Part shown: positions 1 to 64,000 of the stretch, piece after piece | How positions within the stretch are numbered: position 1 is the first letter of the stretch | Layout of the letters: every line of letters starts with the position of its first letter | Source of the DNA: a virus | IMG/VR virus record: IMGVR_UViG_3300028805_000116 | DNA: 64,000 bases | Strand: one strand, 5' to 3' | Position numbers and translations under genes: made by a program | Notes under the pieces: generated by a model | What the model saw: the letters and a program-made list of their open reading frames with translations, nothing else | The model's database searches: none | Told to the model about the DNA's origin: nothing

Positions 1-843
1 AAAATTATATTTTTCTTTTATTTTAAAAGAATATCTTTTTAATTTATTATTAATATTTGTATTTATTTTATTATATTCTTTTAAATGTTTATTTTTAAAT
101 TCTTTTAAATTCTTTATATTATTATTATTTTCTTTAATTAATAATAATTTAAATTTATAATTTTCTTTATTTAATTCTTTATCTAATAATAGATTATAAA
201 TATTTTTTAATTCATCTTTAGTTATTTTATTATATTCTTTAATATAATCTAAAATATATTTATTATTAAAATTTTCTAAAAAATTACTTTTTAATTCTTT
301 AAAATTAAAAGTATTTAATTCATCTAAAGTTTTTAAATCTTTTTTAGAATATAGACTTTTTATTTTACTATTTAAATATTTTAGATTTAAAAAATAATCT
401 TTATCTAAAAAATTTAAAATAAAATAATTAATAATAGATTCATAAATACTTTTATCCATTGAATCTAGTTTTTTTCAGACTTTATCTATATATTTTTTAT
501 CATTTATTAGATTTATTTTATTTTCATCTAGAATTTTAATAAAATTTTCTAGATTATAAATATTAAAAAATTTATTTTCTAAATTTTCATCTATTAATTT
601 TTTTCTTTTTTCTTTATTTTCTTTAATATCTATTTTATTATTAATTAAATAATCTAATTCTATTAATTTATTAAAATTTTCTAAATTTTCTTTATTTTCA
701 TCTAAAAATTTATTAATATTTTTTTCATCTATTTTATTATATTCTTTTAGATCTATTCAATTTAAAGAATAATTAATTTTTAAATTAGATTTATATTCTA
801 ATAATTTAGAATTTTTAGATTTTAAATATTTTTTATCATACAT
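1..843 (-). CDS. Hypothetical Asn/Lys/Ile-rich protein, 3' part running off the left edge of the window. Region is ~12 % GC. In-frame TGA codons (reverse-complement 'tca') are read as sense.
   Basis: ATG at 841-843 on the minus strand. The frame stays open to position 1 only if TGA is read through. Composition is completely unlike the rest of the window. Confidence 0.35.
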
Positions 844-882
844 TTTTATAATAATTAAATAATAAAAAGTTTTTAAATAGTT

Positions 883-1107
883 TTAATTAGTTTTTAATAC
901 TTTAATTTTTTTAGATTTTTTATTCATATATTTATAATCTAATAAATATTTATCTATTATATTTATATTTATTAAATAAGTATTAAATAAATTTAAATAA
1001 TTTTTTTTATCTATCATTTTATTATTAAATAAAATTTTTAATTCTTTTATATCTTTTAAATAATCTTTTTTTAAATTATATAGATTTAGATATTTTTTAA
1101 TATTCAT
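883..1107 (-). CDS. Small hypothetical AT-rich protein (74 aa)
   Basis: ORF in the six-frame track ending in a genuine TAA. Same orientation and composition as the flanking AT-rich ORF. Confidence 0.35.
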   Translation of the reverse strand: MNIKKYLNLYNLKKDYLKDIKELKILFNNKMIDKKNYLNLFNTYLININIIDKYLLDYKYMNKKSKKIKVLKTN

Positions 1108-1435
1108 CTTTTTTAAATTAATTAAATAAAAATAAAATTTTCTAGAATAATAATAAAACTTTTAAAGAAAATAAAGTTTTTTTATATACTATATATTTTA
1201 ATATTTTTTTCATAAGTCAAGTATGAATAAATAAATATTATATCTGGATTATTTATATATTTATTATATCTAATTGCAAGAAAAAAAGCAAATTTTTATA
1301 GACTTTTTTATATTTAAAAATATTAATTCTAAACTAGACTTTTAAAAAATCTAAAAAGATTTTTTTCTAAAAAGATTATATTTTTAAATAGATTATTATT
1401 TTTATTTAAAACAATTCTAAAATATAATCCATCTA

Positions 1436-1478
1436 AAAAATAATCTATCTAAAAAATAATCTATCTAAAAATATTTTT
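1436..1478. repeat. Tandem direct repeat, 2 copies of aaaaaataatctatctaaa
   Basis: Two identical adjacent copies in non-coding AT-rich DNA. Confidence 0.6.
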
Positions 1479-1519
1479 TATTAAAATTTTTTTTTCTAAA
1501 AATAAAAACTTTTAAAGAA

Positions 1520-1800
1520 AAAAGACGGGATACAAGCACCCAAACCCCCCTATATGAGCTTTTTGTTGGGGTGTTATACCTTTCTTACAAAATTCACTCT
1601 TTCATAAAAACCCACTCTCTCAAAAAAATACTTTCTTTCAAAAATACACATCTCATCAAAAGAATATAACACCCAATAAAAAATAACCCATATAAAAAAT
1701 TCACTAAAATAGTGAACTTTTCAAAAAAGGCCCCATACATATTAAAAGGTACACCTAAGTAAAGGAGGGCCAATATTATATATCAATCTTTAAAAATGTC
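1520..1800. promoter_or_regulatory. Non-coding, comparatively GC-rich structured region with C/G runs, repeated ttcactc/cccactctc words and a perfect palindrome TTCACTAAAATAGTGAA (1708-1725). Candidate origin, att or operator region.
   Basis: No ORF in any code. Compositional break between the ~12 % GC flank and the ~33 % GC phage body. Inverted and direct repeats present. Confidence 0.35.
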
Positions 1801-1824
1801 AATACCTGTAAAAAGAGATAATAT

Positions 1825-1849
1825 AAAAAAGCTACTCAATGAGAGTAGC
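1825..1849 (-). terminator. Rho-independent terminator for the leftward operon
   Basis: Hairpin gctactc-aatgag-agtagc preceded on the plus strand by A6, which gives a hairpin followed by T6 on the minus strand. Confidence 0.45.
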
Positions 1850-1923
1850 GAATGAGGGATTTATCACATCCTGTATAAAGGATGCGGAATCTCTTTAAAT
1901 ATGGAAGAAACCTTTTTAAAGGT

Positions 1924-2160
1924 CTACTTCAGGGAAGCAAGATACTCTTCCCAAAAACCATTCTTTCAGAAACATAGAATATGTCTTTCACATCTTAAAC
2001 CATATTGTATGTAGTCATCTTCTATATCATCTATTAGATGTCGTCAGAATGATTGGAGGGTAATTAACGCATTTGTTAATTCTTCTGTTTCAACTATTAA
2101 ACTATCCTTTGTCTGAGAAAGGATTATAGTCTTATCAAAGTCTATTGTTCTCTCTGTCAT
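1924..2160 (-). CDS. Hypothetical protein, ~78 aa (MTERTIDFDKTIIL...)
   Basis: Minus-strand frame with ATG at 2158-2160 and TAG at 1924-1926. In-frame TGA read as Gly. Confidence 0.4.
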
Positions 2161-2178
2161 AGATAGATAGTTTAAGAA

Positions 2179-2958
2179 TTAAAATGCAGGTGTATAGGAT
2201 GATGATTTGTAATCACTATCATCTTTTAAATATTCTCAACCCTTGTAGTAGAGTTCAATCTCCTTATCAGGGGTAAACTTATCTTTCATAAGCTTATACC
2301 TCCTATAAGGTACACCATCACAATTACTATCCTTTTCAATTATTATGAATACATTAGATAGGTCCATTATCTTCTGAGTTCATTCCCAGGTTCAATGTCT
2401 ATTGGTGTGGTGTAATACCACTATAGCTATATCTAACTTTTGTGCTAACTCCTGTAATACAGCCATACATTTATTTTGACTCTCCCTAGCATCGTTAGAC
2501 ATATTGTTACCTATTCTAGAGAAGGTATCTATTACAAATAATTCGTAACCCATCATAGCCTTTTCATTTAGAAGGGTTTCTAAAGCATCTAATGAAATTC
2601 ATTGTGCATTATTGTAATAATCAAATTTCTTAAGCATAGTATTCACATAGTTTTGCATATCATTCTTTTCATAGTCTGATAGTTTGTTTAAATCTGTCAA
2701 AGCATCTTTACCTTTTCAATGGAACCGTAACCGTCTTGACTGTCGCATCGTCTCGATAGGAAATTCCAGGTTAATGTAGAAACCTTTTCTTCCTCTCTCA
2801 GCATTTTTACTAATTATATCCATTGCGAAGGTAGTCTTTCAAGAATTACTCTCAGCCACAATAGTGACTAATTCTCAGGACATAAAGCATCAGAAATCAT
2901 TAAAATTCTCTGATGGGTATATGAATCCTTTTTTTGTTTCAAATTGGTAGTCTTTCAT
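2179..2958 (-). CDS. RecA-family ATPase, Sak4-like, ~259 aa. Walker A VTIVAESNSGKTTFAMDII. Walker B LFVIDTF. Also IVVLHHTN.
   Basis: Hand translation of the minus strand. The glycine of the Walker A GKT is encoded by TGA. Bounded by TAA at 2971-2973 upstream and TAA at 2179-2181. Confidence 0.7.
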
Positions 2959-2984
2959 TTTTGTTGGTGGTTATGGGGTAAAAG

Positions 2985-3887
2985 TTATTTTATAACCAAA
3001 TTCACTCTACTTAATTCTCTTCATACATTATGAGCTATCTCTTTAAATTTACTCTCTCAGAACGCTTCCTTTAGTTCTGTACTTCTTTCTTTCATTTTGT
3101 TTAAGTCATCTTTATGCGTCATATGGTATTTGGCTATTTCATATAACCTATCATCCCATTGCCTATCTCAATCCCTATTAAATCCAGACAGATAGGTATC
3201 AAATTTAGGTCGGTATTGTGGGTCCTTTATTCTGTATTTAAATTCAAACTTAAATAACTTCTCATCATATAAGATATCCTGTAACTCCTTTTGAGAGAAG
3301 TTCATAGTATCAAAAAGTTTCCTAGATTTCTTTTCATCCTTTTTTATTCAGTTCTTATGATAGAAGTTTTTATATATATCTTCGAATCAAAGCGCGCTAC
3401 CAACATCATTATATAATCATTGTGTATTAGTTTGTTTAATGTCTTGTGTCTTTTCTTTACCTAAACCAGAAATAACATTAGACTGTGTAGTAGTGGTAGG
3501 TACACGAGATGCTTTAGCATCGAGTGTAGTAATATCATCACACCTTCCCTCACACTCCTTTTCATTATCATTATCATTTACATTATCATTATCATTATCA
3601 TTAGGTTTAGGTTTGGTTATGGTTTGGTTATGGTTTGGTTTTTGTGAGTTATTCCAGGTCTTAGGCGGTCTTCAACCTTTACATCAATTCATATACCTTT
3701 CATTGTTTGCATCTAACTGTGGTTTAATTAGAAGGAACATTCACATCGCAGGCCCATCTGTTTCTATTTCATTTCAATATAATCAATATTGACAAATCAT
3801 ATCAAAAAGTTTCCCTTTATCTTCATTTGTCAGAAATTTAGATGCCTCGTAGAAGCTCCTGTAAAAAACGAAACTCTCTCTCTCCAT
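2985..3887 (-). CDS. Hypothetical replication-associated protein, ~300 aa. N-terminal FYRSFYEASKFLTNEDKGKLFDMICQYGL motif. Internal low-complexity linker TKPKPNDNDNDNVNDNDNEKE.
   Basis: Continuous minus-strand frame from ATG 3885-3887 to TAA 2985-2987, with several in-frame TGA. Sits directly upstream of the RecA-like gene. Confidence 0.5.
3540..3660. repeat. Microsatellite-like tract (cattat)n followed by (ggtttggttat)n, embedded in the CDS above and encoding the ND-repeat linker
   Basis: Visible hexamer and 11-mer tandem repeats. Confidence 0.6.
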
Positions 3888-3892
3888 CTTTA

Positions 3893-4141
3893 TTCTTCCT
3901 TAGGAGATAAAATTTCTTCGCCATTACATAAAGTTATAGTTCAATTCATTGGAACATTTGGTACATTATAGCTATACCCTCGCTCCTTTGTTTCCTTCTT
4001 CCATTTGTTACTATTAAGGTACTTGGTAGTAAATGGAAAAGATGTCTTGTTAATCTTGTCCATTAATTCTGTGTTGTCACAGTTCTTGATGATGAACTCA
4101 ATAATGTCATCAATAGTAATTTCTTTCGCTTCTTTAAACAT
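3893..4141 (-). CDS. Hypothetical protein, ~83 aa
   Basis: Track ORF 3941-4141 extends through an in-frame TGA to TAA at 3890-3892. Confidence 0.45.
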
Positions 4142-4492
4142 TGTAATAATAAATAAGTAATAAAAACGCAGTAAACAAAAAGCCCAACAAAGTCGTCGGG
4201 CACATTACACAAAATTCTCCACTACGTATTATAAGAGGTGTCCGAACTCTGTGTAATACGATGTCAGGCTTTTTGAATTTCTACACTATCCTATTTAGGG
4301 TAGAGAGAAAAAAATTCAAGAGAAATATTCCCCTGTATTTTTAGATTATATAAAAATGTCAAATTTTTATAACATTTTGTTAGGTCAGGTCTGATGTATA
4401 TTTTTTCGAAAATGTCAAATGAAAAATTTTTATAACACGAATAAAAAATATAATCTATTAATATAGAAACATATTTACTACCTATCATCACT
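4142..4492. promoter_or_regulatory. Divergent intergenic region between the leftward and rightward gene blocks. Contains two copies of aaaatgtcaaat(g)aaaaatttttataaca (about 4354-4380 and 4409-4438).
   Basis: Non-coding. Direct repeats lie between divergently oriented genes. Confidence 0.45.
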
Positions 4493-5440
4493 ATGTCGCT
4501 ATTCTCAGATTTTACTCAAGGAGCTATAATTCAAAATCCTAAAGCAACCTATAGTTATAAGAAGGCTTTAGAGATAAAGAAAGAAACTGAACCTGTAAAA
4601 ACCTGGAAAGAAATAAGAAATGAAATGAAAGAGAAACTTACCCCAGAAGAATATAAGAAACGACTATATAAAGAAACCTACCAAAGAAAAAAAGAAGATA
4701 TAGCTAAAAAATATCAGGAAAAGAAAGCCGAGGAAGAAGCTTATATTGAGGAAATATATAAAGAGGTATACGATATATTACCTGAGCCTCAGGATTATGA
4801 TGATATCTTTACACAAAAATATAGATGTGATGATATCGTAAAAGATAGTTACATTTTTTCTTGGTGGAGTTCTAAGTTGGCCCGTATGAATTGGAATTAT
4901 ACACCTAAACAAAAAACTCCATTTAGAATAAGTAAAAGGTATGGAATTGATTTCCCGATAAAAGCTTTAATGTGAATACAAGATAAGGCTTACAATTATT
5001 TAAAACCTCATTTAGAGGAGATAAGGAATTGTAAATATTACTTAAGTAAAAAGCAATATATTTATTCACCTATATATTACATTGATGAGCCATTAAGAAC
5101 GATAGCAGATAATTGACCAGTTAATACTGCTCGCATAATAAATGTAGCAGATTGAATGATTAGGTGAAAATTTATAGCATCTGAATTGTATCTATGAAGG
5201 AATAATTTTATCTTTTGAGATGTGCTGGTTACAAATACCTGAAATACATTTAGGATAGCCTTAGAAAATAACCTGCCTTGGCTAACTAAAGATACTGTAG
5301 AGAAAATACATTCCCTAAGAATGGACTGGTGGAAAAATAAATGAGAAAAAGCTCCACCAATATACATAGTGAATGATGCTTATTTAATCCAGATTCATCC
5401 AAATGAACGAGAAACTTTATATTATATTGTACCAACATAA
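4493..5440 (+). CDS. Hypothetical Lys/Glu-rich protein, 315 aa
   Basis: Track ORF 4493-4975 continues through 8 in-frame TGA to TAA at 5438-5440. The stop overlaps the next start (taATG). Confidence 0.55.
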
Positions 5441-6138
5441 TGCCTAAATATATACCATTAAAAAAATGAGAGAAATTCTGAAAGCTTATTGCTTTATGAG
5501 AATGCGAAAAGAGATTAATATGAAAACAATGAGCTTCTGCTCGATATGAGAAATGTAAATGTACTTGTAAAAAGTGAAAAGAATTACGAGTCGCAAGAAC
5601 ATATTTAAATACTGGCCATACTGTAAGTTGTTGATGTGCGAGGTGAATTCCAAAATTAAAACATTGAGACACGTGAAGTAAATTATATAAAATCTATATG
5701 ACCGCTAAATCTAGGTGTAATAACCCAACTTGCTATAAATATAAGCGATATTGATGAAGGTGAATAAAATTTTTACGAGATAGTTATGAAGATTTTAAGA
5801 GAGATATGTGAGAATGATATTTAGAGCACATAAAAAAATATTGAAAAGAAAATACCCAAATAGATAGAATAGATAATAATTGAAATTACTGTAAAGATAA
5901 TTGTAGACGAGTGACTTGTAAAGAAAATTCAAGGAATAGAAGGAGTAACCATTTAGTTGATTTTCGTGGAGAAAGAATTTCGCTAATAGAGGCTTACGAA
6001 AAAGCTTCTCCTAAAATATCTTTCCCAGTCTTTTTATCTAGAATCTATAATAAGTGATTAGATAAAAACGTAGAATTAGCTTTATATTGAACAAATAAAG
6101 AAATAAGAGACTTTTTATCAGTTAATAGTGAAAAGTAA
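5440..6138 (+). CDS. Hypothetical protein, 232 aa. Position just upstream of terL suggests a possible small terminase subunit.
   Basis: Frame open from ATG 5440 to TAA 6136-6138 when TGA is sense. Translationally coupled to flanking genes. Confidence 0.4.
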
Positions 6139-6139
6139 G

Positions 6140-8293
6140 ATGGCATATGGGTTTTTATATAAAGACTTTGATGCAGACAGGGGGCTATTTTATAATGGAC
6201 AGCCACAGAACTTGAAATATGTCCTAGACCCTAAAGAAGCAGAACAATGGTATGAAAAACACAGAGAATTAATGGTGTCTGTGAATATTAAACGTCCACC
6301 AGATTTAGAAATCCCTGTTCAGATACCATTAGGTACAGGTAAACTCCTTAAACAAGATATAGATGAAAAGTTTTTATCCTTTATCACAAAGGGAGCTGTA
6401 TCAACCCGTATGGAGTTCATCTTATCAAGATTTATGGATAACTATCACCTTGGTACAGATTGAACCTTTTACAGGAGAGAGAAGGAAGATGTATCAGCTT
6501 TAGATAGTACCAGAAATGTCCTGGCACTGTGTATGATGAAAGATATTATCCTATGAATATTTAGGGTTACTCCTTTAAAAATCCCAGCCTGAAAGAATAA
6601 AAAGAACCTTTGAAAGATGGAATATATTGAATGGGATATTGGTGAAGACTTTTCTATTGACTACGAGGTTCAATGAACTAAGTTTACCACAAACCTATTC
6701 TGAGTATATAAGCCTAAATTATTTGAAGCTATGCTTGCAGATACCTGAAGGACATTTAACGGATTCTGTTTACAGCGTTGGCAGATGATGGTTTGGCTCT
6801 TATCAGGTTGAGTTACCTATGTAATTTGACCAAGGTGATGAGGTAAATCATTGTATATTAACGGAGATAGTGCGGGGTATTTACTTAAAGAGATAACAGA
6901 TAGTAATGAACGTATTCAAGAATTTTCAGTTCTCTATATGGGATTATCGCAAAAGCAGAACGCACCATATATGGTTTACTCTCAACAAATGCTTAATAAT
7001 CTTATTGATTTGCCGAGTTTTTGTAACAAGTTACCTGATAGTACAGGTTTATACATCCTCGACGGAGATAAGCAGAGAAAACTTGAATATGTTACAACTA
7101 ATCAGAATGACCCTACTAGGTCAAGACGTACAAGAAAATTCGTTTGAGATGAAGCAGACTATCTTGACTGGGACTATGTAGGTACAGCTATGGCCACAGC
7201 AGATTCATTAGTTACATTAATCTCTACTATCGGTCCTGATACACAAGCTTGAAACTTCTATAAAGGTTGGCTTAATGCTTATAAAAACCAAAGAGATTAT
7301 GAACCTATAGATGTACTTATTCACGATATATGGATTAAATACTGAATGCACCTATGTAAAAGTAGAGCTGATTATATAAAGAAAATTAAGAATTGAGATT
7401 TTGAAAAAATGAGAGCCGAGTTTATTCAGCGTCGCCCAGAGGTAGCCTTACATTTTACTATGGATGATGTTGAGTTTCTTACAGAGGAACAGAGAACAGC
7501 TCAGGTAATTAGAGTTCTAAACGCTAGATGATATGACTATATGCTTGCCGAATACTATGGAGAATATTCCACAGACCAAACTGTATTCAATATTGAGTGA
7601 GTGCAGCTAGCTTGTCCTAGCGATTGTGACTATTGGGTAGTTGGTTATGATGAAGCCGATACCTTCGACAATCCTTGATTATGTATCCTTTGATGTAAAG
7701 ATTGAAAGTATTTCATTAAGGAAACATATAACTTAGCAAAGGAGAGTAATGAAAGATTTGCTAAGATGAAGAGTATTATAACCGATTACAAAAATAAATG
7801 AAAGCCAGTTTACCTTGTGCTTGACGCTTCTAGGTGATGGGCCGCAGCAAGGGAATTATGAATGTTATGAATGCCTTGTGATATGCTTATCAAATGGACA
7901 GGTAATGTTACTTATCAACCTTGAGCTAGGCATAATGTAGGTAAACAACGGTGTATAGAAATGATTAGAAGCAGCTTCTTTGATACCAACCTTATTCATA
8001 TTGACCCAGCTTGTTATGGAGAATGAGGATTAGTTGAGGAGTTGTGACACTTTAAAAAATATAAATCTTCAGCTAGAGGTGAGAAGAAAATTCACGATGA
8101 CCAGGTTTCAGGAATGATGCTTGTGCTTTATTTCGCCTGGTTCCACGACCAGCTAGCAACTAAAGATGTGAATAAACTTTGAAATCAAAAGACTAATGCA
8201 CAAATAGCTGAATGACTTTGGGCTGAGAGATACCAGAAGCCTAAAGAGACAACTTGAGATTTTCTCTCAAATTTAAAGAATAATTTATTCTAA
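6140..8293 (+). CDS. terL: Terminase large subunit, ~717 aa. Walker A VIGPRGGGKS with three TGA-encoded glycines. Walker B KFVGDEADYLDWDY. C-terminal nuclease-like region HDDQVSGMMLVLYFAW.
   Basis: Single frame 6140-8293 joins track ORFs 6128-6463 and 6851-7147. Only TGA interrupts it. Terminates at TAA 8291-8293. Confidence 0.8.
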
Positions 8294-8334
8294 AGTTATA
8301 AAAATTTGCCACTTTTATATAATCTAAATATAGG
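8292..8334 (+). promoter_or_regulatory. Conserved promoter-like motif aaagttata...ttatataatctaaatatagg, copy 1
   Basis: Near-identical motif also found at 24511-24556 and 42386-42430, each immediately upstream of a gene start. Confidence 0.5.
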
Positions 8335-8338
8335 AAAA

Positions 8339-8641
8339 ATGTTATTAGAAAGAAAACAAGAGGTTTTAAAAACCTTAGCAGAAAATTATGTAATTATAAG
8401 AGACGAGGATTGAGAACTCCTCTGTCTTCTCGGAAGAGATGATGAATGATATTTTATCTATTCCCTTGAACAGTACAATATTACCAAATCAGACGCAGAG
8501 GCTTTGTTAGACAAGGCAGCCTGAATTGCGCTAGTTCCAGTGGTTGATGAGAAGATTAAATTACAGTATAAAGAAGAACTAGAAAAACACGAAGCTAAAA
8601 TTAGAAACCAGATAGAGGATGATTACTTTGAAGAGGAATAG
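8339..8641 (+). CDS. Hypothetical protein, 100 aa (MLLERKQEVLKTLAENYVIIRDEDGELLCLLG...). Ends with TAG.
   Basis: ATG 8339, TAG 8639-8641, 3 in-frame TGA. Confidence 0.55.
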
Positions 8642-8664
8642 ATTTATATCATAGTATTTTCTAA

Positions 8665-11600
8665 ATGGGAGTTTGGGATAAAATAAAAAGCTGAGCTAGA
8701 AGTTTGTGGAGTTGAGTAAAAAATTTCTTTTGAGCTTGAGATAACTACGAAGAAGCCGAAGTAAAAACTCAGGAAAACGAAAATAATAAGCAAACCCTAA
8801 ACCAGCAAATACAGAATTGAATATTAAATAGTAATACCACCAACAATACCAACAATACACCAAGCTATAGAAGTGCTATCGCAGACGTTAGAGATAATCT
8901 ATGACAACAATGACAAGAAATAGATACAGTTAATAATCCTATACAGCAAAATACTCCAGAAGTAGATAAAGAAAAAGAACCAAGTATTCTAGATATATTC
9001 ACATCTTGAGAGGCTAGAAAGAAGTTATGGAATGATATTGTTGATGCCCCAGTAAACCTTACTGCACGGTGAGCTAAGAAAATCTGACAATTATCAGACT
9101 TTGTTTGAGATGTCATAGATTCCCGTAGAGCTACAAGTGAATATAATGAGAATGAAAATTTAGTTGCTGTTGGGTATAATAAGGAGAATAAAAATGTACA
9201 GTATCTAGATTTAAACGAGAGCAGATGATTATTCGATAACGACTGGTGAACTAGGAGTTGAACTAGAGATTTATATGATAAATATATGTCTGAATGGTTA
9301 AATACTCTAGATACTCCAGGAATAACTGAAGAACAAAAAGACCAAGCACTTCTTGATTTCTACGATAAAGCCAAAAACTTATTCAGGATAAGAGAGGATG
9401 ATTATTATACAAATTGATTATTTTCTGATTGATTATACCACAGAAGATATGAAATGTATACAGAAGATGAGTTAGAAAAATTATCAAAAACCTGAGACAG
9501 AGAATGAAGATATGTACCAACGTTTGATGAATTCTTAGATTTCGTTTGAGCAGATAATGCTAATAGAGCTAAGAAACAAGAGATATTTGAAAAATATTGA
9601 TTATCTGGAGAAGATGCAGAAGAATGAGAAGATACTGAATTACTTAATTTATCAGAAGATTTTCAGAGCAATTGGAAGTCTAATCTATTAAAAATTGGTA
9701 CACAGGGGTTTGATGAATATTTTGACCCTATGAGAACTGTAAACTGAAATGCTTGAACTGAAGTAGAGCTTTATGCATATTGAATTTTAAACGATAGACT
9801 AGATGCTTTATACACTAGGGTTGCTCCAATATATAATGCGGAAAGAGAAATTCTTAAAAGAGATAAATCTACACGAACTACTTGAGATAAATTCATAATA
9901 GACACAGCCAACAGATTTAGAGAAATGGAGAAGGCTTATGTTGATTGAATTAATGATTGGGTAAGGCAACAAGCATTATACTGAACATCTAAGGATGGGC
10001 ATATGGTTAGGATGCTAGATGTCTTCGAAAATTGAGAATCTCTTGCAGATGTGTTAAATAAAGAAGCTATAGAAGCAAGTTGACAGGAATGGAATCCTCA
10101 TTTGTCTATCCTAGATATTACGGGTAGAATGGCAAATGAAGCATTATATAGCTACACAAAAGACCATAATACTTGATTTTGGGCTCCATTAAAAAACCTT
10201 TGGTCTGATGTTGAATTGTTATTTGAGCCAGTAGGTAGAACATTATGAGAATGATGACAGGCATTATTTTGAATAACAATGGATACACTAAATGGTATAG
10301 TTACTTGACACGATTGAAAATTTGCAGACTATCAAGACCAAGATTTCTCTACTTGATTTATGCTAGAAACTGATGATAGTAATTTTGCTAGAACAGTTAA
10401 AAAATATGCTGTTGAAATTGGAGAGGTAGCGCCTGAAGCATTATGAAACATCGCTCCAGATGTAGCATTAGCTATGGCAACTTGACCTTGAGCTTTAACT
10501 ACAATGGCTAGACACGCAAAGGATTTAAGTAGAGTATATAAATTATCAAGGGAAGCAAAATGAGCTAGTTTCTTAAGAAAAACTTGGGCTGTATTAGCTC
10601 AAAACCCTGCGAAAGCAAGTAGAAGTTTATGACTTGATGTAGGTAAATATACTCAGATTATGTCGACTATTAAAAGCGCAAAGAATGTACCACAAACTTT
10701 AAAGACTTGAGCAGAATTACTAGATAGAGCTACAACTCAATTAGCATTATGACAGTTTATGGATTGACAATGGAGTGCTTATGATACCGAACCATATTCA
10801 AATGCTTCATTCATTATGTCTATGGTATGAAGTACAGCATTCGATGTATTCCCTGAATTATTTAGAGGACTTACCTGAAGATGACGATGGAACACTTTAA
10901 TATGAGATTGAGCCTGAGGTAATATATGGAGTCTTGCTAGATATATAGATAGTTCGCCTGAAGCGGCAGAAAATGTAGCTAGGGCTTTATGAAAGAGGGC
11001 ACAAGATATTTGAGTCGAAGATTTAAAAGCTTATGCTAGAAATTTCTGAGCAGTAGAAGAAGCTGCAAAAAAGGTATATAATCAATTGAGTGATGCTGAA
11101 AAGGCAGCGTTAGGAAAGATGACTAAATCTTTAACTTGGAATTTTATATCTCAAGCGTACTGAGCTAATTCAAATATAGGTAAAAATATCAGACTTATAT
11201 TGGCTAATGGTTCTACAAATATAGCAGATGTATATAAATATCTAGGTAAGATACCTTGAAAGGTGTCTATATGACCATATGTCTCTACTATACAATTAAA
11301 AAACTGAACAAGTGTTAATGTATTATGAACTTGAGAAAAATGAATGTATAATCCAAAATTGGATTCAATATATTCCTGAAATTTTACAACTAAACTTAAT
11401 GATTGATTCACAGATTGAGATATATCTAAATTAGGTAAAACTGATGAATTTGGTGAGTTAAGTAAAAATAAAGATAAATATTTTTATAAAGTTTGAGATA
11501 GATATTATCTAAACGAAGAATGAATTAAGAAACTTTGAATGAAAGCAGAAAATTTAACTTTAGAAGCTTTATGAGTTTCTTTAGCTAGAGCAGAAGATGT

Positions 11601-11733
11601 TAAATGAATATTTAAAGAAAAAATGAAAAACCTTAAAAATAACAACCTTAAGCCTGATACGGTAAATGCAGTAGCAGATACCTGAGCTTATGATGAGGTT
11701 GTATATAAGGTAAAAGAAGTTTTATGATGTTAA
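8665..11733 (+). CDS. Large hypothetical virion-associated protein, ~1022 aa. Portal or other head protein possible.
   Basis: Stop-free frame (TAA/TAG) from ATG 8665 (preceded by in-frame TAA) to TAA 11731-11733. Frame arithmetic is consistent at both ends. Dozens of in-frame TGA. Confidence 0.5.
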
Positions 11734-11743
11734 TATTAATTTA

Positions 11744-14700
11744 ATGGCAGTACAAGATTGTGATGATTTATCAAATATTATTGCTATATGAATATTGTCT
11801 TGAGATGATGATTTAGCTAAAGAGATAGTTAGGCTATCCACACAAAAGAGAGATTCGTTAGTTCGTGCTGGTAAACTTAAATGAGAAGATGCTGTGGAAG
11901 AAGCTACTTGACGAAGTGCTCACGAACTTGAATTAAAAGCCAATTCTGCTGATATAGAGCTCAGAGCTATTGTTCAAGCCAAAATCTTAACTTGAGAAAT
12001 TTGAAATGCGGAAGCGTATGTTGCTTTAGCAGAACAGATAACAAAGTCAGGATGAAGTATGTCTCAACAAATTAGTCTTTTAAATAAATTAAGAAGTGCT
12101 AAGGTTACAGATTTACAGGATATTGCTAAACTACGGTGATGAGCTTATAAAAATTATCCAGCTAAAGCTAAAAAAGAAATGGAAGAAGCTATAGCATCTA
12201 CTATTTCGGCTAACTATAGTATTAGAAAATATTCTGACTTTATGAGTTGAGAAGTTTCTGATTTAAAGACACAACTTAAAAATAAGAAGATAACTCAAGA
12301 ACAATATGAAGAGCAGATGAAATGACTCCATAAGAAGGTTATGGATAGAATAAACGCTTGAGAAAATCCAAAAGATTTTGTCCCTATTGATAAAGAATGG
12401 GATACTATAAAAAGAATTTACTCTACAGAGAATGTAGATTCTGATGCTATTACTGAAGTATTAGAATCCAGATGAAAAGCCTGGGTTCAATATGTAGCAG
12501 CTAGAGAATTATTAGCTGACTGAATGGTTGACGATGAATTACTTAAGGCTTTCGAGTCTTTGTTTGAAATGGATAATTTAGTAGGAGAATTAACTATTGA
12601 TGATATTGCTAAATTCTGAAAATGAGACTTAGATAAATTATTAGCCTTAGCCTTTACAAATACAGAACAATTATATAAAGATTGAATGCTAAGAGAGGCT
12701 TATAGAGCTAAACTTGTTGAGGTAACTTCTTGAATGAAAGTCTCTAAAGAGAATATAGCTAAAGCTACATCTATTATGAATACGATAGGTTTTGCTGAAC
12801 AATGAGCTTCCTTTGCTGATATAGCTACAGCTGACGCCGCAGCGCGTGCGGCTAGAAAGAGATGATTTAAGGTAAAAGATTGAAAAACTTTCTTGAATTC
12901 CTTAAAGTCATTCTTGAGAAAAGAAGAGGATAAAATGTTTGACTGACCTATTGTTATCGATTGAATAGAGATGACGGCTAAGGATATTATCCAAATTATA
13001 TACGATATAACTTGAGATGAAAATATCCTTAAGTTAATTAGAATAGGGTTTTATTCAGACGAAACTATATTATCTATTGCTACATCTAAATTGTTTAATG
13101 ATTCAGATGATGCTGCAAAGAAAATATTAAAATTATTTTCTAAGGCTTGAGATTGAAACACAATTGCCAATACTAGGAATATAGCTTTAAAAGCTATCAC
13201 TTGAGAAGAGATTAGAGAATGAGCAAAAATTGGATTCTTTAATTTTAGAAAAAATCTCTATTTTAAAGATGAATTAGATAGTGCTAAAGCTGAATTCTAT
13301 GATAAGTTAGCAGATAGAAATAAGATGAAGGTAGATTCATCTGATATTGAAGATATAACTCTAGATACTGATGATGCGGACAAAATAGCAGACAAACTAA
13401 GAAAATTTAAATGAGGGTATATTATTGTAAACGATGCTAGATATAAGACTAATAAGGCATTTAATGACGCTCTTAATAAGGTTAATAGTGAAATCAAGAA
13501 TGAAGAGGATAAGATAACTTGTATCTTTCCTAGATGATGAATGTCCTCTAGTTTTGTTATGGAATGAAAACAATTATACTTTAAAACTACAAACGCTAAA
13601 ATTTTCGATAATGTAGCTTGAACTATATCTATTCAATCTATGTGAAAATCTAGGCCGACAAGAGAAATTATTGCTAAAGCTTTTGAGGCTAAGACAGGTA
13701 AAAATGGAGATAAACTTAGATACCAGGCTAGTTATACTAAATGAGTATCTGATAGTCAATGAAGAAAACTTTCAGACCAGCAATACGAATATTTTAAAAA
13801 TTCTGTTGTGAGAGATGAGAATTGAAATTTAACCCCTGTATATCATTGAACTGTGGATAGATTCAATATCCCAGATATGTGAAAATCTAAGTTTGCTGCA
13901 CATTGACCTTGAATGTATTTTTCCACAAGTAGAGATGCTGCAGAAACATATTCTAGATTAAAAGATAATCGCTGGAACCCATTTAAGAAGCGTAGAATAA
14001 TAGAGGCATATCTTGATATTAGAAATCCTATAACTGAAGATACTGTTTGATTCGATGATGCTTGGTTAAATGAATTAGAAGCTCTATGATATATTATCGA
14101 TAGAGATATGGTTAAGAGACAGAAATGAAAGGTAAAAGATATATACAATGTTCTTTATATGTTTCAAGATAAAAAGAAGCAATGACAATTTGTTACAGAC
14201 TTTAAAAGGGTTACTTGATTTGATGGTATCAGAATAGATATGCGTTGAGATGAAAAGTATTGGATAGTATTTGAAGCTAATCAGGTAAAGTATGTAGATA
14301 ATAAATTACCTACAAGTAAGCCTAATATGAAGTATCAGGGAAGGGACAGTAATTTATTGTTTATAGAACAACCTACAGAAAAAGAAATAGATGATTACTT
14401 ATCTGAAAACAACGTGTCAGATATATTATTAAAGAGATTTTGAGAAGCTAAAAGTTTAGACGAGTGATTATTTATTACAAGGGATTGAAAAATAATTTCT
14501 TGAAGATATAGACCAGATATATATCCAGTTAATAAAATTTGGGATGATGCGTGATACAAATTAAATTTAGAACATCCTACTGCTATAGAAACTGCCGTAT
14601 TCGATTTGTGGAAAAATGTGGGGAAGGCTGACACGTATGAAACTGCATCTAAAATGCTTTTGGATAGAGCGATGGAAAAAGAATGATTAATCCGCATTCG

Positions 14701-17700
14701 CCCAAGAATTTTGTCTGATTGAAATGAGCTTATTATTACTATAGCTAGTAAAGAATTAAGCCCACAACAAAAGGCTGTTCTTTCGGAATATATTTCAAAA
14801 TTTAAAGAAGACTTTAGGGAATGAACTAGATGACAGATTACAGTAGAGGCCCAACGGACAGACAATAAGGGGATGTACCCTGGCGAGACTATTAATGTAG
14901 GCTTAAATACCAACATTAACGATATTGATAAAGTATTAAAAGAAAAAATAAATTCTCAAATTAGTGAGCATATTCCTGATGAACAAGTTTTAAAAAATAG
15001 AGCTAAACAAAAGGAGACTTATTGAGAAGGAATATCATTAATAAGGCTATGAGAAAAACAACCATCATTTATGAGACGTTTAGATGATTATGTTTCTCAG
15101 CAAGATGTAGCAGCAACTGATGCTATGAAGGCGCAGATGTTTACAAAAGATAGAACTGTTCAAGAAATAGCTGATGCTTATTGAGTATCTGTTGAGTTTG
15201 TAAAATGAACTAATATGATTGCTTGAGTTGAGGCTTATTGAGCGTATTGAGATGGTATTATCTATTTCACAGATATGGTTAAGGAGAGTACAGCTCCACA
15301 CGAATTGTTCCACGCCATATTTGATATGCACGTAGGTAAAGAACAACACGATAAATTACTCAAACAATGAAGTAAACTCTTCAATGTTAGTGAAGACGAA
15401 ATGGAGGAAATAATGGCAGATAGTTTTGCTCATTGGTTTAATACTTGAGAGTTTATTTACTGAGACGAACTTATAAAGGCTGCTAAAAAGAAGAGACCTA
15501 ATAAAGCAGAAAAATCATTTATAAATAAGGTATTAGAAGTCTTTAAAGACTTAAAGAAATGGTTATGATTAATGGATGACCATAGGGCTGAAGTTAAACA
15601 GATGTTCGACGATATGGTAAATATGAAATATCTACCAGACGCTTGAAAAGCTGTTGAAGCTACGGAAGCTATGATTAAATATAATGATGACTTGGAGAAG
15701 GCTGCTATAAAATACTACTGACAATTACTTTGAGATTACCAAGAAGACTTATCTCCAGAATATATTGAAAGGATTCGCACGAAACTTTCAGAAAAAACTT
15801 GAATTGATTTTAAATCTTTTGACCAAATCCAAGATAAGGCTCTACTATGGCAAAAGGTTGATGAAGCTTTTGTTGTAGATAAATTAGTTTCAGGTAGATA
15901 TGATAAAGAGATTGTAGATGTAGACAATTTAATTAATTGAATAGAGAAACTTACAGATAAAGAGTTAGAGGATGTTATATTCAAAGATTTATGAGTTTTA
16001 AGTAAATGATGAAAGGTTGTAGGTAGAGATACTATTGATGCAATAAGAAACGCATATATAGATTATAAAACTGCCTGAAATGCCGTAGATAGTTTAATAG
16101 CTAAAGGTAAACTTACAGCTTATATACATTGAACTGAGGCGCAGAATGTATCTATGGAAGATATAAGGGCAATATTCCAGAATTGAACATTCGCTCAAAA
16201 ATATAAAGAAATGTTCTTCCCTAATCAAAAACTTACAGCAAAAGAAGAACAAGAGATAATAAAACAAATCAATGATAATATATTTGATACTTTATCAATT
16301 CAGTTTGCTGAAAATTTAGTATCAGCTTGATATGAATTGCCTTTGATAAATATCAAAACATTTATGTATGACTATTTAAATTGAAAGTTAGACTTAAATA
16401 ACAAGTTTGTTGAAGCATTTCTTTATAAAAATAATATTCCATTTTCATCCGATTGATTAAGATGAATTGTAGATAGTTTAATGCCATCAGAATTAAACTT
16501 CAACTATAATTTCTCAAATTATTCATATTGACTTGGGCAAAGGCCTCACGTCTGAGAAAAGGCTGTGTTCAAGGAAGTTGATAATAGGTTTGTTATGGAC
16601 AGTTATTCAGCTTTAGCCTGAATAGAATTAGCTGCTAAGTGATGAATTCCTGAAAATGAGGAAAGGAAAATATTAGAAGAAATCCTTACTAAATATGTAA
16701 ACGAGGTAATTAAATGAGTCAAAGATTGAACGTTAGATTTCAAATGAGCTCAAGAATTAAAACAAGAAGTATGATATGCTTTAGATATGTTTGAACAGGA
16801 TATATTATTGCCTAAATATGGTATATTCTTATCTCCTCAAGAAAAGCAATGACTTATAGGAATGAAATATGACTTGCCTATTTGAGTAAAATGACAAAAC
16901 ATAACTAATGTGACTAAGCAGCTAAACGACATAAAACAGAAGCTCTTAAATAAATATGATAATACGCTATGAAGTATAGTAGAAAATAATGATATTAATG
17001 AAGCAATTCTTAAATGAATTAAAAGTGAAGATGAAAGAATACAAAAGAAAATAGATGCTAGAAGAGATATGTTAGCTGAGAGGTGATGAGTTATCAGAGA
17101 GGTTAATTGACAATATTTGGTATATAATGCTAAACAGGCATTAGAATATGCTTTAGAAGATTTGCCTCCAAGTATTAATTGATTAGAATGACTTAGAGTG
17201 CTATGAAAAGAATGAATTGATAAATTATCTAATCAACAGGCATATGCTTTACTTAGATATATAGAAGCTGCTAAAAGCCTAGATGCCACAGCTTGATATG
17301 CTATAGAGCTTATGTATAAACAAAACCCTATGCTACTTCAATATAATTTCTTTGAAGCATATAGAGTATGAGACCAATGAATTCCTAAAGCATTAGAATG
17401 AAATTCATTAAATTTTGACAAACTATTATCTAGATTAGAAAATACAGCTAAGCTTGATGAAACATCTAAGAAGAATATATTTGAATGAGTTATTAATAAG
17501 TTTAGAAAACAATGATATGTTACTAATGATGACTTAGATGATATTATTGATAAGTGAATAAAAGAAGCATACGCAACATATAAACAGTCGCATATGTCTC
17601 CTAAAGAGATAAAGAAAGCCGTAAATAAAATGAAGAATATTTACAAGAAAGCTTTCGCTCCTTACACTTATTTAAGAGATATTCCTTCTTGAGGAACTGT

Positions 17701-20700
17701 AGATTGAGTAGAATTCAGGAATATAAAATCTAAAGTAAGGGAGGCTATGAAACAGCAATACAATCAAGCTATGGAAGATTTAAAGTCGGTATGAATTACA
17801 AATACGGATTGAATTCAAGATACTATATATCTCACCCTTCCAACTTGACAGAAGATGTCTCTTAGAGATGCTTCTACATTAGATGTTGATAGTTGGAAAA
17901 AATGAATATTTAATGATGAAAGTGTTTATGTAGCTTGAGCTGATGAATTATGAGCTGCTTGAAAGAAGACTGTAGAAGAGCAAAAGGAGTTCAGGAAAAC
18001 TATGGTTAACGAATATGACTCGACATTACAGACTATACTGAACCAATCTCAGTTTATTAGCGAATCAGAAAGAGCATTACAAGGTTCTATTATGAGTGAC
18101 GTAAGGGCTATGTTAAGACAATGAAATCTTACAAACTTAATAGTAGATGCTTTAGATGCCGTAAGTTGACTTAATGAAGAGGCTGCTAGATGAATAAAGG
18201 ATTATCTTATCTGATGGAAGTGAAACGTTTCATTCTGAAAATGGAAGTCTTCTCAGATTATAGAGAGAAATGAATTAGTAAAGAAAGCATACGCACAATA
18301 TTATGCTATGGATTTGTCTAAACTTAATAAGGTAACTCCTTGAACAAAAGCAGAAGACTTAGCTTTAAGATTAGCAAGATACTTTAAAAATTTGGAAAGA
18401 TTATTAGGTAGTGCAGATTGAGTAACTTGATGTACTACAAGTAATCAATTAAATAGAGCGTTCTTCCATATAGGTGAAGTTGTTATGAATGTGGATAGTG
18501 TAAAGTGAATTTTCTGATTATTATCTGCGGTAGAACAAAACCAGATATTAAAGTTGTTTAAGTTTGCTAAGTGAGATTTAAGAAAACAAGCTGAGGTATT
18601 TATTCGTAAAGGTAAAGGTAATTTTACTGAGAGCCTTTGATGATATAGAGACTACGCAGAAGATATTAGTTGAATTACTAGAGATGAGTTCAATGAGATT
18701 TTCTGAACATCATTTAACGAGGACGATTTTAAGAAAATACTTCAATGACTTACAGGTTTCTCATTGGTATGATGAGTTACTAAACCTGTTATGAAAGCAT
18801 TGAATTTCTTGAGCTGAACTAATTTCATATTTAGAGCTGCAATGTCTTACCCTTGACAGCTACTTACAATTCCTTTACAAAGCACAGCATATTTCTTAAA
18901 ACAGATATGATTTGAAAGAGCTTTGGATATTGATAGCTTATCTGATATTGACGAAGTTAGAGTTCATTATTGAATTTTGGATTGAGCATATAACGAAATT
19001 AATTGGTTTAATAAAAAATATAGGGTTAGTCCAGATGATGTTAGAGTAGATAGTTACTATAATAGGTACTGAATCCCTGATGTAGAATGAATTTATAAAA
19101 CTACATCCATAGAGAGCAGTGATGATTACATAAATATGTATGCTAAAATTAATAATCAAACTGCATCAAGTATCAGTTCTACAAATAAATGGATAAGACA
19201 ACTAGACCCATATAAAGATAATGCAAATAACATTATAGACTGATTATTCGCTAGAAACTTTAAAAACATAGCGTTCCAAAAAGCTATAAGACAGAATGAC
19301 TTTATGCAATTTTCTTCAGCAAAAGAGTTCTTAGCCTTTATGGAAGACCCTACGGTATGAGGTTCTGTAAAGCAAAAACTATTAGATAGAGTTGCTGCTT
19401 ATTCAGGTAGAAACTTTAGAAATATCCTTTGATTAGGATTCTGATGAATTGATAGAGCTGTATGATGAAGTGGATTTGGAAACATAATGTACTGACTTAT
19501 GCAGATGTTTAACTTTAGATGAAGTTGGTGACAGAATATATTTAAACAAGCTTGAGCTGCTATTAAGACTTGACTAAAGATAGTGAAAGCAAATCCTTGG
19601 TTAAGTAGAGAATGAAGAGATGCCGTTGGTAGATATATAGCTACACAGCCAGAATTTATGAATTTTGTCTGAGCTTTATTTAATGACTTAAAACGAAGTT
19701 GGAGGTTACAAAGATTCCAAGATAATTGAAGATGGCCAGATAACGAAGATATGTATGTGACTACAGAGTTCTGAGATGTATTTGACGCATATTCAGCTTT
19801 AGATTTTATAGATTACTTAACAGAATCTTTAAGTCTTACTTCACAATTATTCCAGTGAATACAATCATTCTGACCTGCTAGACCAATATTAGAATGAGTA
19901 GAAAGCGCATATAAATCATATATGGACCCTACAATTTATAAAGATACATTCTGAATTTGAGCTTTCTTTAATGCTTTATGAAAGAACTTCTGAAGACAAT
20001 GGAAACCACATAACTGGATTGCTAAAGCATTATGAGCCTTAACTACAGATTGACCTGAGGCATTCTGGACATATGTACAAAATGAATGGTATAAATTATC
20101 ATTTGGTTCTGTAAGGTATATGGTTAATGAAGATAGTAATTCTTATGGATATACTTTCGAAATGACTTGACAACAATGATGAATTCCGTCTATTATAATG
20201 TGAGAATGAAAACAAGGTTCTGATAAAAATTTCTCTTATGAAATAGATAATACAGAGACTTGGGAGACTATAAAACAATTATTTAGTAGCTGAAACTCTT
20301 GGGACGATAGACTTACATATGCCTGAAATCTTTGAAAAGCATTTGTTAACTGAAGTCAGTTCTTTAGTTTATGGAAGAATGCTTGAAAGGCTTGGAATAG
20401 GAATGCTCCAAGTTATTATACAGCAGATGATTTAGCAGATGTTTTACAAAATACTGAAGCTTGATTAGAGTTTTACCAGAAATGAATTGTAACTCCTAAA
20501 ACAAAAGAAGAAGCTGAGATATTCTTTGATACAATATTAGAAAATTCTAAGTTCCGTCCTTGAAGTAGTAATTTTACTAAATCATTAATCAATTATGAGG
20601 ATTATTGACATATGAATGGTAAAGAGAAATGAAATGAAGCTGATGCTGAAATGGAACTTTGGCTAGACCATATGAAACACGTAACTGATGACCATTGAGT

Positions 20701-21952
20701 TATAAGAAAAAATTGAAGCGAGGAGACGGTTGACCCATCTTGGAATAAATTAATTAATGCTGTTAGAAGTTGAGCTTACAATGGAACTTATACAACAAAC
20801 TTGATTTATAACTATGCTAAGACTTGGTTAGACAACCATTCGTCTGACCCTAACTATCAGCTTTATCTTAAACTCTTATGACAATGACAAGCTCATAAAT
20901 TAATTGAGTCTACACAAGACGATATTATAAAAGCTTGGAATGCTGGTAAGAAATGAGTTGATAATAAATGGACGGAGACTGAGTTCAAAAACGCCTGATT
21001 AAGGAGAGATATGTTATTATCTATGTGAAACACTCCTTTACCTTGAGATACTGAAACATTCTTTGATAAACTACAAGTTCTAGATGAGGATAATGCCACA
21101 GTTGCAGCATTACAAATCATTCAGAACCAAGCAAAAGAATGAGATAGAAAAATTATTGATAAGTTCTTTAATGTAAAAGAGAATGATGATTGAACAAAGT
21201 CTGTTACATTAAGAAGACAATATGAAAGTACATTAACTCAGATTTGAGCTGTTGCTAAAGCTATTGATGAATGAAATCTTGAGAGGGCAATATCTGAATC
21301 TTCTATTCTTACAAATATGTATAAGAACCAAGACCCATCAGGAGCTGTAACTGCTACATTGATTGATAGTGTTGTTAATAGAATATACGATACAGATAGT
21401 TTTTCTCCTGAGCAAAAGCAAGAAGCTATTATAGCATTATTCCATCATAATAAAGAATTCATACAAAAGAATCCAGAAAAGCTAAGAGAATTATTATGAG
21501 ATGAATATGATACTTATGCTAATTATATGAATCAGATGCTTTATCAATGGGATTGAGCATTATTGTCTACATTAGAAAGTATGCAGACTAGCTGAAAAGG
21601 TTCATCTTGAACTGCTAAGAAAACTAAAGCTACTTCTAGTGAATTGAAGAAATTAGCCGCCTCTCTAGGTAATGAATGATGAGCTAGAGGAACTTGAACT
21701 GTATGAAGCACAAAATCTTGGGTACCTGTTATTATTAAGTGAGCAGACTTAGTAAAGGAGTTATGAGTAAAATGATATACTCCTAATAAGGTATCATTGT
21801 CTATAAATGCTTATAAGCCTAAGATAGATTTAAGTATAGCTAAAGATATTAACAGAAAAGTTAAATGACCTAAGACACAACAGATATCAAACAAAAAACA
21901 ATTAAGTAAACTTGAAGATAAGGTTACAAAAGCTACTGAAGCAGAAAGTTAG
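11744..21952 (+). CDS. Giant protein, ~3402 aa, polyvalent-protein-like. HExxH zincin-like motif PHELFHAIFDMH at about 15296-15330. H-Y-E-class ADP-ribosyltransferase-like motif VYHGT...GPGMYFSTS near 13850-13950.
   Basis: Single frame from ATG 11744 to TAG 21950-21952. Same frame mod 3 as track ORF 21317-21499 which lies inside it. No TAA/TAG over 10.2 kb, >150 in-frame TGA. Confidence 0.6.
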
Positions 21953-22095
21953 TTAGTACCATAAACAAAAATAAAATAAGACATACAAAATATCTCAGAT
22001 GGAGTATTCTCCATCTTGAGAGTTGTATGTGTCTTAAATTATTTTTCATAACGAAAGTACCTGATATTTCTTTTATATTTTTATGCCAATAAATT

Positions 22096-22419
22096 ATGTC
22101 AATAGATGTAAATCAGATGGAAGACGATGTTCTAACAGAACACGTTGCTCCAGAGAATGAAAAGGCTAGGGAAATGCTGGACAGATTATGCCAAGAAGAA
22201 ATGTGAATGTCTGCTCAAGAGCTTTACCTTAGATGAATTTTACAAGAGATTAAATATCTACAAGATAATGCCAAAGATGGTAGCGATAGAGAAAAGTTAT
22301 TAAAGTACCTCAAGGAGGTAGATAATATATGTTGATTCTCTAAAGATAAAAGGGATGTAAAGATAGAAACTAAGTTACGTAGTGCATCCGACATTTTTAA
22401 TTCAACTAATCTAAATTAA
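22096..22419 (+). CDS. Hypothetical protein, 107 aa
   Basis: ATG 22096, TAA 22417-22419 overlapping the next start (taATG). Confidence 0.5.
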
Positions 22420-24461
22420 TGGAAAACATAGATAGCGAAGTAAAAAAGCAAGAGCAGGAGGCTAAAAAGAAAATCTACCAAGACAACTCCACTGATGCTG
22501 AACGCACCATCTACGGAAAACTCAAAAACATTTTAATCCATTTCAGAGATAATATCTTTCCAGAATGGTTTGATGTTATTAAAATGGATAAACTATATTC
22601 TAAAGAATATGAAGCTTGACTTAAAAAACATAATATGCAATATAAGTCAGCTAAAATATATCCACTTATCACTTCTATCCACGATACATTTATGGCTTCA
22701 TTATACGATAATGACTTGAGACCAAAGATATATCCTATGGAAGAGGTAGAACCATCTACAGTTGATGATGCCCAATTGTTCTTTCAATGGGGAACTGAAA
22801 TATCTGAAACAGAACAAACAAACGAAATTATTAGAAATGAGGCTTCATTAATTTGAGCTTCTTACTGAATGCCAGGTTATACAACAAGCATTATGAAAAA
22901 CGACGATTGAGATAACGTCGTAACATTCATACCTTGCCTATTCCCTGTATCAGCTTTTGAAATGTTTTATAGTGTCTGAGCCACAGATTTCTATAAAGCC
23001 CCAGAGAAGTTTAGAAGAAGATTTATCCCTTTTGATTGACTTAAAGATGCTTTCTACCCTATATGGGATTGAAAGGATTGAATGGGTAAACAAGTAGAAA
23101 AAAAGAAAACAGCTATCCTAGACGCACCTATGCCACTCAGTAAAGCAGATTTTACAAAGATATATGATATTGATGCGTATTCCGCAACGTATTTGGGAAA
23201 CTTGGGTGATGGAACTCCTACTGGTATGATTTATGATACTACATTTAATATTTTGGATAGTTCTAGCTACTGTGAAGTAGTTGACCTATACATAGGTGAT
23301 AAGCTTATGGTTATGGTAAATGGTTACTTTGTTTATTCAGGAGAGAGCCCTTTTAAATATTGAGAAGACTTTGCTATCTCTTGAAAAGATTGACCATTTA
23401 TAGAGTTAACATTTGAAAAAGGAGTTTGATGTATTCCAAGTGGAATTTGAAAGAAAGTTATGTGACATCAGAAGCAGTGTAATGCTTTATTTAACTCTAT
23501 AGCAGATGCTGTTTATAGACATTTAAATCCTGTATTAGCAGCAGTTCAATGAGCTATTACTGACCCTACCACAGGTAACGCTCCTACAAGTATTGGCTAT
23601 GATGAATGAAAGGTTTATTCAATTAATCCATCATACGCTTGAATGAATAATGCTATTACAAAGATAGACTTTACTGATTACAATATCCTTCAATTAGCTA
23701 TGAATCAGTTTGAGAATATCAAAGCTGATGCCTATACTATTTGTTGAGTTAACTCATATGTTCTAGGTTGAGAATGAAAAATTGAACGTTCAAGATACTG
23801 AGCAGAGCAAAGGGTTAATGCCTCTAAAGCTAGACTTAGCCCAATGATTAAATCTATAGGTAGATTCTATGCTAAATTATTCTATCATTGGCTATGACTT
23901 GCTAAACAAAGTTGAGCTAGTGTAGCTTATGTACAGAACGAAGATGAAGAGTATGTAATTAATTTATCTGAATTAGATAAGAAATTTAAAATTGTATGTT
24001 CAGCAGATATCGGAGTTGAAGAAACTAAAGCTTCTAAAGTTCAATGATTATTGACTATGATGCAGAACACTTCAGCATTTGCTACTAACCCTATTACAGG
24101 ATTACCTGATATTGACAATAGGGCATTCCTTGAAAGTGTTGCAGATTATGCAGGACTTAAAGGATTTAAAGCTATGTCAACCGATGAACAGAAACAATAT
24201 ATTGATGATAGTTATGTAATTAAAGATTACATTCAACAAAAAGAAATAGAAGCGCAACAACAAGCACAACAAGCACAACCTCAACCAGAAGAACAGGCTA
24301 TGCCAGCTACCAATGAGCAACCTTCAGAAGAGGAGCTTGCTATGATGATGCAACAAGCACAGTGAGCTAGTCCAGACCAATCAACATTACCTTATGTAAA
24401 TTCACAATATCCTACGCAACAAATAGACGATAGCCAACTTGACTTCGTGTTGCCACAATAA
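22419..24461 (+). CDS. Putative portal protein, ~680 aa. Assignment rests on position, size and an acidic Q-rich C-terminus only.
   Basis: Track ORFs 22419, 22635, 23082 and 24051 are all in one frame and joined by in-frame TGA. TAA at 24459-24461. Sits immediately upstream of the scaffold-like and capsid-like genes. Confidence 0.4.
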
Positions 24462-24471
24462 TATGGAAAGA

Positions 24472-24510
24472 AAATCTGGGTTTAGAACTCAGATTTTTCT
24501 TTTTATTTTA
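24472..24510 (+). terminator. Rho-independent terminator (aaatctgggttt-aga-actcagattt + T-run)
   Basis: 10-bp stem with one mismatch followed by ttctttttatttt. Confidence 0.5.
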
Positions 24511-24556
24511 AAAAGTTATAGTAAAAACCTAAAAATTTATAATCTAAATATAGGAA
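24511..24556 (+). promoter_or_regulatory. Conserved promoter-like motif aaaagttatagtaaaaacctaaaaatttataatctaaatatagg, copy 2
   Basis: See 8292-8334. Confidence 0.5.
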
Positions 24557-24723
24557 AGGTTATTGGATACCTTTCTGTGAGTGATGCGTAGACGCATAAT
24601 GGTGATGGTGGTTGAATGGATTAGCTAGCTATGTGGGAAGTATCTGAGTTGGTAGGCAGAGAAAGTCTATATAGACAGCATAGCTAGTATATCTATTCGC
24701 ATTTATTTCATTTATTAAAAATA
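24557..24723 (+). other. Long, relatively GC-rich, structured 5' leader. Inverted repeats atgcgtagacgcat and gctagctatg/catagctagt. Contains a 14-codon mini-ORF MRRRIMVMVVEWIS.
   Basis: 167 nt between the promoter motif and the scaffold-like gene start, with nested inverted repeats. Confidence 0.3.
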
Positions 24724-25632
24724 ATGAACGGGGAAGAAACCACAACTTTAGGAGCAGTTGCTGAGAGTCAGCAAAATATCTCCAATCCAAATGAAACTGC
24801 ACCAGTTGCAGAACAGCCAGTTCAGCCTGAACAACCTGAACAAACTACAGTTGCCGATAACAACTGAACTTGAACTTCAAGTTGAGATGTTGCACAAACA
24901 ACTCAAACTGCTGAAGCTCCTGTTGAACAGAAAGATGTTCTTGAGGAAGTTAATAAGATACTTAACGAAAACAAAACATTAGAAACTGTTGCTCAAGAGA
25001 CTGAAGCAAATCAAACTCAAAAAGAGAATGAAGCTGCTCTTAATGAGATTGTTAAAGAAACTACAAAAGACCTTCCATCTGAAACAGCTACAGATGTAAA
25101 AGCTGAAGTAACTTCTTCATCTGAAGAATCAGATAAGCTTGACGAAGAGTTAAAGCAATGACTTGAAGATGTCAAAGATAAGAAGTCTGCTGAAGAAATG
25201 GCTAAGAAAGTTTACTTAGCATTCCAAAAAGAAAGAAGTATGCACCAGTTCGATAATGAACAAAATGCTAATACTATTCAAATTCTTAAGGATATGAATA
25301 AGAAACTTAATGAACAGGTTACTACTACGGATAATGACCCTAGAGTAACAAAACTTGATGATGAGTTCTATACTCTTTGGAGACTAGAACAATCATACAA
25401 AAAAGATAAAAGTGAAGTTAGCAAGAAAAATCTAACTCGCTATTATGTTGCAAAATTAGCAGTATTGAATCCTTCAATAAGTGCTAATAAAATTATGGAT
25501 GTATTTAATAATGCTCCATTAAAATCTAATACTATGTGAGAAGGTGTACCTACGTCTGCGCCAGTTGCCGAAGTAGAGAAACCTGCTCCAACTCCTAGAT
25601 GAATACCTTTATCTAAAAGATGAATGTACTAA
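24724..25632 (+). CDS. Scaffold-like acidic protein, 302 aa (E/Q/T-rich)
   Basis: ATG 24724 to TAA 25630-25632. Same frame as track ORF 25198-25539. Sits directly upstream of the capsid-like gene. Confidence 0.45.
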
Positions 25633-25722
25633 TCTAGTTGTTAATTATTTATTTAATTAACTTTGAGCCACGCTTGGAATAGCGTGAGCTTTTTTCGTTT
25701 TATTCTTAATTGGTAAATTTAA

Positions 25723-27228
25723 ATGGCAGGAACACAAAGTTGTAATCCTTGTGATGCTACTGGATTAGCTGAGAAAAGTGTAGCTTTTCAGGACATCCTA
25801 AACCCATTGTACGCTAATGGTAGAGTTCTCGAAACTTGGGGACAGTATGAAGATTTCCTAAGATATGAGACAATTTTCTTCGATGTAGTACCTCAAAAAG
25901 ACCCTACAACAGGAGAAGTATATGTAACTTATAAATTCAAAGATGGTTTAGCTGCTTCTAGCGAACTAACTTTGTTAGACAACGAATGTAAAGTTGGATG
26001 GTATGAACCAAAAATCTGTGGAGAAGAAACTGAAATTACTGAAGTTAACGGAAAAGAAATTACTGTTGCTTCTTTGGCAAAATTAGGTGGAGTTAACAGA
26101 GATTCTACAATCCTAGTTACTAGACAAGGAGGAAATCCAGTTAATGGACTTTACATTGAATCAGTTGCTTTAGTTGATGAAACTGACCCTAAAGGACCTG
26201 GAGTTATCACTTTGAAAGAAGCTCCTTCAGTTCAATTAGCCGCTGGTGACAAAGTTAGAAGAGGTGCTTACTTAAGAGACAGAAACTGTAATACAGAAAT
26301 CTTCAATCCAGTAAGACTTGGAGATATGGATTACTATTCAGCTTTCTTCAGAACTATCTCTATCTCTCACGAATTCAATTGGTGTGATTTGAACAAAGAC
26401 TACCTTATCTCTGGAGGAATCCAAGCTATCGTAGATGCTATGTTCAGAAAAGGAGATGTAGAAGCTATTAAAGAATTCTTACACGCTGCTTTCTATGACA
26501 GAAACATTCAAGTTGGTGATTATAAATGGGAGACTATGGGACTATTCCCAGCTCTTGCTGCTGCTCAAGACGGAGGACTTAAGATTGCTTTCGACCTTGA
26601 AGGATGTTGCGACCCAGCCGCTTCTGAATGTACAAATGCTAGACATCAAATTCAAGCTTTCTTAGATATCGTTATTAATAAAGCTATGATTTCTGGAATG
26701 TACAAAAACAACGTAACAGTTGCTATGAACAAAAAAGCTATGGAAGGACTTCATATGATGCAAGGATATTTCCAAGATTATGGAAATGTTGGATTCTTAG
26801 ATGGAAGCAATTATGACATCGATGTTGGATTACCAAGAATTAGATATGCTGGTATTACTATCACTTTCAAATATCTTCCAATCCTTAACGATTTCGACTT
26901 CTCTGTAATGTTGACAATCCCTGAAGAAAAAGTTGGAGTATTCCAACCTAAATATACTGTAGTTGATACTAACGGTAAAGTTGTACAAAACGCTAATATT
27001 AACGGATACATCTCAAAAGGAACTCCTATGTTGAGATACTTACCAGATAATCCTTACAACATCTGAGCTCAGCTTGGAGAATGTAACAAGATTGTTGGAG
27101 ATGTTAAATTCGCTGTAGTATGGATGTGAGTTGATAAAGGAGCTTACAGATTCATTAAGAACTTTGGAAAATGTGTATTGAACAGTTGTCCAGTATGCGG
27201 ATTAGATGATGTAGATTTCTTAGACTAA
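25723..27228 (+). CDS. Putative major capsid protein, ~501 aa
   Basis: Track ORF 25723-27066 has no TGA over 447 codons. It continues through 2 TGA to TAA 27226-27228. Follows the scaffold-like gene and is followed by a strong terminator. Near-absence of TGA suggests a highly expressed gene. Confidence 0.45.
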
Positions 27229-27242
27229 TCTAGTCTTTCAAA

Positions 27243-27282
27243 AATGGGAGGGCTTTAATTAGCCTTCCCTTTTCTTTAATTA
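27243..27282 (+). terminator. Rho-independent terminator (gggagggc-tttaatta-gccttccc + T-run)
   Basis: 8-bp GC-rich stem with one mismatch followed by ttttctttaatt. Confidence 0.55.
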
Positions 27283-27298
27283 AAATAAACAAAGCTGT

Positions 27299-27961
27299 AT
27301 GAAGGTAAAAGACATATATAAGTGAACTAATATAACGGATTCTGGGTGTGGTTCGAAGATATCCAGATTTAATGATATCTTGTCCAGCTTTGCAGTTGAG
27401 GTGTATGATTTTTATCCTAGGAAAATCATACAAAGATTTGCCCCAGCCGATTGTAAGGCACAAATAACTACGAAGTATCCTATCGCTAAAGTGTGGGGCT
27501 TTTTCTGAAAAGGATGTGAAGTTTGATGTAGTATGGACCCTAAAGACTGTTGTGCTTGATATAGAAGACTTCTTATGGAGGAAATGTATTGAGACAATCT
27601 AGACCAAAATAGTTACGCTATAGTATATGATGATGCAGGAGATGATGATGATAATCTAGATGAGTTTTCTGATAAAATCATATTCAAACTTCCTAAATGA
27701 TTAACAGATGCTTTTGTGGTTTATTCTAAAGGTTTCCCTAAAGTAAAATCTTTAGATGATGATATTGATATAGATAGATATACATTATCTCTGTTGAGAT
27801 TATATATGAAAAGTGAATATGCTTTAGACGGAGAAAATGATATTAATATGTCTGCAAACTATCTTAGTAGGTTTCAGACAAAATTAAAAAGATATAAGGA
27901 AATGTATGATAATAATATAAAATACATTGTTCCTTGAGCTTTAAATGCTGCTAATAAATAA
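27299..27961 (+). CDS. Hypothetical virion protein, 220 aa. Asp-rich central stretch.
   Basis: ATG 27299. Same frame as track ORF 27716-27937. TAA 27959-27961. Confidence 0.45.
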
Positions 27962-27963
27962 GA

Positions 27964-30291
27964 ATGGCACAACAAGATAAAACAGACTTTTATTGGAATG
28001 GGGAGCTTGCTGGTGCTGTAAATAACCTATACTATGATTTAATTAATGTAGATGTGGTACACGTACCATATGCTACAAATCATAGAAATTCCTCATTCTT
28101 TTTAAAAACAAGACTCCCATATGGTATTGATGAAATATGGAGTGAATGACAAGATACCGCTTGATATGAAGTTACAGATGTGAAAATCGTCTGGGATGAT
28201 AATTGTAGTAAAGAAGATTGAACGGCTTATGCCTTATGAAAAAAATGAAAAGAAAAAGCTATCTTTGCCACTCAAGTCCATAATTGATGCGTATGAGTAA
28301 CTTCTTCGTGAGAGACTATGCCGTTCTTTAATTGCTCTAAATGATGCCACGCCTGAGAGGATGACCGTGATTATTGTCCAGATTTAAGTAATGAGGATGA
28401 ATGTTCTGATTGGAAATTATTTGTTACAGATTTCGTAAAATGAACTAGACGAGATTGAAAAACATTAGTAAATGCAAATGCCTGAGAAACTATTTCTGAT
28501 GATGTTTGAATCCATACTTGAATACAAATAAATAGATATAATCTTTGAACTACATTATGATATTTTTCTGATGAAAATATAGAGAATAAAAAAGGTACAT
28601 TTCAATGACCTATAACAACTCCTGGGAATTATTTATTAGTATATGATTCTCAGAATGGTTCTGAAGACTGATTTGCTTGACAGGTCAGAATGATTACAGG
28701 AACAGAAGATTTTTGAGGGATAACTAGAATCCAATTAGATTTGCCTTGGTCCTGATTTGGAGTTATTGACACTTCATCATTAAGGCAATGAGAAGAAAAA
28801 ATGCAAATGTGATGACACGTAAGTTATGCTGTCTTTACAGATTGGTGAGATGTTATATGATTCGCAGATAATAATAAAATATATTTATTACCTACTCCTT
28901 GAGACTGTAAGGCTATCAGACCTTATATACAAGAAACTTGAGGTGTAAAATCAGATATTGTATCAGTGGTAAGTACTAATGGTAAAATATTTATATTAGA
29001 TAGTAAATGATACGTACAATATAATAGCTGATGATGATGACTAGATAAATTCCATATTAATGCAGAAATGGATGCTTGAGAGAATAAATCTTCTCTTATT
29101 GCATATAGAGATATGATATTAGCCTTTTGAAGAAAAAATATATCTATATGAGTCCCAGATGAACAAAATATGCTTTGGACAATGTATAAACAATCTGCAA
29201 CAATATGAGCCTGGAGTAGATATTCTTATAACGAATATGATTGAGCTTTGGTGTTAGTATCTAACGACAAAAGGCTTTTGCGTTTATGAGTAGAATGAAA
29301 TGTGTGAAGATATATGTTACAAATGGAGGATATATGAGAAAAATTTAATTGAAAACTCTCAGCATTAATTCCTTGAGATGAGGTATTTGTTTGAAGCGAT
29401 AATAATATTCTTAGAATATTTGTAAATACAAAGCCTAAGCCATATGAGAAATCTCCATCATATCAACGTGCTGACTTTTCGTCAGGGTGAAATACTATGA
29501 CACATATATATAAATATGACACATTATTTCAGGTTTACACAGAAGACCACGTAAAATGAAACCTTATAAAAGGACTATATGAATGAATATATTATTGAGA
29601 ACGCTGAATTTATAATAGGATAGATTGAATATATGATATTTGATGAAATGATTTTCAAGTAGATATATCTGCATATTTAATAGAAAATGAAAATAATTGA
29701 CTAGAATGACATCCTACTTTATTCAATCTAGCAAAATTAAATAGGCTGATAACTATTCTCTGACCTTGAGTATACTCTAATAACTCTAAGATAAAGATAA
29801 CAACATATTCAAAATGAATTGGATATGTATACGAATTTCCTATCAATTGAGATTGAAATGATTGGGTGTGACTTATAACAAGCTATTATTTAAACGAATC
29901 ACTGAGCAGTGACGAGAGAGAAAAAATAGAATGTATGCTTACAACATTACAAGATAGCCAAAAACAATATCAACCTAATTGTCCTAATTGAGATGTTCTA
30001 AGACAATACATTACTCAAACAACTCCTTGGTGTAATAGTTATACGGAGATGTTAACTGAAAGCCACGGTGTTTGTATAAACGATAAGTTATATGAAATCG
30101 CACCAACAATGCCTCTCACTACTGATTTATGAGAAAACCAGCAATATTCAACACAAATAAAATTAGAATTAATATGATGAAAAGGAGATATAATCTGTTT
30201 CGGTTGATGGTTAGCTGAACTATTTATTGCTCCTTTATTCCAAAAGTGACCAGATTGAGAATATCAACTACAGCCTAATACAGACTGTTAA
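27964..30291 (+). CDS. Hypothetical structural protein, ~775 aa. Tail tube or adaptor candidate.
   Basis: Track ORF 27964-28149 extends through many TGA to TAA 30289-30291. Frame is consistent mod 3. Confidence 0.45.
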
Positions 30292-30338
30292 ATTCTTATT
30301 GGTTAATCTGGCTTATTTATTTTTATGTTTAAATACAT

Positions 30339-30695
30339 ATGAACGAATTAGATGCCATACAAGAACAAATGGCCGCTCTAGGTATTGATGTGTCTCCAGA
30401 GGCACAGCAGGCCCCTATGTATGACGAATCTGCTATGCTTACTCCAGAAGATGAAGCAATGTTCGCTCCTGGGTGAGAATACGCTATTGAAGAAGAAATT
30501 CCAACAGAGACTATGCCAGCAGATGTTATGCCAGCAGAGGGAGAGCTTCCACAAGAAATGCCAGCTTATGATATCGAAGAGCTTAAAATAGACATCCAAC
30601 CTATGTTACAATGACTTCCTAAGGAAGAATTTGCTAACTTAATTATTTGGATGGCAGAACAATTTAATTTATTAAATGCAGAAAACAATGCCTAG
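30339..30695 (+). CDS. Acidic hypothetical protein, 118 aa
   Basis: ATG 30339, TAG 30693-30695. Overlaps the next start (ATGCCTAG). Confidence 0.45.
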
Positions 30696-32307
30696 ACAAA
30701 GAAAACCACAAAGTGGTGCACAAAGATTTTGAACTGGAAGGGTAGCCAATACAACCACTGGTTCAACTACAACACAAGCTGTTTATAGAATTCCTACAGG
30801 GAATAAAAGAGATTGTGATGTAAGAAATTTCGAAGTTACTTGAACTTCTCCAATTGTTGTAGCTATCGAATGAGAGAATATCTATAGAATTTCTCTTGAT
30901 ATGGCTGCATTAGAAAGCGCCATAGAAGATATGAATTTAGACCTATCTAATGTTACGTTACAAACAGTTAATTGAGATGTAACTTTTACAGGTAACATAA
31001 CTGCAGAAGGAGAATTTACTTGAACTACAATCACAGCTACAACTTGAAATATTACTAATATAGTTTCAAATTCAATCACTGCAGATGCTGTTTCTACAGA
31101 CGATTTAAATACAGACTGACTTACTGTAACTAATAATGCTACAGTAGGTGGAACTCTATGAGTGGAGGGGGCTACAACATTAGGTAGCACATTAGCTGTT
31201 GATGATGTAATCTTGGCTAATTCAGATTTAACTGTAGCTTGAACTACAACGACTAACTCAATCGTAGCTAATTCTTGAAATATATCAGATTTAACTTCTA
31301 CTTCTATTTCAACTTGAACATTAGATGCTTCAACTTCTATTTCTACAGATTGAACATTAGATGTGACTTGAGCTTCTACTTTATGAGAAGTTAGTGCTAC
31401 AAATATTTCAGCTTCTTGAAATGTTACAGCTGGAGGAGACTTAACTGTAACTTGAGCTTCTACATTTACAGGAAATGTAACAGCTTGAAATATTTCTGCT
31501 GAAGATGTTTCTGTAGATGATTTAACTGTTACAGGTAATTCAACAGTTACAGGAACTCAGACAATTAATTGAGCTACAATCATAAATGATACTCTTACAG
31601 TAACTTGAGCTACTAACTTATGAGGTAATGTATCTACTACAGGAAACTTATCTGTAGCAGGTAATTCAACTATTACAGGAACTCAGACTGTTACTGGAGA
31701 TAGTATCTTTAGTGGAAATGTATCTGTTACAGAAAACTTAACTGTTGCAGGTGATGCTACTGTTACAGATGACCTTACTGTAAACGGTACTACACATTTA
31801 AAAGGACTTGAAACTGATTGAAGTGTTGATATTGATGGAACACTTAGAGTAACTTGAGCTATCGATGGATTGAATTGACTTACAGTTACAGGTCAAGTTG
31901 AAAGTGATACAGTTAGAACAGGTGAGGTAATTGCTAATGAAGCTAGAATTTCTGAGGGATTATATCTTTCTCAATGAGCTGAAGCCCCTGATTTTGTTCT
32001 TCAATCTGAAAAAGGACAACCTAATTGAGTTGCTCCATTAGATGCTAATGGACAGATTGATACAAGTTATTTACCTCCTGTATATACTTCTGCTATAGTT
32101 AAGATGTGAGTATGAGTATTCTCTAACTCAGACACATCTGTTGTAGTAGATGCTGATATTAAAGCAGATAGCTTCGTTATCATATCTAACTATCAAGATA
32201 TCACTTGAGACTTAAATGAAACTATTAATGTATGACAGCTTACTGTTGTAAGTAATCAAATAGAAACTTGAAGTTATAAATATATTGTAGTTAATGCTTT
32301 GAGTTAA
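30688..32307 (+). CDS. Tail fibre protein, ~539 aa. Beta-helical G/T/S repeats LTVTGNSTVTGTQT. C-terminal PLDANGQIDTSYLP motif.
   Basis: ATG 30688 to TAA 32305-32307. Repeat glycines are TGA-encoded. The xLDxNGxIxxxxLP motif is typical of phage fibres. Confidence 0.6.
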
Positions 32308-32334
32308 TTTTATTTCCTAATCTAAATACACAAT

Positions 32335-34080
32335 ATGCCAAGAGCAAGATTAGTATTCGATGGGGACTGAGTGTATACAGAGAAGGAAGCACGCATCCAT
32401 AAACTAACCCAGGAAACAGAAAATAAAATAGATAATATCCCTGGGGTAGTTGACGATGTGAACTCTACTTCTACGACAGACGCTTTGTCTGCGAATATGG
32501 GTAAGAGATTACAGGACCAGATTAACCAATTAACTTGATTAAATAAATTTTTATCTACTTGGGATTGTACGACTGGGCTTCCTGTTACAGACCCATCTGC
32601 AACTCCATTTACATATGCAAGTGGTAACTATTATTTAGTTGCTACTGTCGCTTGAGAATGAGGAACTAATTATAAACCTCATTGAAGTACATTTACTCCT
32701 TGAGTAGCTTCTACAGCAGTAGAAACTAATGAAGTAAATGTAAATGATATGTATATCTTTGATTGAAGTCAATGGATATTACAAGTAAATAAAGTAAAAG
32801 AAATAATTGTTGATGATGGACTTTCTCCTGATTCAACTAACGCTGTAGAAAATAGAGCTATCTATAATGCTCTAACTACTAAGCAAGATAAGATATTAGA
32901 TTTGGCTGATATTAGAGCAGGTGCCGCTTTAGGTATGACATCTATTCAGCCTTGAGATAATATAACAGAATTGACAAATAACGTAGGTTATCAAACTGCT
33001 GGAGATGTCGCTTCTGCCATAAATGACGCTATTGAATGAAGTAAATATGTTTGACCTACGGCACCCGACCCAGCTACAGAGTGAATGCTTTGGTATGATA
33101 CAACAAACGATGTACTAAAAAGTTACGACTGAACTAACTGGAATGAGGTTGGTAGTGATGCTGCTGATATTAACACAAAAACATTCTACCTATCAAATAC
33201 AGGAGATACAACTAATGCAAAAGCTGCATTGGATTGGTACTTGGCAGGGAAAAATCCTATTATTATATATAATAATACTGCATATATAGTAACTCCAAAT
33301 GCATATTCACAAACTGCTCTATGCTTTTGTGCAGCAAGTGTATATGCAGGTCGTGATAACTCTAAAACTACGAATTGAGTATTAACACTTGCAATAATCT
33401 ATAGTTGAGATACAGTTACTTCAATTCAAGCTGGTACAGCTGGTATAAGAGTACTTGAAACTGACAGAGATTATTCAACTCCATATACTCCTGAATATGA
33501 TTGAAGCCCAACTACAAAAAAATATGTAGACGATAAAGTTAAGAATGCTATAACTTCTTGAACTACAGCCCCTTCTAATCCAGTAGTTTGACAACTTTGG
33601 TATGATACAACTAATCATATCTTAAAAATATATAATTGAACAAGTTGGGTGCCTGTAGATACAGACACAACTTATACAGCAGGTACTAATGTACAGATAT
33701 CTAATCAAAATGTGATTTCTTCTACAGATACAACTTATACAGCTTGAACTTGATTATCTTTAAGTTGAACTGAATTTAATGTAAATACTAATGATATCGC
33801 AACGGTATCTTATGTTGATTGAAAGATATATATTTGATGAAGTGCTCCTGGAGTATGGTCAGAATGAATGCTTTGGTTTGATACATCAGTTAGCTCATTA
33901 AAGGTTTATTTATGATTTATGCCTTGACGAAAAGTAGTAGCTACAAAAGATGATGTAAATAATATAATAAGTGATGCTGCATTCTCTGCTTCTTGGGATT
34001 GAGACACAACACACGCACCTAGTAAGAATGCAATATATGATGTACTAGGAGACGTAGAAACTTTACTTGCTAACCTATAA
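32335..34080 (+). CDS. Tail fibre protein, ~581 aa, with three Phage_fiber_2-like repeats (GMLWYDTTNDVLKSYDGTNW, QLWYDTTNHILKIYNGTSW, GMLWFDTSVSSLKVY).
   Basis: ATG 32335 to TAA 34078-34080. Repeated WYDT...Y.G..W motif. Confidence 0.55.
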
Positions 34081-34085
34081 GAGAA

Positions 34086-34775
34086 ATGACAATAGCGAGT
34101 GAAATAACAAGATTACAATGAGCTAAGGCTGATATAAAAAGCTCTATAGAATGAAAGTGAGTAAGCGTTCCTGCTTCTGCTAAATTAGATACATATTCGA
34201 CATATATAGACCAAATAGAGAGATGAGACCCTAGATGAAAGTTTGTAGTAGGTACTATTCTTAGGACTTGAGTGATTACAAATATTTCAAGTAGTGATGC
34301 TGTATATTTCTTTTGATGGGAGATGTCTTATGTAGATAATGATGTAATGATACTATGTCGCCCTTGGATTTATGATAATTATTCTTCTAGTTGAAGTTCT
34401 GATTATACTGTCAACTTAGATTGTTTTGCTTTAGATTGAACTACATTAGATTTTAATAGGTGAGGATGAAGCCATTGAAATTTTCTGATTAATTGAAGTT
34501 TAAGTGCCAAATCTTATAAATGCTATAGAGAATGAGATATAGTCCATTTTCAATTAAATTATGAGTTCTATCGAAGCGAATATAGCGATACATATTATGT
34601 GATGGATGCGATGTATAACATAAGCACAAAGGCTTGGAGTTCAAACGAATGGACGGTAGATAGAGATTTCAGGTTAGATAATTCTTGAAATATGAATTTA
34701 TATAATGCCTCTTGGGAATGATGTACTTCTTGAAAGTGTACTCCTATTATAAAACGGACACCAGTTCTTAGTTAA
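34086..34775 (+). CDS. Tail-associated hypothetical protein, 229 aa
   Basis: ATG 34086 to TAA 34773-34775. Confidence 0.4.
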
Positions 34776-34804
34776 AATAATTTAATTAATAATTTTAAAA
34801 TATT

Positions 34805-37800
34805 ATGGCAAAAGCACGTCAACAGTATTTTGCAGATGAAGTAACTTTACAGAAAGAGAACAGGGATTTCGCTATACAACCTGAACTCGTTGAGAAACTA
34901 GAAAGTATAGAAGCTTGAGCTCAAGTTAATGTAATCGAAACAGTTAAAGTGAACTGAGAGGCATTAACTCCAGATGAGAATAAAGCTGTTGATGTGAGTG
35001 TCCCTTTAGTAGAGGACACTCTTTATTCAACAGACCCAGATAAGGCTCTATCTGCAAATCAATGAAAAGTATTATATGAATATATACAAAATTTAGCCTC
35101 AAGAGGTAGATATCTTTCTAACTGGAATACAGTTACTTGATTGCCTACTACTAATCCAGTTGATAATCCATATCAATATCGTGCTTGAGACTATTATGTA
35201 GTAAGTAATGTAGCTGCCGAAGGCGGTACTAACTATAGACCTAATGGTAGTACTTATTCTTGGGGAGTAGCTTCAACTACAGTAGAAACTGAAACTGTAA
35301 AAGTTTGAGATTATTATACATATGATTGACAGCATTGGCTTTTACTTGTAAATACGGCTAGAGAAATTGCTATAGATAGTAGTTTATCTACAACAAGTAC
35401 AAACCCTGTAGAGAATAAAGTAATTACAAATGCTCTAAATACTAAACAGAATAATATCACAGATTTAGAAACTATACGTAGTTGAGCTGCTTTATGAGCA
35501 ACAGCATTACAACCCTGAGCTAGTCTATCAGAATTATCTTGAACTTCTGATAACATAACTCAATGAACTACAAATCTATTTATGACTACAGCTGAGAGAA
35601 GCAAATTATCTAATCAAAGCTGAGTTAATACTTGAGATGAAACTCAAACAACAATAAAAAATAAATTATGACAAGCGTCTGCTTCAACAGATGGTTATCT
35701 TACTTCAACAGATTGGAATACGTTTAATAATAAACAATGAGCCATTTCCGATTTAGAAACAATTAGAAGTAATGCCTCTGCTTGAAAGAATGCAAGTGAT
35801 ACAATAGCAACTTATGGAGATGTAGTTACACACGATGCTGATGAATTTGCCACAGCTTCACAATGAGCTAAGGCAGATACAGCATTACAAAATGGAGACA
35901 ATGTATCAGAGCTAGTTAATGATGCTTGATATATAACAGATGCTTATCACGACGATACAAAACAAGACAAATTAATAGCTTGAGCTAATATTCAAATTGC
36001 TGCAGATTGAAAAACAATTTCTTCTACAGATACAACATATGTAGCTTGAGACTTTGACATAAAAGACCTAGCTGATAGTACTTGACTTAGAACAGAATGG
36101 AGCTGAAAGCAAGATGAATTAATAGCTTGAGCTAATATCCAAATCGCCGCAGACTGAAAGACTATTAGTGCTACAGATACTAAATATACAGCTTGACCTG
36201 GTATTAGTATTTCAAATAATAATGTTATTTCTAATACACAGACAAGTGCTGAATGGTGAAACATCCAAGGAACACTAAGTAATCAAACAGACTTACAATT
36301 AGCTTTAGATGATAAACAAGATACTCTTACAGCTTGAGCCAATATACAAATAGCCCAAGACGGGACAATCTCTGCTACAGATACTAAATATACAGCCTGA
36401 ACTTGAATTTCAATTGATGCTAATAATGTAATAAGCAACACACAAACATCAGCTGAATGGTGAAACATAACTTGAACTCTTTCAGACCAAACAGACTTGC
36501 AAACTGCTTTGGATGCTAAGCAAGATGATTTAATTGCTTGAGCTAATATCCAAATCGCAGCAGATTGAAAAACAATCTCTGCAACAGATACTCAATATGT
36601 CGCTTCAGACTTTGATATTAAAGACTTAGCAGACTCTACAGGAAAGAGAGCTTCTTGGGATGCTAAACAGAATGCTATTTCAGACTTAGCTACGATTAGA
36701 AGTAATGCATCTACAGCTATTCAACCTAATGATAATGTTAGTGAATTAACAAATGATGCTGGTTACATTACAAGTGCAGATATTCCTACATTAGATACAG
36801 CTATGTCTGATAGTTCTACAAATGGAGTGCAGAATAAAGTAATTAAATCCTATGTAGATACTCAAGTACAAGAAGCTACAAGTGGTGCGGTGAGCGATAC
36901 AGCATATTGAACAAGTTGGAATTGAATTACAGGTATAGCTCCTTCTAAGAATGCTGTCTATGATAAGATTTCTGCTATGGATACAACTATAGCTTGAAAG
37001 CAAGCCACGATTAGTGATTTATCCACTATTAGAGCAGGAGCTTGAAAATGAGCTACAGCTGTACAGCCTTGAGACAATGTATCAACCCTTACAAATGATG
37101 CAGGCTTTATCACTAAAGCTGTAAGCGACTTAACAAATTATTATACTAAGAATGAAACATATACAAAATCTGAAGTAGCTGATTATGTAGCAAACTTTGC
37201 TTGATTTAAAGTAGTTGCACAGTTACCTACTACAGATATTAAAACAACAATAATTTATTTGCTTTGACCTGTTGGAACTTGAGCAGATAAATATGAAGAA
37301 TATATTTACTCAAATAATGCTTGGGTAAAGATATGAGAGACTTCTGTGGATTTAACAAATTACTTTAATACATCTACAGATAACTCAGATAGTATTACTC
37401 AAGGTTCTACTAATCTATTTCTAACAAGCGCAGAAAGAACTAAGCTTTCTAATACAAGTGGAACTAACACAGGAGATGAAACTAAAACAACTATCCAATC
37501 TAAGTTAGGTGCTGCGACTTCTAGTAATGATTGATATTTAAGTAGTGCTGATTGGTCGAAGTTTAATAGTAAGGCTGACACAACAATTATAAATGACACG
37601 GCTTATGCTTCTAGTTGGAATGCAGATACAACTCACGCCCCTACAAAGAATGCTGTGTATGATAAGCTGAATGCTATGGATACGACTATATCAGGTAAAG
37701 CTGATGCTACAGATGTAAATGTAAAATATTTTAAATTGTCCTCTACATCTGATACAACTCACGCACAGGAAGCTGTAGATTGGTTTTTAGCTTGAAAAAT

Positions 37801-39538
37801 TCCTGTTCTTCAAGTTGGAGATAATGATTTCTATTATTTAGATAGAAACGTTCCATTAGAATCAATTAATAATCCAACATTAACATTTTCAAATCAAAAT
37901 TATGAAAGCTATCAATATGTAATAATAGATGTATCTAATTGAACAGTAGATAGTATACGTACAGCAATTCAATCATTTGTGGCAACATCCTGAAATCAAA
38001 CAGTTAATTGACAAAAAACATTTGGGACTTCACCAATAGTTCCTTCTAAAACTTCTGATGCCACTAATACTTGAACAGCAATAGCAACAGAAGCACAGGT
38101 ATATAAGAAACAAGATAAACTAGCTACACAAACAGCTTATACATCTAAGGGTACTGCTAGCAAAGTACCTCAGATTACAACAAATAGTCTGTGACAGGTA
38201 ACTTGAATTACTGAGGTTGATATATCCTATCCTAGTCAAGTCTCAGATGTGGCTTATGCTTCTAGCTGGAACTGAGTTACAGGAACAGCTCCTTCAAAGA
38301 ATGCTGTCTACGATAAAATCTCTGCTATGGATACAACCATAGCTTGAAAACAAAATACTCTTTCAACACAAACTGCATATACTTCTAAATGAACTTCTAC
38401 TAAAGTCCCTCAGATAACAACTAACACTTTATGACAAGTAACTTGAATTACAGAAGTTGATATACAAGCTTGAGAAACTTACAACGCTTGAGAATGAATA
38501 GAAATCTGAAATGACTACTCAGCTATGCAATGACCTGCACCAGATGGTTTTCACGTGCCACTTAATACAGAATGGCAAGCTGTTTATGATGTATGGACAG
38601 CTTTAGGTGGATGAAGTTCAGACTGAACTAATTTCTGAATAGCATTAAAGTTGCCTTTCGCTGGTTACCGTGACGCCTCGTCTGCTGGTGTTTACAGTCA
38701 GGGTACCGACGGGAACTATTGGTCTTCTTCTCGTAGCGATGCGAATCGTGCCTACTACCTGTACTTATATTCGAATGCTCCTGACCCCCAGAGTTTCGAC
38801 TACCGTGCGTACGGTTTCTCTGTACGTTGTTTCAAGAACTCCCCAACTGTACCTACATCTTCTTGGACAAAACTATATTGAACAAGTATAGAAAGTTGAT
38901 GAATATTCTGGAGTAGTACAGATTGACTTATATCATTATCAAGCGACTGACAGACTTGGATAACAATAGCTGATAAGAACTTATGAGCCACAACTGTATG
39001 GAACAGCTGAGACACATTAAGTGAAGCTAATTGTGGTAAATATTTTCAACGATGAAATAATTATGGTTTCCCACGGACTTGAAGTGTAACAACTTCTTGA
39101 ACTCAAGTAGATGCTAGTAGTTATTGACCTTGAAATTATTACTCAAGTGATACATTCATAAAATATAATTGAAGATGGGACACAACAGATAATTGAAATC
39201 TTTGGTGATGAGTAACGTGAGTAGTAAGTAACGCTATCACAAACACAGGAGTACTTAGTGTGAATGGAGAGACTGGAGCAGTAAATCTGACTATACCAAC
39301 GATTAGTACAATAACAGTAACTCTGACTGCTGCTTGATGGTCTTCTAATGAGCAAACTGTTTCTGCTATAGGAGTTACTGCAAGCAACACAGTTATAGTT
39401 TCTCCTGCACCAAGTGATATAGCTGATTATGCTGACTGTGGTGTTTATTGTTCTGCTCAAGGTAGTGGAACTTTAACATTTGGATGTGATACAGCACCAG
39501 ATGGAGATATAGTAGTGAATGTACTAATAATGAGTTAA
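34805..39538 (+). CDS. Large tail fibre / receptor-binding protein, ~1577 aa. Many internal repeats (ANIQIAADGKTISATDTKYTAG..., SWNADTTHAPTKNAVYDK...). C-terminal FISUMP-like domain (GYRDASSAGVYSQGTDGNYWSSS...GFSVRCFKN).
   Basis: ATG 34805. Same frame as track ORF 38651-38881. TAA 39536-39538. Confidence 0.6.
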
Positions 39539-39550
39539 AAAAGTCTGATT

Positions 39551-39621
39551 TCTCCTATCGTTTAAGTCTAGGAACGCTACCAGAAAGGGTAGAAATGAGG
39601 GGTAAGAACTCTCTAGGAGAA
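39551..39621 (+). ncRNA. tRNA-like cloverleaf element, copy 1. 7-bp acceptor tctccta/taggaga, D-arm, anticodon-arm ctacc/ggtag with 6-nt loop, T-arm gaggg/ctctc. Flanked by direct repeats agtctgattt.
   Basis: Manual folding. Homologous to the copy at 41644-41714 with compensatory base changes in two stems. Confidence 0.4.
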
Positions 39622-39657
39622 AAGACTAGTCTGATTTATTTCTTATGTTTAATAATT

Positions 39658-40347
39658 ATGGCTATATTTAATACAGTTTATGGAGGTACAGGATGAGGAT
39701 GGAAACCTAGTGCATCTGTAACTGCACGATACAAATTTGCATTAGATACGAAAGATTATTCTTGAAATAATAGGAATGCAACAGAGCAAACAAGTACACT
39801 TTCTTATGCGATGGATGGTAACTTAGTCTATGCAGTATTTAATAACACTATGCTTTCTGCGAGTAATTGATTAAGTAGTGCTAACTATACAGCATCTGCT
39901 TGGATAAAATCTAGTGAGGTAAAGACTTGATATGTGCTAATTACTTGATGAAGTAACCACAATATGCAACCGTTATTAGTTGGTATATCTAGCGAAACAA
40001 ATAACAAATATATCTTCAAATCTCAATATTGGATATGAAGCCCTAGTTATTGTCCACCTATTTGAACTGCACCAGATGAATTAGTAATACCGCTTAATCA
40101 ACGAAAGCTAATTACATCAGTAAGAAAAGATGGGGTTTGTTATCTTTATGTAAATTGAAGTTTATGATATTCAGGTTCTATCACAACAGAATTAAGAACA
40201 GAAGAATGGCATATATGAAACCAATGGTCTAACTCTACACTTAATTTTAATGGTTGAGTATCAAACTTAATAATAGACCAATCTCCACGAACAGCAGATG
40301 AAATCCTAGCATATTATAACCAAACGAAATCTAACTACTGACTTTAA
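39658..40347 (+). CDS. LamG/ConA-like jelly-roll protein, 229 aa. Tail fibre/receptor-binding accessory candidate. Ends ...AYYNQTKSNYGL.
   Basis: ATG 39658 to TAA 40345-40347. Confidence 0.45.
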
Positions 40348-40377
40348 TCAGACTTTTTAAATTCTTTAAAGACAGCG

Positions 40378-41634
40378 ATGCCAATAATAAATATGGTATA
40401 TAAGAAGAAAAAGGGATGGAAACCTTGAGCTAATACACTTTTATATTTACCATTAAATTCAACTGATACATATACAGATAAGAGTTGAAATAATATATCT
40501 ACTACAAATAGCAATGTAACATTTGGAGATTATTATTGAGTTGAGTGCGGAATTTTTAATTGAAGTAATACTCATATACAAGTTACTCCATTTGCTATAC
40601 CAGATACAGTAACATTATTATGCCGAACTCGTTGACCATCAATATCATCATCTTACGATGCTAAGATATTTGATGCTAGAAGTAACCCAACTATAACTAC
40701 TTGAAAAATACCAACAACACGAAGTGACTGAAAAAATGCTTATTTTGCTTGGTTGAATAATTGAGGAATAAATACTGTACAAGGAATTAATGACCAATGG
40801 TTTTTGTTCGCTGTTACTATATGATGATGAACTGTAGATATATATGCTATATGAGATAATCTTAATATACATTTATCAGATAGTTGAACTATAAATGCGT
40901 GAACTCCATCACAGATAAATATCGGAAATGAATATAATAATGGTGCTAGTAGATATTATAGTTGATGAATAAGCGAGCTTATATTAGAAAATAAAAAATG
41001 GACAGCAGATGAAGTAACAGCATATTATAACCAAACAAAATCAAACTACTGACGGCCTAAAAGGTTACCATCAGCTTATCAAGAAGTAGAGTATATACAG
41101 AGTAGCTGAACTCAATATTTTAGTGTGTTAAATTCATTCAAGACAAGCTATAAAACTGTAATAGATTTCCAAATGGTAACCACTTGATGAGATTATATCC
41201 CATTATGAATGCTTAAGGCTGATGCTAGTTATAAATATTGAATAAATGCTTATAGCTGATATTTCAAAGTAATAAGTTGAAGGTCTTGGGCAAATACTAA
41301 ATCAGAAGATAAAAATAGACATACTTTTATAATTGATAAAAGTACAGTAACAGTAGACTGAACAAATTATAGTATTAATTATGTAGATGTTACATTTGAT
41401 TTTTGAATTTGAGTATTTGCATATCATAGTAATGGGGGCACACTATGGCAATTTCTTTCAAGTAATAAATTATACAAACTAGATATATATGATGAGGGTG
41501 GAACACAGATTTTTAATGGAGTGCCTTGTTATAGAAAAAGCGATAGTGTAATATGAATGTACGATGTAATAAATAAAGTATTTTATACAAATGAATGAAC
41601 TTGAACATTTACTAAATGACCAGATGTAAACTAA
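40378..41634 (+). CDS. Paralogous LamG-like protein, ~418 aa. Contains an internal ...AYYNQTKSNYGRPK junction.
   Basis: ATG 40378 to TAA 41632-41634. Shares a sequence block with the preceding gene. Confidence 0.45.
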
Positions 41635-41643
41635 TCAGATTTA

Positions 41644-41714
41644 TCTCCCATCGTTTAAGTCTAGGAACACCATCAGTAAGGATGGAAATGAAAGGTAAGG
41701 TCTTTCTGGGAGAT
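41644..41714 (+). ncRNA. tRNA-like cloverleaf element, copy 2. Acceptor tctccca/tgggaga, anticodon-arm ccatc/gatgg, T-arm gaaag/ctttc. Flanked by direct repeats aatcagattta.
   Basis: See 39551-39621. Covariation preserves the pairing. Confidence 0.4.
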
Positions 41715-41921
41715 TTAATCAGATTTATTTCTTTTCTTTAACCAATGACCGTAACTCTTACTTTTACCCTCTTTATAGTTCTGTGTATCCTAGTGGGGTA
41801 TGAGATATTTAGAAAATAATAAAAAGCTGAATGACTAAACTATTTGAGAGAAAAGCAACGCTACTAGATACAAGTCGAACTATATATTAACTCAGCCTTT
41901 TACCCCTTCCTTTAACCTAAT

Positions 41922-42056
41922 ATGCTAAAATTACTTCTCCTTCTTATATTCTTAGTCCTATTTGTGATAGGAATCATTAAGATAGATTTATTTCTATTTA
42001 GAGTAATTGTCGCTATAAGCATTATAGCTTTAGTGGCAATATTAAATTATCTTTAA
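41922..42056 (+). CDS. Small hydrophobic membrane peptide, 44 aa
   Basis: ATG 41922 to TAA 42054-42056. Almost entirely L/I/V/F. Confidence 0.35.
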   Translation: MLKLLLLLIFLVLFVIGIIKIDLFLFRVIVAISIIALVAILNYL

Positions 42057-42075
42057 TCTTTACATTATATAAACA

Positions 42076-42384
42076 ATGACAAATATTTTCATTTGGCTTA
42101 TTGCTATTTCTGTAGTAATCACTAGCATAGTTTCTTTTGCTAAGCCAGCTTATAAGAAATTCGCAGGAAAATTTGCAGTAAGTATTAACATTCTTTTAAG
42201 TTTTATCCTTTGAGAAGTAGCTTCTTTCTCAGTAGCTCCTCTATTAGGATTGGAATTCAATTCAGGACTTCTTATTCTTTTAGGGTTAGCTCTTTGAACT
42301 GGGTCTAACTTATGGTATGACCTATGGGAAATTGTTAAATGATTAGGAGTTAAACTTAAGAAGGGGATTGAAGAAGTGAAATAA
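42076..42384 (+). CDS. Membrane protein, 102 aa, two predicted TM helices. Holin/lysis-associated candidate.
   Basis: ATG 42076 to TAA 42382-42384. Confidence 0.4.
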
Positions 42385-42385
42385 G

Positions 42386-42430
42386 AAAAAGTTATAACAA
42401 AACCCTTAAAATATATAATCTAAATATAGA
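42386..42430 (+). promoter_or_regulatory. Conserved promoter-like motif aaaaagttataacaaaacccttaaaatatataatctaaatatag, copy 3. Followed by a 9-bp stem hairpin at 42445-42481.
   Basis: See 8292-8334. Confidence 0.5.
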
Positions 42431-42509
42431 GAAACTATTTCTCTGTAGCTCCTACTTTATTCCCCCGATAAGGTAGGAGCTTTAATTTTATTAAATAATT
42501 TTAATTGCT

Positions 42510-43001
42510 ATGAGAGCACTTAAAACTTTTATGAGAAATCGCAAAGCAGAAATGCTAGGTTGCGGAGAATGTAAGTGTAGAACTTTACAATGCCGACGTT
42601 ACGCAGATGAATTCTGTAATTGTGGTGATGCAACAATCTGAGATATGAGAAGTTATGCAGAGAACCGATTTGCGACTTCAGAATTAATGAATAATGTAAC
42701 AGACCCAGATACAGTTCAAGCTAATGCTGATACAATTATAGAATGAGCTTGAGAAGAATTGCGTCCTTTCTATAATGCCGTTAAAGCAGGTAATACATTT
42801 GAAAAATATGTTACTGATGAAGGATTAACTGTAGATGAGACTGGAACTTGTGATGATGAATTAGCTAATACAGATGCTGCGTTCATATTATATGTATCTG
42901 CTATGGGAGCTATTGATTGTAAATATCTATGATTGAATAGTGGTAATTTAATCAACGCTACAGAAATAGCTGCTTATTTAGATAGCATTAATGCAGATTA
43001 A
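42510..43001 (+). CDS. Cys-rich hypothetical protein, 163 aa (CGECKCRTLQCRRYADEFCNCGD)
   Basis: ATG 42510 to TAA 42999-43001. Confidence 0.45.
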
Positions 43002-43023
43002 TTTACCCCTTAAATAAATTATA

Positions 43024-43164
43024 ATGAAATTTAAATATAAACCAGGGAAAGAAGATTACTTCGATTACCTTAAAAAATTAATATGAGTTAAGAAAAAGAA
43101 ACCTTCCAAAAAGGAAAAGGAAGAAAAGGTAGACTACCTCTCTTTAGATGAATTAAATAAATAG
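43024..43164 (+). CDS. Small Lys-rich protein, 46 aa
   Basis: ATG 43024 to TAG 43162-43164. Confidence 0.3.
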
Positions 43165-43166
43165 CA

Positions 43167-44291
43167 ATGCCAACACAAGAAGAATTAAATGCTGCACAGG
43201 TTGAATTAGATATAGCTAATGATAACTATGCGCAGCTAGCTGATAGATATAATAAATATCAGCAATTATTCCAGACTTATGCTAGTTCTAGTCCAGAAAT
43301 CCAGAATAGAGCTGCTGCTGCTATGTGAAGAGCTTTGGAAGATTACTATCAAACTCAGGAAAAGATGAAGGCAGCTGAAGAAAGAATAGCCCAGGCCCAA
43401 AATGTAATGAATAATTATAATGAAATTATAGCTAATCAGCCTGCGCAACAAACAACTACAAGAAGAGTAGTTAGACAAAATCCTAATTGAACAATAACAG
43501 AAGAAGTAATAGCGGAACCAATACAAAATAATTCACGAGCTGCTATTGGAACTACAACAGATTGAAGAACTATTACTACTGACCCTAATAAAGTAATATA
43601 TGCTGCCGATTGAGCAGTAGTAGTAAAAAGTAGCTGAATAGCAGATAAATTTAATAATACCACTATTTGATATACTGCTGATTGAAGACCAATCAAAATT
43701 CAAAAAGAAATAGACTCGATACCTGTAGAGACGACTGTAGCTTGATATACTTCTAATTGAAGCCCAATCTATTGACCAGCTCCACAAGGAACTACTTGAA
43801 CACAATGAACTACGATAGTAGCACAGCCTTTATTAAATGGAGGACCAATTACATCTAACTGAACTCCGACTATTGGCTGACCTTGACAGAGCGGTACCCA
43901 AAGCTGATGAAGGATTTCTACAACTACAACAAATAACTCTTTCTGATGAGCAGGGTGGACATATAACGCTGACGGGTCAATGACTTCACCAAATTGACAA
44001 ACTAAGGTTTATGCTGACTGAAGTATTTCTTTTTGACCAAATTCAACAACATCTACACCTCGTAGAAGGATAAATATTACTCCATCTACCAATCCTATAG
44101 ACAGAATTAAATGAACATATAATATGGGAGTTTGAGCAAATAATACCTTATATAATGTAGCTAAAGCGAGAGTTGGATATAATAATTTAACAGATTGGAA
44201 TTGAATTGGCTGAATAAGAGATAACCTTCAATGATGAGTTAATATGATTAAAGGCGCTGCTTGAGCTGTAAAATGAGCTGCGCAATTTAAT
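43167..44291 (+). CDS. Hypothetical protein, ~374 aa. Coiled-coil N-terminus, Gly/Thr-rich C-terminal half.
   Basis: ATG 43167 to TAA 44289-44291. Confidence 0.45.
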
Positions 44292-44341
44292 AAATGACTT
44301 AATCAATTCCAGTGAAACTTTAATTAAATAACTTTTAACTT

Positions 44342-45622
44342 ATGGCAATAAATAATTGAAGACAAGTAATTACCTGAGGGTATATGGACCCTAATGGTAA
44401 TATTGTAGAAGAAACTCAATGGGTGCCAAATACTACACATAGTCCAGACCATATCTTAAATCAAGTTAACAGTATATTAGATTGAACAAAAACTCCAGCA
44501 CAGGTTAGAGTAGAAGACAATATATATTGAACTCCTACTGTTAATTCTACTAATACAAATTCTTGACCAAGTATGTCTAGCATATTCTCTCCTCAAGAAA
44601 CATATCAATATCGTTCAGAATGATATTATAATCAAGGGGATACTACTTTATGAGACGCTTGGAAAAATTTAGCTGATTGAATAGGTAAATATAGCTCAGA
44701 AGCTAACTCAACTTTATCAGGTTATAATTCTTTATTAAACTTTATAAAGAATAATGAGGAATGATTACAATGAACAACCTGAAAAGTATATGATAAATTG
44801 GTTAGTTGAATTCAGAGCGATTATGATTATGCTAATAGGATGTTCTGACCTGAAGGGGAATTAACTAAAGAGGTAAATCAATATTATGATGATTTATGAA
44901 ACTACTTAGCTTCAGACGCTTGAAGGCAGGCTGCGACTATAGCTGCTCAATGAATACATACCTGAGCCTCATTAGGTTCAATTAGAGCTCAACAAAACGA
45001 AGCCTATAATCAAAGTTTCCAAAGATATGTTCAGGCTAAAGAACAACAGATTAATGCAAAGCAACAGCTTGCTAGTAATTTGCTTAACTTTATGTCTACA
45101 TTAAGAAAAGAATATTGAGACACAACAAATACTTATATTATTGAAATGTATAAGAGAGCTGCTGATTTATATGAGAAAACAGCAATGTCAGCCCTTGCAG
45201 ATTTGAATGCGTTTAATAATATGAGTGCTACAGCAAGTTGAAGTTGATGATGAGGAAGTTCATCTACTTGAAGTTCAATCTTAGATGGTATCCTAGATGA
45301 TATGAAGACTAAGAAGACTCTTTTAGACGCTTGATATACAGAAGAGCAGGCTGATGAATTAATCGCAAATGCGAAGAAAACAGATAAAAAAGATTCAACT
45401 ATAGTTAAATCTGAAAGTGAAATAGATGCAGCCAAGAAGAAGCTTAACCAAACACAACCTAAGTCTAATAGTACAGCCGCTCAAAAAAAACAAGCAGTAA
45501 GAGATGCAAATGCTGCATTACAAAAACTAAAAGATGAAGCTTGGTATACAAAACTCTGAGGTAATTTGGCTACGGCGGCAGTTAATCTAACCCCTAATCG
45601 GTTAATAGATATGTTCAATTAA
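44342..45622 (+). CDS. Hypothetical protein, 426 aa
   Basis: ATG 44342 to TAA 45620-45622. Confidence 0.45.
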
Positions 45623-45636
45623 AAAATAAATAACTA

Positions 45637-45888
45637 ATGGCACGTAATATATTTTCTAGGCAGGTGTGGAAACTTCAACAAAGAGGTTTCCCCCTTGCAG
45701 ATGCTAAACGTATAGCATATTATCAGCAGGTAAAGAATGGGAACATTAAACCTGGCACATATCAATTGACAGATGAATGAAAAGAATATAGCAATCTTTT
45801 TTCTGAAAAGAGAGCTGTAATAAGAAAAAATAGAGCTAGACAAAATCAGCTAGCTAAAAAACAAAATGCTTTAAATTGAATATTATAA
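45637..45888 (+). CDS. Small basic protein, 83 aa
   Basis: ATG 45637 to TAA 45886-45888. Confidence 0.4.
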
Positions 45889-45890
45889 AG

Positions 45891-46331
45891 ATGCGTTGTG
45901 ATTTATGTAATAAACCAACTAGATGTAGCTGTAAATGAGGTTGATGTCCTTGATGTAATTCAACCAATAAACAAATATCCCTTATGAATGATTTAATTAA
46001 GTTCTGACTTAGTAAAGATATTGTAAAGGAAAGACTTAAAGAAATACATTCCTATACAGATAAGATAGATGGATATACATTATATGAATATATTACAGGA
46101 GAAATCTCTGAAGAAAAATTCAAAGAAGCTTTAGAGACTTATAAGCCTAAATATGGATGATATCACCCAAGTATATATTCTAATAAAGCTGTCTCTAATT
46201 GAGTTAATCCTAATAAGCAATGCGTTTATAAGAAACCTTGAGTCTGGGAAAGATGTATCTATTGTAATTCTATTAAGAAATATATGATATGAAAAGAATG
46301 CCCTATGCATAAATGAGAAGAAAATGAATAG
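45891..46331 (+). CDS. Zn-ribbon/Cys-rich protein, 146 aa (CDLCNKPTRCSCKGGGCPGC...CIYCNS...CPMH)
   Basis: ATG 45891 to TAG 46329-46331. Confidence 0.45.
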
Positions 46332-46383
46332 AAATCGCAGGTACTTTCGTAGTCAAAAATAAAATAAGACACGTTAATATATT

Positions 46384-46420
46384 AAGGTGGATAATTGTTC
46401 CACCTTTAATTTATTTCATA
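46384..46420 (+). terminator. Rho-independent terminator (aaggtgga-taattgt-tccacctt + T-run). Part of a ~50-bp element repeated at 48733-48785.
   Basis: 8-bp perfect stem followed by taatttatttc. Confidence 0.5.
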
Positions 46421-46431
46421 ATTTATACATT

Positions 46432-47358
46432 ATGGAAAACTTAACAGAAGAACAAATAAAAGCTTTTGAATGAGCTCTTACATTACCAGAAGATATGGCT
46501 GAAGCCACAGACTTCGAAGCTACAGAAGCAATTAAAGTTGATTATGACGTTAAGCTCCCAGAGTTCTTTTCTCTATGAAAATGGATTTACAAGACTTCTA
46601 ATCAATGAACTCTTTGAGCTTGTACTTCATTATGAACTACGCATTGAGTACAAATCTTACAGGTAAAAAAGAATTGAGTAGAGCCAACAGATAGGAATAT
46701 AATTACTCCACAATGGAAGGACCTATGGAGTAAGATGGGTCACTCAACTACTAAATATGATGGTTGAGACTATGTAGAGAAAGCCGTATCAACTGCGTTA
46801 AAGGAATGAATTCTTATTGAGGAGAATTGACAATTAGCTAAATTCGATGCTTATGCTACTTGAGAATGGGATAGAAGCGATAAGGCTATCGACCTAATGA
46901 AGAGATATCTTTATCAAGGTTGCCCTATTGTGTGGTGTGTAAGGTGAGATAAAACAACTTGGAGCGAGATGACTAAATGAGAAATCAAAACTGTTCCTAC
47001 AACTCCTACGGGATGACATTGTATAGCACTTGTCGGTTGGGATAATTGAGGATTCTGGTTTGTTAATAGCTGGAGTGCTAACGATGGTAAGAAACTTAAA
47101 TCTAGGTTCTACATTTCTTTTAAGACTATGAAAGATTTTGGATATAGATTTAACTATAGATATTGGGTTCTCTATATGAAAGAAGACGAAGCTAAAAGTG
47201 CAGAATATCTAAAGAGAAAGAATAGGGCTTTAGTAGTATTGCAAGCCCTTAAAAAATTATATCCTGAAGAGAACTCAGATGTTAAGATAGGGATTGAAAC
47301 TTTAAGCAGAGCTCTACGTAAAAGTTATCCAGAGCTTAATACAGATTTACCGTTGTAA
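46432..47358 (+). CDS. Papain-like (C1-type) cysteine peptidase, 308 aa. Catalytic-type motifs NQGTLGAC, GGHCIALVGW, NSWS. Candidate endolysin/peptidase.
   Basis: ATG 46432. Same frame as track ORF 47128-47358. TAA 47356-47358. Q/C/H/N-S-W order matches the papain fold. Confidence 0.5.
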
Positions 47359-47381
47359 AATTTAATTTTAAATAGAAAATA

Positions 47382-47888
47382 ATGTCTTGAGAATTCAGTG
47401 CAGCTGGTGCCGTCGCTAGTGTAGCAGGGGGGATAACGCTTGCTTCTGTACTAGAATATCTACAATTAAGTGGAGAAGTTTATGCTATTTTTGCAGGGCT
47501 TCTCTTTTTAGATTTTGTCTTTTGAATAGCTGATGCTTATTTTGAAAATAAACAAAGTGTAACTTCAACAAATGCTTGGAGAGGAATATTTAAAAAATTC
47601 TCCAAATTAATGCTCCCCTTGATAGTAATATTTGTTTTAAAATGAGTTGGCGCTGAGGATATATCTATGTTAGTGACAAGTGTAATGAGTATATTAATCA
47701 TAACAGAGTGATACTCTATTATCTGACATATATATTCAATTAATACTTGAAGCCACTTGTCAGAGATAGATGCCTTTTCTTTGCTTATAGAATTTATCGC
47801 TAACTTATTTAAGCAGAAGCTACCTAGAAAAGAAGAAAATTTAGAAACTATTAAAGAAGATGAGCAAACCACACAGGATAACCATTAA
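47382..47888 (+). CDS. Holin, 168 aa (phage_holin_4-like: ...YAIFAGLLFLDFVFGIADAYFENK...)
   Basis: ATG 47382 to TAA 47886-47888. Membrane topology and sequence resemble the LL-H/phi-29-type holin family. Confidence 0.55.
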
Positions 47889-48243
47889 TGGGCAGGAATA
47901 TCATCTTAACAAATGTATCCCAGCTGATGCTAAATCAGAACACCATATAGTTTGACGCTGTAATAGAGTACAATATAATACAAATGAAGCTATTAATAAA
48001 GTGTTAATCGCAGATAGAAAGCACCAAGCTCTCAATAGGTTCTATGGGCAATCACAAAGTCCACACGAGCAATTAAGAGATATGGTAAAATTATGGGAAC
48101 CTGTGTTAAGTGATGTAGTGAGAGAGGAGTTATATGCTATTCTCTCCTTACCTAGATGAGCTTTCTATCAGCCAGGAATGGTAAAGAAAAAATATGAAGA
48201 TAAGGAATTATTCTCTGACGAAAAGAGTCATTTTTATAAATAA
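47860..48243 (+). CDS. Hypothetical protein, 127 aa, overlapping the holin 3' end out of frame
   Basis: ATG 47860 to TAA 48241-48243. Positions indexed carefully. Confidence 0.4.
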
Positions 48244-48273
48244 TTTTTACCCCATTACCCAATTAAAAAAAAT

Positions 48274-48498
48274 ATGACAACAATTAAAGATGTTGAACCA
48301 GTAGAAGTTTTATGAACAGATTGAAAAATTTACAAAAGAATGCCTTGTGAAGTTTACACAAGAGTTATGGGTTATATCAGACCAGTAAGTTGATACAACC
48401 CTTGAAAGAAAAGCGAATTTTATGGAAAGAAATTTTTCGAAGAAAATAAAGTTTCAAACTCAGATTTTATCCGTAAATATTGAAAACAAGATGCCTAG
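48274..48498 (+). CDS. Stand-alone NrdD-like glycyl-radical module, 74 aa (...CEVYTRVMGYIRPVSGYNPGKKSEF...)
   Basis: ATG 48274 to TAG 48496-48498. Matches the class III RNR C-terminal motif RVxGYL...(F/W)NxGKxxE. Confidence 0.5.
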
Positions 48499-48716
48499 TA
48501 AGGTTTTAATGATTTGTGGTGAGACTTGTATAAAATGTAAATTTCTAAAGCCACATCTTGAAAAGTTCTGTTTAGATAATAATATCCCTTTTGAAGAAAA
48601 AGATGTGAATATGGCTACGCCTGAAGAAATTGAATGAGCTACTTCATTGCCAGTAGTATGGTTCGACGACAAACAAATAGATTATGACGAAGCTCTATCT
48701 ATTATTTCTAAATAGA
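48491..48716 (+). CDS. NrdH/glutaredoxin-like redoxin, 74 aa. CxxC = CIKC. Also LPVV motif.
   Basis: ATG 48491 overlaps the previous stop (ATGCCTAG). Track ORF 48422-48637 extends through TGA to TAG 48714-48716. Confidence 0.5.
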
Positions 48717-48820
48717 AACCATAGGTAGTACCGTTATCAAAAATAAAATAAGACACATAAAAATATTGAGGTGGACAATTATTCATCTCAGATAAAATTT
48801 TACATTAAAATAGATAACCT

Positions 48821-50239
48821 ATGAGCGATTGTAAATGTAAACATCCTTGTAATCCTTGCAATGATAATTGTCCAGATGATGAAGAAATTACTGAGGTAGA
48901 GCTATTAGATGCCGATGAATGCTCTGGTCCTTGCGGTGGATGTTGCTCTAGTTGATGTAAGGATAATTGCTGAATAAATATTCAATCTACAAATGAATGT
49001 CTTACTGTAGATACATCAGAATGTTGAGTGGTTAAACTTACAGTAGAATGTCCTAAACCTACATATGTAAAGGCTTGAGATAACATTACTGTAGAAGAAG
49101 AAACTCCTCCAAGCGACTGTTATTCAAATTGATGAGATTGTTGAATAAAGTGATGATGGAAGATAAGCTCTACAGATGAAAATGTTAAAGCTTGTGACAA
49201 TGATAGCACACCCTGAACATTAATAGATAAACTAGAAGAAGGACATTGAATAAATATTGACCCTATAGGGTGTGATTGAAGCAATAGTAAATTAAGAATT
49301 TCATTTGATGATAGCGTTATACCTCCTTGTCCAACTCCGCCTAGGATTATAATAAATGACCAGTCTGAGTTAATTGATGCTAGAGTTAGTTGAACAGACT
49401 GACATACTATAACTATTACAGATAAAGATAAGTGAGTATTCTATGCTAAGCTAGTATTAGCTGATAATCATATATGGACTGAAGCCACTTGAAAAGAATG
49501 AGTTTGGGAACAGTATCTATGAGAAAAGGCTGCAGTTAATTGGAAACCTGTTAGACAATCTTGATGAGCTTTAGATGTGAGTGCTTCTCTACGTAAGTGA
49601 TTAGCATTCTTTAACTGAACTGACGCTGCTCCAGGATTATGAATAATAGAAATTACAAAGAAATGATTATACCAGGTATGATTTTCTTGAAGTGCTGAAT
49701 TCTCTTATTGAGTACACGCATTTAGAGTACAGCTATATAAAATTCCAAAAGCAGATAGAAGTAAGACTAATACCATAATTGAGAGTAGATACTCTTGACC
49801 ACTAGGTTATGAACCTTGGCAGCCTGTTATAGGCAATGCAGGTAATATTAAATTTGTTTCTAATGTTACTTGATGATGATGAGAAAGTAGACCTGACGTA
49901 GAAAAATGAGAATATCATATGGATTATCCATTAATATGAGAAAAAACCGAAGTAGAATGACAGCATTGAATCTGATATTCTGCTTCGTTATGAGCCGTGA
50001 TGGATAGAGTAACTGTAACAGGTAATACTATAGTAGAATTGGACGAATGAGATAGGTTGCGTATTTGATTAAAAATGTCTACATCAATAATGCACTCTTG
50101 AGATATGATGGCTAAAATTCCTGCAAGTTTCTTAACCTGACATTTTGCTTTGCTATGAGCTGACGCAGGACAAAGTGATAATGGATGAGAAGCTTGATTC
50201 TCTTATTACGCTAACCTTATTCATCCTTTACTTTCTTAA
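48821..50239 (+). CDS. Cys-rich N-terminal domain + jelly-roll-like C-terminal protein, ~472 aa. Tail fibre/receptor-binding or lysis accessory candidate.
   Basis: ATG 48821 to TAA 50237-50239. Many in-frame TGA. Confidence 0.4.
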
Positions 50240-50243
50240 TAAC

Positions 50244-50274
50244 AAAAATCCCCTTTTCCGAGGGGATTTTTTTG
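50244..50274. terminator. Bidirectional rho-independent terminator (aaaatcccc-ttttccga-ggggatttttttg) at the junction of the convergent gene blocks
   Basis: Perfect GC-rich stem flanked by A-run and T-run. Confidence 0.65.
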
Positions 50275-50523
50275 TAAGCAAAATTCAATAGTTTTTGCTA
50301 GAGATATAACAAATGACTACAACAAACCAAACAATTTTGGATGATTGCAACCTATATATAATAAATTCCTAACGAATTGCAAGAGAAAAATTACATATAA
50401 CTTAAGAATAGACAAACTCATAAGAAAACTGTAATTGCTATACATAGTATAGAAAAGCTTTTCTCTAATTCTTTTACCTTCTTTTCTAGTTTAGAGGTTC
50501 TAGCTATTTGGCTTTCCAGAATT

Positions 50524-51102
50524 CTATCAAAGGAATTCTGCCTCTCATCCTGTAAACCCATACGTCATTCAATAATTTCAAACCTGTCTTGAGTTGCTGT
50601 CATTATTATCTTCATAAAGATTTAAATCTAGTATTGAGGTAATATTATTATCGTGATAAACATATACAGGCGACTTACAATATTCATCACTATCTACCGC
50701 CTCAGAGAACCAATAGAAGAAATCTCTGTCTGGGTATCTTTCTCTCAAAGAATGATATCCTTGTTCTGCACTTCAGAAGACTATCTCTGTATTAGGATTA
50801 ACCCTAAAGATAGAGTATTCTTCTGTAGCCCATAGGGTATTTGTATTGGTTTCTAATATTAGCAGACTACATTCTACAGATTCTTTTATATCTTTCAAGT
50901 CTTTTGTTGCGTTATATAATATATCCTGTAAGAATTCCTGTAAGTCACAAGTATCATATATTTCTCCAGATGGGAGATTATGTTCTATCTGGTTAATAAA
51001 GTAATCTATATCTTTCGTACTTCAGCAAGAGGCAATAATTAAATGGACATTACCTCCATTAATTTCTCTTATCTTAGGACGGTAATAACTTACCGCAGAC
51101 AT
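50524..51102 (-). CDS. Hypothetical protein, ~192 aa (MSAVSYYRPKIREINGGNVHLIIASCGS...)
   Basis: Minus-strand ATG at 51100-51102, TAG at 50524-50526, frame consistent. Confidence 0.4.
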
Positions 51103-51188
51103 TAATTTTTGTCATACGGTAAGTCAATCATCTGTAAAGATACCCCATTTACCTCTAATCTGTTTTCCTCCGATTAAAGTCATAATTA

Positions 51189-51701
51189 GTTTTCTTTAGT
51201 AGGTAAAGTCCATCAAACATATTTACCAATTGTATCATATTCATTATCTTCTAGGAAGAAGCATCATCCTTGTTCTTCGTTAATTCTTTTGTCTTTAAAC
51301 TCATTTAATTCTTTATTGGCTTCATCTGTAACCTTTTGGTATTCAGCAGATAAGTCAGCCATTTCTTTATCTAATCAATTAAGTTGAGCTTCATCTTCAT
51401 CTGTCCAATTCTCTCCTTTAGCTTTCTTTTCTGATAACTTATTTCTTAATTCTCCTAAAGGTTGCATCTCTTCAGAAATTCTTTTCCATTCTGGTTCACA
51501 TTTTTCTTTTACAATTTCCTCTGCTTTTTTCTGAATTTCTCCTCAGATTTTTTGATATAATTCGGAATCATCTAATGCTTTAGCTGCTTTCTTAAATAAT
51601 TCTTTATCTAGGTTAAGTATATCTGTCCAGGTTGCTCAACCTATAGTTGAGTTTAACCATTGTTGTAAAAGTCTTCATTCTTTTACGCTAACTGATTTCA
51701 T
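51189..51701 (-). CDS. Coiled-coil hypothetical protein, ~170 aa
   Basis: ATG 51699-51701 (minus), TAA 51186-51188. Confidence 0.4.
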
Positions 51702-51758
51702 TTATTTTATTTTTATTAAACTAAATAATAAGCATATTGCTTTAAATCTTCGCCTTTA

Positions 51759-52493
51759 TGGTCGTGGTTTATATCATAACGAGCAGTATAATCTCATTCA
51801 ATTATAACCTTAGTCATATAGGCATTTTTTGCATAGCCCGCGTTTTCTATTTTTAATTCCTGTACCACAAACCTATTATCATCAGGAATTATTCACAAGT
51901 CTGTGAATGTATCAAATATAGATTGGGCTTGATTATCTATATCTGATTTAACTCTATCTCAAGCTACAGATATTATTGTTATCTTACAGGGAAAACTTTT
52001 AAAGTTCCACTCTACTCAAGATAACACGTTTACTATTCTCTTATGCCGTTCTGTATAAGTTTCACTTGGTAAAGAGATATGTCAAAAGTTTCTACGGTTA
52101 TTCTTTTTACTAGGTATAAATCCATAGAGAATAATTTCTATAGCCTCATCAGAGTTCTCAATAACTTCAGCATCTATACTATCTCGCTTCCGTCATTCAA
52201 ACTTTTTCTTAGGCATTAATTCAATATTGTAAACGTAAAACATTCTCTGAATATTTCCTTAGCCAATTAATAATAGATTGTAAATCAGCTATATCTACAT
52301 CAAGAATGTATCAATGAGAAAACTCTCATTCTGGAGTTTTAACGCTAACGTGGATTACTCAGTCTCAATCAGTATATAAATCAAAATATTTCCCTAATTG
52401 TTTTACAGGTTCTGATAAAGCATAGAATGCACAATTAAATTCATTCAGAAACTTCTGTAGTGTTTCAACTATCGCTTTGTCCTGTTTCTCCAT
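51759..52493 (-). CDS. Hypothetical protein, ~244 aa
   Basis: ATG 52491-52493 (minus), TAA 51756-51758. Confidence 0.35.
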
Positions 52494-52502
52494 TATGATT
52501 TA

Positions 52503-53588
52503 TTTAGTAATAAATATAATATCTGACAAACTATCTCGCTGTATAATTAAATCTCCTTCATTATAAGATTTCATATAGTTATCTACCGCTTCTTTTATAT
52601 ATCATAAATTGCTTTTTACTTTATTATGATTCCCATCAGAAGAATAACATACTATAAATATCTTATTCCCATTATGAAGTCTTCTCTCTTGAGAACAATT
52701 ACTATATAACCAATCAATTAATTCAGTTTTATGCTCTGTAGCGTAGTCTATATCCTTTCCAAATCATTTAGGGAAGACCGACATTTTTAAATCGAATGGT
52801 ATAGAATTAATATAGAAGTCTATTTCTCTACTACGCTGGTTAGGTTCATCTTCTACTATATCATATTTTAAGAATTGTTCTTCTGCAAAGTTAGATATCT
52901 GTAGATTAAATCGTCTATTTAAAGCATATCTAAATACTTTATCATAATCTAGATTTTTACTTTCACAAGTTTCTTTTGTTTTTTCTTCTAACTCATTATA
53001 AGATTGTACCTTATAAATATAATCTGTACAGTAATCAAAGCGGTCGTTTTGCTTATTCCCCCGACTTTGTAGATTAACTAGAGCTTTATTTAATTCTTCT
53101 TGTAATTGTTCCATATTTTATTTTTGTTTGTAAAGGGCTTTTTATTCTCGAGAGGTTTTCTTCTTTCTTCCTCTCTTTTTCTTTCATTTTATAGGTTCGT
53201 TATCTTTGATTGTTTCAATTGTTTCAAAGATAGTTTCTTGTTTCTTTTCTTTATCTGTCACAAGTTCTGTAACGTTTATTTCCAGAGCTACAATCTTTCA
53301 TTGAATTATGGCATCATTAATAGCTGATGTTTCCTTATAAGTAAAGGCATAATCCTTAAATATATTTGTAGCATCTTCTGGGGTAATTATTATATAGTTA
53401 TTATTATAAGGTAGTTGTACCTCATTTCAAAGGAAAAATGAAAAGTCTTTTATCTCTCTAGAAATTGTTATTGGTATAACTTCTTTCTTCTCATTTACCT
53501 TATCTATTAAATAATTTATTGCATCTACTAATGCGTTATAGTCTCCTATACCAGGGGACCTTCTAATATAATCAACCTTATGTATCAT
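52503..53588 (-). CDS. Hypothetical protein, ~361 aa, with a C-terminal PD-(D/E)XK-like motif (EIDFYI...FDLK). Track ORF 52764-53114 is its interior.
   Basis: Same frame from ATG 53586-53588 through internal Met 53114 to TAA 52500-52502. Confidence 0.35.
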
Positions 53589-53596
53589 CCCCATTA

Positions 53597-54166
53597 TCAT
53601 CTAGGCAAACTAAAATCAACTGCTAGAGCGTCTGTTCATCTAACTCTAGGCTTAGGCTTTGGAGTGGGGGCTTGGGTCCCCAAGTACTCGGGCTCCGAAA
53701 TTTTGGCTGGCATTTCGGGTTTCGCTACTAAATTAACCTTTTTCTCAGCCATAGTCTTTTTATAGGTTTCTATCTCCTTATCCAAGGAGTCATTTTCATT
53801 TTTAATTCTTTCTAGAGTTTCTCTCTTAGCTTTATTCGATTCAAGGTATTCCTTTATTAAGGTCTTACTTTCTTTAGCAATAACCTTAAAAGGCTCGTCT
53901 AATGACGAGATTGTCTGTGTATATAAATCCATAACTACTGTTGCTAATTGGAACTTGTCCAATCCTACTTTGTGAGTTTCTAGATATTCCTCACATACTT
54001 CAATTAGCTTTGCATTTATATCGTCAAGCATAGCGTCAGCATCTGCTTTATTATGCTTAACAATCACTTCCAATCATACCTTCTCTAAAGAGAACTCTAG
54101 TATTCATTGGTACACAGTTATAAATTGGCTCAACACTTTGCGTGTTGCTTTAGCTGTTGTCTGCAT
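53597..54166 (-). CDS. Hypothetical protein, ~189 aa. Pro/Lys-rich C-terminus.
   Basis: ATG 54164-54166 (minus) upstream of the track ORF. TAA 53594-53596. Confidence 0.4.
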
Positions 54167-54710
54167 CGTCTAAATCATTTTCCGTTATAAATCTTCTTAT
54201 TTTTAAAGCTATCGTTTCCACAATGCTTTTTACATTATAATATGAAGTTTTCATTATCCTAGCAATCTCATACTTTCATCTACCCTGCCCAAGGTATTGA
54301 AGTATTTGACTTTCTAGTGGGGTAATAATGTTATTTGCTACTAGAACATAGTCTAGTATATCAATATCCATATCATAACTTCGGTGTTCACTATCTCTAA
54401 TATCATCAATAGTATAACTCTCAAGTCAATACTGATTAATCTTATTGTAGAGATAACCACCTCATCTATTAAATAGATACCATAACTTAGAGATTTTCTT
54501 CTCTTCAGGTAAGTCCTCTCTAAGTATGATATTATCAGCTAAGAGAAATGCCTCTGAAAGAATATCTTCTTTTGTGTAAGTGTTATTCTTTATTCTTAAT
54601 AATGGGTTCTTTCTCATCAAAAGAGACATATTGTCGTAGAGAAATATTCTCCCATCATCTATATTTTTAGAATATTCACTTAGCACACGTTCGTAAATAT
54701 TCTTTGGCAT
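54153..54710 (-). CDS. ECF-like sigma factor / LuxR-type HTH regulator, ~185 aa. Region-2-like EDILSEAFLLADNIIL...KLWYLFNR. Region-4-like HTH TPLESQILQYLGQGRGKYEIARIMKTSYYNVKSIVETIALKI.
   Basis: Track ORF 54462-54710 extended through TGA to TAA 54150-54152. Confidence 0.5.
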
Positions 54711-55182
54711 TTTGTTTTTATTCTGGTAAAGCTAACTCATCCTCTAAACAACGAGCACAAGTCACTAAGGTTTTTATTCATAGGAATTTGCTTACACATT
54801 CATACATATATTGGTAAGCTGTTTCTGCTAAATGGATATAATCTAAGTCATCCATTTTTGTATTTAATAATTCTTGACTAAATTGATATGAAGCTATAGC
54901 GTGCTTAACCAAGCATCGCATATGGTCATCACATTCAATAGCCATTTCTTTTAGTTTTCTCATAGCTAACCTTCTCTCTTCCAAGAGGCTTTCCATTTTC
55001 GTCTCGTGCCATATACTTTGCTCTTCCAAATCAGCAGCTTCATCTTCTGAGAAGATTTTTCTGTTGTTTAAGTCTACTTGTAGAGAATTGTATAGTTCAT
55101 TATGATGAGAATAGCTAGCAATAAGATTAGCTATAAGTTCTATCAGCTCTGTAGCTGCTCAACGTTGACTATCTTTATTCAT
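54682..55182 (-). CDS. Hypothetical Cys/His-rich protein, ~166 aa, overlapping the sigma-factor gene start. Speculative anti-sigma/zinc-binding.
   Basis: ATG 55180-55182 to TAA 54679-54681. Confidence 0.35.
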
Positions 55183-55186
55183 TTTA

Positions 55187-55933
55187 CATTCTATCTAAAC
55201 TGTTTTCAGTTGTCTCTATTTCTCCCTTATGCACTCAGAGAAGATACTCATAAAGCTTTTGCTTTACGAACTCCTCAGCTTCTTCTCTAGTAACAAAATG
55301 GGTAATATTCTGATGCTGTATCGTCTTCTGCTTTGTAAAGATAAGATAACTAAAAGCTAACGTATCCACGTCTGGATGAGCAAGGAATTGAAACCAAGGA
55401 TAAAATCTACCTTGAAAACATTCAAAATCCCATTTTTCTTTCTCATTCCATTTTTTCTTAGCCGTCTTGCAATCAAACAAAGCGACACCATCCATTCCCC
55501 AATCTATTTCACCAGTTAAAATAACCTTATACCCAGAGAAATCTACTTCTACTGCGCTCCTTAAATTTCTAATATCATACATACCAAGAGCTTCGTATTG
55601 TTTTGATAAAGGAATTAATTGGTCAAGTCCATCATAAAGCCGCTGGAATTGATTATCAAGGACTCAACTAGGAGAGTAGTACTTCATCCTTTCAGGATTC
55701 ATCATCCTTCTACAGATTTCGATTTCCTTACGAGCAAAGTCTTCTCATTGATTAATATTGGCGAAGATTATATTTTCTATTAAGTTTCAAACCCAGTAGG
55801 TATTAGCCTTTTTCTTAGGTGGTAATTCTGTGACAAATGAAGGCTTAGGAGTAAGAGCCTTCTCGATTTCCGTAACGGATACAATAATAGTTTTATAATC
55901 TTCTTTGAGTGGTGCGAATTCGTGGTATAGCAT
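55187..55933 (-). CDS. YqaJ/lambda-exonuclease-like PD-(D/E)XK nuclease, ~248 aa (...TGEIDWGMDGVALFDCKTAKK...)
   Basis: ATG 55931-55933 to TAA 55184-55186. Contains track ORF 55235-55582. Confidence 0.4.
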
Positions 55934-56798
55934 CTTCGGTATAGAATATTAACTAAATTAGAAAGGAAGCTCATCTACAGGTGGAACTTCTTTTGTAGCA
56001 GGTTCTTCTCAAGCTGATTGCTTAGAAGAGGCTTCGTGATATTCTCTTAATTCCTGCATATGTTTATTTCTCCATTCCCTATCTTCTTCAGACATATCAT
56101 CACCTATCTTAAATGTAGGAACTGAATAATCTGTACTTCCTGTAGATAATTCTTTTTCATCTCAGAAAGATATTTTCTTACTAAGGAAAGCAAATGCTTT
56201 ATCGTCTTTGAAAGTTTCTCACCATTCTCAAGATGCAGAACTTTTAAGACAGATAGTAAAGATTTCTTCAGGATTTTTTACATCAAAACAATGTAAGTTT
56301 CTAAATAGTTTTAACCCAACTCAAGTTACTTCTGGTTTAATATCTTTCCATAAACCTTTATACAATACTTCATTTCAAGATAATACTGTAATAGGTTCAG
56401 AGAAATCATAAATTTCTGGCCCCCAAACTCAACCTTTAGTTTGGAGATAACCTTTTACATTCCAGCTCTCAGAAATAACTACAAACTCTTTAGGCATATC
56501 TTTAAGAGCAAAAGTTTTTTCAACTCAAGCATCTCTGTCCCATACCTTAAAGCATCCATCTTCAATTTTTTCTTTATTAGCTTTTCATTTAGCATCTTTT
56601 ACTAAACCAAACTTAGCACTTTTCCAATCATACCAACCTGTTGTTGGATGTTTCATTCAGCTAGTAGCTGAACCTTTTTTCTCGATGTCGTCAAAAAACA
56701 TTTTTTATAATAATATAATATAAAGATACTCTTAAAGAGGATAACCTCTTAAAGACAAAACCTTTATAAGGATTTAAAATCCTTTGTCAAGAGAATTT

Positions 56799-56990
56799 TT
56801 ATTTAGTTATGTAATATAAGTTTCTTAGAGTTAAGAACCCTGATTTCTCATCAGGAGAAAAACAGATAGCATCTATTTCACAACCCACTTCTTCATTAAG
56901 TAATAAGATTGTAGCCTTTAATGGGGCTGGCAAATCTTGTTCTAGAATAAAAGTAATTAGACTTTTTGGTAGTAATATAGTCCCATCCAT
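56799..56990 (-). CDS. Small hypothetical protein, 63 aa
   Basis: Track ORF with a genuine TAA. Confidence 0.3.
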   Translation of the reverse strand: MDGTILLPKSLITFILEQDLPAPLKATILLLNEEVGCEIDAICFSPDEKSGFLTLRNLYYITK

Positions 56991-59361
56991 AACGTCTATC
57001 TTTTCTTTGGTGATGATTTTAATAGTTCAGTGATTATATACTACAGTATAACCACCTACACTTTTATATGGATTCATTTCTTTTATTTTCTTAATGTAAA
57101 AGTTTTTGTTTTGCTATAGATATAAAGTCTGCATATCTTACCCTATCATAAATTCTCTCTCCTATTAGTCTGAATCTAATCGTGTAGGGATAACTTTTCC
57201 CCATATGGCAAAGGAGCCATCGGCCCTTCAGACCTAAAAGGAATTCAATTTCACTAGAGAAATCTGCATTGACTTCATCTGTTCGTTCTAATCATTCAGC
57301 CTTAGCTTGCTGTTTAAGTTCAGCAATAGCTTCAGATAAAGTTAAGTTCTTACCTTTAGTTTTCATCTACATAACTTTTTTTATAAATTCTCTTGACTTA
57401 GAGTTATAAATGATTAATATAGACTCCGCTGTCAATACAAAGCTAATTGACATTTTCTATTTTTCTACTCAATTAGCGTGTCCGTTGTATCGGCAGATTC
57501 TAAATCATTTTTTCTTGTGAATCTTTAATGAGATTCAAACACTTCTAAACTTTGGGGTAAAGGATACAGAAGTGATAATGTGGTGAGCGTTTGTTTCAAC
57601 TAACAACCATTCACCATTTCAATCAGCAAATAGATAACTCCAGGATTTACTCTCACCTGGGGTTACTATCATTTGCTCTACAAGTTCGTTACCTATTCTA
57701 TCACGAACCCATTTTAAAGGATAATAACTATTCATATTTTAACATATAGGAATAAAACAATCTTTGGACTTTAAATAAAAGCCCCAAGGCAGAGTAAACC
57801 TATTAGTATTATGTTCAACCCATAGATATCATTCTATAAGTCAGACTACTTCTACATAATAGCTTACTCCTCCTTGAGGCATTTTTATTATATCCCCTTT
57901 TTTTAAGAGAATATGTGGGATTACTCTCATTTTTTGTTTTTGTTTTTGCTGGCTAAATAATTACAACACATTTAAAATAAAGTTATAGTTTTAATTTGCA
58001 AGTCTTTTTTAAAGAGGTATAGTCATCCACTTGAACTAATCTAGCTCAAGTTTTTTTATAGCTGAGTTATAGTTCTTCACCCAGTGAGAACATTCACTAG
58101 CACAATATTTTCCCCTGAGCCAATCGTTTCAAGTGACTCTAGTCTCCCGACCATTCCTAACGTACATCGCAACCCATTCTTTTATGGATTCTTCAACGCT
58201 TGAGAATTTCTTTTTCTTTCAGTTATACATCCATCAAAATCAATTATTGCTTGGATACATAGCCTGTTTAAACATACCCGACTCAGCATTGCTGACTCAA
58301 ATTACATTTTTAATACATTGCTTATAGTTATCAGTCTGCGTAGCACACTCGTGAACTATAGCATAACTAATAGATTCATTCCCAACTAATGAATTTACCT
58401 TTTCGACAAGCTTCTGTTCTGTCATTTCTCGGGTGTAGATGATAGTTTCTTCTACAGTTGTAGCTCAAGTTAAGACATCACCTGTAAGTGAAGTAGCTTG
58501 TTCAATAATTAAATCCTCACCGTGTCATAGGTTAAATCAAAATATAAATACTAAGATTGTAACCATAACTATAATAAGGATTTTTAGTCGCTTAGTTGTC
58601 ATACTTTGGTTTAAGATTTAAATCTTCCCAACCTATATTTCTATAGAGAAGGTGCAGACTATACCTCTTGCCCTCTTTAGAATAGTTCCAGACCGTAGTC
58701 CGAGCTGTGCGAACACCTATTCTTGGCTGAGGCTTCCACCTCTCCAAACATTATTTCTTTTGCACATATCTTGATAACGGCATAACGCTTCAAATAAACA
58801 TTTTCTACAGCTTTCAATTTCAATTCATTTCTCGCAAACTCTTTTCTTCTCTTCTACTTTTTCTTTGCTGTAGAAGTGTTCCTTTATAATTTCTTCTCAT
58901 CTCGACATATAATCTATTGTAAAGAAATAAAATCCCCATATATAGATTATATATTTAAGATAAATTTTAATAACCTATTCCTTATCAAAAGGTACTTCTA
59001 ATTGGTTTTCATCTTTCTTTCTATCTTCACCTTTATAATGAGCAATTAAAGCTCTAGCTAATTCCATAGCCCTTTCTTCATTTCAAGGTATCCCAGCTAT
59101 CTCATTTAATTCTTGAGCGGCTTTTTCTAATTCGTACTTATTCATTAATCTGTATATTGCATAATGTTAAAAAGTCTATTAGGTAACTCTTCATCGTGTT
59201 TATGTTGCCTAAGTTTTTTAATTATCTTCTTATATTGATATGGGCGGAGACTTCCATAATAGGAAGACTTCTTATTATTTTTCCATTTTCAATATTTATC
59301 TTTTCGCACGTGACGACAATATGAGCAATGACAGCAACCAAAGCCCATACTGATAAAATTA

Positions 59362-59742
59362 TTAGAATACATTGAACGCATTTAATGTTAAAACAATATT
59401 CCATATTAATACAATAATAGATACCAAAAACAAACGAATATCTTGTGTATCGGTATCATTTTCTAACCTTCTAATTCTATCTTGGTGGATTTGTAAGATT
59501 TCTGAGGTATTCTTAGCTACCTCAGAAGCTATATCCATAACATCCACAAGATGATTTACATTTTCATATAACTCATCTTGGTTTTCATCTAGCTCCATTA
59601 TATCCTTTGCTAGAAAGGTGATTTGTTCCTGAAGAAACTGCATTTCTCCATCGTGTAATTCTTCTACTGAATTACACTTTGTAACCTTTGGGTTTTTCAT
59701 AATTATATATATTATTAATTTAAAACACAATAAACACATCAA
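59362..59742 (-). CDS. Membrane-anchored coiled-coil protein, ~110-126 aa
   Basis: Track ORF with a genuine TAA. N-terminal start is ambiguous. Confidence 0.35.
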   Translation of the reverse strand: MMCLLCFKLIIYIIMKNPKVTKCNSVEELHDGEMQFLQEQITFLAKDIMELDENQDELYENVNHLVDVMDIASEVAKNTSEILQIHQDRIRRLENDTDTQDIRLFLVSIIVLIWNIVLTLNAFNVF

Positions 59743-60320
59743 CTACGTAACTCTCAATTCCTTTTCTTTTCTTCATATTCTTCATCAGATAAATATTCCA
59801 TTTGAGGTTCATATCTACTTGTCACTCGTACCTCTCCACGAGAAGGAGCGTTCCAAGTAAGTTCTGTTGGTGTAGCTCAAGACATAATATGAACCTGCCC
59901 ATTCTGAACATTATAAGTATTAATTATTGGGGGGATTGGGAATGTAAACTGCTCAGCCATCATACCATCTTCTCAAATTATATCCCCTGACTGATTATAC
60001 TTTAAATAATATTCTCTTAGCATATCATTTACCTCTATAGATATTATTTTATACATTCTCTTAGCTTCTTCAAAATCAGCAATTCACCTTACCCATTCCC
60101 ATAATTCATCTATAAATCTAGGTAGGCCAATAGAAGATAGTCAACATCTTACTATACATTTCATACTAGGTTTTTCATACCATACTTCTATAGTAAGTTT
60201 TCATCTCATATATTTTCTCTCTATTACGGGGTATTTCATTTTATTTTTATTAAGATATAAATCTTGTCTCAACAAACCACCACGCTAATAGGATAACTAT
60301 TTCTATCCCTATAGTTATTA

Positions 60321-60551
60321 TTAATCCTTTCCACGGTTGTTCCATCGTTTAATTATTTTCTCAAGTAAAATAGTTATCTTGTCCCCTATTAGACAGGGAA
60401 GACAGAGGTGAATAACCCAACTGTCTTCGTGTGTCCAATATTGTTTACAATGTCTGTTGCAATACATACAACTCTCTTCACTAATAGCTTCATAATCTTC
60501 CATTGTCTCTTCCAATAATTCACTAGCATTACTATCCAATGTAGCATCCAT
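60321..60551 (-). CDS. Cys-rich Zn-finger-like small protein, 76 aa
   Basis: Track ORF with a genuine TAA. Confidence 0.35.
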   Translation of the reverse strand: MDATLDSNASELLEETMEDYEAISEESCMYCNRHCKQYWTHEDSWVIHLCLPCLIGDKITILLEKIIKRWNNRGKD

Positions 60552-60876
60552 CCTTCAATATTTTTCTTTCAAGTCTACCGTCCCCCAATTTATTTCTGCT
60601 AGCTCCTTCATTGTGTTATATCGATAATCGTACCATTTAGCTTTCTTATCTACACTAGGAGTGAATGGTTTAAATCGTCTCATTATCCTTTTACTAACTC
60701 AATAAAATCATCTAACTCTTTATCAATCATTCATCTTATGATATTCTTCAATTCCTCATATTGAGTGATTTCTGGATTATCAAAAGATGGTTCTCATAGG
60801 TGGTCTAGATTAGCATAGGAATCAACCACATCCATTATTTCATTAGCTAATTTTTCTGCTATACTTATCATTTTTA

Positions 60877-61656
60877 TTGCATCATCATTATAAATGAACT
60901 ATCTTCTCAGGCCATAGTTACAGGTAATTTACCATCCCATCTTTCAATCCATTTTAATTTTACATATTCAGCACCTCATTGGTTTTGAATAGCTTTAGCT
61001 TGGATTTCAATAGCCTTAGCTTGCGCCTCAGCTGCGACAACCTTTTGGTCAGCTTCATACTTTACTTTCTCTAGCTTATTCTTTTCGGCAAGAGCATTCT
61101 GTTCAGCGGTAACCTTAGCCTCAATTGCATCGTTGAATGATTTACTAAAGTTAAAGTTTACAATATTGAATAACTGAATTTGGACTCCGTATGGTTCAAG
61201 CCTTTTGTTCAATGTTTCTTCAATGTTTTTAGATACATCACTTCTTTCAGTAATCAATTGCTCTGCTGAATATTTAGCGACTACTGCTTTAAATACTTCT
61301 TGAATAGCAGGAGTAATAATCTTTTCAGCTACTTTTTCTTCTTTACCTACATTCTTGTATAGGTTTACTACTTCGCTTTCCTTGTACTTGTAGTTCACTA
61401 CTATTGTGGCACCTACACTCTGCAAGTCTTTTGAACTAGCATCAGCTGTAGCATCTAATTTTTGCGTCTGTACATTATATTTTACAGACTTAGTAATGAA
61501 TGGAGTTTTAAAATGTAATCCATCCGTGTAAACAGTACTGTTAACTTTTCCTAGTGTAACAGTAAATCAGTTGTATCCAGGTTCAACTACAAACCAAGAG
61601 TTAAAACCACAGATTACTAACAAGAGTATGACAATACTCCAAACAAATTTTTTCAT
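60877..61656 (-). CDS. SPFH/band-7 (prohibitin/stomatin-like) membrane protein, ~259 aa. N-terminal TM helix MKKFVWSIVILLLVICGF. SPFH core includes ...ITPAIQEVFKAVVAKYSAEQLITERSDV...AEAQAKAIEIQAKA...
   Basis: Track ORF 60976-61425 extended upstream to ATG 61654-61656 and downstream through TGA to TAA 60874-60876. No TAA/TAG in frame. Confidence 0.5.
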
Positions 61657-62246
61657 AATGTATATTGGTAAAAATATAAAAACTAATATTTAGGATGAGG
61701 CAATTTCCTTATCCAGCTTTTAAGCCAATCGCTTATCCATTCACTAAATTCCATATCTGAAGCAAGGTCAATCACAACAAATAAAAAGAGTAATCAAACA
61801 ATTATAAGTCCTATCATAGGTCCAGTTCAACAGTCTTCACACATAGTAATATAATTAAGAAATAAAATTATTCTTTATCTAATTTTTTATGTAGCCATTC
61901 TTTAGCTCTATCCTGTATGATTTCTGATAATTCCCCACCAAAAAGTCACAAATCAACTATTATAAATATCACAGAGAGAAATCCTCCAATAAGGATTATT
62001 GCTACTACAGTAAGAAAAGTTCAAAGTATTAGTCACATAGTAATATAATTAAGAAATAAAATTAATTTTCTTTTGGCTTACGTTCATCTAACCAATGCTT
62101 AGTCCAAGCCTTTAGATAATCTGAAAGGGCTCAACCTAATAACATATCATCTACAACTCCTGCTAATAATAATGTTAGGAGTAGTATTATAGGTAGCATA
62201 AATATAACGAATATCATTTGTATATAATAATAATATAAAAGTCTGA

Positions 62247-62519
62247 TTACTCTCACTCTTTAATTTCTTTCCTCATTTGATTTTTAACTTCATCATACCA
62301 TTTAGAATAATTCCATTCTTTATATAGTGCCATTTGATTAGAAGTTGGCGATAGTAAATAAATCTCTGCTAATCTTAACATAAGTTTATCTTTCAGCTTT
62401 TTATTTTCTTCTTCTAGCATATCTATATACTTATTCATCTTGTCCAAAAACTTTTTATCTTTTTCATCTTCACAGATAAATGAATATCTTGTTTTAGTCC
62501 AATTACTTTCTACTTTCAT
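62247..62519 (-). CDS. Small hypothetical protein, 90 aa
   Basis: Track ORF 62253-62519 extended by two codons through TGA to TAA 62247-62249. Confidence 0.4.
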
Positions 62520-62549
62520 TTTTAAAAGTAAATAATATAAAAGTCTGAT

Positions 62550-62742
62550 TTAGTCTGCATTTAGAATTACAACATCTTTTAATGCACCTCAATTTTCCAT
62601 ATCATTTACTCGGTTCTCTTCTACACTTTCTAATGTGGTAGCCTCATACTCACTCTTAAAACTACCATTTTCTCGGTATATCCATACCTCTTTATCTTGT
62701 GGCATTTTCTGTAATTTTTCTATAAGTTCTTTTACTGTCATT
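62550..62742 (-). pseudogene. Small gene MTVKELIEKLQKMP|QDKEVWIYRENGSF... disrupted by a 1-nt frameshift near 62697-62703
   Basis: The N-terminal 16 codons are in one frame and end at TAA 62692-62694. The rest continues seamlessly in the -1 frame to TAA 62550-62552. Confidence 0.35.
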
Positions 62743-64000
62743 TCCTTTAGGTAAATAATATAAAAGTCTGATTTAGTCTAAAGCTGAAATTACGTTTATA
62801 AGTAAACATACAAAAGCAAACAACAACACTAATGGAACTCATACAATAGGGCATATAACACACAATGCTGTCATAGCAAAGGCTGCCACAAATATACAAA
62901 TAGTAATTAAAAGTCAGATTATTATTTTCATTTCCATAGGTAAATAATATAAAAGTCTGATTATAATGTAATAATATCTCCATCAACAAGGAACACATCA
63001 AATACATTATCTACTTTAATATGTTCGACTTTACTATCCCATCTCCTGATGTCTGGAATTGCCATATTCCAAATCTCTCCTAATTCATATTCAAACGAAA
63101 ATCATAATTCTGATTTCTTTTCTTTCCATCCCCACCATTTCTTGTAGTATGGTTTCCAATATTCTCAACCAGTGACTATATGGTTTTTGAATTTTTTTAA
63201 TCTTCGTTTCATACTTTAATATTACTAAGTAAAAAATCCTCTAACTTATCTTCATCACATAAGGCACTTTCTATCAAGTAGTATTGGTATTCATTTTCTA
63301 ATATACATCTATCTCAATTGGTTTTCCCATCTCGTTGCCAAATATGTTCTTCATATCAAGGTCTTTTTGGTCGCATTCCATTCTCACACACGAATTGCCA
63401 TAGTCAGCTTTCTTTCGCAACCAATGCTCTAATAGATTTTTCATAAAAAGTTAATCAGAATATAGTTCTTTTAGAAAAACTAATATATTTAGTTGTATAA
63501 TAAGCATTTCTTAAATGTGGTATTCATCGTGGTTTCCACCCTCTTTGGATAAGTCTATTCAATAGTTGTTCTAATTCGTCTACCATAGGTTATAAACTAA
63601 GTAAATAAATAACAGTTTCTCCTGCCGCTACACTAATAAACATCCCACCTAATACAAACCACCAAGTGAATAAATCATATTTGCATTGTATATGCCAACA
63701 TATAAAAAATACAATCATTGAGACAGATACTCAAGTTATAAATATTTCTCTTGTCATAGGTTATTAAATTAAGTAAATAAATCTGACTACTCTCTATAAT
63801 CATCATAAACCTCTAATGTCCATTGTCATTTTATATCTTTACCAATTATAATTTCATAATCTTTTTCCTCTACAAGTTTTAATAATTCTTCAAGAGTATT
63901 TATCTCTATATCTTTATATTTTCAAAAGTTATGTGTATAATGTAATTTGAATTTCATTCTGATTTTTATTTAAGATATGAAATAAGGTCTTCAATAGGTG

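What the first reader, a model, noticed from the sequence alone, without database searches (positions are those of the whole stretch)
1..64000. The whole element is recoded: TGA is a sense codon, most plausibly glycine (table 25), pointing to a phage of Gracilibacteria/Absconditabacteria-type CPR bacteria
The standard-code six-frame track contains essentially no ORF longer than 150 aa except one 447-aa stretch. Reading TGA through gives uninterrupted frames of 2.1 kb (terminase), 3.1 kb, 4.7 kb and 10.2 kb that terminate only at TAA or TAG. TGA falls at invariant glycine positions:
- the terminase Walker A reads VIGPRGGGKS, with three consecutive TGA at about 6827-6853;
- the RecA-like Walker A reads AESNSGKTT, with a TGA at 2839-2841 on the minus strand;
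- in self-aligned tail-fibre repeats (36000-38400) TGA columns align with G, A or S, never with aromatic residues (DTTISGKA vs DTTIA-TGA-KQ, QDGTIS vs AD-TGA-KTIS).
This argues against TGA=Trp (table 4).
Basis: partly seen in the sequence, partly recalled or inferred. Interest (0 to 1): 0.9.

Follow-up and report, generated by a model that had tools for sequence, protein, structure and literature searches.

The report
Absconditabacteria-type recoded phage genome
This 64-kb stretch is most of a tailed-phage genome in which TGA encodes glycine and, additionally, CGA/CGG appear to encode tryptophan, which is the code predicted for Absconditabacteria (SR1); such phages are already described, so this is a new member with one possibly unreported twist.

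Summary
Under the standard code the longest ORF is 447 aa. Reading TGA through gives ORFs up to 3,412 codons, about 90% coding, and every gene ends in TAA or TAG.

TGA is glycine, not tryptophan:
- GGN is only 2.7% of codons, TGA 4.85% and TGG 1.22%.
- In 23,521 codon pairs aligned with relatives, TGA pairs with GGN 296 times and with TGG 8 times.
- Pfam scores rank G > X > W in 7 of 7 families.
- A relative carries a tRNA(UCA) with the glycine identity set.

This matches the CGA/CGG→Trp reassignment predicted for Absconditabacteria, so table 25 alone mistranslates 59 codons.

The lone 447-aa standard-code ORF is the putative capsid gene. It avoids TGA because of strong optimal-codon bias, across the whole clade.

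Code-25 phages assigned to Absconditabacteria were already reported (Borges 2021; Liu 2023). My verdict is a new member of a known kind. I found no earlier report of the CGA/CGG→Trp signal in a phage.

The parts
1..64000 (.). Recoded phage genome segment. About 90% is coding when TGA is read as sense. The structural and lysis arm is on the + strand (4.5-50.2 kb). The replication/early arm is on the - strand (50.5-63.6 kb and 2.2-3.9 kb).
6140..8293 (+). Putative large terminase (P-loop NTPase), with 30 TGA codons. Walker A lies at 6821-6850 with TGA at 6827, 6836 and 6839. Walker B reads 'V-TGA-DEAD'. A CGG at 7949-7951 aligns with Trp in 72 of 76 relatives.
   Evidence: There was no Pfam, PHROG or PDB hit, so the function is inferred from motifs and position.
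2179..2958 (-). DnaB_C/AAA_25-like ATPase. The Walker A glycine is encoded by TGA at 2839-2841. CGA at 2743-2745 and CGG at 2731-2733 and 2725-2727 are TGG in relatives.
11744..21952 (+). 3,402-aa polyvalent protein with an ART-PolyVal domain (residues 691-857). It has 210 TGA codons.
   Evidence: In one search the domain scored 72.3 bits with TGA=Gly, against 56.3 or less for nine other residues (Trp 47.3).
8665..11733 (+). 1,022-aa protein of unknown function, with 71 TGA codons. It is conserved next to terL in all relatives.
22419..24461 (+). Portal protein, with 25 TGA codons.
   Evidence: phrog_156 and phrog_332, E about 1e-8
25723..27228 (+). Putative major capsid protein. This is the lone 447-aa standard-code ORF. 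Only 2 of its 46 Gly codons are TGA, it has no CGA or CGG, and it shows strong optimal-codon bias.
   Evidence: The capsid identity is inferred from position and expression signature; the AlphaFold model was poor.
34805..39538 (+). Tail fibre (Phage_fiber_rpt) with internal repeats in which TGA and GGN alternate at the same columns, for example 35552-35737 versus 37391-37576.
47382..47888 (+). Holin (Phage_holin_4_1). It scores 36.4 bits with G and 26.5 with W.
48274..48498 (+). Small protein resembling the C-terminal glycyl-radical segment of NrdD.
60874..61656 (-). SPFH/Band-7 protein. It is shared at 75-92% identity with many other TGA-recoded phage contigs.
2985..3887 (-). DUF6291 protein. 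It scores 80.8 bits with G and 68.6 with W.

Best explanation
The window is about three quarters of the genome of a tailed phage; relatives are about 82 kb. The phage is written entirely in the genetic code of its host, which is most likely a member of the Absconditabacteria (SR1, Patescibacteria).

What is shown:
- UGA is an ordinary glycine codon. It supplies about 64% of all Gly codons.
- CGA and CGG read as tryptophan.
- Only UAA and UAG terminate genes.

What is inferred:
- The phage is translated by host machinery that lacks RF2 and has tRNA-Gly(UCA) and Trp-type tRNAs for CGR.
- Some clade members add their own tRNA-Gly(UCA).
- UGA is a non-optimal Gly codon, so the most highly expressed gene (the putative capsid) replaces it with GGA. 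That is why one long ORF survives under the standard code.
For: ORF structure and coding density.

Composition: GGN 2.7%, TGA 4.85% and TGG 1.22% of 18,939 codons. Gly is about 7.5% only if TGA is Gly.

terL family, 71 full-length relatives:
- Window-TGA columns hold table-4 'W' or G.
- Window-GGN columns hold G (47%) or 'W' (41%).
- Window-TGG columns hold W (87%); Gly is absent from every per-column tally.

Codon-level alignment, 24 genes against 11 loci:
- TGA with GGN 296 times; TGA with TGG 8 times.
- CGA/CGG with TGG 47 times; with other Arg codons 3; with Lys 3.
- Other Arg codons with Lys 283 times; with TGG 6 times. Fisher p = 3e-44.
- TGG appears opposite window CGA/CGG at 14 or more independent sites in 9 genes.

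Pfam scoring: G > X > W in all seven families tested, AAA_25, DnaB_C, KaiC, ART-PolyVal, DUF6291, holin and NRDD. G was best of ten residues by 16 bits.

tRNA: relative L014 has a tRNA(UCA) with G1:C72, C2:G71, G3:C70 and U73. This is the rule used for tRNA-Gly(UCA) in PMC8629427. Its tRNA-Trp(CCA) has A1:U72 and G73.

Capsid-gene codon bias: TTC 0.92 against 0.36, ATA 0 against 0.46, GGA 0.78 against 0.13.

Host: a relative's contig sits in a Ca. Absconditabacterales MAG. The literature reports code-25 phages assigned to Absconditabacteria and CGA/CGG→Trp in Absconditabacteria.
Against: - There is no tRNA in the window itself. The tRNA(UCA) was seen only in one relative (L014) and not in L017.
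- I obtained no direct host link: no CRISPR spacer match and no host genome.
- Two relatives' contigs are binned in Methanobrevibacter MAGs.
- The CGA/CGG=Trp inference rests on within-clade codon exchange only. The one Pfam test available was neutral.
- Codon-pair counts are not phylogenetically independent.
- The terminase and capsid functions are inferred, not shown by HMM or structure.
Confidence: 0.87

Rival explanations
1. TGA encodes tryptophan (table 4). This would fit a Mycoplasma-type host or the code-4 gut phages described by Borges et al.
For: Public gene callers translated all relatives with table 4 and obtained full-length proteins. The low GC content (32%) would fit Mollicutes.
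Against: - Trp would make up about 6% of residues and Gly only 2.7%.
- TGA pairs with TGG only 8 times, although the two differ by a single transition, while TGA pairs with GGN 296 times.
- W gives the lowest or near-lowest Pfam scores.
- The tRNA(UCA) in L014 has Gly, not Trp, identity elements.
Confidence: 0.01
2. The phage infects a standard-code host, such as a Firmicute, a Bacteroidete or Methanobrevibacter. It would impose UGA=Gly itself, using a phage-encoded suppressor tRNA.
For: Relative L014 encodes a tRNA(UCA) within a cluster of 8 tRNA genes. Contigs of relatives are binned in Methanobrevibacter MAGs. Recoded phages of standard-code hosts do exist.
Against: - 54 of 55 ORFs, including every replication/early gene, carry TGA. 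One 3,402-aa protein has 210 TGA codons.
- Code-switching phages leave many genes unrecoded: 26-71% of their genes are recoded, against about 90% in code-25 phages.
- The tRNA(UCA) is absent from the same region of relative L017.
- CGA/CGG=Trp cannot be imposed against host tRNA-Arg, and I found no phage tRNA for it.
- Similar low GC content explains mis-binning with Methanobrevibacter.
Confidence: 0.04
3. The host is a Gracilibacteria (BD1-5) bacterium rather than an Absconditabacteria one.
For: Both lineages read UGA as Gly. Some Gracilibacteria were predicted to read CGG as Trp.
Against: CGA as well as CGG exchanges with TGG. Joint CGA+CGG reassignment was reported for Absconditabacteria. 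The only CPR bin holding a relative is Absconditabacterales.
Confidence: 0.08
4. The window is not a free phage. It would be a prophage, or a piece of an Absconditabacteria chromosome.
For: The 110.6-kb source contig carries an integrase/HTH module, and a second copy (98.8% identical) of window 1-3731, at its other end.
Against: No housekeeping gene was recognised in the window. Many relatives are separate contigs of a consistent 72-83 kb. The content is typical of a phage: portal, tail fibre and holin.
Confidence: 0.05

Closest known systems
[quoted passage not shown] Absconditabacteria or Gracilibacteria (Borges et al. 2021 preprint, 10.1101/2021.08.26.457843; Liu et al. 2023, PMC10746230)
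   Same: TGA is read as Gly and in-frame TGA occurs in about 90% or more of genes. The coding density collapses under table 11. The samples look animal-associated, judging only from their names. The inferred mechanism, reliance on the host's code, is the same.
   Different: This ~82-kb clade gave no match in IMG/VR or GenBank phages. Those papers used table 25, and in the passages I read they do not mention CGA/CGG→Trp.
The Absconditabacteria genetic code predicted by Shulgina & Eddy 2021 (PMC8629427): UGA=Gly plus CGA/CGG=Trp
   Same: The same three codons behave the same way here. CGA and CGG are similarly rare: 23 and 8 per 10,000 codons. The same tRNA-Gly(UCA) identity rule is met in relative L014.
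   Different: That work concerns bacterial genomes. Here the signal comes from phage genes with no bacterial homologues. I found no phage tRNA for CGR.
Phages predicted to read AGG as Met, like their recoded Bacilli hosts (Shulgina & Eddy 2021)
   Same: A phage follows a host's sense-codon reassignment and relies on host tRNAs.
   Different: The codon, the amino acid and the host phylum all differ.
TAG→Gln and TGA→Trp recoded gut phages of standard-code hosts (Lak, crAss-like, Agate, Jade and others)
   Same: Stop-codon recoding, low GC content and suppressor tRNAs in some members.
   Different: Those phages keep many genes, mainly early-expressed ones, free of in-frame recoded stops and are proposed to switch code mid-infection. 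Here every module is recoded and the capsid gene is the one that avoids the recoded codon.

Membership tests
Genetic code 25 (UGA=Gly) | In-frame TGA is frequent in genuine genes, and only TAA and TAG terminate them | tested here: met
Genetic code 25 (UGA=Gly) | TGA occupies conserved glycine positions and is interchangeable with GGN | tested here: met
Genetic code 25 (UGA=Gly) | A tRNA(UCA) with glycine identity elements (G1:C72, C2:G71, G3:C70, U73) | tested here: inconclusive
   Met in relative L014. There is none in the window or in L017. The host's tRNA set was not available.
Genetic code 25 (UGA=Gly) | Absence of release factor 2 in the translating cell | not testable with these tools
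   No host genome was linked to the phage.
Genetic code 4 (UGA=Trp) | TGA aligns with Trp and is synonymous with TGG | tested here: not met
Absconditabacteria-type code (UGA=Gly plus CGA/CGG=Trp) | CGA and CGG occupy Trp positions, not Arg positions | tested here: met
   from within-clade evidence only. The Pfam test was neutral.
Absconditabacteria-type code (UGA=Gly plus CGA/CGG=Trp) | tRNA(UCG) or tRNA(CCG) with Trp identity | not testable with these tools
   None was found in any phage locus scanned. The host genome was not available.
Phage of Absconditabacteria | A direct host link: CRISPR spacer match, prophage junction or Hi-C contact | not tested
   The only evidence is indirect: the shared code, and one relative's contig binned in an Absconditabacterales MAG. 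Other relatives are binned in Methanobrevibacter MAGs.
Code-switching recoded phages of standard-code hosts | An early gene set free of the recoded codon, plus code-change genes (suppressor tRNA, RF, aaRS) | tested here: not met
   54 of 55 ORFs carry TGA. No RF or aaRS was recognised in the proteins scanned. A tRNA(UCA) occurs only in one relative.
Tailed phage (Caudoviricetes) | Portal, terminase, HK97-type capsid and tail genes | tested here: inconclusive
   Portal (PHROG), tail-fibre repeat and holin (Pfam) are met. Terminase and capsid are recognised only by motif and position.

The most novel reading that the evidence does not exclude
This clade may give the first phage-level evidence for the Absconditabacteria sense-codon reassignment CGA/CGG→Trp. 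That reassignment has so far only been predicted computationally from bacterial genes, so these phage-specific genes would corroborate it independently. The data would also show that, within this code, UGA is a disfavoured glycine codon that selection purges from the most highly expressed gene, while some clade members carry their own tRNA-Gly(UCA).
Probability: 0.55. Interest if true: 0.6.

Novelty: new member of a known kind. Interest (0 to 1): 0.45.

Why it matters
There are four reasons this matters.

- Annotation: table 11 destroys this genome, table 4 puts Trp at about 920 glycine positions, and table 25 still puts Arg at 59 probable Trp positions. Public protein databases hold the whole clade in table-4 translation, and at least one 76-kb relative sits in GenBank as part of a Methanobrevibacter MAG.
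- Host prediction: a three-codon signature (UGA, CGA, CGG) is a far more specific host marker than UGA alone.
- Code evolution: phage genes give an independent test of a predicted bacterial sense-codon reassignment.
- Codon usage: the data show how expression level shapes the use of a reassigned stop codon.

Tried and rejected
- PDB sequence searches with the DnaB-like protein, the NrdD-like peptide, terL (single sequence and profile) and the capsid profile gave nothing usable.
- Scans of IMG/VR with terL and the capsid protein, and of GenBank phages by DNA and by protein, found no relatives.
- Rfam found nothing in the window.
- The AlphaFold2 model of the capsid candidate was too poor (pLDDT 51) for a fold search, so I did not run one.
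- Paralogue alignment within the window was too noisy to decide the TGA residue. G tied with T, though W scored 0.
- The Pfam R-versus-W test at the three CGR codons of the DnaB-like protein was neutral.
- PHROG and Pfam do not recognise terL, the capsid or most other proteins, even in the Gly translation.
- I considered horizontal acquisition of the capsid gene from a standard-code phage and rejected it. All 73 homologues belong to this clade, and TGA depletion holds down to 47% identity.


Full report
**Observation**

The window is 31.8% GC. Under the standard code, stop-to-stop ORFs of at least 100 aa sum to 5,135 aa, and the longest is 447 aa. With TGA read as sense they sum to 25,867 aa, with ORFs of 3,412, 1,579, 1,022, 777 and 728 codons. 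Making TAG sense gives no comparable gain. A non-overlapping set of 55 ORFs covers 90% of the window. All 54 complete ORFs end in TAA (46) or TAG (8). 54 of 55 contain in-frame TGA. The small corrections are listed in the observation check.

**Which amino acid is TGA?**

Five independent lines point to glycine.

1. Composition. In 18,939 codons, GGN is 2.7%, TGG 1.22% and TGA 4.85%. Only TGA=Gly gives normal Gly (7.5%) and Trp (1.2%) contents.

2. Orthologous columns. A protein search found 83 terL relatives in ENA and Logan metagenomes, all translated by their callers with table 4. In an alignment of 71 full-length members:
   - window-TGA columns hold 'W' (57%) or G (22%);
   - window-GGN columns hold G (47%) or 'W' (41%);
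   - window-TGG columns hold W (87%), and Gly is absent from every per-column tally.

3. Codon-level comparison. I used the DNA of 11 related loci and 24 window genes, giving 23,521 aligned codon pairs. TGA pairs with TGA 701 times, with GGN 296 times and with TGG only 8 times, although TGA and TGG differ by one transition. GGN pairs with TGA (296) more often than with GGN (214). The invariant Walker A glycine before the lysine is GGT in the window and TGA in L007 and L008.

4. Profiles built from other organisms. Pfam bit scores rank G > X > W in all seven families hit:

   | Family | G | X | W |
   |---|---|---|---|
   | AAA_25 | 50.5 | 42.8 | 40.7 |
   | DnaB_C | 37.1 | 30.7 | 25.9 |
   | KaiC | 31.8 | 24.0 | 20.8 |
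   | ART-PolyVal | 72.3 | 50.1 | 47.3 |
   | DUF6291 | 80.8 | 72.1 | 68.6 |
   | holin | 36.4 | 30.2 | 26.5 |
   | NRDD | 25.7 | 23.5 | 22.4 |

   Of ten residues tried in the ART-PolyVal segment, G wins by 16 bits.

5. Internal control. In the tail-fibre repeat pair at 35552 and 37391, five of five variable Gly columns swap TGA with GGN.

**tRNA evidence**

The window holds no tRNA. The collinear 83-kb relative L014 carries a cluster of 8 tRNA genes, at a position just beyond where the window ends. One of them has anticodon UCA. Read directly from the sequence, it has G1:C72, C2:G71, G3:C70, U73 and an encoded CCA. This is the rule Shulgina & Eddy used to call tRNA-Gly(UCA) in Absconditabacteria and Gracilibacteria (PMC8629427). 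The neighbouring tRNA-Trp(CCA) has A1:U72 and G73. Relative L017 lacks tRNAs in the same region, so the gene looks accessory.

**An extra reassignment**

While tabulating Trp columns I saw that Arg was the only recurrent non-aromatic alternative. At codon level:
- CGA/CGG pairs with TGG 47 times, with CGA/CGG 36 times, with other Arg codons 3 times and with Lys 3 times.
- The other Arg codons pair with Arg 600 times, Lys 283 times and TGG 6 times. Fisher p = 3e-44.

Site by site, 14 or more window CGA/CGG sites in nine genes are TGG in at least one relative. Only two are AGA and none is Lys. The single CGG of terL (7949-7951) is W in 72 of 76 relatives.

The window has 44 CGA and 15 CGG codons, rare like those reported for Absconditabacteria. 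Shulgina & Eddy predicted exactly this, CGA and CGG→Trp, for Absconditabacteria, with only CGG in some Gracilibacteria.

The evidence here is within-clade only. The one Pfam test possible was neutral. I rate this at about 0.85.

**The exceptional 447-aa ORF**

ORF 25723-27228 follows the portal and a scaffold-like gene, and I take it to be the capsid protein. It uses TGA for 2 of 46 glycines, against 66% in the other ORFs (binomial p = 1e-18). It also shifts many other codon families:

| Codon | This ORF | Other ORFs |
|---|---|---|
| TTC | 0.92 | 0.36 |
| ATA | 0 | 0.46 |
| AAC | 0.58 | 0.24 |
| GCT | 0.89 | 0.58 |
| AGA | 1.0 | 0.62 |
| GGA | 0.78 | 0.13 |

All 73 homologues are from this clade. 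Their 'W' counts are mostly 3-13 (one has 19), against about 35-49 G, so TGA depletion persists down to 47% identity. This is translational selection on a highly expressed gene, not a code boundary or a recent import. It also explains why NCBI's table-11 annotation of a 76-kb relative recovered this protein (MBO7691753.1, labelled Methanobrevibacter sp.).

**Host and setting**

The scan of one genome per GTDB species found two relatives' contigs. One is in a Ca. Absconditabacterales MAG and one in a Methanobrevibacter MAG. The latter is most simply mis-binning by low GC content, because a standard-code archaeon cannot translate these genes. Sample names such as XIEF21 and TONG22 suggest ruminant gut studies, but that is my inference and is unverified. 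The combination of UGA=Gly with both CGA and CGG=Trp points to Absconditabacteria.

**Comparison with the literature**

Borges et al. already reported gut phages using code 25. Some had Absconditabacteria as predicted host, and about 90% of their genes were recoded. Liu et al. 2023 described some 50 spacer-linked Absconditabacteria phages, most of them code 25. The finding is therefore a new member of a known kind. It belongs to a well-populated clade (more than 80 relatives) that is absent from IMG/VR and GenBank phages. My searches found no paper reporting CGA/CGG→Trp in phages. The nearest precedent is AGG→Met phages.

**Source contig**

Locus L019 is 100% identical to window 49362-64000 and runs 2.8 kb further to the end of a 110.6-kb contig. 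It passes a tRNA-Trp(CCA) and an odd tRNA-like gene. The other end of that contig holds a 98.8% copy of window 1-3731 next to integrase and HTH genes. I did not resolve this arrangement.

Noticed in passing
window 25723-27228: The putative capsid gene uses TGA for only 2 of 46 Gly codons and shows strong optimal-codon bias in Phe, Ile, Asn, Ala, Arg and Gly. The TGA depletion is conserved across the clade. Within this code, TGA therefore looks like a disfavoured Gly codon.
   Followed up: yes
window-wide; for example 7949-7951 (+) and 2725-2745 (-): CGA and CGG codons (59 in total) exchange with TGG, not with Arg or Lys codons, in relatives. This implies CGA/CGG=Trp, as predicted for Absconditabacteria.
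   Followed up: yes
window 1-1500: This segment is about 9% GC yet carries real minus-strand ORFs: a 363-aa product running off the window start and a 74-aa product at 883-1107. Both are extremely Lys/Asn/Ile-rich. Assemblies of close relatives break at this point (L001 starts near window 1730).
   Followed up: partly
L019:527-599 (about 2.2 kb beyond the window end) and L014:7958-8031: A conserved tRNA-like gene with a 6-nt anticodon loop (GCUUAG or AACGGA) lies immediately upstream of tRNA-Trp(CCA). ARAGORN cannot assign an anticodon. Its function is unknown.
   Followed up: partly
L014:5155-5643 and 5592-7850: The relative carries a block of six tRNA genes: Ser-GCU, Gln-UUG, Gly-type UCA, Ile-GAU, Glu-UUC and Arg-UCU. 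Next to it is a 752-aa AAA_33/Metallophos/RNA_lig_T4_1 protein, a Pnkp/RNA-ligase-type tRNA repair enzyme. This suggests a defence against host anticodon nucleases.
   Followed up: no
L021 (record 1-11522 of ena:ERZ27256871:k141_1027000) compared with window 1-3731: The 110.6-kb source contig holds a second copy, 98.8% identical, of the AT-rich-ORF/DnaB-like/DUF6291 module. It is followed by HTH_3, HTH_39 and integrase genes that are absent from the window. This could be two related elements in tandem or an assembly artefact.
   Followed up: partly
L011; P0127 (MBO7691753.1): Contigs of this phage clade, one of them 76 kb, are deposited inside Methanobrevibacter MAGs and annotated with table 11. 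This is probably mis-binning by low GC content.
   Followed up: partly
window 60874-61656; L013: The SPFH/Band-7 gene has thousands of homologues, including 75-92% identical copies in other TGA-recoded phages. One of these is an integrase-bearing element (L013, GCA_002631825.1). The gene seems to circulate among phages of this host group.
   Followed up: partly
window 48274-48498: This 74-aa ORF matches only the C-terminal glycyl-radical segment of anaerobic ribonucleotide reductase NrdD (Pfam positions 532-560). No full nrdD gene lies nearby.
   Followed up: no

What the first reader, a model, noticed from the sequence alone, without database searches (positions are those of the whole stretch)
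1..1850. Abrupt compositional boundary: a ~12 % GC flank with code-25 ORFs abuts the ~33 % GC phage body through a structured non-coding region
Positions 1-1500 are almost pure A/T, yet they encode long minus-strand Asn/Lys/Ile-rich ORFs that also need TGA read-through. Positions 1520-1800 are non-coding with C/G runs, a perfect 17-bp palindrome and a terminator. This could be a prophage-host junction (att region), a genome terminus, or a hypervariable accessory island inside the phage.
Basis: seen in the sequence. Interest (0 to 1): 0.55.

Follow-up and report, generated by a model that had tools for sequence, protein, structure and literature searches.

The report
Ultra-AT-rich gene cassette inside phage
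The 9 %-GC block at the left edge of this window is not a host junction or a genome end. It is a real, self-contained pair of protein-coding genes sitting in a fixed, swappable slot of a TGA=glycine phage, just after a strongly conserved non-coding control element of unknown function.

Summary
Positions 1-1500 are 9.1 % GC, against 32.4 ± 1.9 % for the rest of the window. The change point is at base 1523.

The AT block encodes two real minus-strand genes.
- ORF A: 883-1107, 74 aa.
- ORF B: 1-843 in the window, 363 aa in full. Its GC3 is 2 %, and its only two Gly codons are TGA.

TGA = Gly (code 25) is shown directly by Walker-A glycines and by a TGA/GGG exchange within the ORF B family.

Independent assemblies carry the identical junction. 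Related phage contigs (L008, L010, L018, L009) span the slot, with normal-GC phage genes on both sides. The att-site and genome-terminus readings are therefore not supported. The "accessory island inside the phage" reading is supported.

The boundary coincides with a conserved element:
- an operon terminator;
- the only consensus sigma-70 promoter in 64 kb;
- a roughly 250-nt leader with a palindrome and iteron-like repeats;
- an invariant 37-nt C-run/G-run motif;
- a weak hairpin followed by a T-run.

This element precedes genes of 9-35 % GC in phages with three different replication modules.

The function of the proteins and of the element is unknown. A transcription-activated origin and a regulatory leader are the leading ideas.

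The parts
1..843 (-). ORF B, first 281 of 363 codons (ATG at 843-841). It runs off the window. A K/N/L/I/Y/D/E-rich protein at 9.2 % GC, with two in-frame TGA (Gly) codons.
   Evidence: The full gene is in L001 10265-11356. Homologues are P0002-P0013.
883..1107 (-). ORF A, 74 aa, no TGA. It lies in the same frame as ORF B, separated from it by one TAA and 13 codons.
   Evidence: the exact protein is present on 4 contigs. A 66 %-identical homologue follows the motif in L012.
1108..1523 (.). AT-rich intergenic stretch (about 11 % GC). It holds a 16-nt unit x3.5 (1416-1471), a 17-nt unit x3.1 (1352-1404) and promoter-like AT sequence.
   Evidence: Other loci carry their own roughly 16-nt tandem units at this position.
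1518..1541 (-). Weak hairpin GGGTGCTTGTATCCC followed by GTCTTTTTT. It looks like a terminator. The GC change point (1523) falls at its T-run.
1539..1575 (-). Invariant 37-nt motif AACACCCCAACAAAAAGCTCATATAGGGGGGTTTGGG.
   Evidence: Unique in the window, with 0 expected by chance. It is present in 8 JGI contigs and several Logan contigs. The 82-column alignment holds 29 invariant columns among 10 loci.
1595..1666 (.). Degenerate direct repeats with a period of 18 nt (or 36 nt), 3-4 copies, iteron-like. They are bracketed by the 10-bp inverted repeat 1569-1578 / 1665-1674.
   Evidence: Analogous arrays occur in relatives: 33-nt x4 in L010 and about 31-nt x3 in L013.
1700..1716 (.). Interrupted palindrome TTCACT-N5-AGTGAA (7-bp arms in the window). 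It looks like an operator.
   Evidence: unique in the window. The arms are conserved and the centre differs in L008 and L011.
1729..1771 (-). 5' part of the putative leader: GGCCC...GGGCC stem followed by T6.
1775..1802 (-). Sigma-70 consensus promoter TTGACA-16-TATAAT (12/12) with a TG-extended -10. It points into the leader and the island.
   Evidence: It is the only exact TTGAC[AT]-N16-18-TA[TC]AAT in 64 kb on either strand. It is conserved in L008, L012, L013 and L014.
1822..1849 (-). Intrinsic terminator that ends the leftward replication operon.
1924..2160 (-). 78-aa ORF of unknown function, the last gene of the replication operon.
   Evidence: No Pfam or PHROG match.
2179..2958 (-). AAA_25 / DnaB_C-like ATPase, 259 aa.
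   Evidence: PF13481, E = 2.6e-13. Its Walker-A Gly is TGA.
2985..3887 (-). DUF6291 protein, 300 aa. A recombination junction with the L001 backbone lies at 3592-3632.

Best explanation
**What it is (shown).** The 9 %-GC block is an internal accessory gene cassette of a code-25 (TGA = Gly) phage. It resembles a 'moron': a small unit with its own terminator (an own promoter is only inferred) and a composition foreign to its neighbours. It occupies a fixed slot between the replication module (DUF6291, AAA_25, a 78-aa gene) and the next block of leftward genes.

**The element that opens the slot (anatomy shown).** Reading on the minus strand, the order is:
1. the operon terminator;
2. the only consensus sigma-70 promoter in the window;
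3. a roughly 250-nt untranslated leader carrying a palindrome and 3-4 iteron-like repeats;
4. an invariant 37-nt C-run/G-run motif;
5. a weak hairpin and a T-run.

GC falls from 31 % to 9 % within a few bases of that T-run. The compositional step is therefore the seam between two independently evolving modules.

**The cassette (shown).** It carries ORF A (74 aa) and ORF B (363 aa). In the relative L001 it ends in a 14-bp AT hairpin terminator, followed by tandemly repeated AT-rich promoter-like sequence.

**Inferred.**
- ORF A and ORF B are expressed early, from the strong promoter by read-through of the weak hairpin, from AT-rich promoters inside the island, or both.
- ORF B is a basic, all-helical protein, possibly nucleic-acid binding.
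- The cassette's GC is held low by a force that acts on the cassette itself, not on the backbone. Every ORF B-family member has 9-26 % GC, whereas the phage backbone next to it, where measured (L001, L006, L018), is 31-36 %.
- The conserved element most likely serves the DNA or its transcription. It does not encode a protein.

**Why contigs break here (shown anatomy plus inference).** The low complexity and the repeated promoters explain the assembly breaks.
For: **The junction is real, not a chimera.** Window 1-3590 is 100 % identical to ENA contig k141_1027000. Two Logan assemblies (SRR9006654 and SRR9006655) match at 100 % across the boundary.

**Other contigs span the slot.**
- L010: the island is about 1.9 kb at 7-19 % GC, then GC returns to 38 %.
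- L008: about 1.2 kb, then 40 %.
- L018: 7-20 % GC between 31 % and 40-47 %.
- L009: 16-27 % for about 600 nt inside a 76-kb contig.
- L031 continues from an ORF B homologue into the same ThiF-like gene block seen in L009 and L018.

**The ORFs are real.** See the shuffle test, the codon-position GC gradient, 12 cluster representatives with conserved blocks, and the conserved TGA site that is GGG in L030.

**The element is conserved while its neighbours are not.** The 82-column motif alignment holds 29 invariant columns. The upstream replication modules are of three non-orthologous types. The downstream genes belong to at least three families, with GC from 9 to 35 %.

**Transcription signals.** Promoter and upstream terminator. 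Cassette terminator and the repeated promoter-like tail.
Against: - No relative with an empty slot was found. The classic test for a moron, that the flanking genes are adjacent in a related phage, is therefore not met.
- No promoter with good consensus was found immediately upstream of ORF A.
- The far boundary of the island in this exact lineage was not recovered. L001 stops 166 nt after ORF B, inside a 45-nt repeat.
- Nothing indicates what the proteins do. There is no Pfam, PHROG or PDB match, and the AlphaFold2 model has pLDDT 50.
- Why the cassette is so AT-rich is not explained by any test run here.
Confidence: 0.75

Rival explanations
1. The non-coding element plus the AT block is the phage replication origin. 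Transcription from the strong promoter activates or primes replication. The G6-T3-G3 run in the transcript stabilises an RNA-DNA hybrid. The AT-rich DNA just downstream is the unwinding zone, and the genes inside it have been dragged to extreme AT content.
For: - The position is right: immediately after the helicase-like and organiser-like genes.
- There are 3-5 iteron-like repeats in every locus.
- There are 2-3.5 tandem AT-rich units of about 16 nt right after the motif.
- The promoter is unique in the window.
- The motif stays invariant across phages whose replication proteins differ. That fits a part read by host RNA polymerase or by nucleic-acid structure.
- From background knowledge: T4 ori(uvsY)/ori(34), the T7 primary origin and ColE1 RNA II all use a promoter followed by an unwinding region. 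Mitochondrial CSB II is a G-run followed by TTTGG.
Against: - L013 and L014 carry the same element followed by 33-35 % GC DNA, so extreme AT content is not needed for the element.
- L006, L009 and L010 show no consensus promoter.
- An unwinding element needs tens of bases, not 2 kb.
- The repeats do not co-vary with the type of replication protein.
- No skew evidence is usable, because gene orientation dominates the skew.
Confidence: 0.3
2. The 1520-1802 element is a regulatory leader or small-RNA gene. A strong constitutive promoter makes a 150-250-nt RNA that stops at the hairpin and T-run. A factor binding the repeats decides whether transcription reads through into the cassette, in the style of an attenuator or the lambda pR'-tR' arrangement.
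For: - Promoter and T-run bracket a unit of 147-251 nt in five loci.
- The window RNA folds better than shuffles (z = -3.0, with 0 of 200 shuffles as good).
- The motif offers competing pairings: CCCCAA with TTGGGG, and the G-run with the terminator stem.
Against: - No base pair shows covariation: 0 of 8 pairs.
- Minimum-free-energy structures differ between loci.
- There is no Rfam match.
- The hairpin has only three invariant G-C pairs in the consensus fold.
Confidence: 0.3
3. Physical genome terminus. The AT block lies at the end of a linear or terminally redundant genome.
For: In the long contigs the slot lies near a contig end. This holds for the 110.6-kb and 80.5-kb ENA contigs, for the 76-kb JGI contig and for the window itself.
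Against: - The break points are scattered over more than 1.5 kb.
- L001 ends inside a 45-nt repeat of period 70, which is typical of a graph tangle.
- L008, L010 and L018 run straight through.
- The other end of the 110.6-kb contig is cut inside a gene and shares no terminal repeat with this end.
Confidence: 0.07
4. Prophage-host junction. The 37-nt motif is an att core and the AT block is host DNA.
For: - A short, invariant core flanked by locus-specific repeats resembles the anatomy of attP.
- One relative encodes a tyrosine integrase.
Against: - Phage genes lie on both sides in the spanning contigs.
- No known host approaches 9 % GC (background knowledge).
- The island shares code 25 with the phage.
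- The integrase is 8 kb away and has its own repeat-rich gap.
- No genome in the species-representative collection holds the core.
- The repeats on the two sides of the motif are unrelated to each other.
Confidence: 0.03
5. Assembly chimera or low-complexity artefact.
For: Extreme AT content and tandem repeats are error-prone for short-read assemblers.
Against: - Four assemblies from at least three samples give the identical junction.
- Homologous junctions exist in other phages.
- The ORFs are conserved at the protein level.
Confidence: 0.02

Closest known systems
Phage 'morons' (Hendrix/Juhala concept; cited from background knowledge)
   Same: - It ends in its own intrinsic terminator; an own promoter is only weakly indicated.
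- It lies between conserved blocks.
- Its base composition is clearly different from its neighbours.
- The contents of the slot differ among related phages.
   Different: - No relative with an empty slot was seen.
- The compositional offset (9 % against 32 %) is far larger than usual.
- It persists across a whole gene family, so it does not look like a fresh import that is blending in.
- The slot is defined by a conserved non-coding element.
Transcription-activated or R-loop origins: T4 ori(uvsY)/ori(34), T7 primary origin, ColE1 RNA II, mitochondrial CSB II (background knowledge)
   Same: - A strong promoter points at an AT-rich region next to replication genes.
- A G-run followed by T-run and G-run lies in the RNA-like strand, just before the AT-rich DNA.
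   Different: - No hybrid or priming has been shown.
- The AT region is 2 kb long and coding.
- Some relatives lack either the promoter or the AT-rich DNA.
Iteron-type origins (lambda ori, P1, pSC101; background knowledge)
   Same: An array of 3-5 repeats of roughly 18-33 nt lies beside AT-rich DNA, close to the initiator and helicase genes.
   Different: - The repeats do not track the replication-protein type.
- No DnaA boxes were identified.
- The array is transcribed from a strong promoter.
Code-25 phages of Absconditabacteria and Gracilibacteria (PMC10746230)
   Same: In-frame TGA is dense and genes are unreadable in code 11. TGA = Gly is confirmed here at Walker-A sites.
   Different: A term search of that paper for 'GC content' and 'AT-rich' found no occurrence. 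The portal protein here has no tblastn match in GenBank phages.

Membership tests
Phage moron | Base composition distinct from the flanking phage genes | tested here: met
   9.1 % against 32.4 ± 1.9 % GC, with the change point at 1523. The same holds in L010, L018 and L008.
Phage moron | Own factor-independent terminator | tested here: met
   A 14-bp hairpin and T-run lie after ORF B in L001. Equivalent hairpins occur in L005, L007, L017, L018 and L031.
Phage moron | Own promoter | tested here: inconclusive
   Only 9/12 consensus matches occur inside the island. L008 has a clear second consensus promoter before its slot gene. The strong promoter at 1802-1775 lies upstream of a weak terminator.
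Phage moron | Flanking genes are adjacent in a related phage (empty slot) | tested here: not met
   All 12 loci examined hold some ORF in the slot.
attP / prophage junction | One side of the core is host DNA, and the core is present in host genomes | tested here: not met
   Phage genes lie on both sides. The genome-collection scan gave one chance terminator.
attP / prophage junction | Integrase gene adjacent | tested here: not met
   No integrase was found in the part of the window that was annotated. In L001 it lies 8 kb upstream.
Genome terminus (cos/DTR) | A fixed physical end shared by independent assemblies, or a terminal repeat | tested here: not met
   The ends are scattered. There is no suffix/prefix overlap in the 110.6-kb contig. 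Read-level data are not available.
Transcription-primed (R-loop) origin | Promoter directed at an unwinding element | tested here: met
   The promoter is at 1802-1775(-). AT-rich DNA with tandem 16-mers begins about 245 nt downstream of the start site inferred from the -10 box (~1768).
Transcription-primed (R-loop) origin | Persistent RNA-DNA hybrid and a primer 3' end at the origin | not testable with these tools
   This needs DRIP or primer mapping.
Structured ncRNA (any Rfam family) | Match to a covariance model, or covarying base pairs | tested here: not met
   No Rfam match. 0 of 8 consensus pairs covary. Folds are not conserved between loci.
Genetic code 25 | TGA occupies conserved glycine positions | tested here: met
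   Walker-A glycines are TGA. A TGA/GGG exchange occurs at a conserved ORF B-family site.

The most novel reading that the evidence does not exclude
The invariant C-run/G6-T3-G3 motif, together with its strong promoter, is a new type of transcription-primed phage replication origin. In this reading the nascent RNA forms a hybrid at the G-run, as at mitochondrial CSB II or ColE1. The adjoining cassette is kept at 9 % GC because it doubles as an extended easily melted zone. A protein-coding gene would then have been pushed to a nine-letter amino-acid alphabet by selection on its DNA, not on its product.
Probability: 0.12. Interest if true: 0.7.

Novelty: new variant of a known kind. Interest (0 to 1): 0.45.

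Why it matters
**Practical value.** It explains why assemblies of these code-25 phages break at one place. It also warns that a sharp GC step need not mark a host junction.

**A natural example of composition limits.** ORF B is conserved at 9.2 % GC and GC3 of 2 %.
- It lacks Ala, Cys, Pro, Gln and Trp altogether.
- It uses the reassigned TGA as its only glycine codon.
- It therefore shows how far composition can drift in a working gene, and how a stop-codon reassignment supplies an AT-rich codon under AT pressure.

**A handle on replication or early gene control.** The 37-nt motif stays invariant across phages that have swapped everything around it. It offers a way to study replication or early gene control in phages of uncultured Absconditabacteria and Gracilibacteria.

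Tried and rejected
- **tRNA/tmRNA scans.** The window and seven related loci gave none.
- **Rfam.** Nothing at gathering threshold on 64 kb, and only noise at E <= 10 on 1-2400.
- **IMG/VR.** A protein-based scan, a 24-base motif pattern and a 17-mer core found no relative. The 11 hits to the 17-mer are chance matches.
- **Species-representative genomes.** One hit, a generic terminator in Paenibacillus.
- **Micro-ORF across the motif (ITPQQKAxIGGFG).** Rejected. The frame closes after three codons in L006, L012 and L018. In four loci a stop lies two codons upstream with no start codon.
- **Function of ORF A, ORF B and the other slot proteins.** No Pfam or PHROG match. A PDB profile search gave only coiled-coil noise. 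The AlphaFold2 model had pLDDT 50 and pTM 0.27, so no fold search was run.
- **RNA structure.** No covariation, and folds are not conserved between loci.
- **Homology among slot proteins.** ORF B matches the L008 protein only weakly (E = 8e-8 in a tiny database). It shows no link to the L013/L014/L009 family or to the L010 protein.
- **Mutational direction from the window-versus-L001 comparison.** Impossible. The two are identical over 1-3590, and all differences sit at one recombination junction.
- **Circularity of the 110.6-kb contig.** No end overlap.
- **GC skew as an origin marker.** Confounded by gene orientation.
Full report
**1. The observation.** The window is a TGA-recoded phage.
- With TAA/TAG as the only stops, ORFs of at least 100 codons sum to 25,867 codons. 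In code 11 they sum to 5,135.
- A portal protein, an HNH endonuclease, a RusA-like resolvase, an AAA_25/DnaB-like ATPase and a DUF6291 protein are recognised.
- TGA is glycine. The Walker-A glycines of the AAA_25 protein (SGKT) and of the 717-aa TerL-like protein (GPRGGGKS) are TGA codons. TGA makes up 5.5 % of codons, GGN 2.8 % and TGG 1.1 %.

Against this body of 32.4 % GC (sd 1.9 % for 1500-nt windows, minimum 28.1 %), positions 1-1500 are 9.1 % GC. A two-segment likelihood places the change after base 1523.

**2. The AT block is coding.** On the minus strand lie ORF A (883-1107, 74 aa) and ORF B (ATG at 843, running off the window).
- The full ORF B is 363 aa in a related contig (L001 10265-11356).
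- The open frame is 376 codons long, against a mean of 65 and a maximum of 142 in 500 shuffles of the region.
- GC falls by codon position: 19 / 7 / 2 %.
- The protein lacks A, C, P, Q and W. It is 61 % F/Y/M/I/N/K and 1.7 % G/A/R/P. Both of its glycines are TGA codons.
- It has homologues at 45-60 % identity.
- A profile search of 1.84 billion representatives finds only 12.
- At a site conserved in the family, eight members including the window's lineage use TGA and one uses GGG. The island therefore shares the phage's code.
- No member matches Pfam, PHROGs or any PDB chain beyond coiled-coil noise.
- The structure model is all-helical but unreliable, with pLDDT 50.

**3. The non-coding part, read on the minus strand.**
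- An intrinsic terminator (1849-1831) closes the replication operon.
- Next comes TTGACA-16-TATAAT with a TG-extended -10 (1802-1775). It is the only exact consensus promoter on either strand of the 64 kb.
- The roughly 250 nt that follow contain four features:
  - a GGCCC...GGGCC stem with a T-run (1771-1729);
  - the interrupted palindrome TTCACT-N5-AGTGAA (1716-1700);
  - 3-4 degenerate 18-nt repeats (1666-1595), bracketed by a 10-bp inverted repeat;
  - the 37-nt sequence AACACCCCAACAAAAAGCTCATATAGGGGGGTTTGGG (1575-1539).
- The motif runs into a weak hairpin and T-run (1541-1518).
- The GC change point sits in that T-run.
- Just beyond it, the AT-rich spacer holds 3.5 copies of a 16-nt unit (1416-1471, 95 % matches) and 3.1 copies of a 17-nt unit.

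**4. Related sequences.** Exact-protein look-ups and one pattern scan recovered the same junction elsewhere.
- Window 1-3590 is 100 % identical to one end of the 110,628-bp ENA contig k141_1027000. All 14 differences are packed into 3592-3632, inside the low-complexity linker of DUF6291. Beyond that point the two backbones share no DNA similarity.
- Two Logan assemblies match the window at 100 % across the boundary.
- The 37-nt motif occurs in eight JGI metagenome contigs and several Logan contigs. The 82-column alignment of the motif and its flanks holds 29 invariant columns among ten loci.
- The sequence upstream of the motif belongs to three non-orthologous replication modules:
  - DUF6291 with AAA_25;
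  - a primase-helicase with an HTH protein;
  - a DUF6291-like protein with DnaB and a primase.
- Downstream, every locus has its own roughly 16-nt tandem units and then a gene. That gene belongs to the ORF B family, to a second family (L013, L014, L009) or to none (L010).
- The GC of the slot gene runs from 9 % (window, L007) through 11, 16, 18, 20, 23, 26 and 28 % to 33-35 % (L014, L013). Backbones stay at 31-36 %.

**5.
- *Internal island.* L010, L008 and L018 cross the whole island and return to 38-47 % GC phage genes. L009 does the same inside a 76-kb contig. L031 leads from an ORF B homologue into the same ThiF-like gene block found in L009 and L018. The block is therefore internal.
- *Terminus.* Contigs do tend to stop here, but at scattered points. 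L001 stops inside a 45-nt repeat of period 70. L010 has four copies of a roughly 105-nt promoter-like unit at the equivalent place. This is what a short-read assembler does with low-complexity repeats, and it is not a physical end. The other end of the 110.6-kb contig is cut inside a gene and shares no overlap with this end.
- *att site.* Several findings argue against it: phage DNA on both sides, the shared genetic code, the absence of the core from 185,579 representative genomes (one chance terminator), and an integrase 8 kb away with its own repeat-rich gap in L001.

The third alternative, an accessory island inside the phage, stands.

**6. How it probably works.**
- *Shown.* This is a module seam at a conserved non-coding element, followed by a gene unit with its own terminator and a composition of its own. 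The closest named concept is the phage moron. That membership is incomplete, because no empty slot was seen and no good promoter lies directly before ORF A.
- *Inferred.* The genes are expressed from the strong promoter through the weak hairpin, from AT-rich promoters inside the island, or both. ORF B is a basic helical protein, with net charge about +21 from 78 K/R against 57 D/E.
- *The conserved element.* I could not decide between two models. In the first it is a transcription-activated origin. The case for this is: promoter, then iteron-like array, then a G-run in the RNA-like strand, then AT-rich tandem units, all beside the helicase gene. The architecture is known from T4 ori(uvsY), T7 and ColE1, and the G-run resembles mitochondrial CSB II (background knowledge, not tested). 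In the second model it is a leader or small RNA with a conditional terminator.
  - Against the first: L013 and L014 have the element without AT-rich DNA, and three loci lack a consensus promoter.
  - Against the second: no pair covaries and folds differ between loci, although the window RNA folds better than shuffles (z = -3.0).
  - A peptide reading of the motif was rejected.
- *Why the cassette is so AT-rich.* This remains open. Low GC is a property of the whole ORF B family, and the backbones measured beside it (L001, L006, L018) are 31-36 %. A cassette-specific force is therefore more likely than a single recent import. Candidates are selection on the DNA, transcription-linked deamination, or residence in an unseen ultra-AT donor pool. 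No test here separates these.

**7. Verdict.** The finding is real and its third interpretation is correct. It is a new variant of a known kind: an accessory cassette with deviant composition, taken to an extreme, placed behind an undescribed conserved cis-element in a phage group that IMG/VR pattern scans and a portal-protein tblastn against GenBank phages did not recover. Interest is moderate. The extreme gene composition and the invariant motif are worth a follow-up, but no new mechanism is demonstrated.

Noticed in passing
window 25723-27228 (+): This 501-aa ORF is possibly the major capsid protein (position and size only; no Pfam or PHROG match). It uses 2 TGA against 44 GGN glycine codons. 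Most of its large neighbours use about as many or more TGA than GGN (for example 210 against 47 in the 3,412-aa ORF). The gene either avoids the reassigned codon or has a different origin.
   Followed up: no
window 3592-3632: This is a recombination junction inside the Asn/Asp-rich linker of the DUF6291 gene. Left of it, the window is 100 % identical to ENA contig k141_1027000 for 3,590 nt. Right of it, there is no DNA similarity.
   Followed up: partly
window 49362-64000 and L033: The same 110.6-kb ENA contig carries window 49362-64000 at 100 % identity at its other end. It has about 43 kb more DNA than the window between the two shared segments, including an integrase and an HTH module. The window's phage is either a shorter variant, or one of the two assemblies is composite.
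   Followed up: partly
L033 527-687 (about 2.2 kb beyond the window's right end in the relative): Two adjacent tRNA genes lie here: tRNA-Trp(CCA) and a tRNA with an unassignable anticodon loop. The window itself has no tRNA.
   Followed up: no
window 62230-62960 and 61844-62065: The element ATAATATAAAAGTCTGAT occurs four times, each just upstream of a small minus-strand gene. A 27-nt element occurs twice. Together they suggest a family of repeated promoter or ribosome-binding-site cassettes in the early region.
   Followed up: no
L009 6702-8619, L018 7336-8037, L031 4795-6764: In the relatives, the gene block downstream of the slot includes a ThiF/E1-like protein (Pfam hits in L018 and L031; by eye in L009). 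In L009 it is followed by a 425-aa protein with an HSHH...S..D motif that looks JAB/MPN-like. The JAB assignment was made by eye only.
   Followed up: no
window 11714-21952 (+): A single 3,412-codon ORF with 210 in-frame TGA codons. It was not annotated.
   Followed up: no
window 1133-1174 and 1482-1523: A 42-nt direct repeat (71 % identical) brackets the AT-rich spacer that carries the tandem 16-mers. The copy next to the motif is also conserved in L008. This could be the trace of an insertion or duplication, or only low-complexity similarity.
   Followed up: no
window 5341-6138 (+): An HNH endonuclease gene (PHROG 374, E = 2e-42) overlaps the start of the TerL-like gene. This arrangement is typical of cos-type packaging, which would place the packaging site near 4200-4450 and not in the AT block. 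The packaging inference rests on background knowledge.
   Followed up: no

What the first reader, a model, noticed from the sequence alone, without database searches (positions are those of the whole stretch)
8292..42430. Phage-specific promoter-like consensus AAAGTTATA-N10-16-TAAAAWWTATAATCTAAATATAG repeated upstream of three plus-strand transcription units
Nearly identical 40-45-nt motifs occur at 8292-8334 (after terL), 24511-24556 (after the portal terminator, before scaffold-like/capsid-like) and 42386-42430 (before the lysis-region genes). A weaker copy (cctaatctaaataca) lies at 32312-32332 before a tail fibre. Two copies are followed by hairpins in the leader. Conservation is far higher than a generic sigma-70 promoter needs, suggesting recognition by a phage-encoded factor (see the sigma-like gene at 54153-54710) or a phage RNAP.
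Basis: seen in the sequence. Interest (0 to 1): 0.6.

Follow-up and report, generated by a model that had tools for sequence, protein, structure and literature searches.

The report
Phage-specific promoter class, code-25 phage
A 42-base two-box sequence recurs five times in front of gene blocks in an uncultivated phage of Absconditabacteria (UGA read as glycine), and it is most likely a promoter class read by the host RNA polymerase with a very divergent phage-encoded sigma-like protein, a familiar phage strategy seen here in a virus group whose transcription signals have not been described.

Summary
AAAGTTATA-N17-TATAATCTAAATATAG occurs exactly three times on the + strand (8292, 24512, 42388), where 3e-8 exact matches are expected by chance. 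The spacer is always 17 nt, not N10-16. Two further copies lie on the - strand (4376->4335 and 58977->58936). All five are intergenic and co-directional with the next gene, and none is in coding DNA. The window is a TGA=Gly (code 25) phage whose relatives bin with Absconditabacterales. Relatives keep the motif at the same syntenic sites: boxes 91-97% conserved against 53-63% for spacer and flanks. Covarying 5' hairpins begin at the motif's terminal ATAG, 7 nt after TATAAT. No phage RNA polymerase was found. The "sigma-like gene" (54150-54710, -) is predicted to fold as a two-domain sigma2/sigma4 factor, but it passes no curated sequence threshold. It lies behind an ordinary TTGACA-type promoter, a second class confined to the - strand. 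I am about 85-90% sure these are promoters and about 50% sure that g46 reads them. The main rivals are the host primary sigma, alone or with a phage activator. This is a new member of a known kind (compare phiEco32 and 7-11). Two, perhaps three, copies are followed by terminator-like hairpins before any gene, which remains unexplained.

The parts
8292..8333 (+). Site 1: AAAGTTATA (8292-8300), 17-nt spacer, TATAATCTAAATATAG (8318-8333). Box 1 overlaps the terL stop codon (8291-8293). The g12 ATG is at 8339, which gives a 6-9-nt leader.
   Evidence: The site is conserved after terL in L009, L020, L024, L028, L030, L032, L034, L041, L044 and L014.
24512..24553 (+). Site 2: box 1 at 24512-24520 and box 2 at 24538-24553. 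It lies between the portal gene g16 and the scaffold-like g17 / capsid g18, just after a terminator-like hairpin (about 24470-24505).
   Evidence: It is conserved in L001 (chosen by capsid homology, not by motif) and in L010, L013, L018, L019, L022, L025, L029, L031 and L042.
42388..42429 (+). Site 3: box 1 at 42388-42396 and box 2 at 42414-42429. It starts immediately after the g28 stop codon and lies upstream of g29.
   Evidence: It is conserved directly upstream of the g29 homolog in 14 motif-selected loci, even where the upstream neighbour differs. The motif copies in L048 and L049 (chosen by g46 homology) lie at the syntenic position by gene order but lack the site-3 leader.
4335..4376 (-). 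It points towards g7-g1, which include DUF6291 g6 and DnaB-like g5.
   Evidence: It is conserved in L032 and L020, which were not selected for this site.
58936..58977 (-). Fifth, weaker copy: TAGGTTATT-N17-TATAATCTATATATGG, upstream of g55.
   Evidence: It was not found at the equivalent place in L048 or L049, so whether it functions is uncertain.
4449..4466 (+). Degenerate box-2 copy (TATAATCTAttAATATAG) in front of g9-g10-terL, with box 1 only weakly recognisable. The ortholog in L044 is a perfect 16-mer.
32271..32328 (+). Relic or variant: AAGTTATA (32271-32278) and TAATCTAAATA (32318-32328) lie 39 nt apart, 6 nt before the g23 ATG.
   Evidence: The profile search does not detect it.
24550..24723 (+). 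Site-2 leader: a 5' hairpin that begins at the motif's ATAG, followed by a conserved structured RNA of about 150 nt with an invariant GAGUUGGUAGGC loop.
   Evidence: Fold z-score -3.2. 9 of 35 pairs carry compensatory double changes. No Rfam match.
42426..42493 (+). Site-3 leader: hairpin 1 (42426-42446) starts at the A of ATAG. Hairpin 2 (42447-42481) has a 15-bp stem and a CCCCC loop and is followed by a U-rich tail, so it looks like a terminator placed ahead of g29.
   Evidence: z-score -7.2. Ten relatives fold identically, with unrelated stem sequences and an invariant loop.
4177..4338 (-). Site-A leader: a 5' hairpin (4335->4317), then a long hairpin plus an intrinsic-terminator-like hairpin (4201->4182, then a T-tract) ahead of g7.
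   Evidence: Terminator-like hairpins with different stem sequences occupy the same place in L032 and L020, read from the sequence.
54150..54710 (-). g46: a 186-aa candidate phage sigma factor, with predicted sigma2-like (1-97) and sigma4/LuxR-type HTH (115-178) domains.
56757..56790 (-). Ordinary TTGACA-N16-TATAAA promoter-like site in front of the g49-g41 operon that contains g46. It is one example of the second promoter class; others are at about 58002, 50383, 1280 and 1802, all on the minus strand.
   Evidence: Equivalent CTTGCA-N16-TAnAAA sites occur in L048 and L049.

Best explanation
The motif is a phage-specific class of bipartite promoters. Box 1 (AAAGTTATA, core GTTATA) occupies the -35 position. 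Exactly 17 bp downstream lies a TATAAT-type -10 hexamer that runs on into a conserved CTAWATATAG. Transcription is predicted to start at the A or G of the terminal ATAG, and three of the four strong copies put a 5'-terminal hairpin there.

The promoters head the replication operon (site A), the post-terminase block (site 1), the scaffold/capsid/tail block (site 2) and the g29-g38 block (site 3). In one relative a copy also heads what appears to be a small non-coding RNA.

Proposed mechanism, all inferred:
1. On infection, the host holoenzyme with its primary sigma reads ordinary cTTGCAw/TTGACA-N16-TAtAAa promoters on the minus strand.
2. One of those operons encodes g46, a very divergent two-domain sigma-like protein.
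3. g46 binds host core polymerase and directs it to the AAAGTTATA-N17-TATAAT promoters.
4. At sites A and 3, terminator-like hairpins in the leader add a further layer of control (attenuation or antitermination).

Shown here: the sequence facts, positions, orientation, conservation, RNA covariation and the predicted fold of g46. Not shown: transcription itself, the start sites, and which protein reads the motif.
For: 1. Statistics and placement. There are three exact 25/25 matches where 2.7e-8 are expected. The window holds five copies in all, every one intergenic and co-directional with the next gene, and none in coding DNA even at E<50.
2. Geometry. The spacer is 17 nt in every copy, including the weak one, which is the optimum for sigma-70-family promoters (established knowledge).
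3. Phylogenetic footprint. A pattern scan found 34 metagenome stretches and 2 MAG contigs, and all but two (L016, a likely chance match, and L023, too short to test) carry homologs of the window's genes. The motif sits at the same three syntenic junctions, and several contigs carry 2-3 copies.
4. Unbiased conservation. In copies not selected by motif (L001, L048, L049 x2, L032, L020), box 1 is 97% and box 2 is 91% conserved, against 63% for the spacer and 53-62% for the flanks.
5. Start-site support. Hairpin 1 begins exactly at the A of ATAG, 7 nt after TATAAT, in all ten site-3 leaders, which share one fold with differing stem sequences (RNAalifold counted a double compensatory change in 1 of 6 pairs). 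The site-2 leader shows 9 of 35 covarying pairs.
6. A separate conventional promoter class. It has TTGACA/CTTGCA -35 boxes and occurs only in minus-strand intergenic regions, including upstream of the g46 operon. So the -35 box, not the -10, distinguishes the two classes.
8. g46 sequence hints. There are repeated sub-threshold hits to sigma70-ECF and SigH models, best 2.7e-4, and a sigma-H PDB hit at E 0.036.
9. g46 is conserved across the phage family, and its most invariant stretches include the putative recognition helices.
10. Concerted variation. The TATAAT-to-TCTATT variant occurs at both sampled sites in each of two lineages, while every multi-site TATAAT contig is TATAAT throughout.
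11. Distant relatives. Those whose g46 homolog is only about 25-29% identical lack the motif, and two of them (L046, L051) carry a different element (AAAGAGCAA-N11/12-TAATCCCTATACAATWAT) after terL and before the g29-equivalent leader.
12. Precedent. [quoted passage not shown]
Against: - There is no transcript data, so the start sites are predictions.
- g46 passes no curated sigma model. Pfam finds only GerE, in 6 of 41 members. hhalign against RpoE aligns 17 columns at probability 0.5. Distant homologs have no sigma Pfam hit.
- The C-terminal domain of g46 fits a LuxR-type activator equally well.
- Nothing ties g46 to the motif except co-occurrence.
- The motif stays 25/25 identical while g46 diverges to 56% identity. 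That is compatible with a host factor reading it.
- The -10 part is a perfect primary-sigma consensus (TATAAT) in most lineages.
- The TCTATT variant does not exclude primary-sigma recognition. The register TAWTCT (motif positions 29-34) keeps A at -11 and T at -7 in both variants (my reading).
- Concerted change could also come from recombination between promoter copies.
- The host's own promoter consensus could not be examined, because the two MAG contigs recovered are phage DNA.
- About 15-20% of the genome lies outside the window.
Confidence: 0.5

Rival explanations
1. These are strong promoters read by the host primary sigma alone. TATAAT (or TAWTCT) is an ordinary -10. The AAAGTTATA box and the phased A-tracts of the spacer act as a lineage-specific -35 or UP-like element of the Absconditabacteria polymerase. 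The high similarity reflects selection for strength and recombination between copies.
For: - The -10 is a perfect TATAAT at a canonical 17-nt distance from the upstream box, with the predicted start 7 nt downstream.
- The motif is unchanged while g46 drops to 56% identity.
- The host's promoter consensus is unknown.
- The alternative register TAWTCT keeps the critical A-11 and T-7 in the TCTATT lineages.
Against: - The same genome has a separate set of conventional TTGACA/CTTGCA-N16-TAtAAa promoters. This shows what a primary-sigma -35 most likely looks like here, and GTTATA matches TTGACA at only 3 of 6 positions.
- Box 1 is 97% conserved at a fixed distance, so something reads it specifically.
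- The two classes are segregated by strand and region.
- The A-to-C and A-to-T changes are concerted at all sampled sites of two lineages.
Confidence: 0.22
2. Sigma appropriation or a class-II activator. The host primary sigma reads the TATAAT -10, while a phage DNA-binding protein bound at AAAGTTATA replaces -35 recognition, as MotA/AsiA do at T4 middle promoters. The protein could be g46 acting as a LuxR-type activator rather than as a sigma.
For: - The promoter combines a consensus -10 with a non-canonical box at the -35 position.
- At sequence level the g46 C-terminal domain is best described as a LuxR/GerE HTH.
Against: - The g46 N-terminal domain matches sigma region 2 in the predicted fold, and full-length sigma factors align across both domains.
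- No MotA or AsiA-like protein was detected by Pfam or PHROGs.
- The TCTATT variant is a poor primary-sigma -10 in the standard register.
Confidence: 0.15
3. Promoter of a phage-encoded single-subunit (T7/SP6-like) RNA polymerase. The contiguous 16-mer ends in TATA|G, like ...CACTATA|G of T7 and SP6 promoters (the T7 and SP6 sequences are from my own knowledge).
For: A contiguous, near-invariant 16-nt block ends in TATAG and is followed by G/A-rich initial sequence. This degree of identity between copies is typical of single-subunit polymerase promoters.
Against: - No RNA polymerase domain was found in any window protein.
- None appears in the precomputed Pfam columns of about 200 kb of related loci.
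- The 3402-aa protein is a polyvalent ADP-ribosyltransferase protein, not an N4-type virion polymerase.
- A strictly conserved second box at a fixed 17 bp is not a feature of such promoters.
Confidence: 0.04
4. Not a promoter. It could be an operator for a dimeric repressor (GTTATA...TATAAC-like dyad), a recombination or module-boundary sequence, or a packaging or replication signal.
For: - Box 1 (GTTATA) is roughly the reverse complement of the first hexamer of box 2 (TATAAT).
- ATAATCTA-like units recur as tandem and inverted repeats in the AT-rich 1108-1775 region.
- The gene upstream of site 3 differs between relatives, as expected at module junctions.
Against: - Every copy has the same orientation relative to its downstream gene on both strands. 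A symmetric operator or recombination site would not need that.
- In the TCTATT lineages the dyad partner box 1 does not change.
- Covarying RNA hairpins start precisely at the motif end.
- The 17-nt spacing and the TATAAT are promoter hallmarks.
Confidence: 0.04

Closest known systems
Phage-encoded-sigma promoters of coliphage phiEco32 and Salmonella phage 7-11 (PMC4331800)
   Same: - A few highly conserved copies per genome.
- A + strand structural/packaging cluster and a - strand 'functional' cluster that encodes a small, divergent sigma.
- Early genes served by host-type -35/-10 promoters.
- Phage-specific promoters heading both middle (replication) and late (structural) units.
   Different: - No detectable sequence homology between g46 and those sigmas (no PHROG hit).
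- The motif here is clearly bipartite with a 17-nt spacer and a consensus TATAAT, whereas the 7-11 study searched with a 9-bp window sized to an extended -10 element (PMC4331800).
- No anti-sigma gene has been identified here.
- The host is a code-25 CPR bacterium.
- Nothing here is tested experimentally.
Bacillus phage SPO1 gp28 and gp33/34 sigma cascade (own knowledge)
   Same: Phage sigmas replace the host sigma on host core polymerase and read bipartite promoters with phage-specific -35 and -10 boxes at a spacing of about 17 bp.
   Different: - The box sequences are unrelated.
- The SPO1 -10 boxes are not TATAAT-like.
- No homology to g46 was found.
T4 middle promoters (MotA box plus sigma-70 -10, with AsiA) (own knowledge)
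   Same: A normal TATAAT-type -10 is combined with a phage-specific box that takes the place of the -35 element.
   Different: - The MotA box is centred at -30.
- No MotA or AsiA homolog was found.
- g46 has a sigma2-like N-terminal domain in the model.
Lambda PR'-tR' late promoter with Q antitermination (own knowledge)
   Same: At sites A and 3 a strong promoter is followed within about 55-190 nt by an intrinsic-terminator-like hairpin before the first gene. The extra L049 copy looks similar by eye.
   Different: - No Q-like protein was detected.
- The terminator hairpin carries an invariant CCCCC loop that has no lambda counterpart.
- Regulation by antitermination is purely inferred.
T7/SP6 single-subunit RNA polymerase promoters (own knowledge)
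   Same: A contiguous, almost invariant block ends in TATA followed by G at the presumed start, and there are few copies per genome.
   Different: - There is a second conserved box at a fixed 17 bp upstream.
- No such polymerase gene was found.

Membership tests
Sigma-70-family bipartite promoter (-35 / 16-18 bp / -10) | Two conserved boxes separated by 17 +/- 1 bp | tested here: met
   The spacer is exactly 17 nt in all five window copies and in every related copy.
Sigma-70-family bipartite promoter (-35 / 16-18 bp / -10) | TAnnnT-type -10 hexamer 6-8 nt upstream of the transcription start | tested here: inconclusive
   TATAAT is present, and covarying 5' hairpins begin 7 nt downstream. No transcript 5' ends are available. 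The TCTATT variant fits only in the shifted register TAWTCT.
Sigma-70-family bipartite promoter (-35 / 16-18 bp / -10) | Intergenic location, co-directional with the downstream gene | tested here: met
   5 of 5 copies meet this, and there are no coding-region hits at E<50.
Primary-sigma (sigma-A/sigma-70 consensus) promoter | TTGACA-like -35 hexamer | tested here: not met
   GTTATA matches TTGACA at 3 of 6 positions. A separate class with TTGACA or CTTGCA exists in the same genome.
Sigma-70 protein family (for g46) | Passes curated sigma domain models (Pfam Sigma70_r2/r4, NCBIfam sigma70-ECF) | tested here: not met
   There are only sub-threshold hits: GerE in 6 of 41 members, and sigma70-ECF at best 2.7e-4 and 20.6 bits against a cut-off of 42.9. 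hhalign against RpoE gives probability 0.5.
Sigma-70 protein family (for g46) | Two-domain sigma2 + sigma4 fold joined by a flexible linker | tested here: met
Sigma-70 protein family (for g46) | Binds core RNA polymerase and confers promoter specificity | not testable with these tools
   This needs biochemistry.
T7-like single-subunit RNAP promoter | Cognate single-subunit RNA polymerase encoded by the phage | tested here: not met
   No RNA_pol domain was found in the window's ORFs of 120 aa or more (about 49 of 63 kept) or in related loci. About 15-20% of the genome is unseen.
T7-like single-subunit RNAP promoter | Single contiguous block of about 20 bp (-17 to +6) with no separate upstream element | tested here: not met
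   A second box, 97% conserved, lies 17 bp upstream.
T4 late promoter / gp55 | TATAAATA -10 only, with no -35 element; the sigma lacks region 4 | tested here: not met
   Box 1 is conserved, and g46 has a region-4-type HTH.
T4 middle promoter (MotA/AsiA) | MotA and AsiA homologs present | tested here: not met
   No hits in Pfam or PHROGs. Remote homologs could have been missed.
Lambdoid Q-dependent late promoter | Promoter-proximal terminator plus a Q-family antiterminator | tested here: inconclusive
   Terminator-like hairpins follow sites A and 3. No Q homolog was detected.
Known RNA families (for the leaders) | Match to an Rfam covariance model | tested here: not met
   There is no hit at gathering score in the window. 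Only chance-level hits appear at E<=1 in the three leaders.

The most novel reading that the evidence does not exclude
g46 founds a previously unrecognised, extremely isolated branch of sigma-like factors (18 representatives among 1.84 billion protein clusters, none passing a sigma model). These factors re-programme the RNA polymerase of Absconditabacteria, CPR bacteria with a reassigned stop codon, onto a dedicated AAAGTTATA-N17-TATAATCTAWATATAG promoter class. The promoters are coupled to a second, unknown control layer: conserved leader terminators with an invariant CCCCC loop, which would need a novel antitermination or RNA-binding factor.
Probability: 0.3. Interest if true: 0.6.

Novelty: new member of a known kind. 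Interest (0 to 1): 0.48.

Why it matters
Phages of Absconditabacteria and Gracilibacteria are known only from metagenomes. The one dedicated study I found does not mention promoters, sigma factors or RNA polymerase at all (PMC10746230). This phage family is also absent from INPHARED and IMG/VR.

What the result offers:
- A defined, conserved promoter class with a candidate cognate sigma gives the first testable picture of transcription control in a phage of a code-25 CPR host.
- The motif is a practical marker for finding and orienting such genomes. A 22-base pattern retrieved 36 stretches, of which one is a likely chance match and one is too short to check.
- It gives a compact promoter/sigma pair that could be tried in vitro or in a heterologous host.
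- The contrast with the TTGACA/CTTGCA class indirectly suggests what the host's own promoters look like.

It does not change any general principle. Phage-encoded sigmas with low-copy, highly conserved promoters are textbook.

Tried and rejected
- **Table-11 ORF calling** was misleading. TGA is sense and encodes Gly, because the terL Walker A reads GPRGGGKS only with TGA=Gly. All proteins were re-derived with code 25.
- **The generic sigma-70/terminator scan** is uninformative in 32% GC DNA: 81 sites found against 71.5 expected.
- **Capsid searches** in INPHARED phages and IMG/VR found nothing, and neither did three motif scans of IMG/VR.
- **terL against PDB sequences** gave no hit.
- **tRNA and Rfam scans** of the window found nothing. 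Permissive Rfam scans of the three leaders gave only chance-level hits.
- **An N4-like or crAss-like virion RNA polymerase** was considered for the 3402-aa g14 and rejected. The only hit is an ART-PolyVal domain.
- **A dimeric-operator reading** of the GTTATA/TATAAT dyad was rejected, because all copies share one orientation and box 1 does not co-vary with the TCTATT change.
- **MAFFT/RNAalifold** failed on the length-variable second hairpin of the site-3 leaders. Folding the leaders one by one resolved it.
- **De novo repeat search** in the first distant loci (L005, L045-L047) gave nothing convincing. The AAAGAGCAA...CCTATACAAT element appeared only after L051 was added and rests on 2-4 instances.
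- **Linking g46 sequence variants to the TCTATT promoter variant** was not possible, because no locus covers both.
- **The host promoter consensus** could not be derived. The single genome-collection scan returned only phage contigs binned into an Absconditabacterales MAG.


Full report
**1. The observation**

- When aligned, they share AAAGTTATA, then exactly 17 nt, then TATAATCTAAATATAG: 25 specified bases, all identical, at 8292-8333, 24512-24553 and 42388-42429.
- From base composition, 2.7e-8 exact matches are expected in 64 kb on both strands.
It came from counting part of the A-rich spacer as consensus.
- A one-mismatch search and an nhmmer profile built from all copies found two more, both on the minus strand: 4376->4335 (AATGTTATA-N17-TATAATCTAAAAATAC) and 58977->58936 (TAGGTTATT-N17-TATAATCTATATATGG). 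Nothing else scored in the window, even at E<50.
- A degenerate box-2 copy (TATAATCTAttAATATAG, 4449-4466) precedes g9.
I treat it as a relic.

**2. What kind of genome this is**

- Under the standard bacterial code the window has only 6 ORFs of 150 aa or more. With TGA as a sense codon it has 53, the longest 3412 aa.
- TGA makes up 5.6% of + strand codons and supplies about two thirds of all Gly codons.
- The terminase P-loop reads VI-X-PR-XX-GKS, which is a Walker A only if X is Gly. This is genetic code 25.
- Two motif-bearing contigs are binned in a Candidatus Absconditabacterales MAG. Both are phage DNA by homology to the window's genes.
- Code-25 Absconditabacteria phages are known from metagenomes (PMC10746230), so such a host is the most plausible. 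It has not been shown.
- Gene map and annotation:
  - The minus-strand block g7-g1 holds a DUF6291 protein (g6) and a DnaB-type helicase (g5).
  - The plus-strand block runs from 4.5 to 50 kb. It holds g9, an HNH endonuclease, terL, g12, g13, a 3402-aa polyvalent protein with an ADP-ribosyltransferase domain, portal, scaffold-like g17, capsid g18, tail and fibre genes, and g29-g38.
  - A minus-strand block of small genes runs from 50 to 64 kb and includes g46.
- Most proteins have no family hit.
- The family is absent from INPHARED and IMG/VR. It is common in ENA and Logan assemblies, with contigs up to about 82 kb.

**3. Placement**

Intergenic gaps of 50 nt or more sum to 5.4 kb, about 8% of the window. 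All five copies lie in such gaps (site 1 in the 45-nt gap after terL), each pointing at the adjacent downstream gene:
- site A towards g7 and the replication genes;
- site 1 between terL and g12, with box 1 overlapping the terL stop codon;
- site 2 between the portal gene and g17/capsid, just after a terminator-like hairpin;
- site 3 right after the g28 stop codon and before g29;
- the fifth copy before g55.

So the motif is not specific to the plus strand, nor to structural genes.

**4. Conservation in relatives**

- A degenerate 22-base pattern retrieved 34 metagenome stretches and 2 MAG contigs. All but two (L016, a likely chance match, and L023, too short to test) encode homologs of the window's proteins, and several contigs carry two or three copies.
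- The copies fall into the same three syntenic classes, each recognisable by what follows: the g12 start codon, the site-2 leader or the site-3 leader.
- Because those loci were selected by the motif, I also used loci selected in other ways:
  - L001, chosen by capsid homology (81% identity);
  - L048 and L049, chosen by g46 homology (67% and 56%);
  - site A in L032 and L020, which had been selected through site 1.
- In this unbiased set, box 1 is 97% and box 2 is 91% conserved. The spacer is 63% and the flanks are 53-62%.
- More distant relatives have no copy: L005 (capsid 54% identical), L045-L047 (terL 40-64%), and L050 and L051 (g46 homolog 25-29%). In L045 and L047 the gap after terL is absent.

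**5. Promoter geometry and start site**

- The 17-nt spacing and the TATAAT hexamer are the canonical geometry of sigma-70-family promoters (established knowledge). They predict a start about 7 nt after the hexamer, at the A of the terminal ATAG.
- In all ten distinct site-3 leaders, the minimum-free-energy fold starts at or within one nucleotide of that A. AUAG pairs with a downstream CUAU, and the stem sequences differ between relatives (AGAGAAA/UUUCUCU, GGAAGAC/GUCUUCU, AGAAAGAA/UUCUUUCU).
- The site-2 leader begins with an equivalent hairpin and continues as a structured RNA of about 150 nt. 9 of its 35 predicted pairs carry compensatory double changes.
- RNA structure that is conserved from that nucleotide onward is indirect evidence that transcripts begin there.
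- At site 1 the g12 ATG follows 2-6 nt after the motif in all relatives, which gives a very short leader.
- A start a few nucleotides further downstream, using TAWATA as the -10, cannot be excluded without 5'-end data.

**6. A second, conventional promoter class**

- Minus-strand intergenic regions carry cTTGCAw or TTGACA, 16 nt, then TAtAAa. The sites are at about 58002, 56790, 50383, 1280 and 1802; the last is a 12/12 consensus.
- Equivalents occur in L048 and L049.
- The site at 56790 heads the g49-g41 operon, which contains g46.
- The generic consensus scan as a whole is no better than shuffled sequence in this AT-rich DNA. This class therefore rests on recurrence, intergenic position and conservation, not on that scan.
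- The two classes share a TATAAT-like -10 and differ in the -35 box.

**7. Which polymerase or factor?**

- No RNA polymerase domain was found in the window's larger proteins (about 49 of the 63 kept ORFs were screened; 14 small ones were not) or in the precomputed Pfam columns of about 200 kb of related loci.
- g46 (186 aa) has a weak GerE/LuxR HTH hit.
- Its family is conserved across these phages (88 hits with E <= 0.01, of which the full-length ones are 55-91% identical). It is extremely isolated otherwise, with 18 representatives among 1.84 billion clusters.
- An AlphaFold model built from 41 homologs has mean pLDDT 75 and two helical domains joined by a disordered linker.
- Foldseek against the PDB returns almost only sigma factors in the top 50, aligned over 170-250 columns. 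The best E-value is 2.5e-3, and TM-scores are low, as expected for two flexibly linked domains.
- Sequence methods stay below every curated threshold.
- I therefore call g46 a probable (about 70%) divergent sigma factor by predicted fold, not an established member of the family.

**8. Evidence bearing on a phage-encoded specificity factor**

- *For: box 1.* It is strictly conserved at a fixed distance and is unlike the -35 of the conventional class, so something reads it specifically.
- *For: concerted variation.* TATAAT is replaced by TCTATT at site 1 (L014) and site 2 (L001) of one lineage, which is 94.6% identical over 6.7 kb. The same replacement occurs at site 1 (L024) and site 3 (L035) of another lineage from one sample. 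Every contig with several TATAAT copies is uniform.
- *For: distant relatives.* L046 and L051 carry AAAGAGCAA-N11/12-TAATCCCTATACAATWAT after terL and immediately before a two-hairpin leader of the g29 equivalent. Only L051 is known to encode a g46 homolog (27% identical); the L046 locus does not cover that region. This suggests promoter and factor have diverged together, but it rests on 2-4 instances.
- *Against: motif stability.* The motif is unchanged across g46 identities of 56-100%.
- *Against: the -10 hexamer.* It is the primary-sigma consensus, and the shifted register TAWTCT preserves A-11 and T-7 in both variants.
- *Against: an alternative cause.* Recombination between promoter copies could also homogenise them.
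- *Missing data.* The host's own promoters could not be examined.
- Overall, I put the chance that these are promoters at about 85-90%, that a phage-encoded protein supplies the box-1 specificity at about 65%, and that g46 acting as a sigma is that protein at about 50%.

**9. An extra layer: terminators inside the leaders**

- Site 3 is followed, 20 nt after the predicted start, by a hairpin of 11-16 bp. Its stems are unrelated in sequence between relatives, its loop is always CCCCC, and a U-rich tail follows (window z-score -7.2).
- Site A is followed by a structured leader of about 150 nt that ends in GCCCGACG...GGGC-UUUUU ahead of g7. L032 and L020 have terminator-like hairpins with different stems at the same place, read from the sequence.
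- L049 has an extra motif copy that drives about 200 nt without an ORF, ending in a terminator-like hairpin.
- A strong promoter followed by a terminator before the first gene recalls lambda PR'-tR'. It suggests attenuation or antitermination, or alternatively small RNAs.
- No Q- or N-like protein was detected, and none of the leaders matches Rfam. This part is inference.

**10. Comparison with known systems and verdict**

- The closest described analogue is the phiEco32 / 7-11 group. [quoted passage not shown]
- The SPO1 sigma cascade and T4 middle promoters work in similar ways (own knowledge).
- The present case differs in four respects: the box sequences, the consensus TATAAT, the extreme divergence of the candidate sigma, and the host (a code-25 CPR bacterium).
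- It is a new member of a known kind.
- Interest is moderate. It would rise if the sigma/promoter pairing and the CCCCC-loop leader terminators were confirmed.

Noticed in passing
whole window, e.g. terL 6140-8293: TGA is a sense codon encoding Gly (code 25). Only 6 ORFs of 150 aa or more exist under table 11, against 53 with TGA read through, and the terL Walker A is GPRGGGKS only with TGA=Gly. Any table-11 ORF list for this window is misleading.
   Followed up: yes
25723-27228 (g18, major capsid protein): The capsid gene uses TGA for only 2 of its 46 Gly codons (4%). Other + strand genes use TGA for 67-77% of their Gly codons. Possible causes are an expression-linked codon bias, limiting tRNA-Gly(UCA), or a different gene history.
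   Followed up: partly
21967-21983, 46355-46371, 48739-48755 (+), with an inverted partner at 22030-22046: A second repeated intergenic element, AAAAATAAAATAAGACA, occurs three times exactly, where 0.23 matches are expected even allowing 2 mismatches. Each copy is followed by a hairpin and lies before g15, g34 or g38. Similar strings occur in intergenic regions of L020, L048 and L051. It could be another promoter or regulatory class, or an RNA element.
   Followed up: partly
1108-1775, and 1775-1802 (-): A 670-nt non-coding stretch lies within the window's first 2 kb, which average 15% GC. It holds three tandem TTTTTAGATAGATTAT units and inverted ATAATCTA-containing units that share the core of box 2. 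A perfect TTGACA-16-TATAAT promoter-like site and an upstream terminator-like hairpin (1849-1831) lead into it. It is a candidate replication origin or protein-binding array.
   Followed up: no
24550-24723 (+): The 5' leader of the scaffold/capsid operon is a conserved structured RNA of about 150 nt. It has an invariant GAGUUGGUAGGC hairpin loop and a long-range GCUAGCUAUG/CAUAGCUAGC helix, and 9 of 35 pairs are compensatory. It is partly recognisable in the 54%-identity relative L005. It has no Rfam match.
   Followed up: partly
42447-42493 (+); also L046:12740-12800: A hairpin with an invariant (U)CCCCCG loop and stems that vary freely, followed by a U-tract. In several relatives a GGGG(G)A stretch complementary to the loop lies 15-25 nt downstream. 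A similar 'attcccccgat' hairpin occurs in the distant relative L046.
   Followed up: partly
11744-21952 (g14): A 3402-aa 'polyvalent' protein carries an ART-PolyVal ADP-ribosyltransferase domain (residues 691-857, E 9e-19) and an HExxH motif. It is conserved, at 2700-3600 aa, in all relatives.
   Followed up: partly
L049:15115-15722 (-): An extra copy of the promoter motif drives about 200 nt without an ORF, ending in a terminator-like hairpin. This is a likely phage small RNA that the window lacks.
   Followed up: partly
L046:6303-8312; L050:1-1226; L048:3281-4369: Distant relatives differ in accessory content. L046 has a 2-kb GC-rich non-coding stretch. L050 has several tRNA-like sequences by eye; ARAGORN was not run on it. 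L048 carries an IS605 OrfB/TnpB gene inserted in the early region.
   Followed up: no
site 3 junction, 42076-42510, compared with L011, L027, L033, L036, L037: The gene immediately upstream of site 3 differs between relatives (g36, g28, g26 or g37 homologs), while the promoter, leader and g29 stay together. The promoter therefore marks a module boundary where gene order has been shuffled.
   Followed up: partly

Follow-up and report, generated by a model that had tools for sequence, protein, structure and literature searches.

The giant gene and its genetic code

An open reading frame of 3,402 codons beside the portal gene of a phage genome raises the question of what so large a protein does and, before that, whether it is one protein at all. 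An earlier note had described it as a single frame read by translation table 25 and as a polyvalent-protein-like virion cargo carrying zincin and ADP-ribosyltransferase (ART) motifs. In the window, by which we mean the whole 64,000-nucleotide stretch of DNA that was analysed, the gene lies as follows.

11744..21952, + strand: giant gene, 3,402 codons plus a TAG stop, TGA = Gly (code 25)

Re-inspection of this frame for a TAA or TAG that would split it found none before the terminal TAG, and 210 in-frame TGA codons were counted. From base composition, 3,402 codons free of TAA and TAG have a random expectation of about 1e-102, and the remaining five frames of the region hold 60-318 such codons each. 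Read with code 11, the whole window gives only three ORFs of at least 150 aa; codes 4 or 25 turn it into a phage genome with densely packed genes. The giant ORF contains 210 TGA as against 47 GGN and 34 TGG codons, and in a codon alignment covering four genes and two relatives TGA was paired with TGA 179 times, with glycine codons 58 and 50 times, and with tryptophan 3 times. This codon-level comparison directly shows that TGA is read in the window as glycine, not as tryptophan or stop, so the description of one giant table-25 gene holds. The glycines conserved in the ART motifs (YH-G-T and G-P-G-MYF; codon indices 701, 720 and 722) are likewise written as TGA, and the start codon is supported because relatives keep the N-terminus MAVQDCD or MAVKDCD. 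Since all 20 letters are used and no residue exceeds 9.4%, the protein is not of low complexity.

The contrary view, that the gene is an artefact made by read-through of real TGA stops or by a mis-assembly fusing several genes, can point to the 210 stops that code 11 places in the frame and to two relatives, L008 and L009, in which the gene looks split. However, TGA stands opposite glycine codons and is kept in frame across relatives, glycines of the ART motif that are conserved in Pfam are written as TGA, the absence of TAA/TAG is confined to this one frame, and unbroken homologues of 2,552-3,965 aa exist; barring proteomic evidence of termination at TGA we regard this view as already refuted and give it practically no weight. 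The two-gene split in L008 and L009 was itself rejected as a scaffold-gap artefact, the breaks coinciding exactly with N runs and duplicated sequence. Public protein databases hold members of this family as code-4 translations with tryptophan at about 6% of positions, by which homology and structure inference are degraded.

Genomic context

The neighbouring genes that bear on the function of the giant protein are listed below.

6128..8293, + strand: putative large terminase, called by its location, a Walker A (GPRGGGKS) and a DEAD-like Walker B
8665..11733, + strand: 1,022-aa gene of unassigned function, ending 10 nt upstream of the giant gene's start
22419..24461, + strand: portal protein gene (phrog_156, E = 6e-8; phrog_332, E = 7e-9)

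The gene was said to sit between head-assembly genes. Downstream this is borne out by the profile matches of the portal, but the upstream terminase is called from Walker motifs and position; because neither the putative terminase nor the capsid-like gene gained support from PHROGs, Pfam, NCBIfam or PDB, the portal is the basis for the head-module context. Neither capsid nor portal had a tblastn match in GenBank phages. The 1,022-aa gene matched no family, and L008 has a 1,010-aa homologue of it in the same position. All of the relatives inspected have the giant gene a short way upstream of the portal, and the order giant gene, ~107-aa gene, portal, scaffold-like and capsid-like gene is the same in L001-L008; the tail module of the window is found at 27-42 kb. 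The phage clade is uncharted, with Absconditabacterales as its probable hosts.

A conserved backbone interrupted by a variable cassette

About 19 full-length relatives of 2,552-3,965 aa were found, and a C-terminal profile matched only 38 proteins among 1.84 billion representatives. The domain boundaries that the earlier note had wished to see delimited by homologue searches could be drawn from the 19-sequence family alignment.

11744..13678, + strand: backbone N-module (aa 1-~645), with an aligned counterpart in almost every full-length relative
13679..15643, + strand: effector cassette, variable among relatives (aa ~646-1300), at insertion site 'hotspot 1'
15644..21949, + strand: backbone C-module (aa ~1301-3402), shared by all 19 relatives
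21716..21949, + strand: conserved Lys-rich C-terminal tail (aa ~3325-3402), following a Gly/Ser linker, from the family tail alignment

In this alignment the N-module had an occupancy of 87-99% and the cassette just 25-41%. The C-module is 52% identical to that of L001 and 28% to that of L005, and is best conserved in a core at aa ~2200-2900. Across the backbone 80 residues are near-invariant, mostly G, P, aromatic, N and R, and no transmembrane segments were found in the protein. The C-module is predicted, at low confidence, to be all-alpha (modelled core of 674 aa, AF2 pLDDT 51, too low to base a fold search on), the modelled sequences being exact substrings of the relatives with Trp at TGA sites. 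In most family members the tail ends in ...KKQLS..E.K..KA.EAES, and the tail is a candidate packaging or portal-interaction signal.

Searches outside the family returned little. The N-module had no Pfam or PHROG match, and no backbone homologue of known function was detectable in Pfam, PHROGs or PDB. As homologue queries, the aa 640-1300 segment gave a single weak match and the code-4 translation of aa 2200-2900 two fragments only. Among 50,697 phage genomes blastn found no match to nt 13500-16500, and nothing was found in IMG/VR pattern scans with the cassette and capsid protein as queries. We picture a backbone of ~2,750 aa (aa 1-645 plus ~1300-3402) that is clade-specific, soluble and mostly alpha-helical, a picture that we favour jointly with the polyvalent reading given below.

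The cassette behaves differently from the sequence around it. It is missing in five relatives (P0080, P0081, P0091, P0094 and P0098), sits at a second internal site in P0089, P0090 and P0095 according to a BLAST map, and is N-terminal in P0097. P0087 carries the ART domain twice and P0088 the HExxH module twice, each of the two being present in 0-2 copies per relative. Such absence, duplication and relocation among the 19 relatives is typical domain shuffling, in keeping with the polyvalent-like modularity proposed for the protein. TGA makes up ~5% of cassette codons compared with 6.2% in the rest of the gene and, since the two values are near each other, the cassette has long been resident in code-25 genomes. 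Its middle part is a domain of its own.

14351..15013, + strand: middle cassette segment (aa ~870-1090), an uncharacterised domain common to L008, P0077 and P0084

No Pfam match was obtained for this segment at E <= 5. By eye, JAB-like (HNHP...S..D) and ParB-like (EGNHR) motifs were spotted in the relatives' cassettes; they have no Pfam support and are recorded at motif level. Short [KR]-[YF]-[QM] motifs bracket the ART modules, in the giant protein at aa 658-661 and 862-865.

An ADP-ribosyltransferase domain with an H-Y-D triad

Among ART families, ART-PolyVal is the defining one of phage polyvalent proteins. The motif VYHGT...GPGMYFSTS, which lies at nt 13838-13930 close to where it had been reported, falls inside such a domain.

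13814..14314, + strand: ART-PolyVal domain (aa 691-857), Pfam PF18760
13844-13846, 13916-13918 and 14222-14224, + strand: ART triad H701, Y725 and D827, from conservation in family copies

The profile search that the earlier note had called for recovered PF18760 over the full model (E = 9e-19, 69.1 bits, GA 31.2, model positions 1-139 of 140). The ART assignment was therefore right, but the H-Y-E class was not, the triad being H-Y-D: H701 in VYHGT, Y725 in GMYFS and D827 in TGFDGI. D827 is kept in 12/12 ART copies, H701 in 10/12 and Y725 in 9/12. The glutamate that an H-Y-E triad would imply, E844 in IVFEANQ, was discarded as it is not conserved; D827 is the invariant acidic residue. The H-Y-D configuration, with H on strand 1, Y on strand 2 and D on strand 5, is that of the Tox-ART-HYD2 clade (PMC5512222); here the triad residues were placed on strands by motif order, not structure. 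ART-PolyVal was matched in 9/10 relatives' cassettes and also in L008, and the nearest ART matches among deposited phages are 26-35% identical. The match whose surroundings were inspected, in the Dickeya jumbo phage JA33, is a 225-aa protein that stands alone and so says nothing about context. By profile and residue conservation, we take it as confirmed that the cassette carries a bona fide ART-PolyVal domain with an intact H701-Y725-D827 triad.

A conserved HExxH module

The metallopeptidase signature PHELFHAIFDMH was likewise found in place, at nt 15296-15331, within a conserved module.

15119..15643, + strand: HExxH module (aa ~1126-1300), ~175 aa, from a 13-copy alignment
15299-15313 and 15407-15409, + strand: H1186/E1187/H1190 and E1222, invariant in 13 copies

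A HExxH would be expected by chance 0.014 times per protein of this composition. The motif reads HELFH at aa 1186-1190, and E1222 lies within EEIMAD; the H, E, H and a Glu ~31 residues downstream are invariant in the 13 family copies down to 23% identity, as are A1225 and F1228 (alignment A3, where E1222 is column E97). In a model of the P0084 copy, with Trp at TGA sites, the HExxH residues 76-80 fall in a helix spanning 74-85 (block-mean pLDDT ~74-76) and the equivalent of E1222 falls in a predicted helix at 107-124, so that E1222 may be the third metal ligand, on a following conserved helix. The idea that the two motifs are chance matches in low-complexity sequence is contradicted by the 20-letter composition, the ART profile match and the 13 copies of the HExxH module.

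Against curated families, DUF5700, a 'putative zinc dependent peptidase', gave sub-threshold matches in 8/13 copies (best E 7.7e-5); scores for whole cassettes, where given, were 16-19 bits, the cutoff being 25. The window's own copy matched no zincin family in Pfam, the module did not match the Pfam polyvalent MPTase model, and searching PDB sequences with a profile yielded no match. A HExxH...ExxAD signature is common to the window module, the MPTase region of N4 gp50 and the MuF-fused protein P0001, with hhalign probabilities for the module of 2% against N4 and 16% against P0001. The zincin claim is weaker than it was put: a conserved module with a gluzincin-type HExxH...E signature is present in 13 copies, but no curated profile reaches threshold; judged from its conserved residues, the module is probably a gluzincin-type metallopeptidase.

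Function of the giant protein

Published work names ART and MPTase as hub domains of the polyvalent proteins of phages; the genes for these proteins stand among those of the virion, and the proteins have been argued to enter the particle and to be injected (PMC5512222). Such proteins join at least two conflict-related enzymatic or effector domains in one polypeptide of a phage or conjugative element and have architectures that vary among homologues, and those of phage type have a late or virion gene position. In the giant protein we found an ART together with a conserved HExxH module whose identity as a second enzyme is probable, architectures that vary among the 19 relatives, and a small gene and the portal directly downstream. 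The MuF/SPP1 gp7 domain is the usual virion anchor of phage polyvalent proteins; neither Phage_Mu_F nor MuF_C gave a Pfam match at E <= 1 over the whole protein. On balance, we consider it likely that the giant is a phage polyvalent protein with a conserved backbone and an optional ~650-aa effector cassette, carried in the virion and injected. Packaging, injection, the enzymatic activities and their targets we infer, the virion cargo and its injection from gene position and from the published polyvalent proteins. The protein would be made late from the packaging/head operon, be incorporated into the capsid beside the portal via the conserved backbone, possibly via the basic C-terminal tail, and be ejected into the host together with the DNA. 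There the ART would modify host proteins with NAD+, leading to take-over or counter-defence, and the metallopeptidase would either autoprocess the protein to release or activate modules or cleave host targets.

Other readings account for parts of these data. The protein could be made late and stay unpackaged, acting in the producing cell as a host-shutoff protein, anti-defence enzyme or assembly factor with its portal position incidental, and the failure to find a MuF or portal-fusion anchor and the five relatives without the cassette, which mark the enzymes as accessory, speak for this; yet a conserved 2,750-aa backbone that is always beside the portal is hard to explain for a cytoplasmic enzyme carrier, and the known biology of ART-PolyVal phage proteins points to delivery at infection (PMC5512222), so we hold it unlikely. 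Quite improbable, in our view, is a backbone that is a highly diverged virion-packaged RNA polymerase, like N4 gp50 or the giant vRNAP of crAss-like phages, with the ART and MPTase as accessories. The 3,402 aa do match the size of N4 gp50 (3,500 aa), the window's HExxH...E.MAD lines up with HELVH...EAYAD of N4, and the 64 kb of the window showed no recognisable RNA polymerase gene elsewhere. Against this, BLASTP and phmmer of the window's late proteins against N4 proteins including gp50 gave nothing at E <= 0.1, no PHROG virion-RNAP matched, the gene order is unlike that of N4, few near-invariant backbone residues are acidic and nothing like a multi-Asp catalytic motif stands out, the 674-aa core comes out all-alpha in a low-confidence model, and the hhalign probability against the N4 MPTase region is 2%. 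The phage may also rely on a sigma-like or some other transcription strategy. On sequence grounds we rejected an affiliation with N4-like phages.

Peptidase or lysozyme domains occur in some tape-measure proteins, and a very long, mostly helical protein with Gly-rich conserved motifs such as GLGFGGIDRAVGGSGFGN could be a structural protein that determines length, such as a tail tape-measure, and that has acquired enzymatic domains. A ruler is, however, incompatible with lengths that range over 2,552-3,965 aa among close relatives through cassette gain and loss; the gene also lies between the putative terminase and the portal, outside the tail module, and hydrophobic or transmembrane segments and a tape-measure profile match are lacking, which leaves this reading with very little probability.

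The polyvalent theme is already known in other phages; the backbone here is new. A bolder extension of the polyvalent reading, which we put forward tentatively and as less probable than not when its parts are taken jointly, is that the backbone is an unrecognised clade-specific virion delivery vehicle whose effector cassettes are swapped between related phages, and that the [KR]-[YF]-[QM] motifs are protease release sites. Modules would then be exchanged at no fewer than two defined internal insertion sites and at the N-terminus, and would comprise the ART, the probable zinc protease and possibly the JAB-like and ParB-like domains; the resident metalloprotease would cut at [KR]-[YF]-[QM], freeing the effectors after injection. 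If true, the vehicle would be the phage counterpart of polymorphic toxins and, for phages infecting code-25 CPR bacteria (Absconditabacterales), the first system of host manipulation to be described. Candidate Phyla Radiation phages are known almost solely from metagenomes, and as TGA means glycine standard gene callers shred their genes, leaving their biology largely unannotated. Clear insertion hotspots and rapid cassette turnover are the mark of an arms race still under way with the host, the ART domain offers a handle on what phages of this clade target in Absconditabacterales, and relatives with and without the cassette form a natural series for the backbone's own role.

Comparison with known systems

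Bacterial polymorphic toxins are a conceptual analogue, in that a conserved delivery or scaffold part bears rapidly exchanged enzymatic 'tips', and the H-Y-D ART clade occurs in them too (PMC5512222). Unlike theirs, the giant varies in its interior and not at its C-terminus, no sign of an immunity gene accompanies it, and it belongs to a phage, not a cellular system.

The ART of T4, Alt, is made late, packaged in the head and injected with the DNA, and modifies host RNA polymerase and other proteins; it may serve as a functional model for the giant's ART. Alt, however, has a single function and a mass of 70 kDa, is unrelated to the giant in sequence, and belongs to the R-S-E clade, not H-Y-D (PMC5512222).

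The MuF-fused effectors of the phage Mu gp30 / SPP1 gp7 family, such as P0001 (MuF_C at 2e-20 plus ART-PolyVal), also have ART-PolyVal in a head-associated protein beside the portal gene, and the HExxH...ExxAD segment of P0001 resembles the giant's module (hhalign 16%), but the giant lacks MuF/MuF_C, is encoded upstream and not downstream of the portal, and is three times larger.

In N4 the C-terminal region is important for encapsidation, to which the giant's conserved C-terminal tail may be compared. N4 gp50 and the N4-like polyvalent RNAPs, for example that of Roseovarius Plymouth podovirus 1 (CBX87992, cited in PMC5512222), share with the giant a size of ~3,500 aa and a MPTase-type HExxH...E module on a huge protein, and some members carry the same ART clade; gp50 differs in having no sequence similarity to the giant and another gene order, and no polymerase motifs were recognised in the giant.

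From the phage-type polyvalent proteins (Iyer, Burroughs, Anand, de Souza & Aravind 2017, J Bacteriol, PMC5512222) the giant differs in that ~80% of it is a backbone matching none of their described domains, with no match to MuF, portal, SNF2, methylase, ArdC, LPD or RNAP domains, in that its effectors form a cassette set into defined internal sites where theirs are strung along the chain, and in being written in code 25. Like them, it is a very large polypeptide of a late/virion cluster that combines Tox-ART-HYD2/ART-PolyVal with, probably, a zincin-like MPTase, and its domain content differs between close relatives, including duplicated ART or MPTase. The clade would thus share the ART-plus-metalloprotease effector logic of the polyvalent proteins of well-studied phages, on a new backbone.

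The giant gene is a single frame read with code 25

Up to its terminal TAG, the giant frame (11744-21952, +) is free of TAA and TAG, an outcome with a chance probability of about 1e-102 over 3,402 codons of this base composition, and the remaining five frames of the same stretch hold 60-318 TAA/TAG each. Under the standard bacterial code (11) we found just three ORFs of at least 150 aa across the 64-kb window; limiting stops to TAA and TAG turned it into a compact, phage-like gene array, the 44 tabulated genes of which end in TAA (39) or TAG (5). TGA occurs 210 times in the giant frame, at glycine frequency, alongside 47 GGN and 34 TGG codons. Aligning four genes codon by codon to two relatives gave 179 TGA-TGA pairs, 58 and 50 pairings of TGA with a glycine codon, and only 3 with Trp; after glycine codons, the commonest partners of TGA were those for Ser, Asp, Ala and Asn. 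Moreover, the glycines of the ADP-ribosyltransferase (ART) motif, in YH-G-T and G-P-G-MYF, are encoded by TGA. Thus, the whole window uses code 25 with TGA as glycine and the ORF is real, as an earlier note based on the sequence had proposed from a table 25 reading; the ART-like and HExxH motifs were also found where that note had placed them. Conservation of the N-terminus in relatives (MAVQDCD or MAVKDCD) fixes the start codon. Since no tRNA gene was found in the 64-kb window, TGA decoding presumably depends on the host. Public protein databases translate these phages with code 4, which puts Trp at about 6-8% of positions.

A conserved backbone carries a variable cassette

The related loci were located through homologues of one gene:

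25723-27228, +, probable major capsid gene

This gene survives standard gene calling because it is nearly devoid of TGA, and its 73 homologues (48-98% identity) lie on metagenomic contigs of up to 81 kb. These loci share the order giant, ~107-aa gene, portal, scaffold-like gene and capsid-like gene, with giants of 3,602 aa in L001, 2,662 aa in L005 and about 3,771 aa in L008. In the public assemblies of L008 and L009, an apparent split of the giant into two genes was rejected as an assembly artefact, since it coincides with N runs at scaffold gaps (L008 9811-9910; L009 942-951) and with duplicated sequence, seen as duplicated flanks in L008.

When 1.84 billion representative proteins were searched with a profile built from the C-terminal ~900 aa, only 38 matched. 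About 19 of these were giants of full length (2,552-3,965 aa), nearly all of them present as Trp-rich translations in code 4. Two modules, aa 1-645 and aa ~1300-3402, are common to virtually all members, and they are joined directly in five cassette-less relatives (2,687-2,881 aa). The intervening aa ~650-1300, which hold the cassette of ART domain, middle segment and HExxH module, are occupied in only 25-41% of members. Among the proteins retrieved from databases, P0087 has two ART domains and P0088 two HExxH modules, in P0089, P0090 and P0095 the ART/HExxH cassettes occupy a second site that follows window aa ~1589, and in P0097 the cassette is N-terminal. An ART-PolyVal domain was confirmed in the cassettes of nine of ten relatives. 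The window cassette uses TGA at about the same frequency as the backbone, which argues against recent import from a standard-code genome.

By eye, we also noticed JAB/RadC-like (F[HY]HNHP...S..D) and ParB-like (AEGNHRLAAA) motifs in relatives' cassettes:

P0089, aa ~1240-1260 and ~1790-1810
L008, aa ~1287-1303
P0079, aa ~1040-1055

Neither motif had Pfam support at E <= 0.01; their sequences suggest further effector types in the cassettes.

The backbone has no relative in Pfam, PHROG or PDB and no transmembrane segment (maximum 19-residue hydropathy 1.2). Most of its 80 near-invariant residues are Gly, Pro, aromatic, Asn or Arg, acidic ones being few, and a conserved Gly/Ser linker leads into a Lys-rich C-terminal tail of ~70 aa that most members keep to the last residues. 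The sole backbone model obtained was all-alpha, at pLDDT 51.

The ART domain and the HExxH module

Residues 691-857 of the giant match ART-PolyVal (Pfam PF18760) over 139 of 140 model positions (E = 9e-19; 69 bits vs a gathering score of 31.2). The defining residues of this clade, Tox-ART-HYD2, are a strand-1 His, a strand-2 Tyr and a strand-5 Asp (Iyer et al. 2017, PMC5512222). Across 12 aligned ART copies of the giant family, the Asp in G[YFI]DG[IVL] (window D827) was invariant, and the His (H701) and Tyr (Y725) were present in 10 and 9 copies, respectively. The column of E844 (IVFEANQ), probably the Glu behind the H-Y-E class named in the earlier note, holds E, N, S, D, T or G. The ART assignment therefore stands but the class becomes H-Y-D; the domain is genuine and looks catalytically intact.

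The HExxH region of the window protein had no match in Pfam or PHROGs. Nevertheless, 13 copies from 12 proteins, some as little as 23% identical to that of the window, align over ~175 residues, with H, E, H and a few hydrophobic positions invariant; P0097 supplies a more divergent fourteenth. An invariant Glu lies ~31 residues downstream, within E-x-[LM]-A-[DN]-x-F. Polyvalent-protein metallopeptidases (MPTases) have HExxH on one helix and Glu on the next (PMC5512222), and the layout of the module reads as this gluzincin arrangement. DUF5700 ("putative zinc dependent peptidase") was the most recurrent Pfam family, sub-threshold in 8 of the 13 copies (best E 7.7e-5), with further sub-threshold matches to Peptidase_M78 and WLM; a profile search of PDB sequences gave no match. 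In the AF2 model (pLDDT 64) the HExxH and Glu helices reached ~74-85 and the expected sheet was modelled as helix, probably because the modelled database sequences carry Trp at every TGA-encoded Gly. The zincin motif of the earlier note is thus part of a conserved module, at a chance expectation of 0.014 per protein of this composition, but the module did not reach a curated zincin profile; we consider it a probable metallopeptidase.

Genomic setting and host

The portal gene is supported by phrog_156/332. Upstream lies a 721-aa gene with Walker A and B motifs, a putative large terminase that matched no terminase profile, and next to it:

5341-6138, +, HNH endonuclease (phrog_374, E = 1.9e-42), directly 5' of the putative large terminase gene with an 11-nt overlap

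Such HNH-terminase pairing is common. Several other genes drew attention:

1-882, -, open frame at the window edge, extremely Asn/Lys/Ile-rich and of low complexity
30676-41634, +, run of large fibre-like genes (543, 581, 229, 1,577, 287 and 418 aa)
46387-47358, +, 323-aa protein with papain-like cysteine peptidase motifs by eye (QGTLGACTS ... GGHCIALVGW ... NSW)
47382-47888, membrane protein directly after it, possibly a holin

Unlike the rest of the window, the edge frame has 2 TGA and no GGN; it may be non-coding, AT-rich DNA, or it may encode a very unusual protein. Repeated motifs are common to 32335-34080 and 34805-39538 in the fibre-like run; we recognised no gene for a tail tube, sheath or tape measure. 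The papain-like protein had no PHROG match and may be a lysis enzyme. In the probable capsid gene, TGA accounts for only 2 of 46 glycine codons (4%), and its L001 relative likewise has only 2 TGA; all other genes of at least 200 codons use TGA for 25-91% of glycines (giant, 82%). The most highly expressed gene may be avoiding the reassigned codon.

Neither capsid nor portal had a tblastn match among 50,697 deposited phage genomes. A contig binned in a Candidatus Absconditabacterales MAG (L011, JAZUKX010000100.1, 9,978 bp) encodes a 70% identical capsid homologue at 1-1221. This placement hints at the host lineage, or it may be an artefact of co-binning. The relative P0045 was deposited under a Methanobrevibacter MAG, almost certainly by mis-binning. 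Absconditabacterales use code 25 and their phages mostly share it (PMC10746230), and the host is likely a member of this or a related code-25 lineage.

Proposed role and comparison with known giant proteins

The architecture and the ART domain are established, and the best-supported model is that of a late-expressed, virion-carried polyvalent protein, as the earlier note envisaged. The conserved backbone would let the protein be incorporated beside the portal and pass into the cell, where the ART would modify host proteins and the metalloprotease would process the polyprotein or host targets; we infer such packaging, injection and activities from where the gene lies and from the published logic of the class (PMC5512222). 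The giants vary in length over 1,400 aa, which excludes a function as a ruler. In most cassettes at the window's insertion site, a [LMIV][KRH][YF][QM] motif flanks the ART domain, ~40 aa before it and ~20 aa beyond it; in the window these are:

13715-13726, aa 658-661, LRYQ
14327-14338, aa 862-865, MKYQ

About 0.6 occurrences per protein are expected by chance, and the motif is absent at the junction of cassette-less relatives. These sequences are candidate module junctions or protease processing sites. Interest would rise if the backbone turned out to be a new device for delivery whose effectors are freed by the protease.

The HExxH...ExxAD spacing recurs in the MPTase region of N4 gp50 and in P0001, a MuF_C/ART protein, but hhalign probabilities were only 2% and 16%, respectively. 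Gene order differs from that of N4, and neither gp50 nor other N4 late proteins resemble the backbone. Since giant phage proteins with ART and MPTase domains are a class already described, the giant is no categorical novelty; its new features are the backbone family confined to this phage clade, the nested cassette organisation with recurrent insertion sites, and the setting in code-25 phages missing from reference collections.

What the first reader, a model, noticed from the sequence alone, without database searches (positions are those of the whole stretch)
38560..38880. FISUMP-like (Fibrobacter succinogenes major paralogous) domain at the C-terminus of the 1577-aa tail fibre, encoded by a GC-rich segment free of TGA codons
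The peptide ...PAPDGFHVPLNTEWQAVYDVWTALGG...FAGYRDASSAGVYSQGTDGNYWSSSRSDANRAYYLYLYSNAPDPQSFDYRAYGFSVRCFKN matches the FISUMP pattern (GW+P, EW, FSALPAGYR, YWSST, GFSVRC). The core 38640-38870 is ~50 % GC against ~33 % elsewhere. It uses GGT/GGG rather than TGA for glycine. This suggests recent horizontal acquisition of a carbohydrate-binding module from a standard-code organism.
Basis: partly seen in the sequence, partly recalled or inferred. Interest (0 to 1): 0.7.

Follow-up and report, generated by a model that had tools for sequence, protein, structure and literature searches.

The report
Retroelement-type variable region in tail fibre
The GC-rich, TGA-free patch in this recoded phage's tail-fibre gene is not recently imported foreign DNA but carries the adenine-poor codon signature of a region rewritten by a diversity-generating retroelement, although the template and reverse transcriptase that would rewrite it are not in the window.

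Summary
Window 38648-38839 is the GC maximum of the 64 kb (0.52). It has no TGA and gives a weak FISUMP hit (PF09603 27.3 bits, TIGR02145 36.2 bits, both below cut-off). The domain is not C-terminal: about 230 aa follow.

The interpretation (recent transfer from a standard-code organism) is not supported. The anomaly is loss of adenine: third-position A is 2/64 against 40% elsewhere, and T is unchanged. All 14 distinct homologous copies from other TGA-recoded phages share it, while the rest of the same module is full of TGA.

In those copies the variable codons are NNC/NNT and the conserved codons lack A. This is the signature of mutagenic retrohoming by a diversity-generating retroelement (DGR), of the known CLec2 (DUF1566/Fib_succ_major) class.

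The module is a circular permutation of a domain that is a verified DGR target in a TGA-recoded bacterium (L168: 38% identity, E 6e-33; 16 of 17 TR-VR mismatches at template A).

No template repeat or reverse transcriptase was found in the window or on related phage contigs. Whether the region is still diversified, from a distance or in trans, or is a young relic stays open.

I rate it a new variant of a known kind, of moderate interest.

The parts
34805..39538 (+). Tail-fibre-like gene, 1577 aa under code 25 (TGA = Gly), 84 in-frame TGA
   Evidence: PF22337 phage tail fibre repeat near the N-terminus, E 1.7e-9. Neighbouring genes hit portal and tail-fibre PHROGs.
38510..38857 (+). C-terminal half of the FISUMP/DUF1566-like (CLec2-type) module (aa 1236-1351), placed first in this protein
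   Evidence: PF09603 and TIGR02145 match profile positions 62 to the end. It is conserved at 66-77% identity in hundreds of homologues.
38648..38839 (+). Adenine-depleted, GC-rich, TGA-free compositional island
   Evidence: GC 0.52, A3 2/64 against 0.40, T3 unchanged. The same island is present in all 14 close homologous DNA copies.
38666..38830 (+). Variable-region-like segment, 55 codons (YRDASSAGVYSQGTDGNYWSSSRSDANRAYYLYLYSNAPDPQSFDYRAYGFSVRC)
   Evidence: Across 14 copies the hypervariable codons are NNC/NNT, with the third base C or T in 12-14 of 14 and up to 11 codon types per site. Only 2 of 53 invariant nucleotides are A. Pairwise differences at codon positions 1/2/3 are 0.36/0.28/0.23, against 0.20/0.13/0.33 and 0.25/0.20/0.36 in the two flanks. 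It aligns over 182 nt with a verified TR.
38825..38841 (+). 3' boundary sequence CGTTGTTTCAAGAACTC, almost identical to the end of the verified VR of L168 (CGTTGTTTCCAGAACTC); a possible homing-boundary (IMH-like) element
   Evidence: Alignment. No GC-rich hairpin follows it in the window (DNA fold z = -0.09). One follows the L168 VR (z = -2.04).
38858..39226 (+). N-terminal half of the same module (aa 1352-1474: ...ISLSSDGQTWITIADKNLGAT...YFQRGNNYGF...NLWGGVTGVV), placed second, so the module is circularly permuted
   Evidence: Stand-alone homologues have the opposite, canonical order. Re-joining the halves extends the PF09603 match to profile positions 6-187 and raises the score from 27.2 to 31.6 bits. 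The re-joined module is collinear with the L168 DGR target, 38% identity, E 6e-33.
39227..39535 (+). C-terminal domain of about 103 aa of unknown function that follows the module
   Evidence: Conserved in full-length homologues P0022, P0066, P0081 and P0090. No Pfam hit.

Best explanation
The segment 38666-38830 is a variable region (VR) of the kind written by diversity-generating retroelements (DGRs). It belongs to the known CLec2 class, which overlaps weak DUF1566/Fib_succ_major matches.

It sits in the presumed receptor-binding module near the distal end of a tail fibre of a code-25 (TGA = Gly) phage.

How a DGR works (established knowledge): a reverse transcriptase copies a template repeat (TR), misincorporates opposite template adenines, and the cDNA replaces the VR. 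Positions meant to vary are therefore encoded as AAC/AAT in the template. Positions meant to stay constant must be encoded without A.

This explains every compositional oddity of the patch:
- no A at third positions;
- CGT, GGT, GGG, TCT, TCG, GCG and CTG in place of the genome's usual AGA, TGA, GGA, TCA and GCA;
- hence higher GC and no TGA.

Shown here:
- the adenine-specific depletion;
- the NNC/NNT variation pattern among homologues;
- homology to verified DGR targets and templates;
- the circular permutation of the module.

Inferred:
- the varied residues form the ligand-binding face of a C-type-lectin-like fold;
- changing them changes host-receptor specificity;
- a cognate TR and RT exist, or recently existed, outside the 64-kb window (elsewhere in the genome or in trans).
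For: 1. Adenine-specific depletion. A3 is 2/64 against 0.40 (P 4e-12) with T3 unchanged. A-ending synonymous codons are 2/36 against 425/867. It is the only place in the window where the coding strand falls below 20% A.

2. In 14 distinct copies from recoded phages the hypervariable codons are NNC/NNT. The scaffold has 2 A among 53 invariant nucleotides. Codon-position differences are inverted relative to the flanks.

3. L016 and L017 have flanks 83-92% identical. They differ at 14 VR codons in positions 1/2 and at 3 in position 3.

4. VR identity is bimodal against flank identity: it is either about 0.9-1.0 or at the scaffold floor of about 0.45-0.55. This fits all-at-once rewriting.

5. The scaffold DNA pattern also hits genuine TR-VR pairs. 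L026 has 15/15 mismatches at template A. Another 38 classical CLec2 templates were found, 35 of them with an RT motif detected in the retrieved locus, about 0.9 kb downstream. Their Asn codons fall on this family's variable positions.

6. L168 is a TGA-recoded bacterial chromosome with a verified DGR: TR-VR of 182 nt with 16 of 17 mismatches at TR-A, followed by bAvd and RT. Its target is collinear with the re-permuted window module (38% identity, E 6e-33). Its TR aligns with the window VR over 182 nt (69%, E 5e-27). The 3' boundary sequence is nearly identical.

7. A related recoded phage (L007) carries a complete DGR next to its copy of this module, so the lineage uses DGRs.

8. Wu et al. 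2018 (PMC5758913) define exactly this target class: weak, mixed DUF1566/DUF823/Fib_succ_major hits, CLec2 VRs, 14% of DGRs.
Against: - No TR and no RT are in the window. This covers 38.6 kb upstream and 25 kb downstream of the VR, tested by blastn, a 3-mismatch pattern search, an adenine-tolerant scan and an RT motif scan.
- None was found within 10 kb in about 15 related loci, on whole viral contigs of 77 and 48.6 kb, on a 15.7-kb contig overlapping the window's 3' end, or among 126 template-derived ORFs.
- The DGR in L007 has a different, CLec1-type template that is not cognate to this VR.
- The VR is internal, not at the end of the ORF.
- No GC-rich hairpin follows it.
- The same related phage in five assemblies has an identical VR, though the samples may not be independent.
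- Three invariant codons (two Tyr, one Gln) keep an A.
- Scaffold synonymous divergence (0.22) is only moderately below that of the flanks (0.31-0.35). A3 of 0-0.11 also fits a young relic.
- The fold could not be confirmed: the structure model has pLDDT 39.7.
Confidence: 0.8

Rival explanations
1. Relic variable region. The segment was written by a DGR in a recent ancestor, but this phage has lost the template and reverse transcriptase. The region is now a static receptor-binding loop that still carries the adenine-free codon signature. This is a sub-case of the best explanation that differs on present activity.
For: - No TR or RT anywhere in the window or on related contigs.
- Identical VR in five assemblies of one related phage.
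- No hairpin after the VR.
- A few third-position A already appear in scaffold codons (GTA, TCA, GGA, CCA).
- A3 of 0-0.11 matches what drift would give at the observed synonymous divergence.
Against: - L016 and L017 share 83-92% identical flanks and come from one sample, yet differ by DGR-type changes at 14 codons.
- The VR scaffold is decoupled from flank divergence. Window against L019: flanks are about 80% different at the protein level, while the scaffold is as close as in any other pair.
- All 14 copies keep A3 at or below 0.11.
- The four-fold variation GTA/GTC/GTT/GTG at codon 52 is what a template GTA would give. L168's TR has GTA at that codon.
Confidence: 0.4
2. Diversification in trans. 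The variable region is rewritten by a DGR that is not encoded near it. The DGR could lie in a distant part of a genome larger than 100 kb, in the code-25 host bacterium, or in a co-resident element, and would use the conserved 3' boundary sequence.
For: - A code-25 bacterium (L168) has a DGR whose target, template scaffold and 3' boundary are homologous to the phage's.
- DGR components work in trans experimentally, and phage-associated DGRs have non-adjacent targets up to about 50 kb away (PMC5758913).
- Recent DGR-type differences exist between close phages that lack a cis template.
Against: - The L168 template is not cognate: 69% identity, one 3-nt indel, and 28 of 53 mismatches are not at A.
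- No cognate template was found in any collection searched.
- No hairpin lies next to the VR.
- I did not find a precedent in the papers I read for a host DGR rewriting a phage gene.
Confidence: 0.2
3. One reading: a carbohydrate-binding FISUMP module recently acquired by horizontal transfer from a standard-code, higher-GC organism and not yet adapted to the phage's composition.
For: - GC is 0.52 against 0.32, and there is no TGA.
- The scaffold DNA motif is shared with Bacteroidales genes and standard-code phages.
Against: - The island is about 190 nt inside the domain. The rest of the same domain has 21 TGA and GC 0.35.
- All 14 distinct homologous copies from recoded phages have the same island.
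- Only A is depleted and T3 is unchanged, which a 50%-GC donor would not give.
- There is no near-identical DNA in the phage collection, and the Bacteroidales genome hits share only the central scaffold motif.
- A code-25 bacterium encodes the same A-free scaffold.
Confidence: 0.04
4. Ordinary diversifying selection plus recombinational cassette swapping of a receptor-binding loop, with no retroelement involved.
For: In the more distant, non-A-depleted branch of the family the same loop is swapped by recombination. L166 against L167 shows sharp boundaries with 100% identical flanks and differences of 21/15/29 by codon position.
Against: - It does not explain the fixed third base with up to 11 codon types per site.
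- It does not explain the near-absence of A in invariant nucleotides.
- It does not explain the loss of the genome's favoured A-ending and TGA codons.
- The recombining branch has normal composition and 4-5 TGA in the segment.
Confidence: 0.05

Closest known systems
CLec2-class DGR target proteins (category 'd' of Wu et al. 2018: DUF1566/DUF823/Fib_succ_major; type example Legionella LdtA)
   Same: - Weak, mixed FISUMP/DUF1566 profile hits over the VR.
- The ...G.NG.YWSS...N.NFNS...NP.NNNNR.NGFSVR... scaffold.
- AAC/AAT-derived variable codons.
- Adenine-free constant codons (PMC5758913).
   Different: - Here the domain is circularly permuted, so the VR lies 236 aa before the C-terminus.
- It is part of a 1577-aa phage tail fibre in a TGA = Gly genome.
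- No TR, Avd or RT is nearby.
DGR of the TGA-recoded bacterium on locus L168 (target 5396-6571, VR 6379-6560, TR 10051-10232, bAvd, RT)
   Same: - Same special domain variant, including the insertion after YxQWGNNxGF. The window module, once re-permuted, is collinear with it at 38% identity, E 6e-33.
- The template aligns over the whole VR.
- Near-identical 3' boundary.
- Same genetic-code context.
   Different: - L168 has canonical domain order, with the VR at the ORF end followed by GC hairpins.
- It has a cognate TR with 16 of 17 mismatches at A.
- It is a chromosomal gene with an N-terminal hydrophobic stretch (a possible signal peptide, not tested), not a tail fibre.
Bordetella phage BPP-1 Mtd and other phage tail-fibre DGR targets (CLec1 class), including the DGR on related locus L007
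   Same: A receptor-binding protein at the tip of a phage tail fibre, varied by adenine mutagenesis to change tropism. L007 shows that recoded phages of this group carry such a system.
   Different: - A different VR class: FGGxWxxGxxAG...IGARL.
- The VR is at the C-terminus, with TR and RT immediately downstream.
Fibrobacter succinogenes major paralogous domain (PF09603 / TIGR02145)
   Same: Motifs P.GWH.P..EW, YWSS and GFSVRC. The canonical-order homologue passes Pfam's cut-off.
   Different: - The window protein scores below both curated cut-offs.
- Its halves are in reversed order.
- It carries an insertion of about 60 aa after the YxQWGNNxGF motif, between that motif and the PAPxGFHVP motif.

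Membership tests
FISUMP / Fib_succ_major (PF09603, TIGR02145) | Profile score at or above the curated cut-off | tested here: not met
   Window protein: PF09603 27.3 bits against 33.9, TIGR02145 36.2 against 41.65. A natural canonical-order homologue (L007 gene) scores 36.2 against 33.9 on PF09603, so it passes. The family is related, but this protein is sub-threshold.
FISUMP / Fib_succ_major (PF09603, TIGR02145) | Collinear match over the whole domain | tested here: not met
   Native order matches only profile positions 62-187. After re-joining the halves in canonical order, positions 6-187 match. The domain is circularly permuted.
FISUMP / Fib_succ_major (PF09603, TIGR02145) | Signature motifs (P.GxH.P..EW, AGxR, YWSS, GFSVRC) | tested here: met
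   PAPDGFHVPLNTEW, FAGYR, NYWSSS and YGFSVRC are present and conserved across homologues.
DGR variable region / target protein (CLec2 class) | A template repeat that differs from the VR only at template adenines | tested here: not met
   None in the window by blastn, pattern and adenine-tolerant scans. The same screens recovered TRs in the controls L026, L007, L168 and about 70 other loci.
DGR variable region / target protein (CLec2 class) | DGR-type reverse transcriptase (and Avd) in the neighbourhood | tested here: not met
   No RT motif was found in any frame of the window under code 25. Pfam on seven mid-sized ORFs of the window found none. The RT of related L007 scores RVT_1 E 1.9e-18.
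DGR variable region / target protein (CLec2 class) | Variation among copies confined to AAC/AAT-derived codons (positions 1-2), with adenine-free invariant codons | tested here: met
   14 copies: NNC/NNT with the third base fixed in 12-14 of 14; 2 A among 53 invariant nucleotides; position differences 0.36/0.28/0.23 against flanks 0.20/0.13/0.33.
DGR variable region / target protein (CLec2 class) | Homology to a target with a verified TR-VR pair | tested here: met
   L168 target: 38% identity over 230 aa, E 6e-33. L168 TR against window VR: 69% over 182 nt, E 5e-27.
DGR variable region / target protein (CLec2 class) | VR at the 3' end of the target ORF | tested here: not met
   The VR ends 236 codons before the stop in the window. 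It is at the C-terminus in the stand-alone homologues P0103, P0107, P0119 and P0120.
DGR variable region / target protein (CLec2 class) | 3' homing boundary (IMH) and adjacent hairpin/cruciform | tested here: inconclusive
   The boundary sequence matches L168's VR end at 16 of 17 positions. No stable hairpin follows in the window (z = -0.09), whereas one follows the L168 VR (z = -2.04).
DGR variable region / target protein (CLec2 class) | C-type-lectin-like fold with the variable residues on one face | not testable with these tools
The model built from mistranslated homologues has pLDDT 39.7. Sequence search of the PDB gave nothing.
Code-25 (TGA = Gly) phage | In-frame TGA at conserved Gly positions | tested here: met
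   Coding span rises five-fold when TGA is read as sense. TGA aligns with GGN 30 times and with TGG 0 times.

The most novel reading that the evidence does not exclude
These code-25 phages may keep DGR-type variable regions in their tail fibres without encoding the cognate template or reverse transcriptase. The regions would then be rewritten in trans by a DGR of the TGA-recoded host bacterium or of a co-resident element. Such a DGR's target domain, template scaffold and 3' boundary are homologous to the phage's. Host-range variation of the phage would then depend on a retroelement it does not carry.
Probability: 0.12. Interest if true: 0.85.

Novelty: new variant of a known kind. Interest (0 to 1): 0.55.

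Why it matters
It replaces a horizontal-transfer story with a mechanistic one. A local island that is GC-rich, A-poor and free of reassigned stop codons, inside a recoded AT-rich gene, can be the footprint of adenine-directed retroelement mutagenesis. That footprint can be read from one sequence alone.

It extends the CLec2 DGR target class in three ways: to tail fibres of TGA = Gly phages, to a circularly permuted domain, and to an internal variable region.

It also exposes a set of phage contigs, up to 77 kb long, whose variable regions show recent DGR-type changes but have no template in cis. This poses a concrete, testable question about trans-acting or recently lost DGRs in CPR bacteria and their phages.

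On the practical side, standard pipelines mistranslate these genes (W for Gly) or fragment them, so such targets are easily missed.

Tried and rejected
- Template in the window: blastn with word size 7, a 3-mismatch pattern search, an adenine-tolerant ungapped scan and a self-blast screen for A- or T-biased repeats all found nothing.
- RT in the window: motif scan in six frames under code 25 and Pfam on seven mid-sized ORFs found none.
- Nucleotide matches of the segment in the phage collection: none.
- Scaffold pattern in the viral, metagenome and genome collections: only VRs in recoded phages, plus classical TR/VR pairs in standard-code organisms.
- Relatives of the L007 RT (80 loci): all have CLec1 VRs, so they are irrelevant to this VR.
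- Template-specific pattern: 38 classical templates, none with the phage scaffold.
- Predicted-template peptide search: 126 template ORFs, none cognate, though it led to L168.
- PDB sequence search: only chance hits.
- Extending beyond the window:
  - The 5'-edge gene led to a mosaic relative, not the source contig.
  - The 3'-edge look-ups failed.
  - An exact-match search gave only 1.7 kb more, with nothing in it.
  - The window's own VR is not in IMG/VR.
- Rfam and tRNA scans of the window: empty.
- The closest 'scrambled' protein pair (P0110/P0099) turned out to be a recombination swap in the non-A-depleted branch, so it is not evidence for DGR action.
Full report
**Context.** The window is 32% GC and is coding only if TGA is read as sense. 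Long-ORF span rises from 15.5 kb to 77.9 kb. TGA is glycine: paralogous repeats inside the fibre align TGA with GGN, and in homologous copies TGA aligns with GGN 30 times and never with TGG. This is genetic code 25. That code is known from Absconditabacteria and Gracilibacteria and from many of their phages (PMC10746230). The finding lies in a 1577-aa gene, 34805-39538 (+). The gene has a phage tail-fibre repeat near its N-terminus (PF22337) and sits in a structural block with portal-like and tail-fibre-like neighbours. The window has no tRNA and no Rfam family.

**Checking the observation.** The quoted peptide is present, and both FISUMP profiles hit it: PF09603 at E 5e-6 and 27.3 bits, TIGR02145 at E 9.7e-9 and 36.2 bits. 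Both are below their curated cut-offs, and both match only profile positions 62 to the end. The segment 38653-38844 has the highest GC of the whole window (0.52, z = 4.0). It contains no TGA, and its five Gly codons are GGT or GGG, although TGA supplies 67% of Gly codons elsewhere in the gene (P = 0.004).

Two corrections are needed. First, the domain is not at the C-terminus, because 231 residues follow it. Second, the 80-codon TGA-free run is only the third longest in the gene. The strong anomaly is different: adenine is missing.
- Third-position A is 2/64 against 0.40 in the rest of the gene (P = 4e-12).
- Third-position T is unchanged at 0.44, and second-position A is unchanged.
- Among amino acids that have an A-ending synonym, A-ending codons are 2/36 against 425/867 (P = 4e-8).
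- It is the only place in the window where the coding strand of any gene drops below 20% A.

**Is it a recent import?** No. A search with the C-terminal 380 aa found 889 homologues. The conserved unit is a module of about 235 aa (fibre aa 1240-1474), at 66-77% identity for the best hits. The database versions carry W wherever the window has TGA, so they come from TGA-recoded genomes called under code 4. In the GC-rich segment they carry G, not W. DNA of 14 distinct copies from other recoded phage contigs shows the same island in the same 63 codons: GC 0.47-0.51, A3 0.00-0.11, TGA 0/63. The rest of each module has GC about 0.35, A3 about 0.4 and 14-21 TGA. More distant homologues (33-38% identity) have normal composition and 4-5 TGA in the segment. 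There is no similar DNA in the phage collection.

**What the segment is.** A codon alignment shows that the segment is the hypervariable part of an otherwise conserved module, and that it varies in an unusual way.
- Across the 14 copies the variable codons are NNC or NNT. Up to 11 different codons occur at one site while the third base is C or T in 12-14 of 14 copies.
- The constant codons (CGT, GGT, GGG, TGG, TCT, TCG, GCG, CTG, CCT...) contain no A. Only 2 of 53 invariant nucleotides are A.
- Pairwise differences at codon positions 1/2/3 are 0.36/0.28/0.23 in the segment, against 0.20/0.13/0.33 and 0.25/0.20/0.36 in the flanks.

This is what mutagenic retrohoming by a diversity-generating retroelement produces. 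That mechanism is established knowledge: the template encodes variable residues as AAC/AAT, the reverse transcriptase randomises template adenines, and constant positions must be encoded without A. Avoidance of TGA, GGA, AGA, TCA and GCA follows from this, and so does the raised GC.

**Controls and homology to real DGRs.** The scaffold DNA pattern, searched in public collections, also hit genuine DGR pairs in standard-code organisms. L026 has a template with 17 AAY codons, and all 15 of its mismatches to its VR lie at template adenines. L037 is another example. A template-specific pattern found 38 classical CLec2-type templates, 35 of them with an RT motif detected in the retrieved locus, about 0.9 kb downstream. 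Their consensus aligns without gaps to the window's segment, with template Asn codons on this family's variable positions.

Translating the template predicted from the codon table and searching proteins returned 126 short ORFs called across templates. Three were looked up, and each is followed by bAvd and an RT gene.

One of them, L168, lies on a TGA-recoded bacterial chromosome that carries EF-Tu and ribosomal proteins; the single TGA in L3 aligns with a conserved Gly. It has a complete DGR whose 182-nt TR-VR pair has 17 mismatches, 16 of them at template A.
- Its target protein contains the same special domain variant as the window.
- Its template aligns with the window's segment over all 182 nt (69% identity, one 3-nt indel, E 5e-27).
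- The 3' boundary sequence is almost identical: CGTTGTTTC[C/A]AGAACTC.

Wu et al. 2018 describe exactly this target class: weak, mixed DUF1566/DUF823/Fib_succ_major hits, 'CLec2' VRs, 14% of DGRs (PMC5758913). Ye 2014 lists Fib_succ_major among DGR target domains (PMC4159848).

**Circular permutation.** Many homologues are stand-alone proteins of about 250 aa. In them the half containing ...ISLSSDG.TW.TIADKNLGAT...YYQWGNNYGF... comes first, and the half containing PAPSGFHVP...VR...SVRCFKN...TKLY* comes last. That is the canonical FISUMP order, with the VR at the C-terminus. In the window the order is reversed: the C-half is at 38510-38857 and the N-half at 38858-39226.
- Re-joining the window's halves in canonical order extends the PF09603 match from profile positions 62-187 to 6-187 and raises the score from 27.2 to 31.6 bits.
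- The natural canonical-order homologue scores 36.2 bits, above the cut-off.
- The re-joined module is collinear with the L168 target over 230 aa (38% identity, E 6e-33).

This explains the partial profile hit and why the VR is internal here. I could not confirm the fold.

**The missing template.** The window has no second copy of the segment and no reverse transcriptase. The same screens recovered TR-VR pairs in about 70 control loci. No related recoded-phage locus has a cognate template within 10 kb. None is present on whole contigs of 77 and 48.6 kb, nor on a 15.7-kb contig that overlaps the window's 3' end.

A related phage, L007, does carry a complete DGR directly after its copy of this module: RT with RVT_1 E 1.9e-18, and a TR-VR pair with 16/16 mismatches at A. 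But that template is CLec1-type and serves the next gene. All 80 relatives of that RT go with CLec1 VRs.

**Active or relic?** Evidence for recent DGR action:
- L016 and L017, from one sample with flanks 83-92% identical, differ at 14 VR codons in positions 1/2 and at 3 in position 3.
- VR identity is bimodal relative to identity outside the VR.
- The VR scaffold is decoupled from flank divergence, as in the window against L019.

Evidence against present activity:
- One related phage has the same VR in five assemblies.
- No GC hairpin follows the window's VR, unlike L168's.
- Scaffold synonymous divergence (0.22) is only moderately below that of the flanks (0.31-0.35), and A3 of 0-0.11 fits a young relic as well.

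I could not see beyond the window.

**A useful contrast.** In the non-A-depleted branch of the family the same loop is exchanged by recombination. In L166 against L167 the flanks are 100% identical, the boundaries are sharp, and the differences by codon position are 21/15/29. The loop is therefore a diversification hotspot by two routes, and the A-free signature marks the retroelement route.

**Verdict.** The FISUMP-like call is right in kind. The horizontal-transfer interpretation is not supported.

The segment is best explained as a CLec2-class DGR variable region in a circularly permuted receptor-binding module of a code-25 phage tail fibre (confidence 0.8). Whether it is still being rewritten, and by what, is open. 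My rough estimates are about 0.4 for a relic, about 0.2 for trans action, and the remainder for a distant cis element.

It is a new variant of a known kind. The new elements are the permuted, internal VR, the code-25 phage context, and the absence of a template in cis across several long contigs.

Noticed in passing
window 39551-39641 and 41644-41734: A 91-nt direct repeat (75% identity) with internal inverted repeats. One copy lies just after the fibre stop codon and the other after g026. Together they bracket two genes: g025 (Laminin_G_3, E 6e-10) and g026, whose N-terminal region resembles g025's but had no Pfam hit. It could be a regulatory leader or a cassette boundary.
   Followed up: no
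window 21950-22016, 46338-46404, 48722-48788: A family of three intergenic repeats of about 67-74 nt sharing ...CAAAAATAAAATAAGACAC...GGTGGA..., each after a long gene. They look promoter- or terminator-like (families D11 and D19).
   Followed up: no
window 62209-62962: Four copies of a 40-nt element ending AATAATATAAAAGTCTGATT, spaced 190-300 nt apart, in front of small minus-strand genes. They may be early promoters (family D13).
   Followed up: no
window 30339-30695: The second GC peak of the window (0.49) is a 118-aa, very acidic protein rich in E, A, P and M. This probably reflects amino-acid composition. The coding strand does not fall below 22% A there.
   Followed up: partly
window 11744-21952: A single 3402-aa ORF under code 25. 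Related contigs carry ORFs of 4224-4499 aa with a GreA/GreB-like N-terminal hit.
   Followed up: no
L007 7214-11130 (IMGVR_UViG_3300028242_000055): A related recoded phage has a complete CLec1-type DGR immediately downstream of its stand-alone FISUMP-type gene. The target is 8073-9269 with VR 9120-9258, the TR is 9585-9723 with 16/16 mismatches at A, and the RT is 9917-11130.
   Followed up: yes
L168 5396-11922 (JGI 3300042609, Ga0466722_215913, 85.9 kb): A TGA-recoded bacterial chromosome with a CLec2-type DGR in the order target-...-TR-bAvd-RT. GC-rich hairpins lie directly after the VR. Under the standard code the RT and GatB genes are fragmented in the source annotation.
   Followed up: yes
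proteins P0121-P0240: Pfam PF26707 (DUF8237) is precomputed on many ORFs of 50-110 aa that appear to be translations of DGR template repeats (Asn-rich). The three that were looked up are each followed by bAvd and RT. The family may largely describe template-derived pseudo-ORFs and VRs.
   Followed up: partly
L166 10001-11602 and L167 1674-3251: In a more distant branch of the module family, with normal composition and TGA present, the same loop segment is swapped by recombination between genes whose flanks are 100% identical.
   Followed up: yes
window 1-3642 and L170 (ENA ERZ27256871 k141_1027000, 110.6 kb): The replication module (DnaB-like, DUF6291) is 99.6% identical to a 110-kb contig that then diverges into an integrase and HTH module. 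This points to mosaicism and a temperate relative.
   Followed up: partly
window 35954-38464: The fibre contains several families of internal paralogous repeats: 122-195 nt units at 35954-36633, 90-nt units at 36914, 37613 and 38264, and 117-nt units at 38108 and 38348. They were useful as internal evidence that TGA = Gly.
   Followed up: partly
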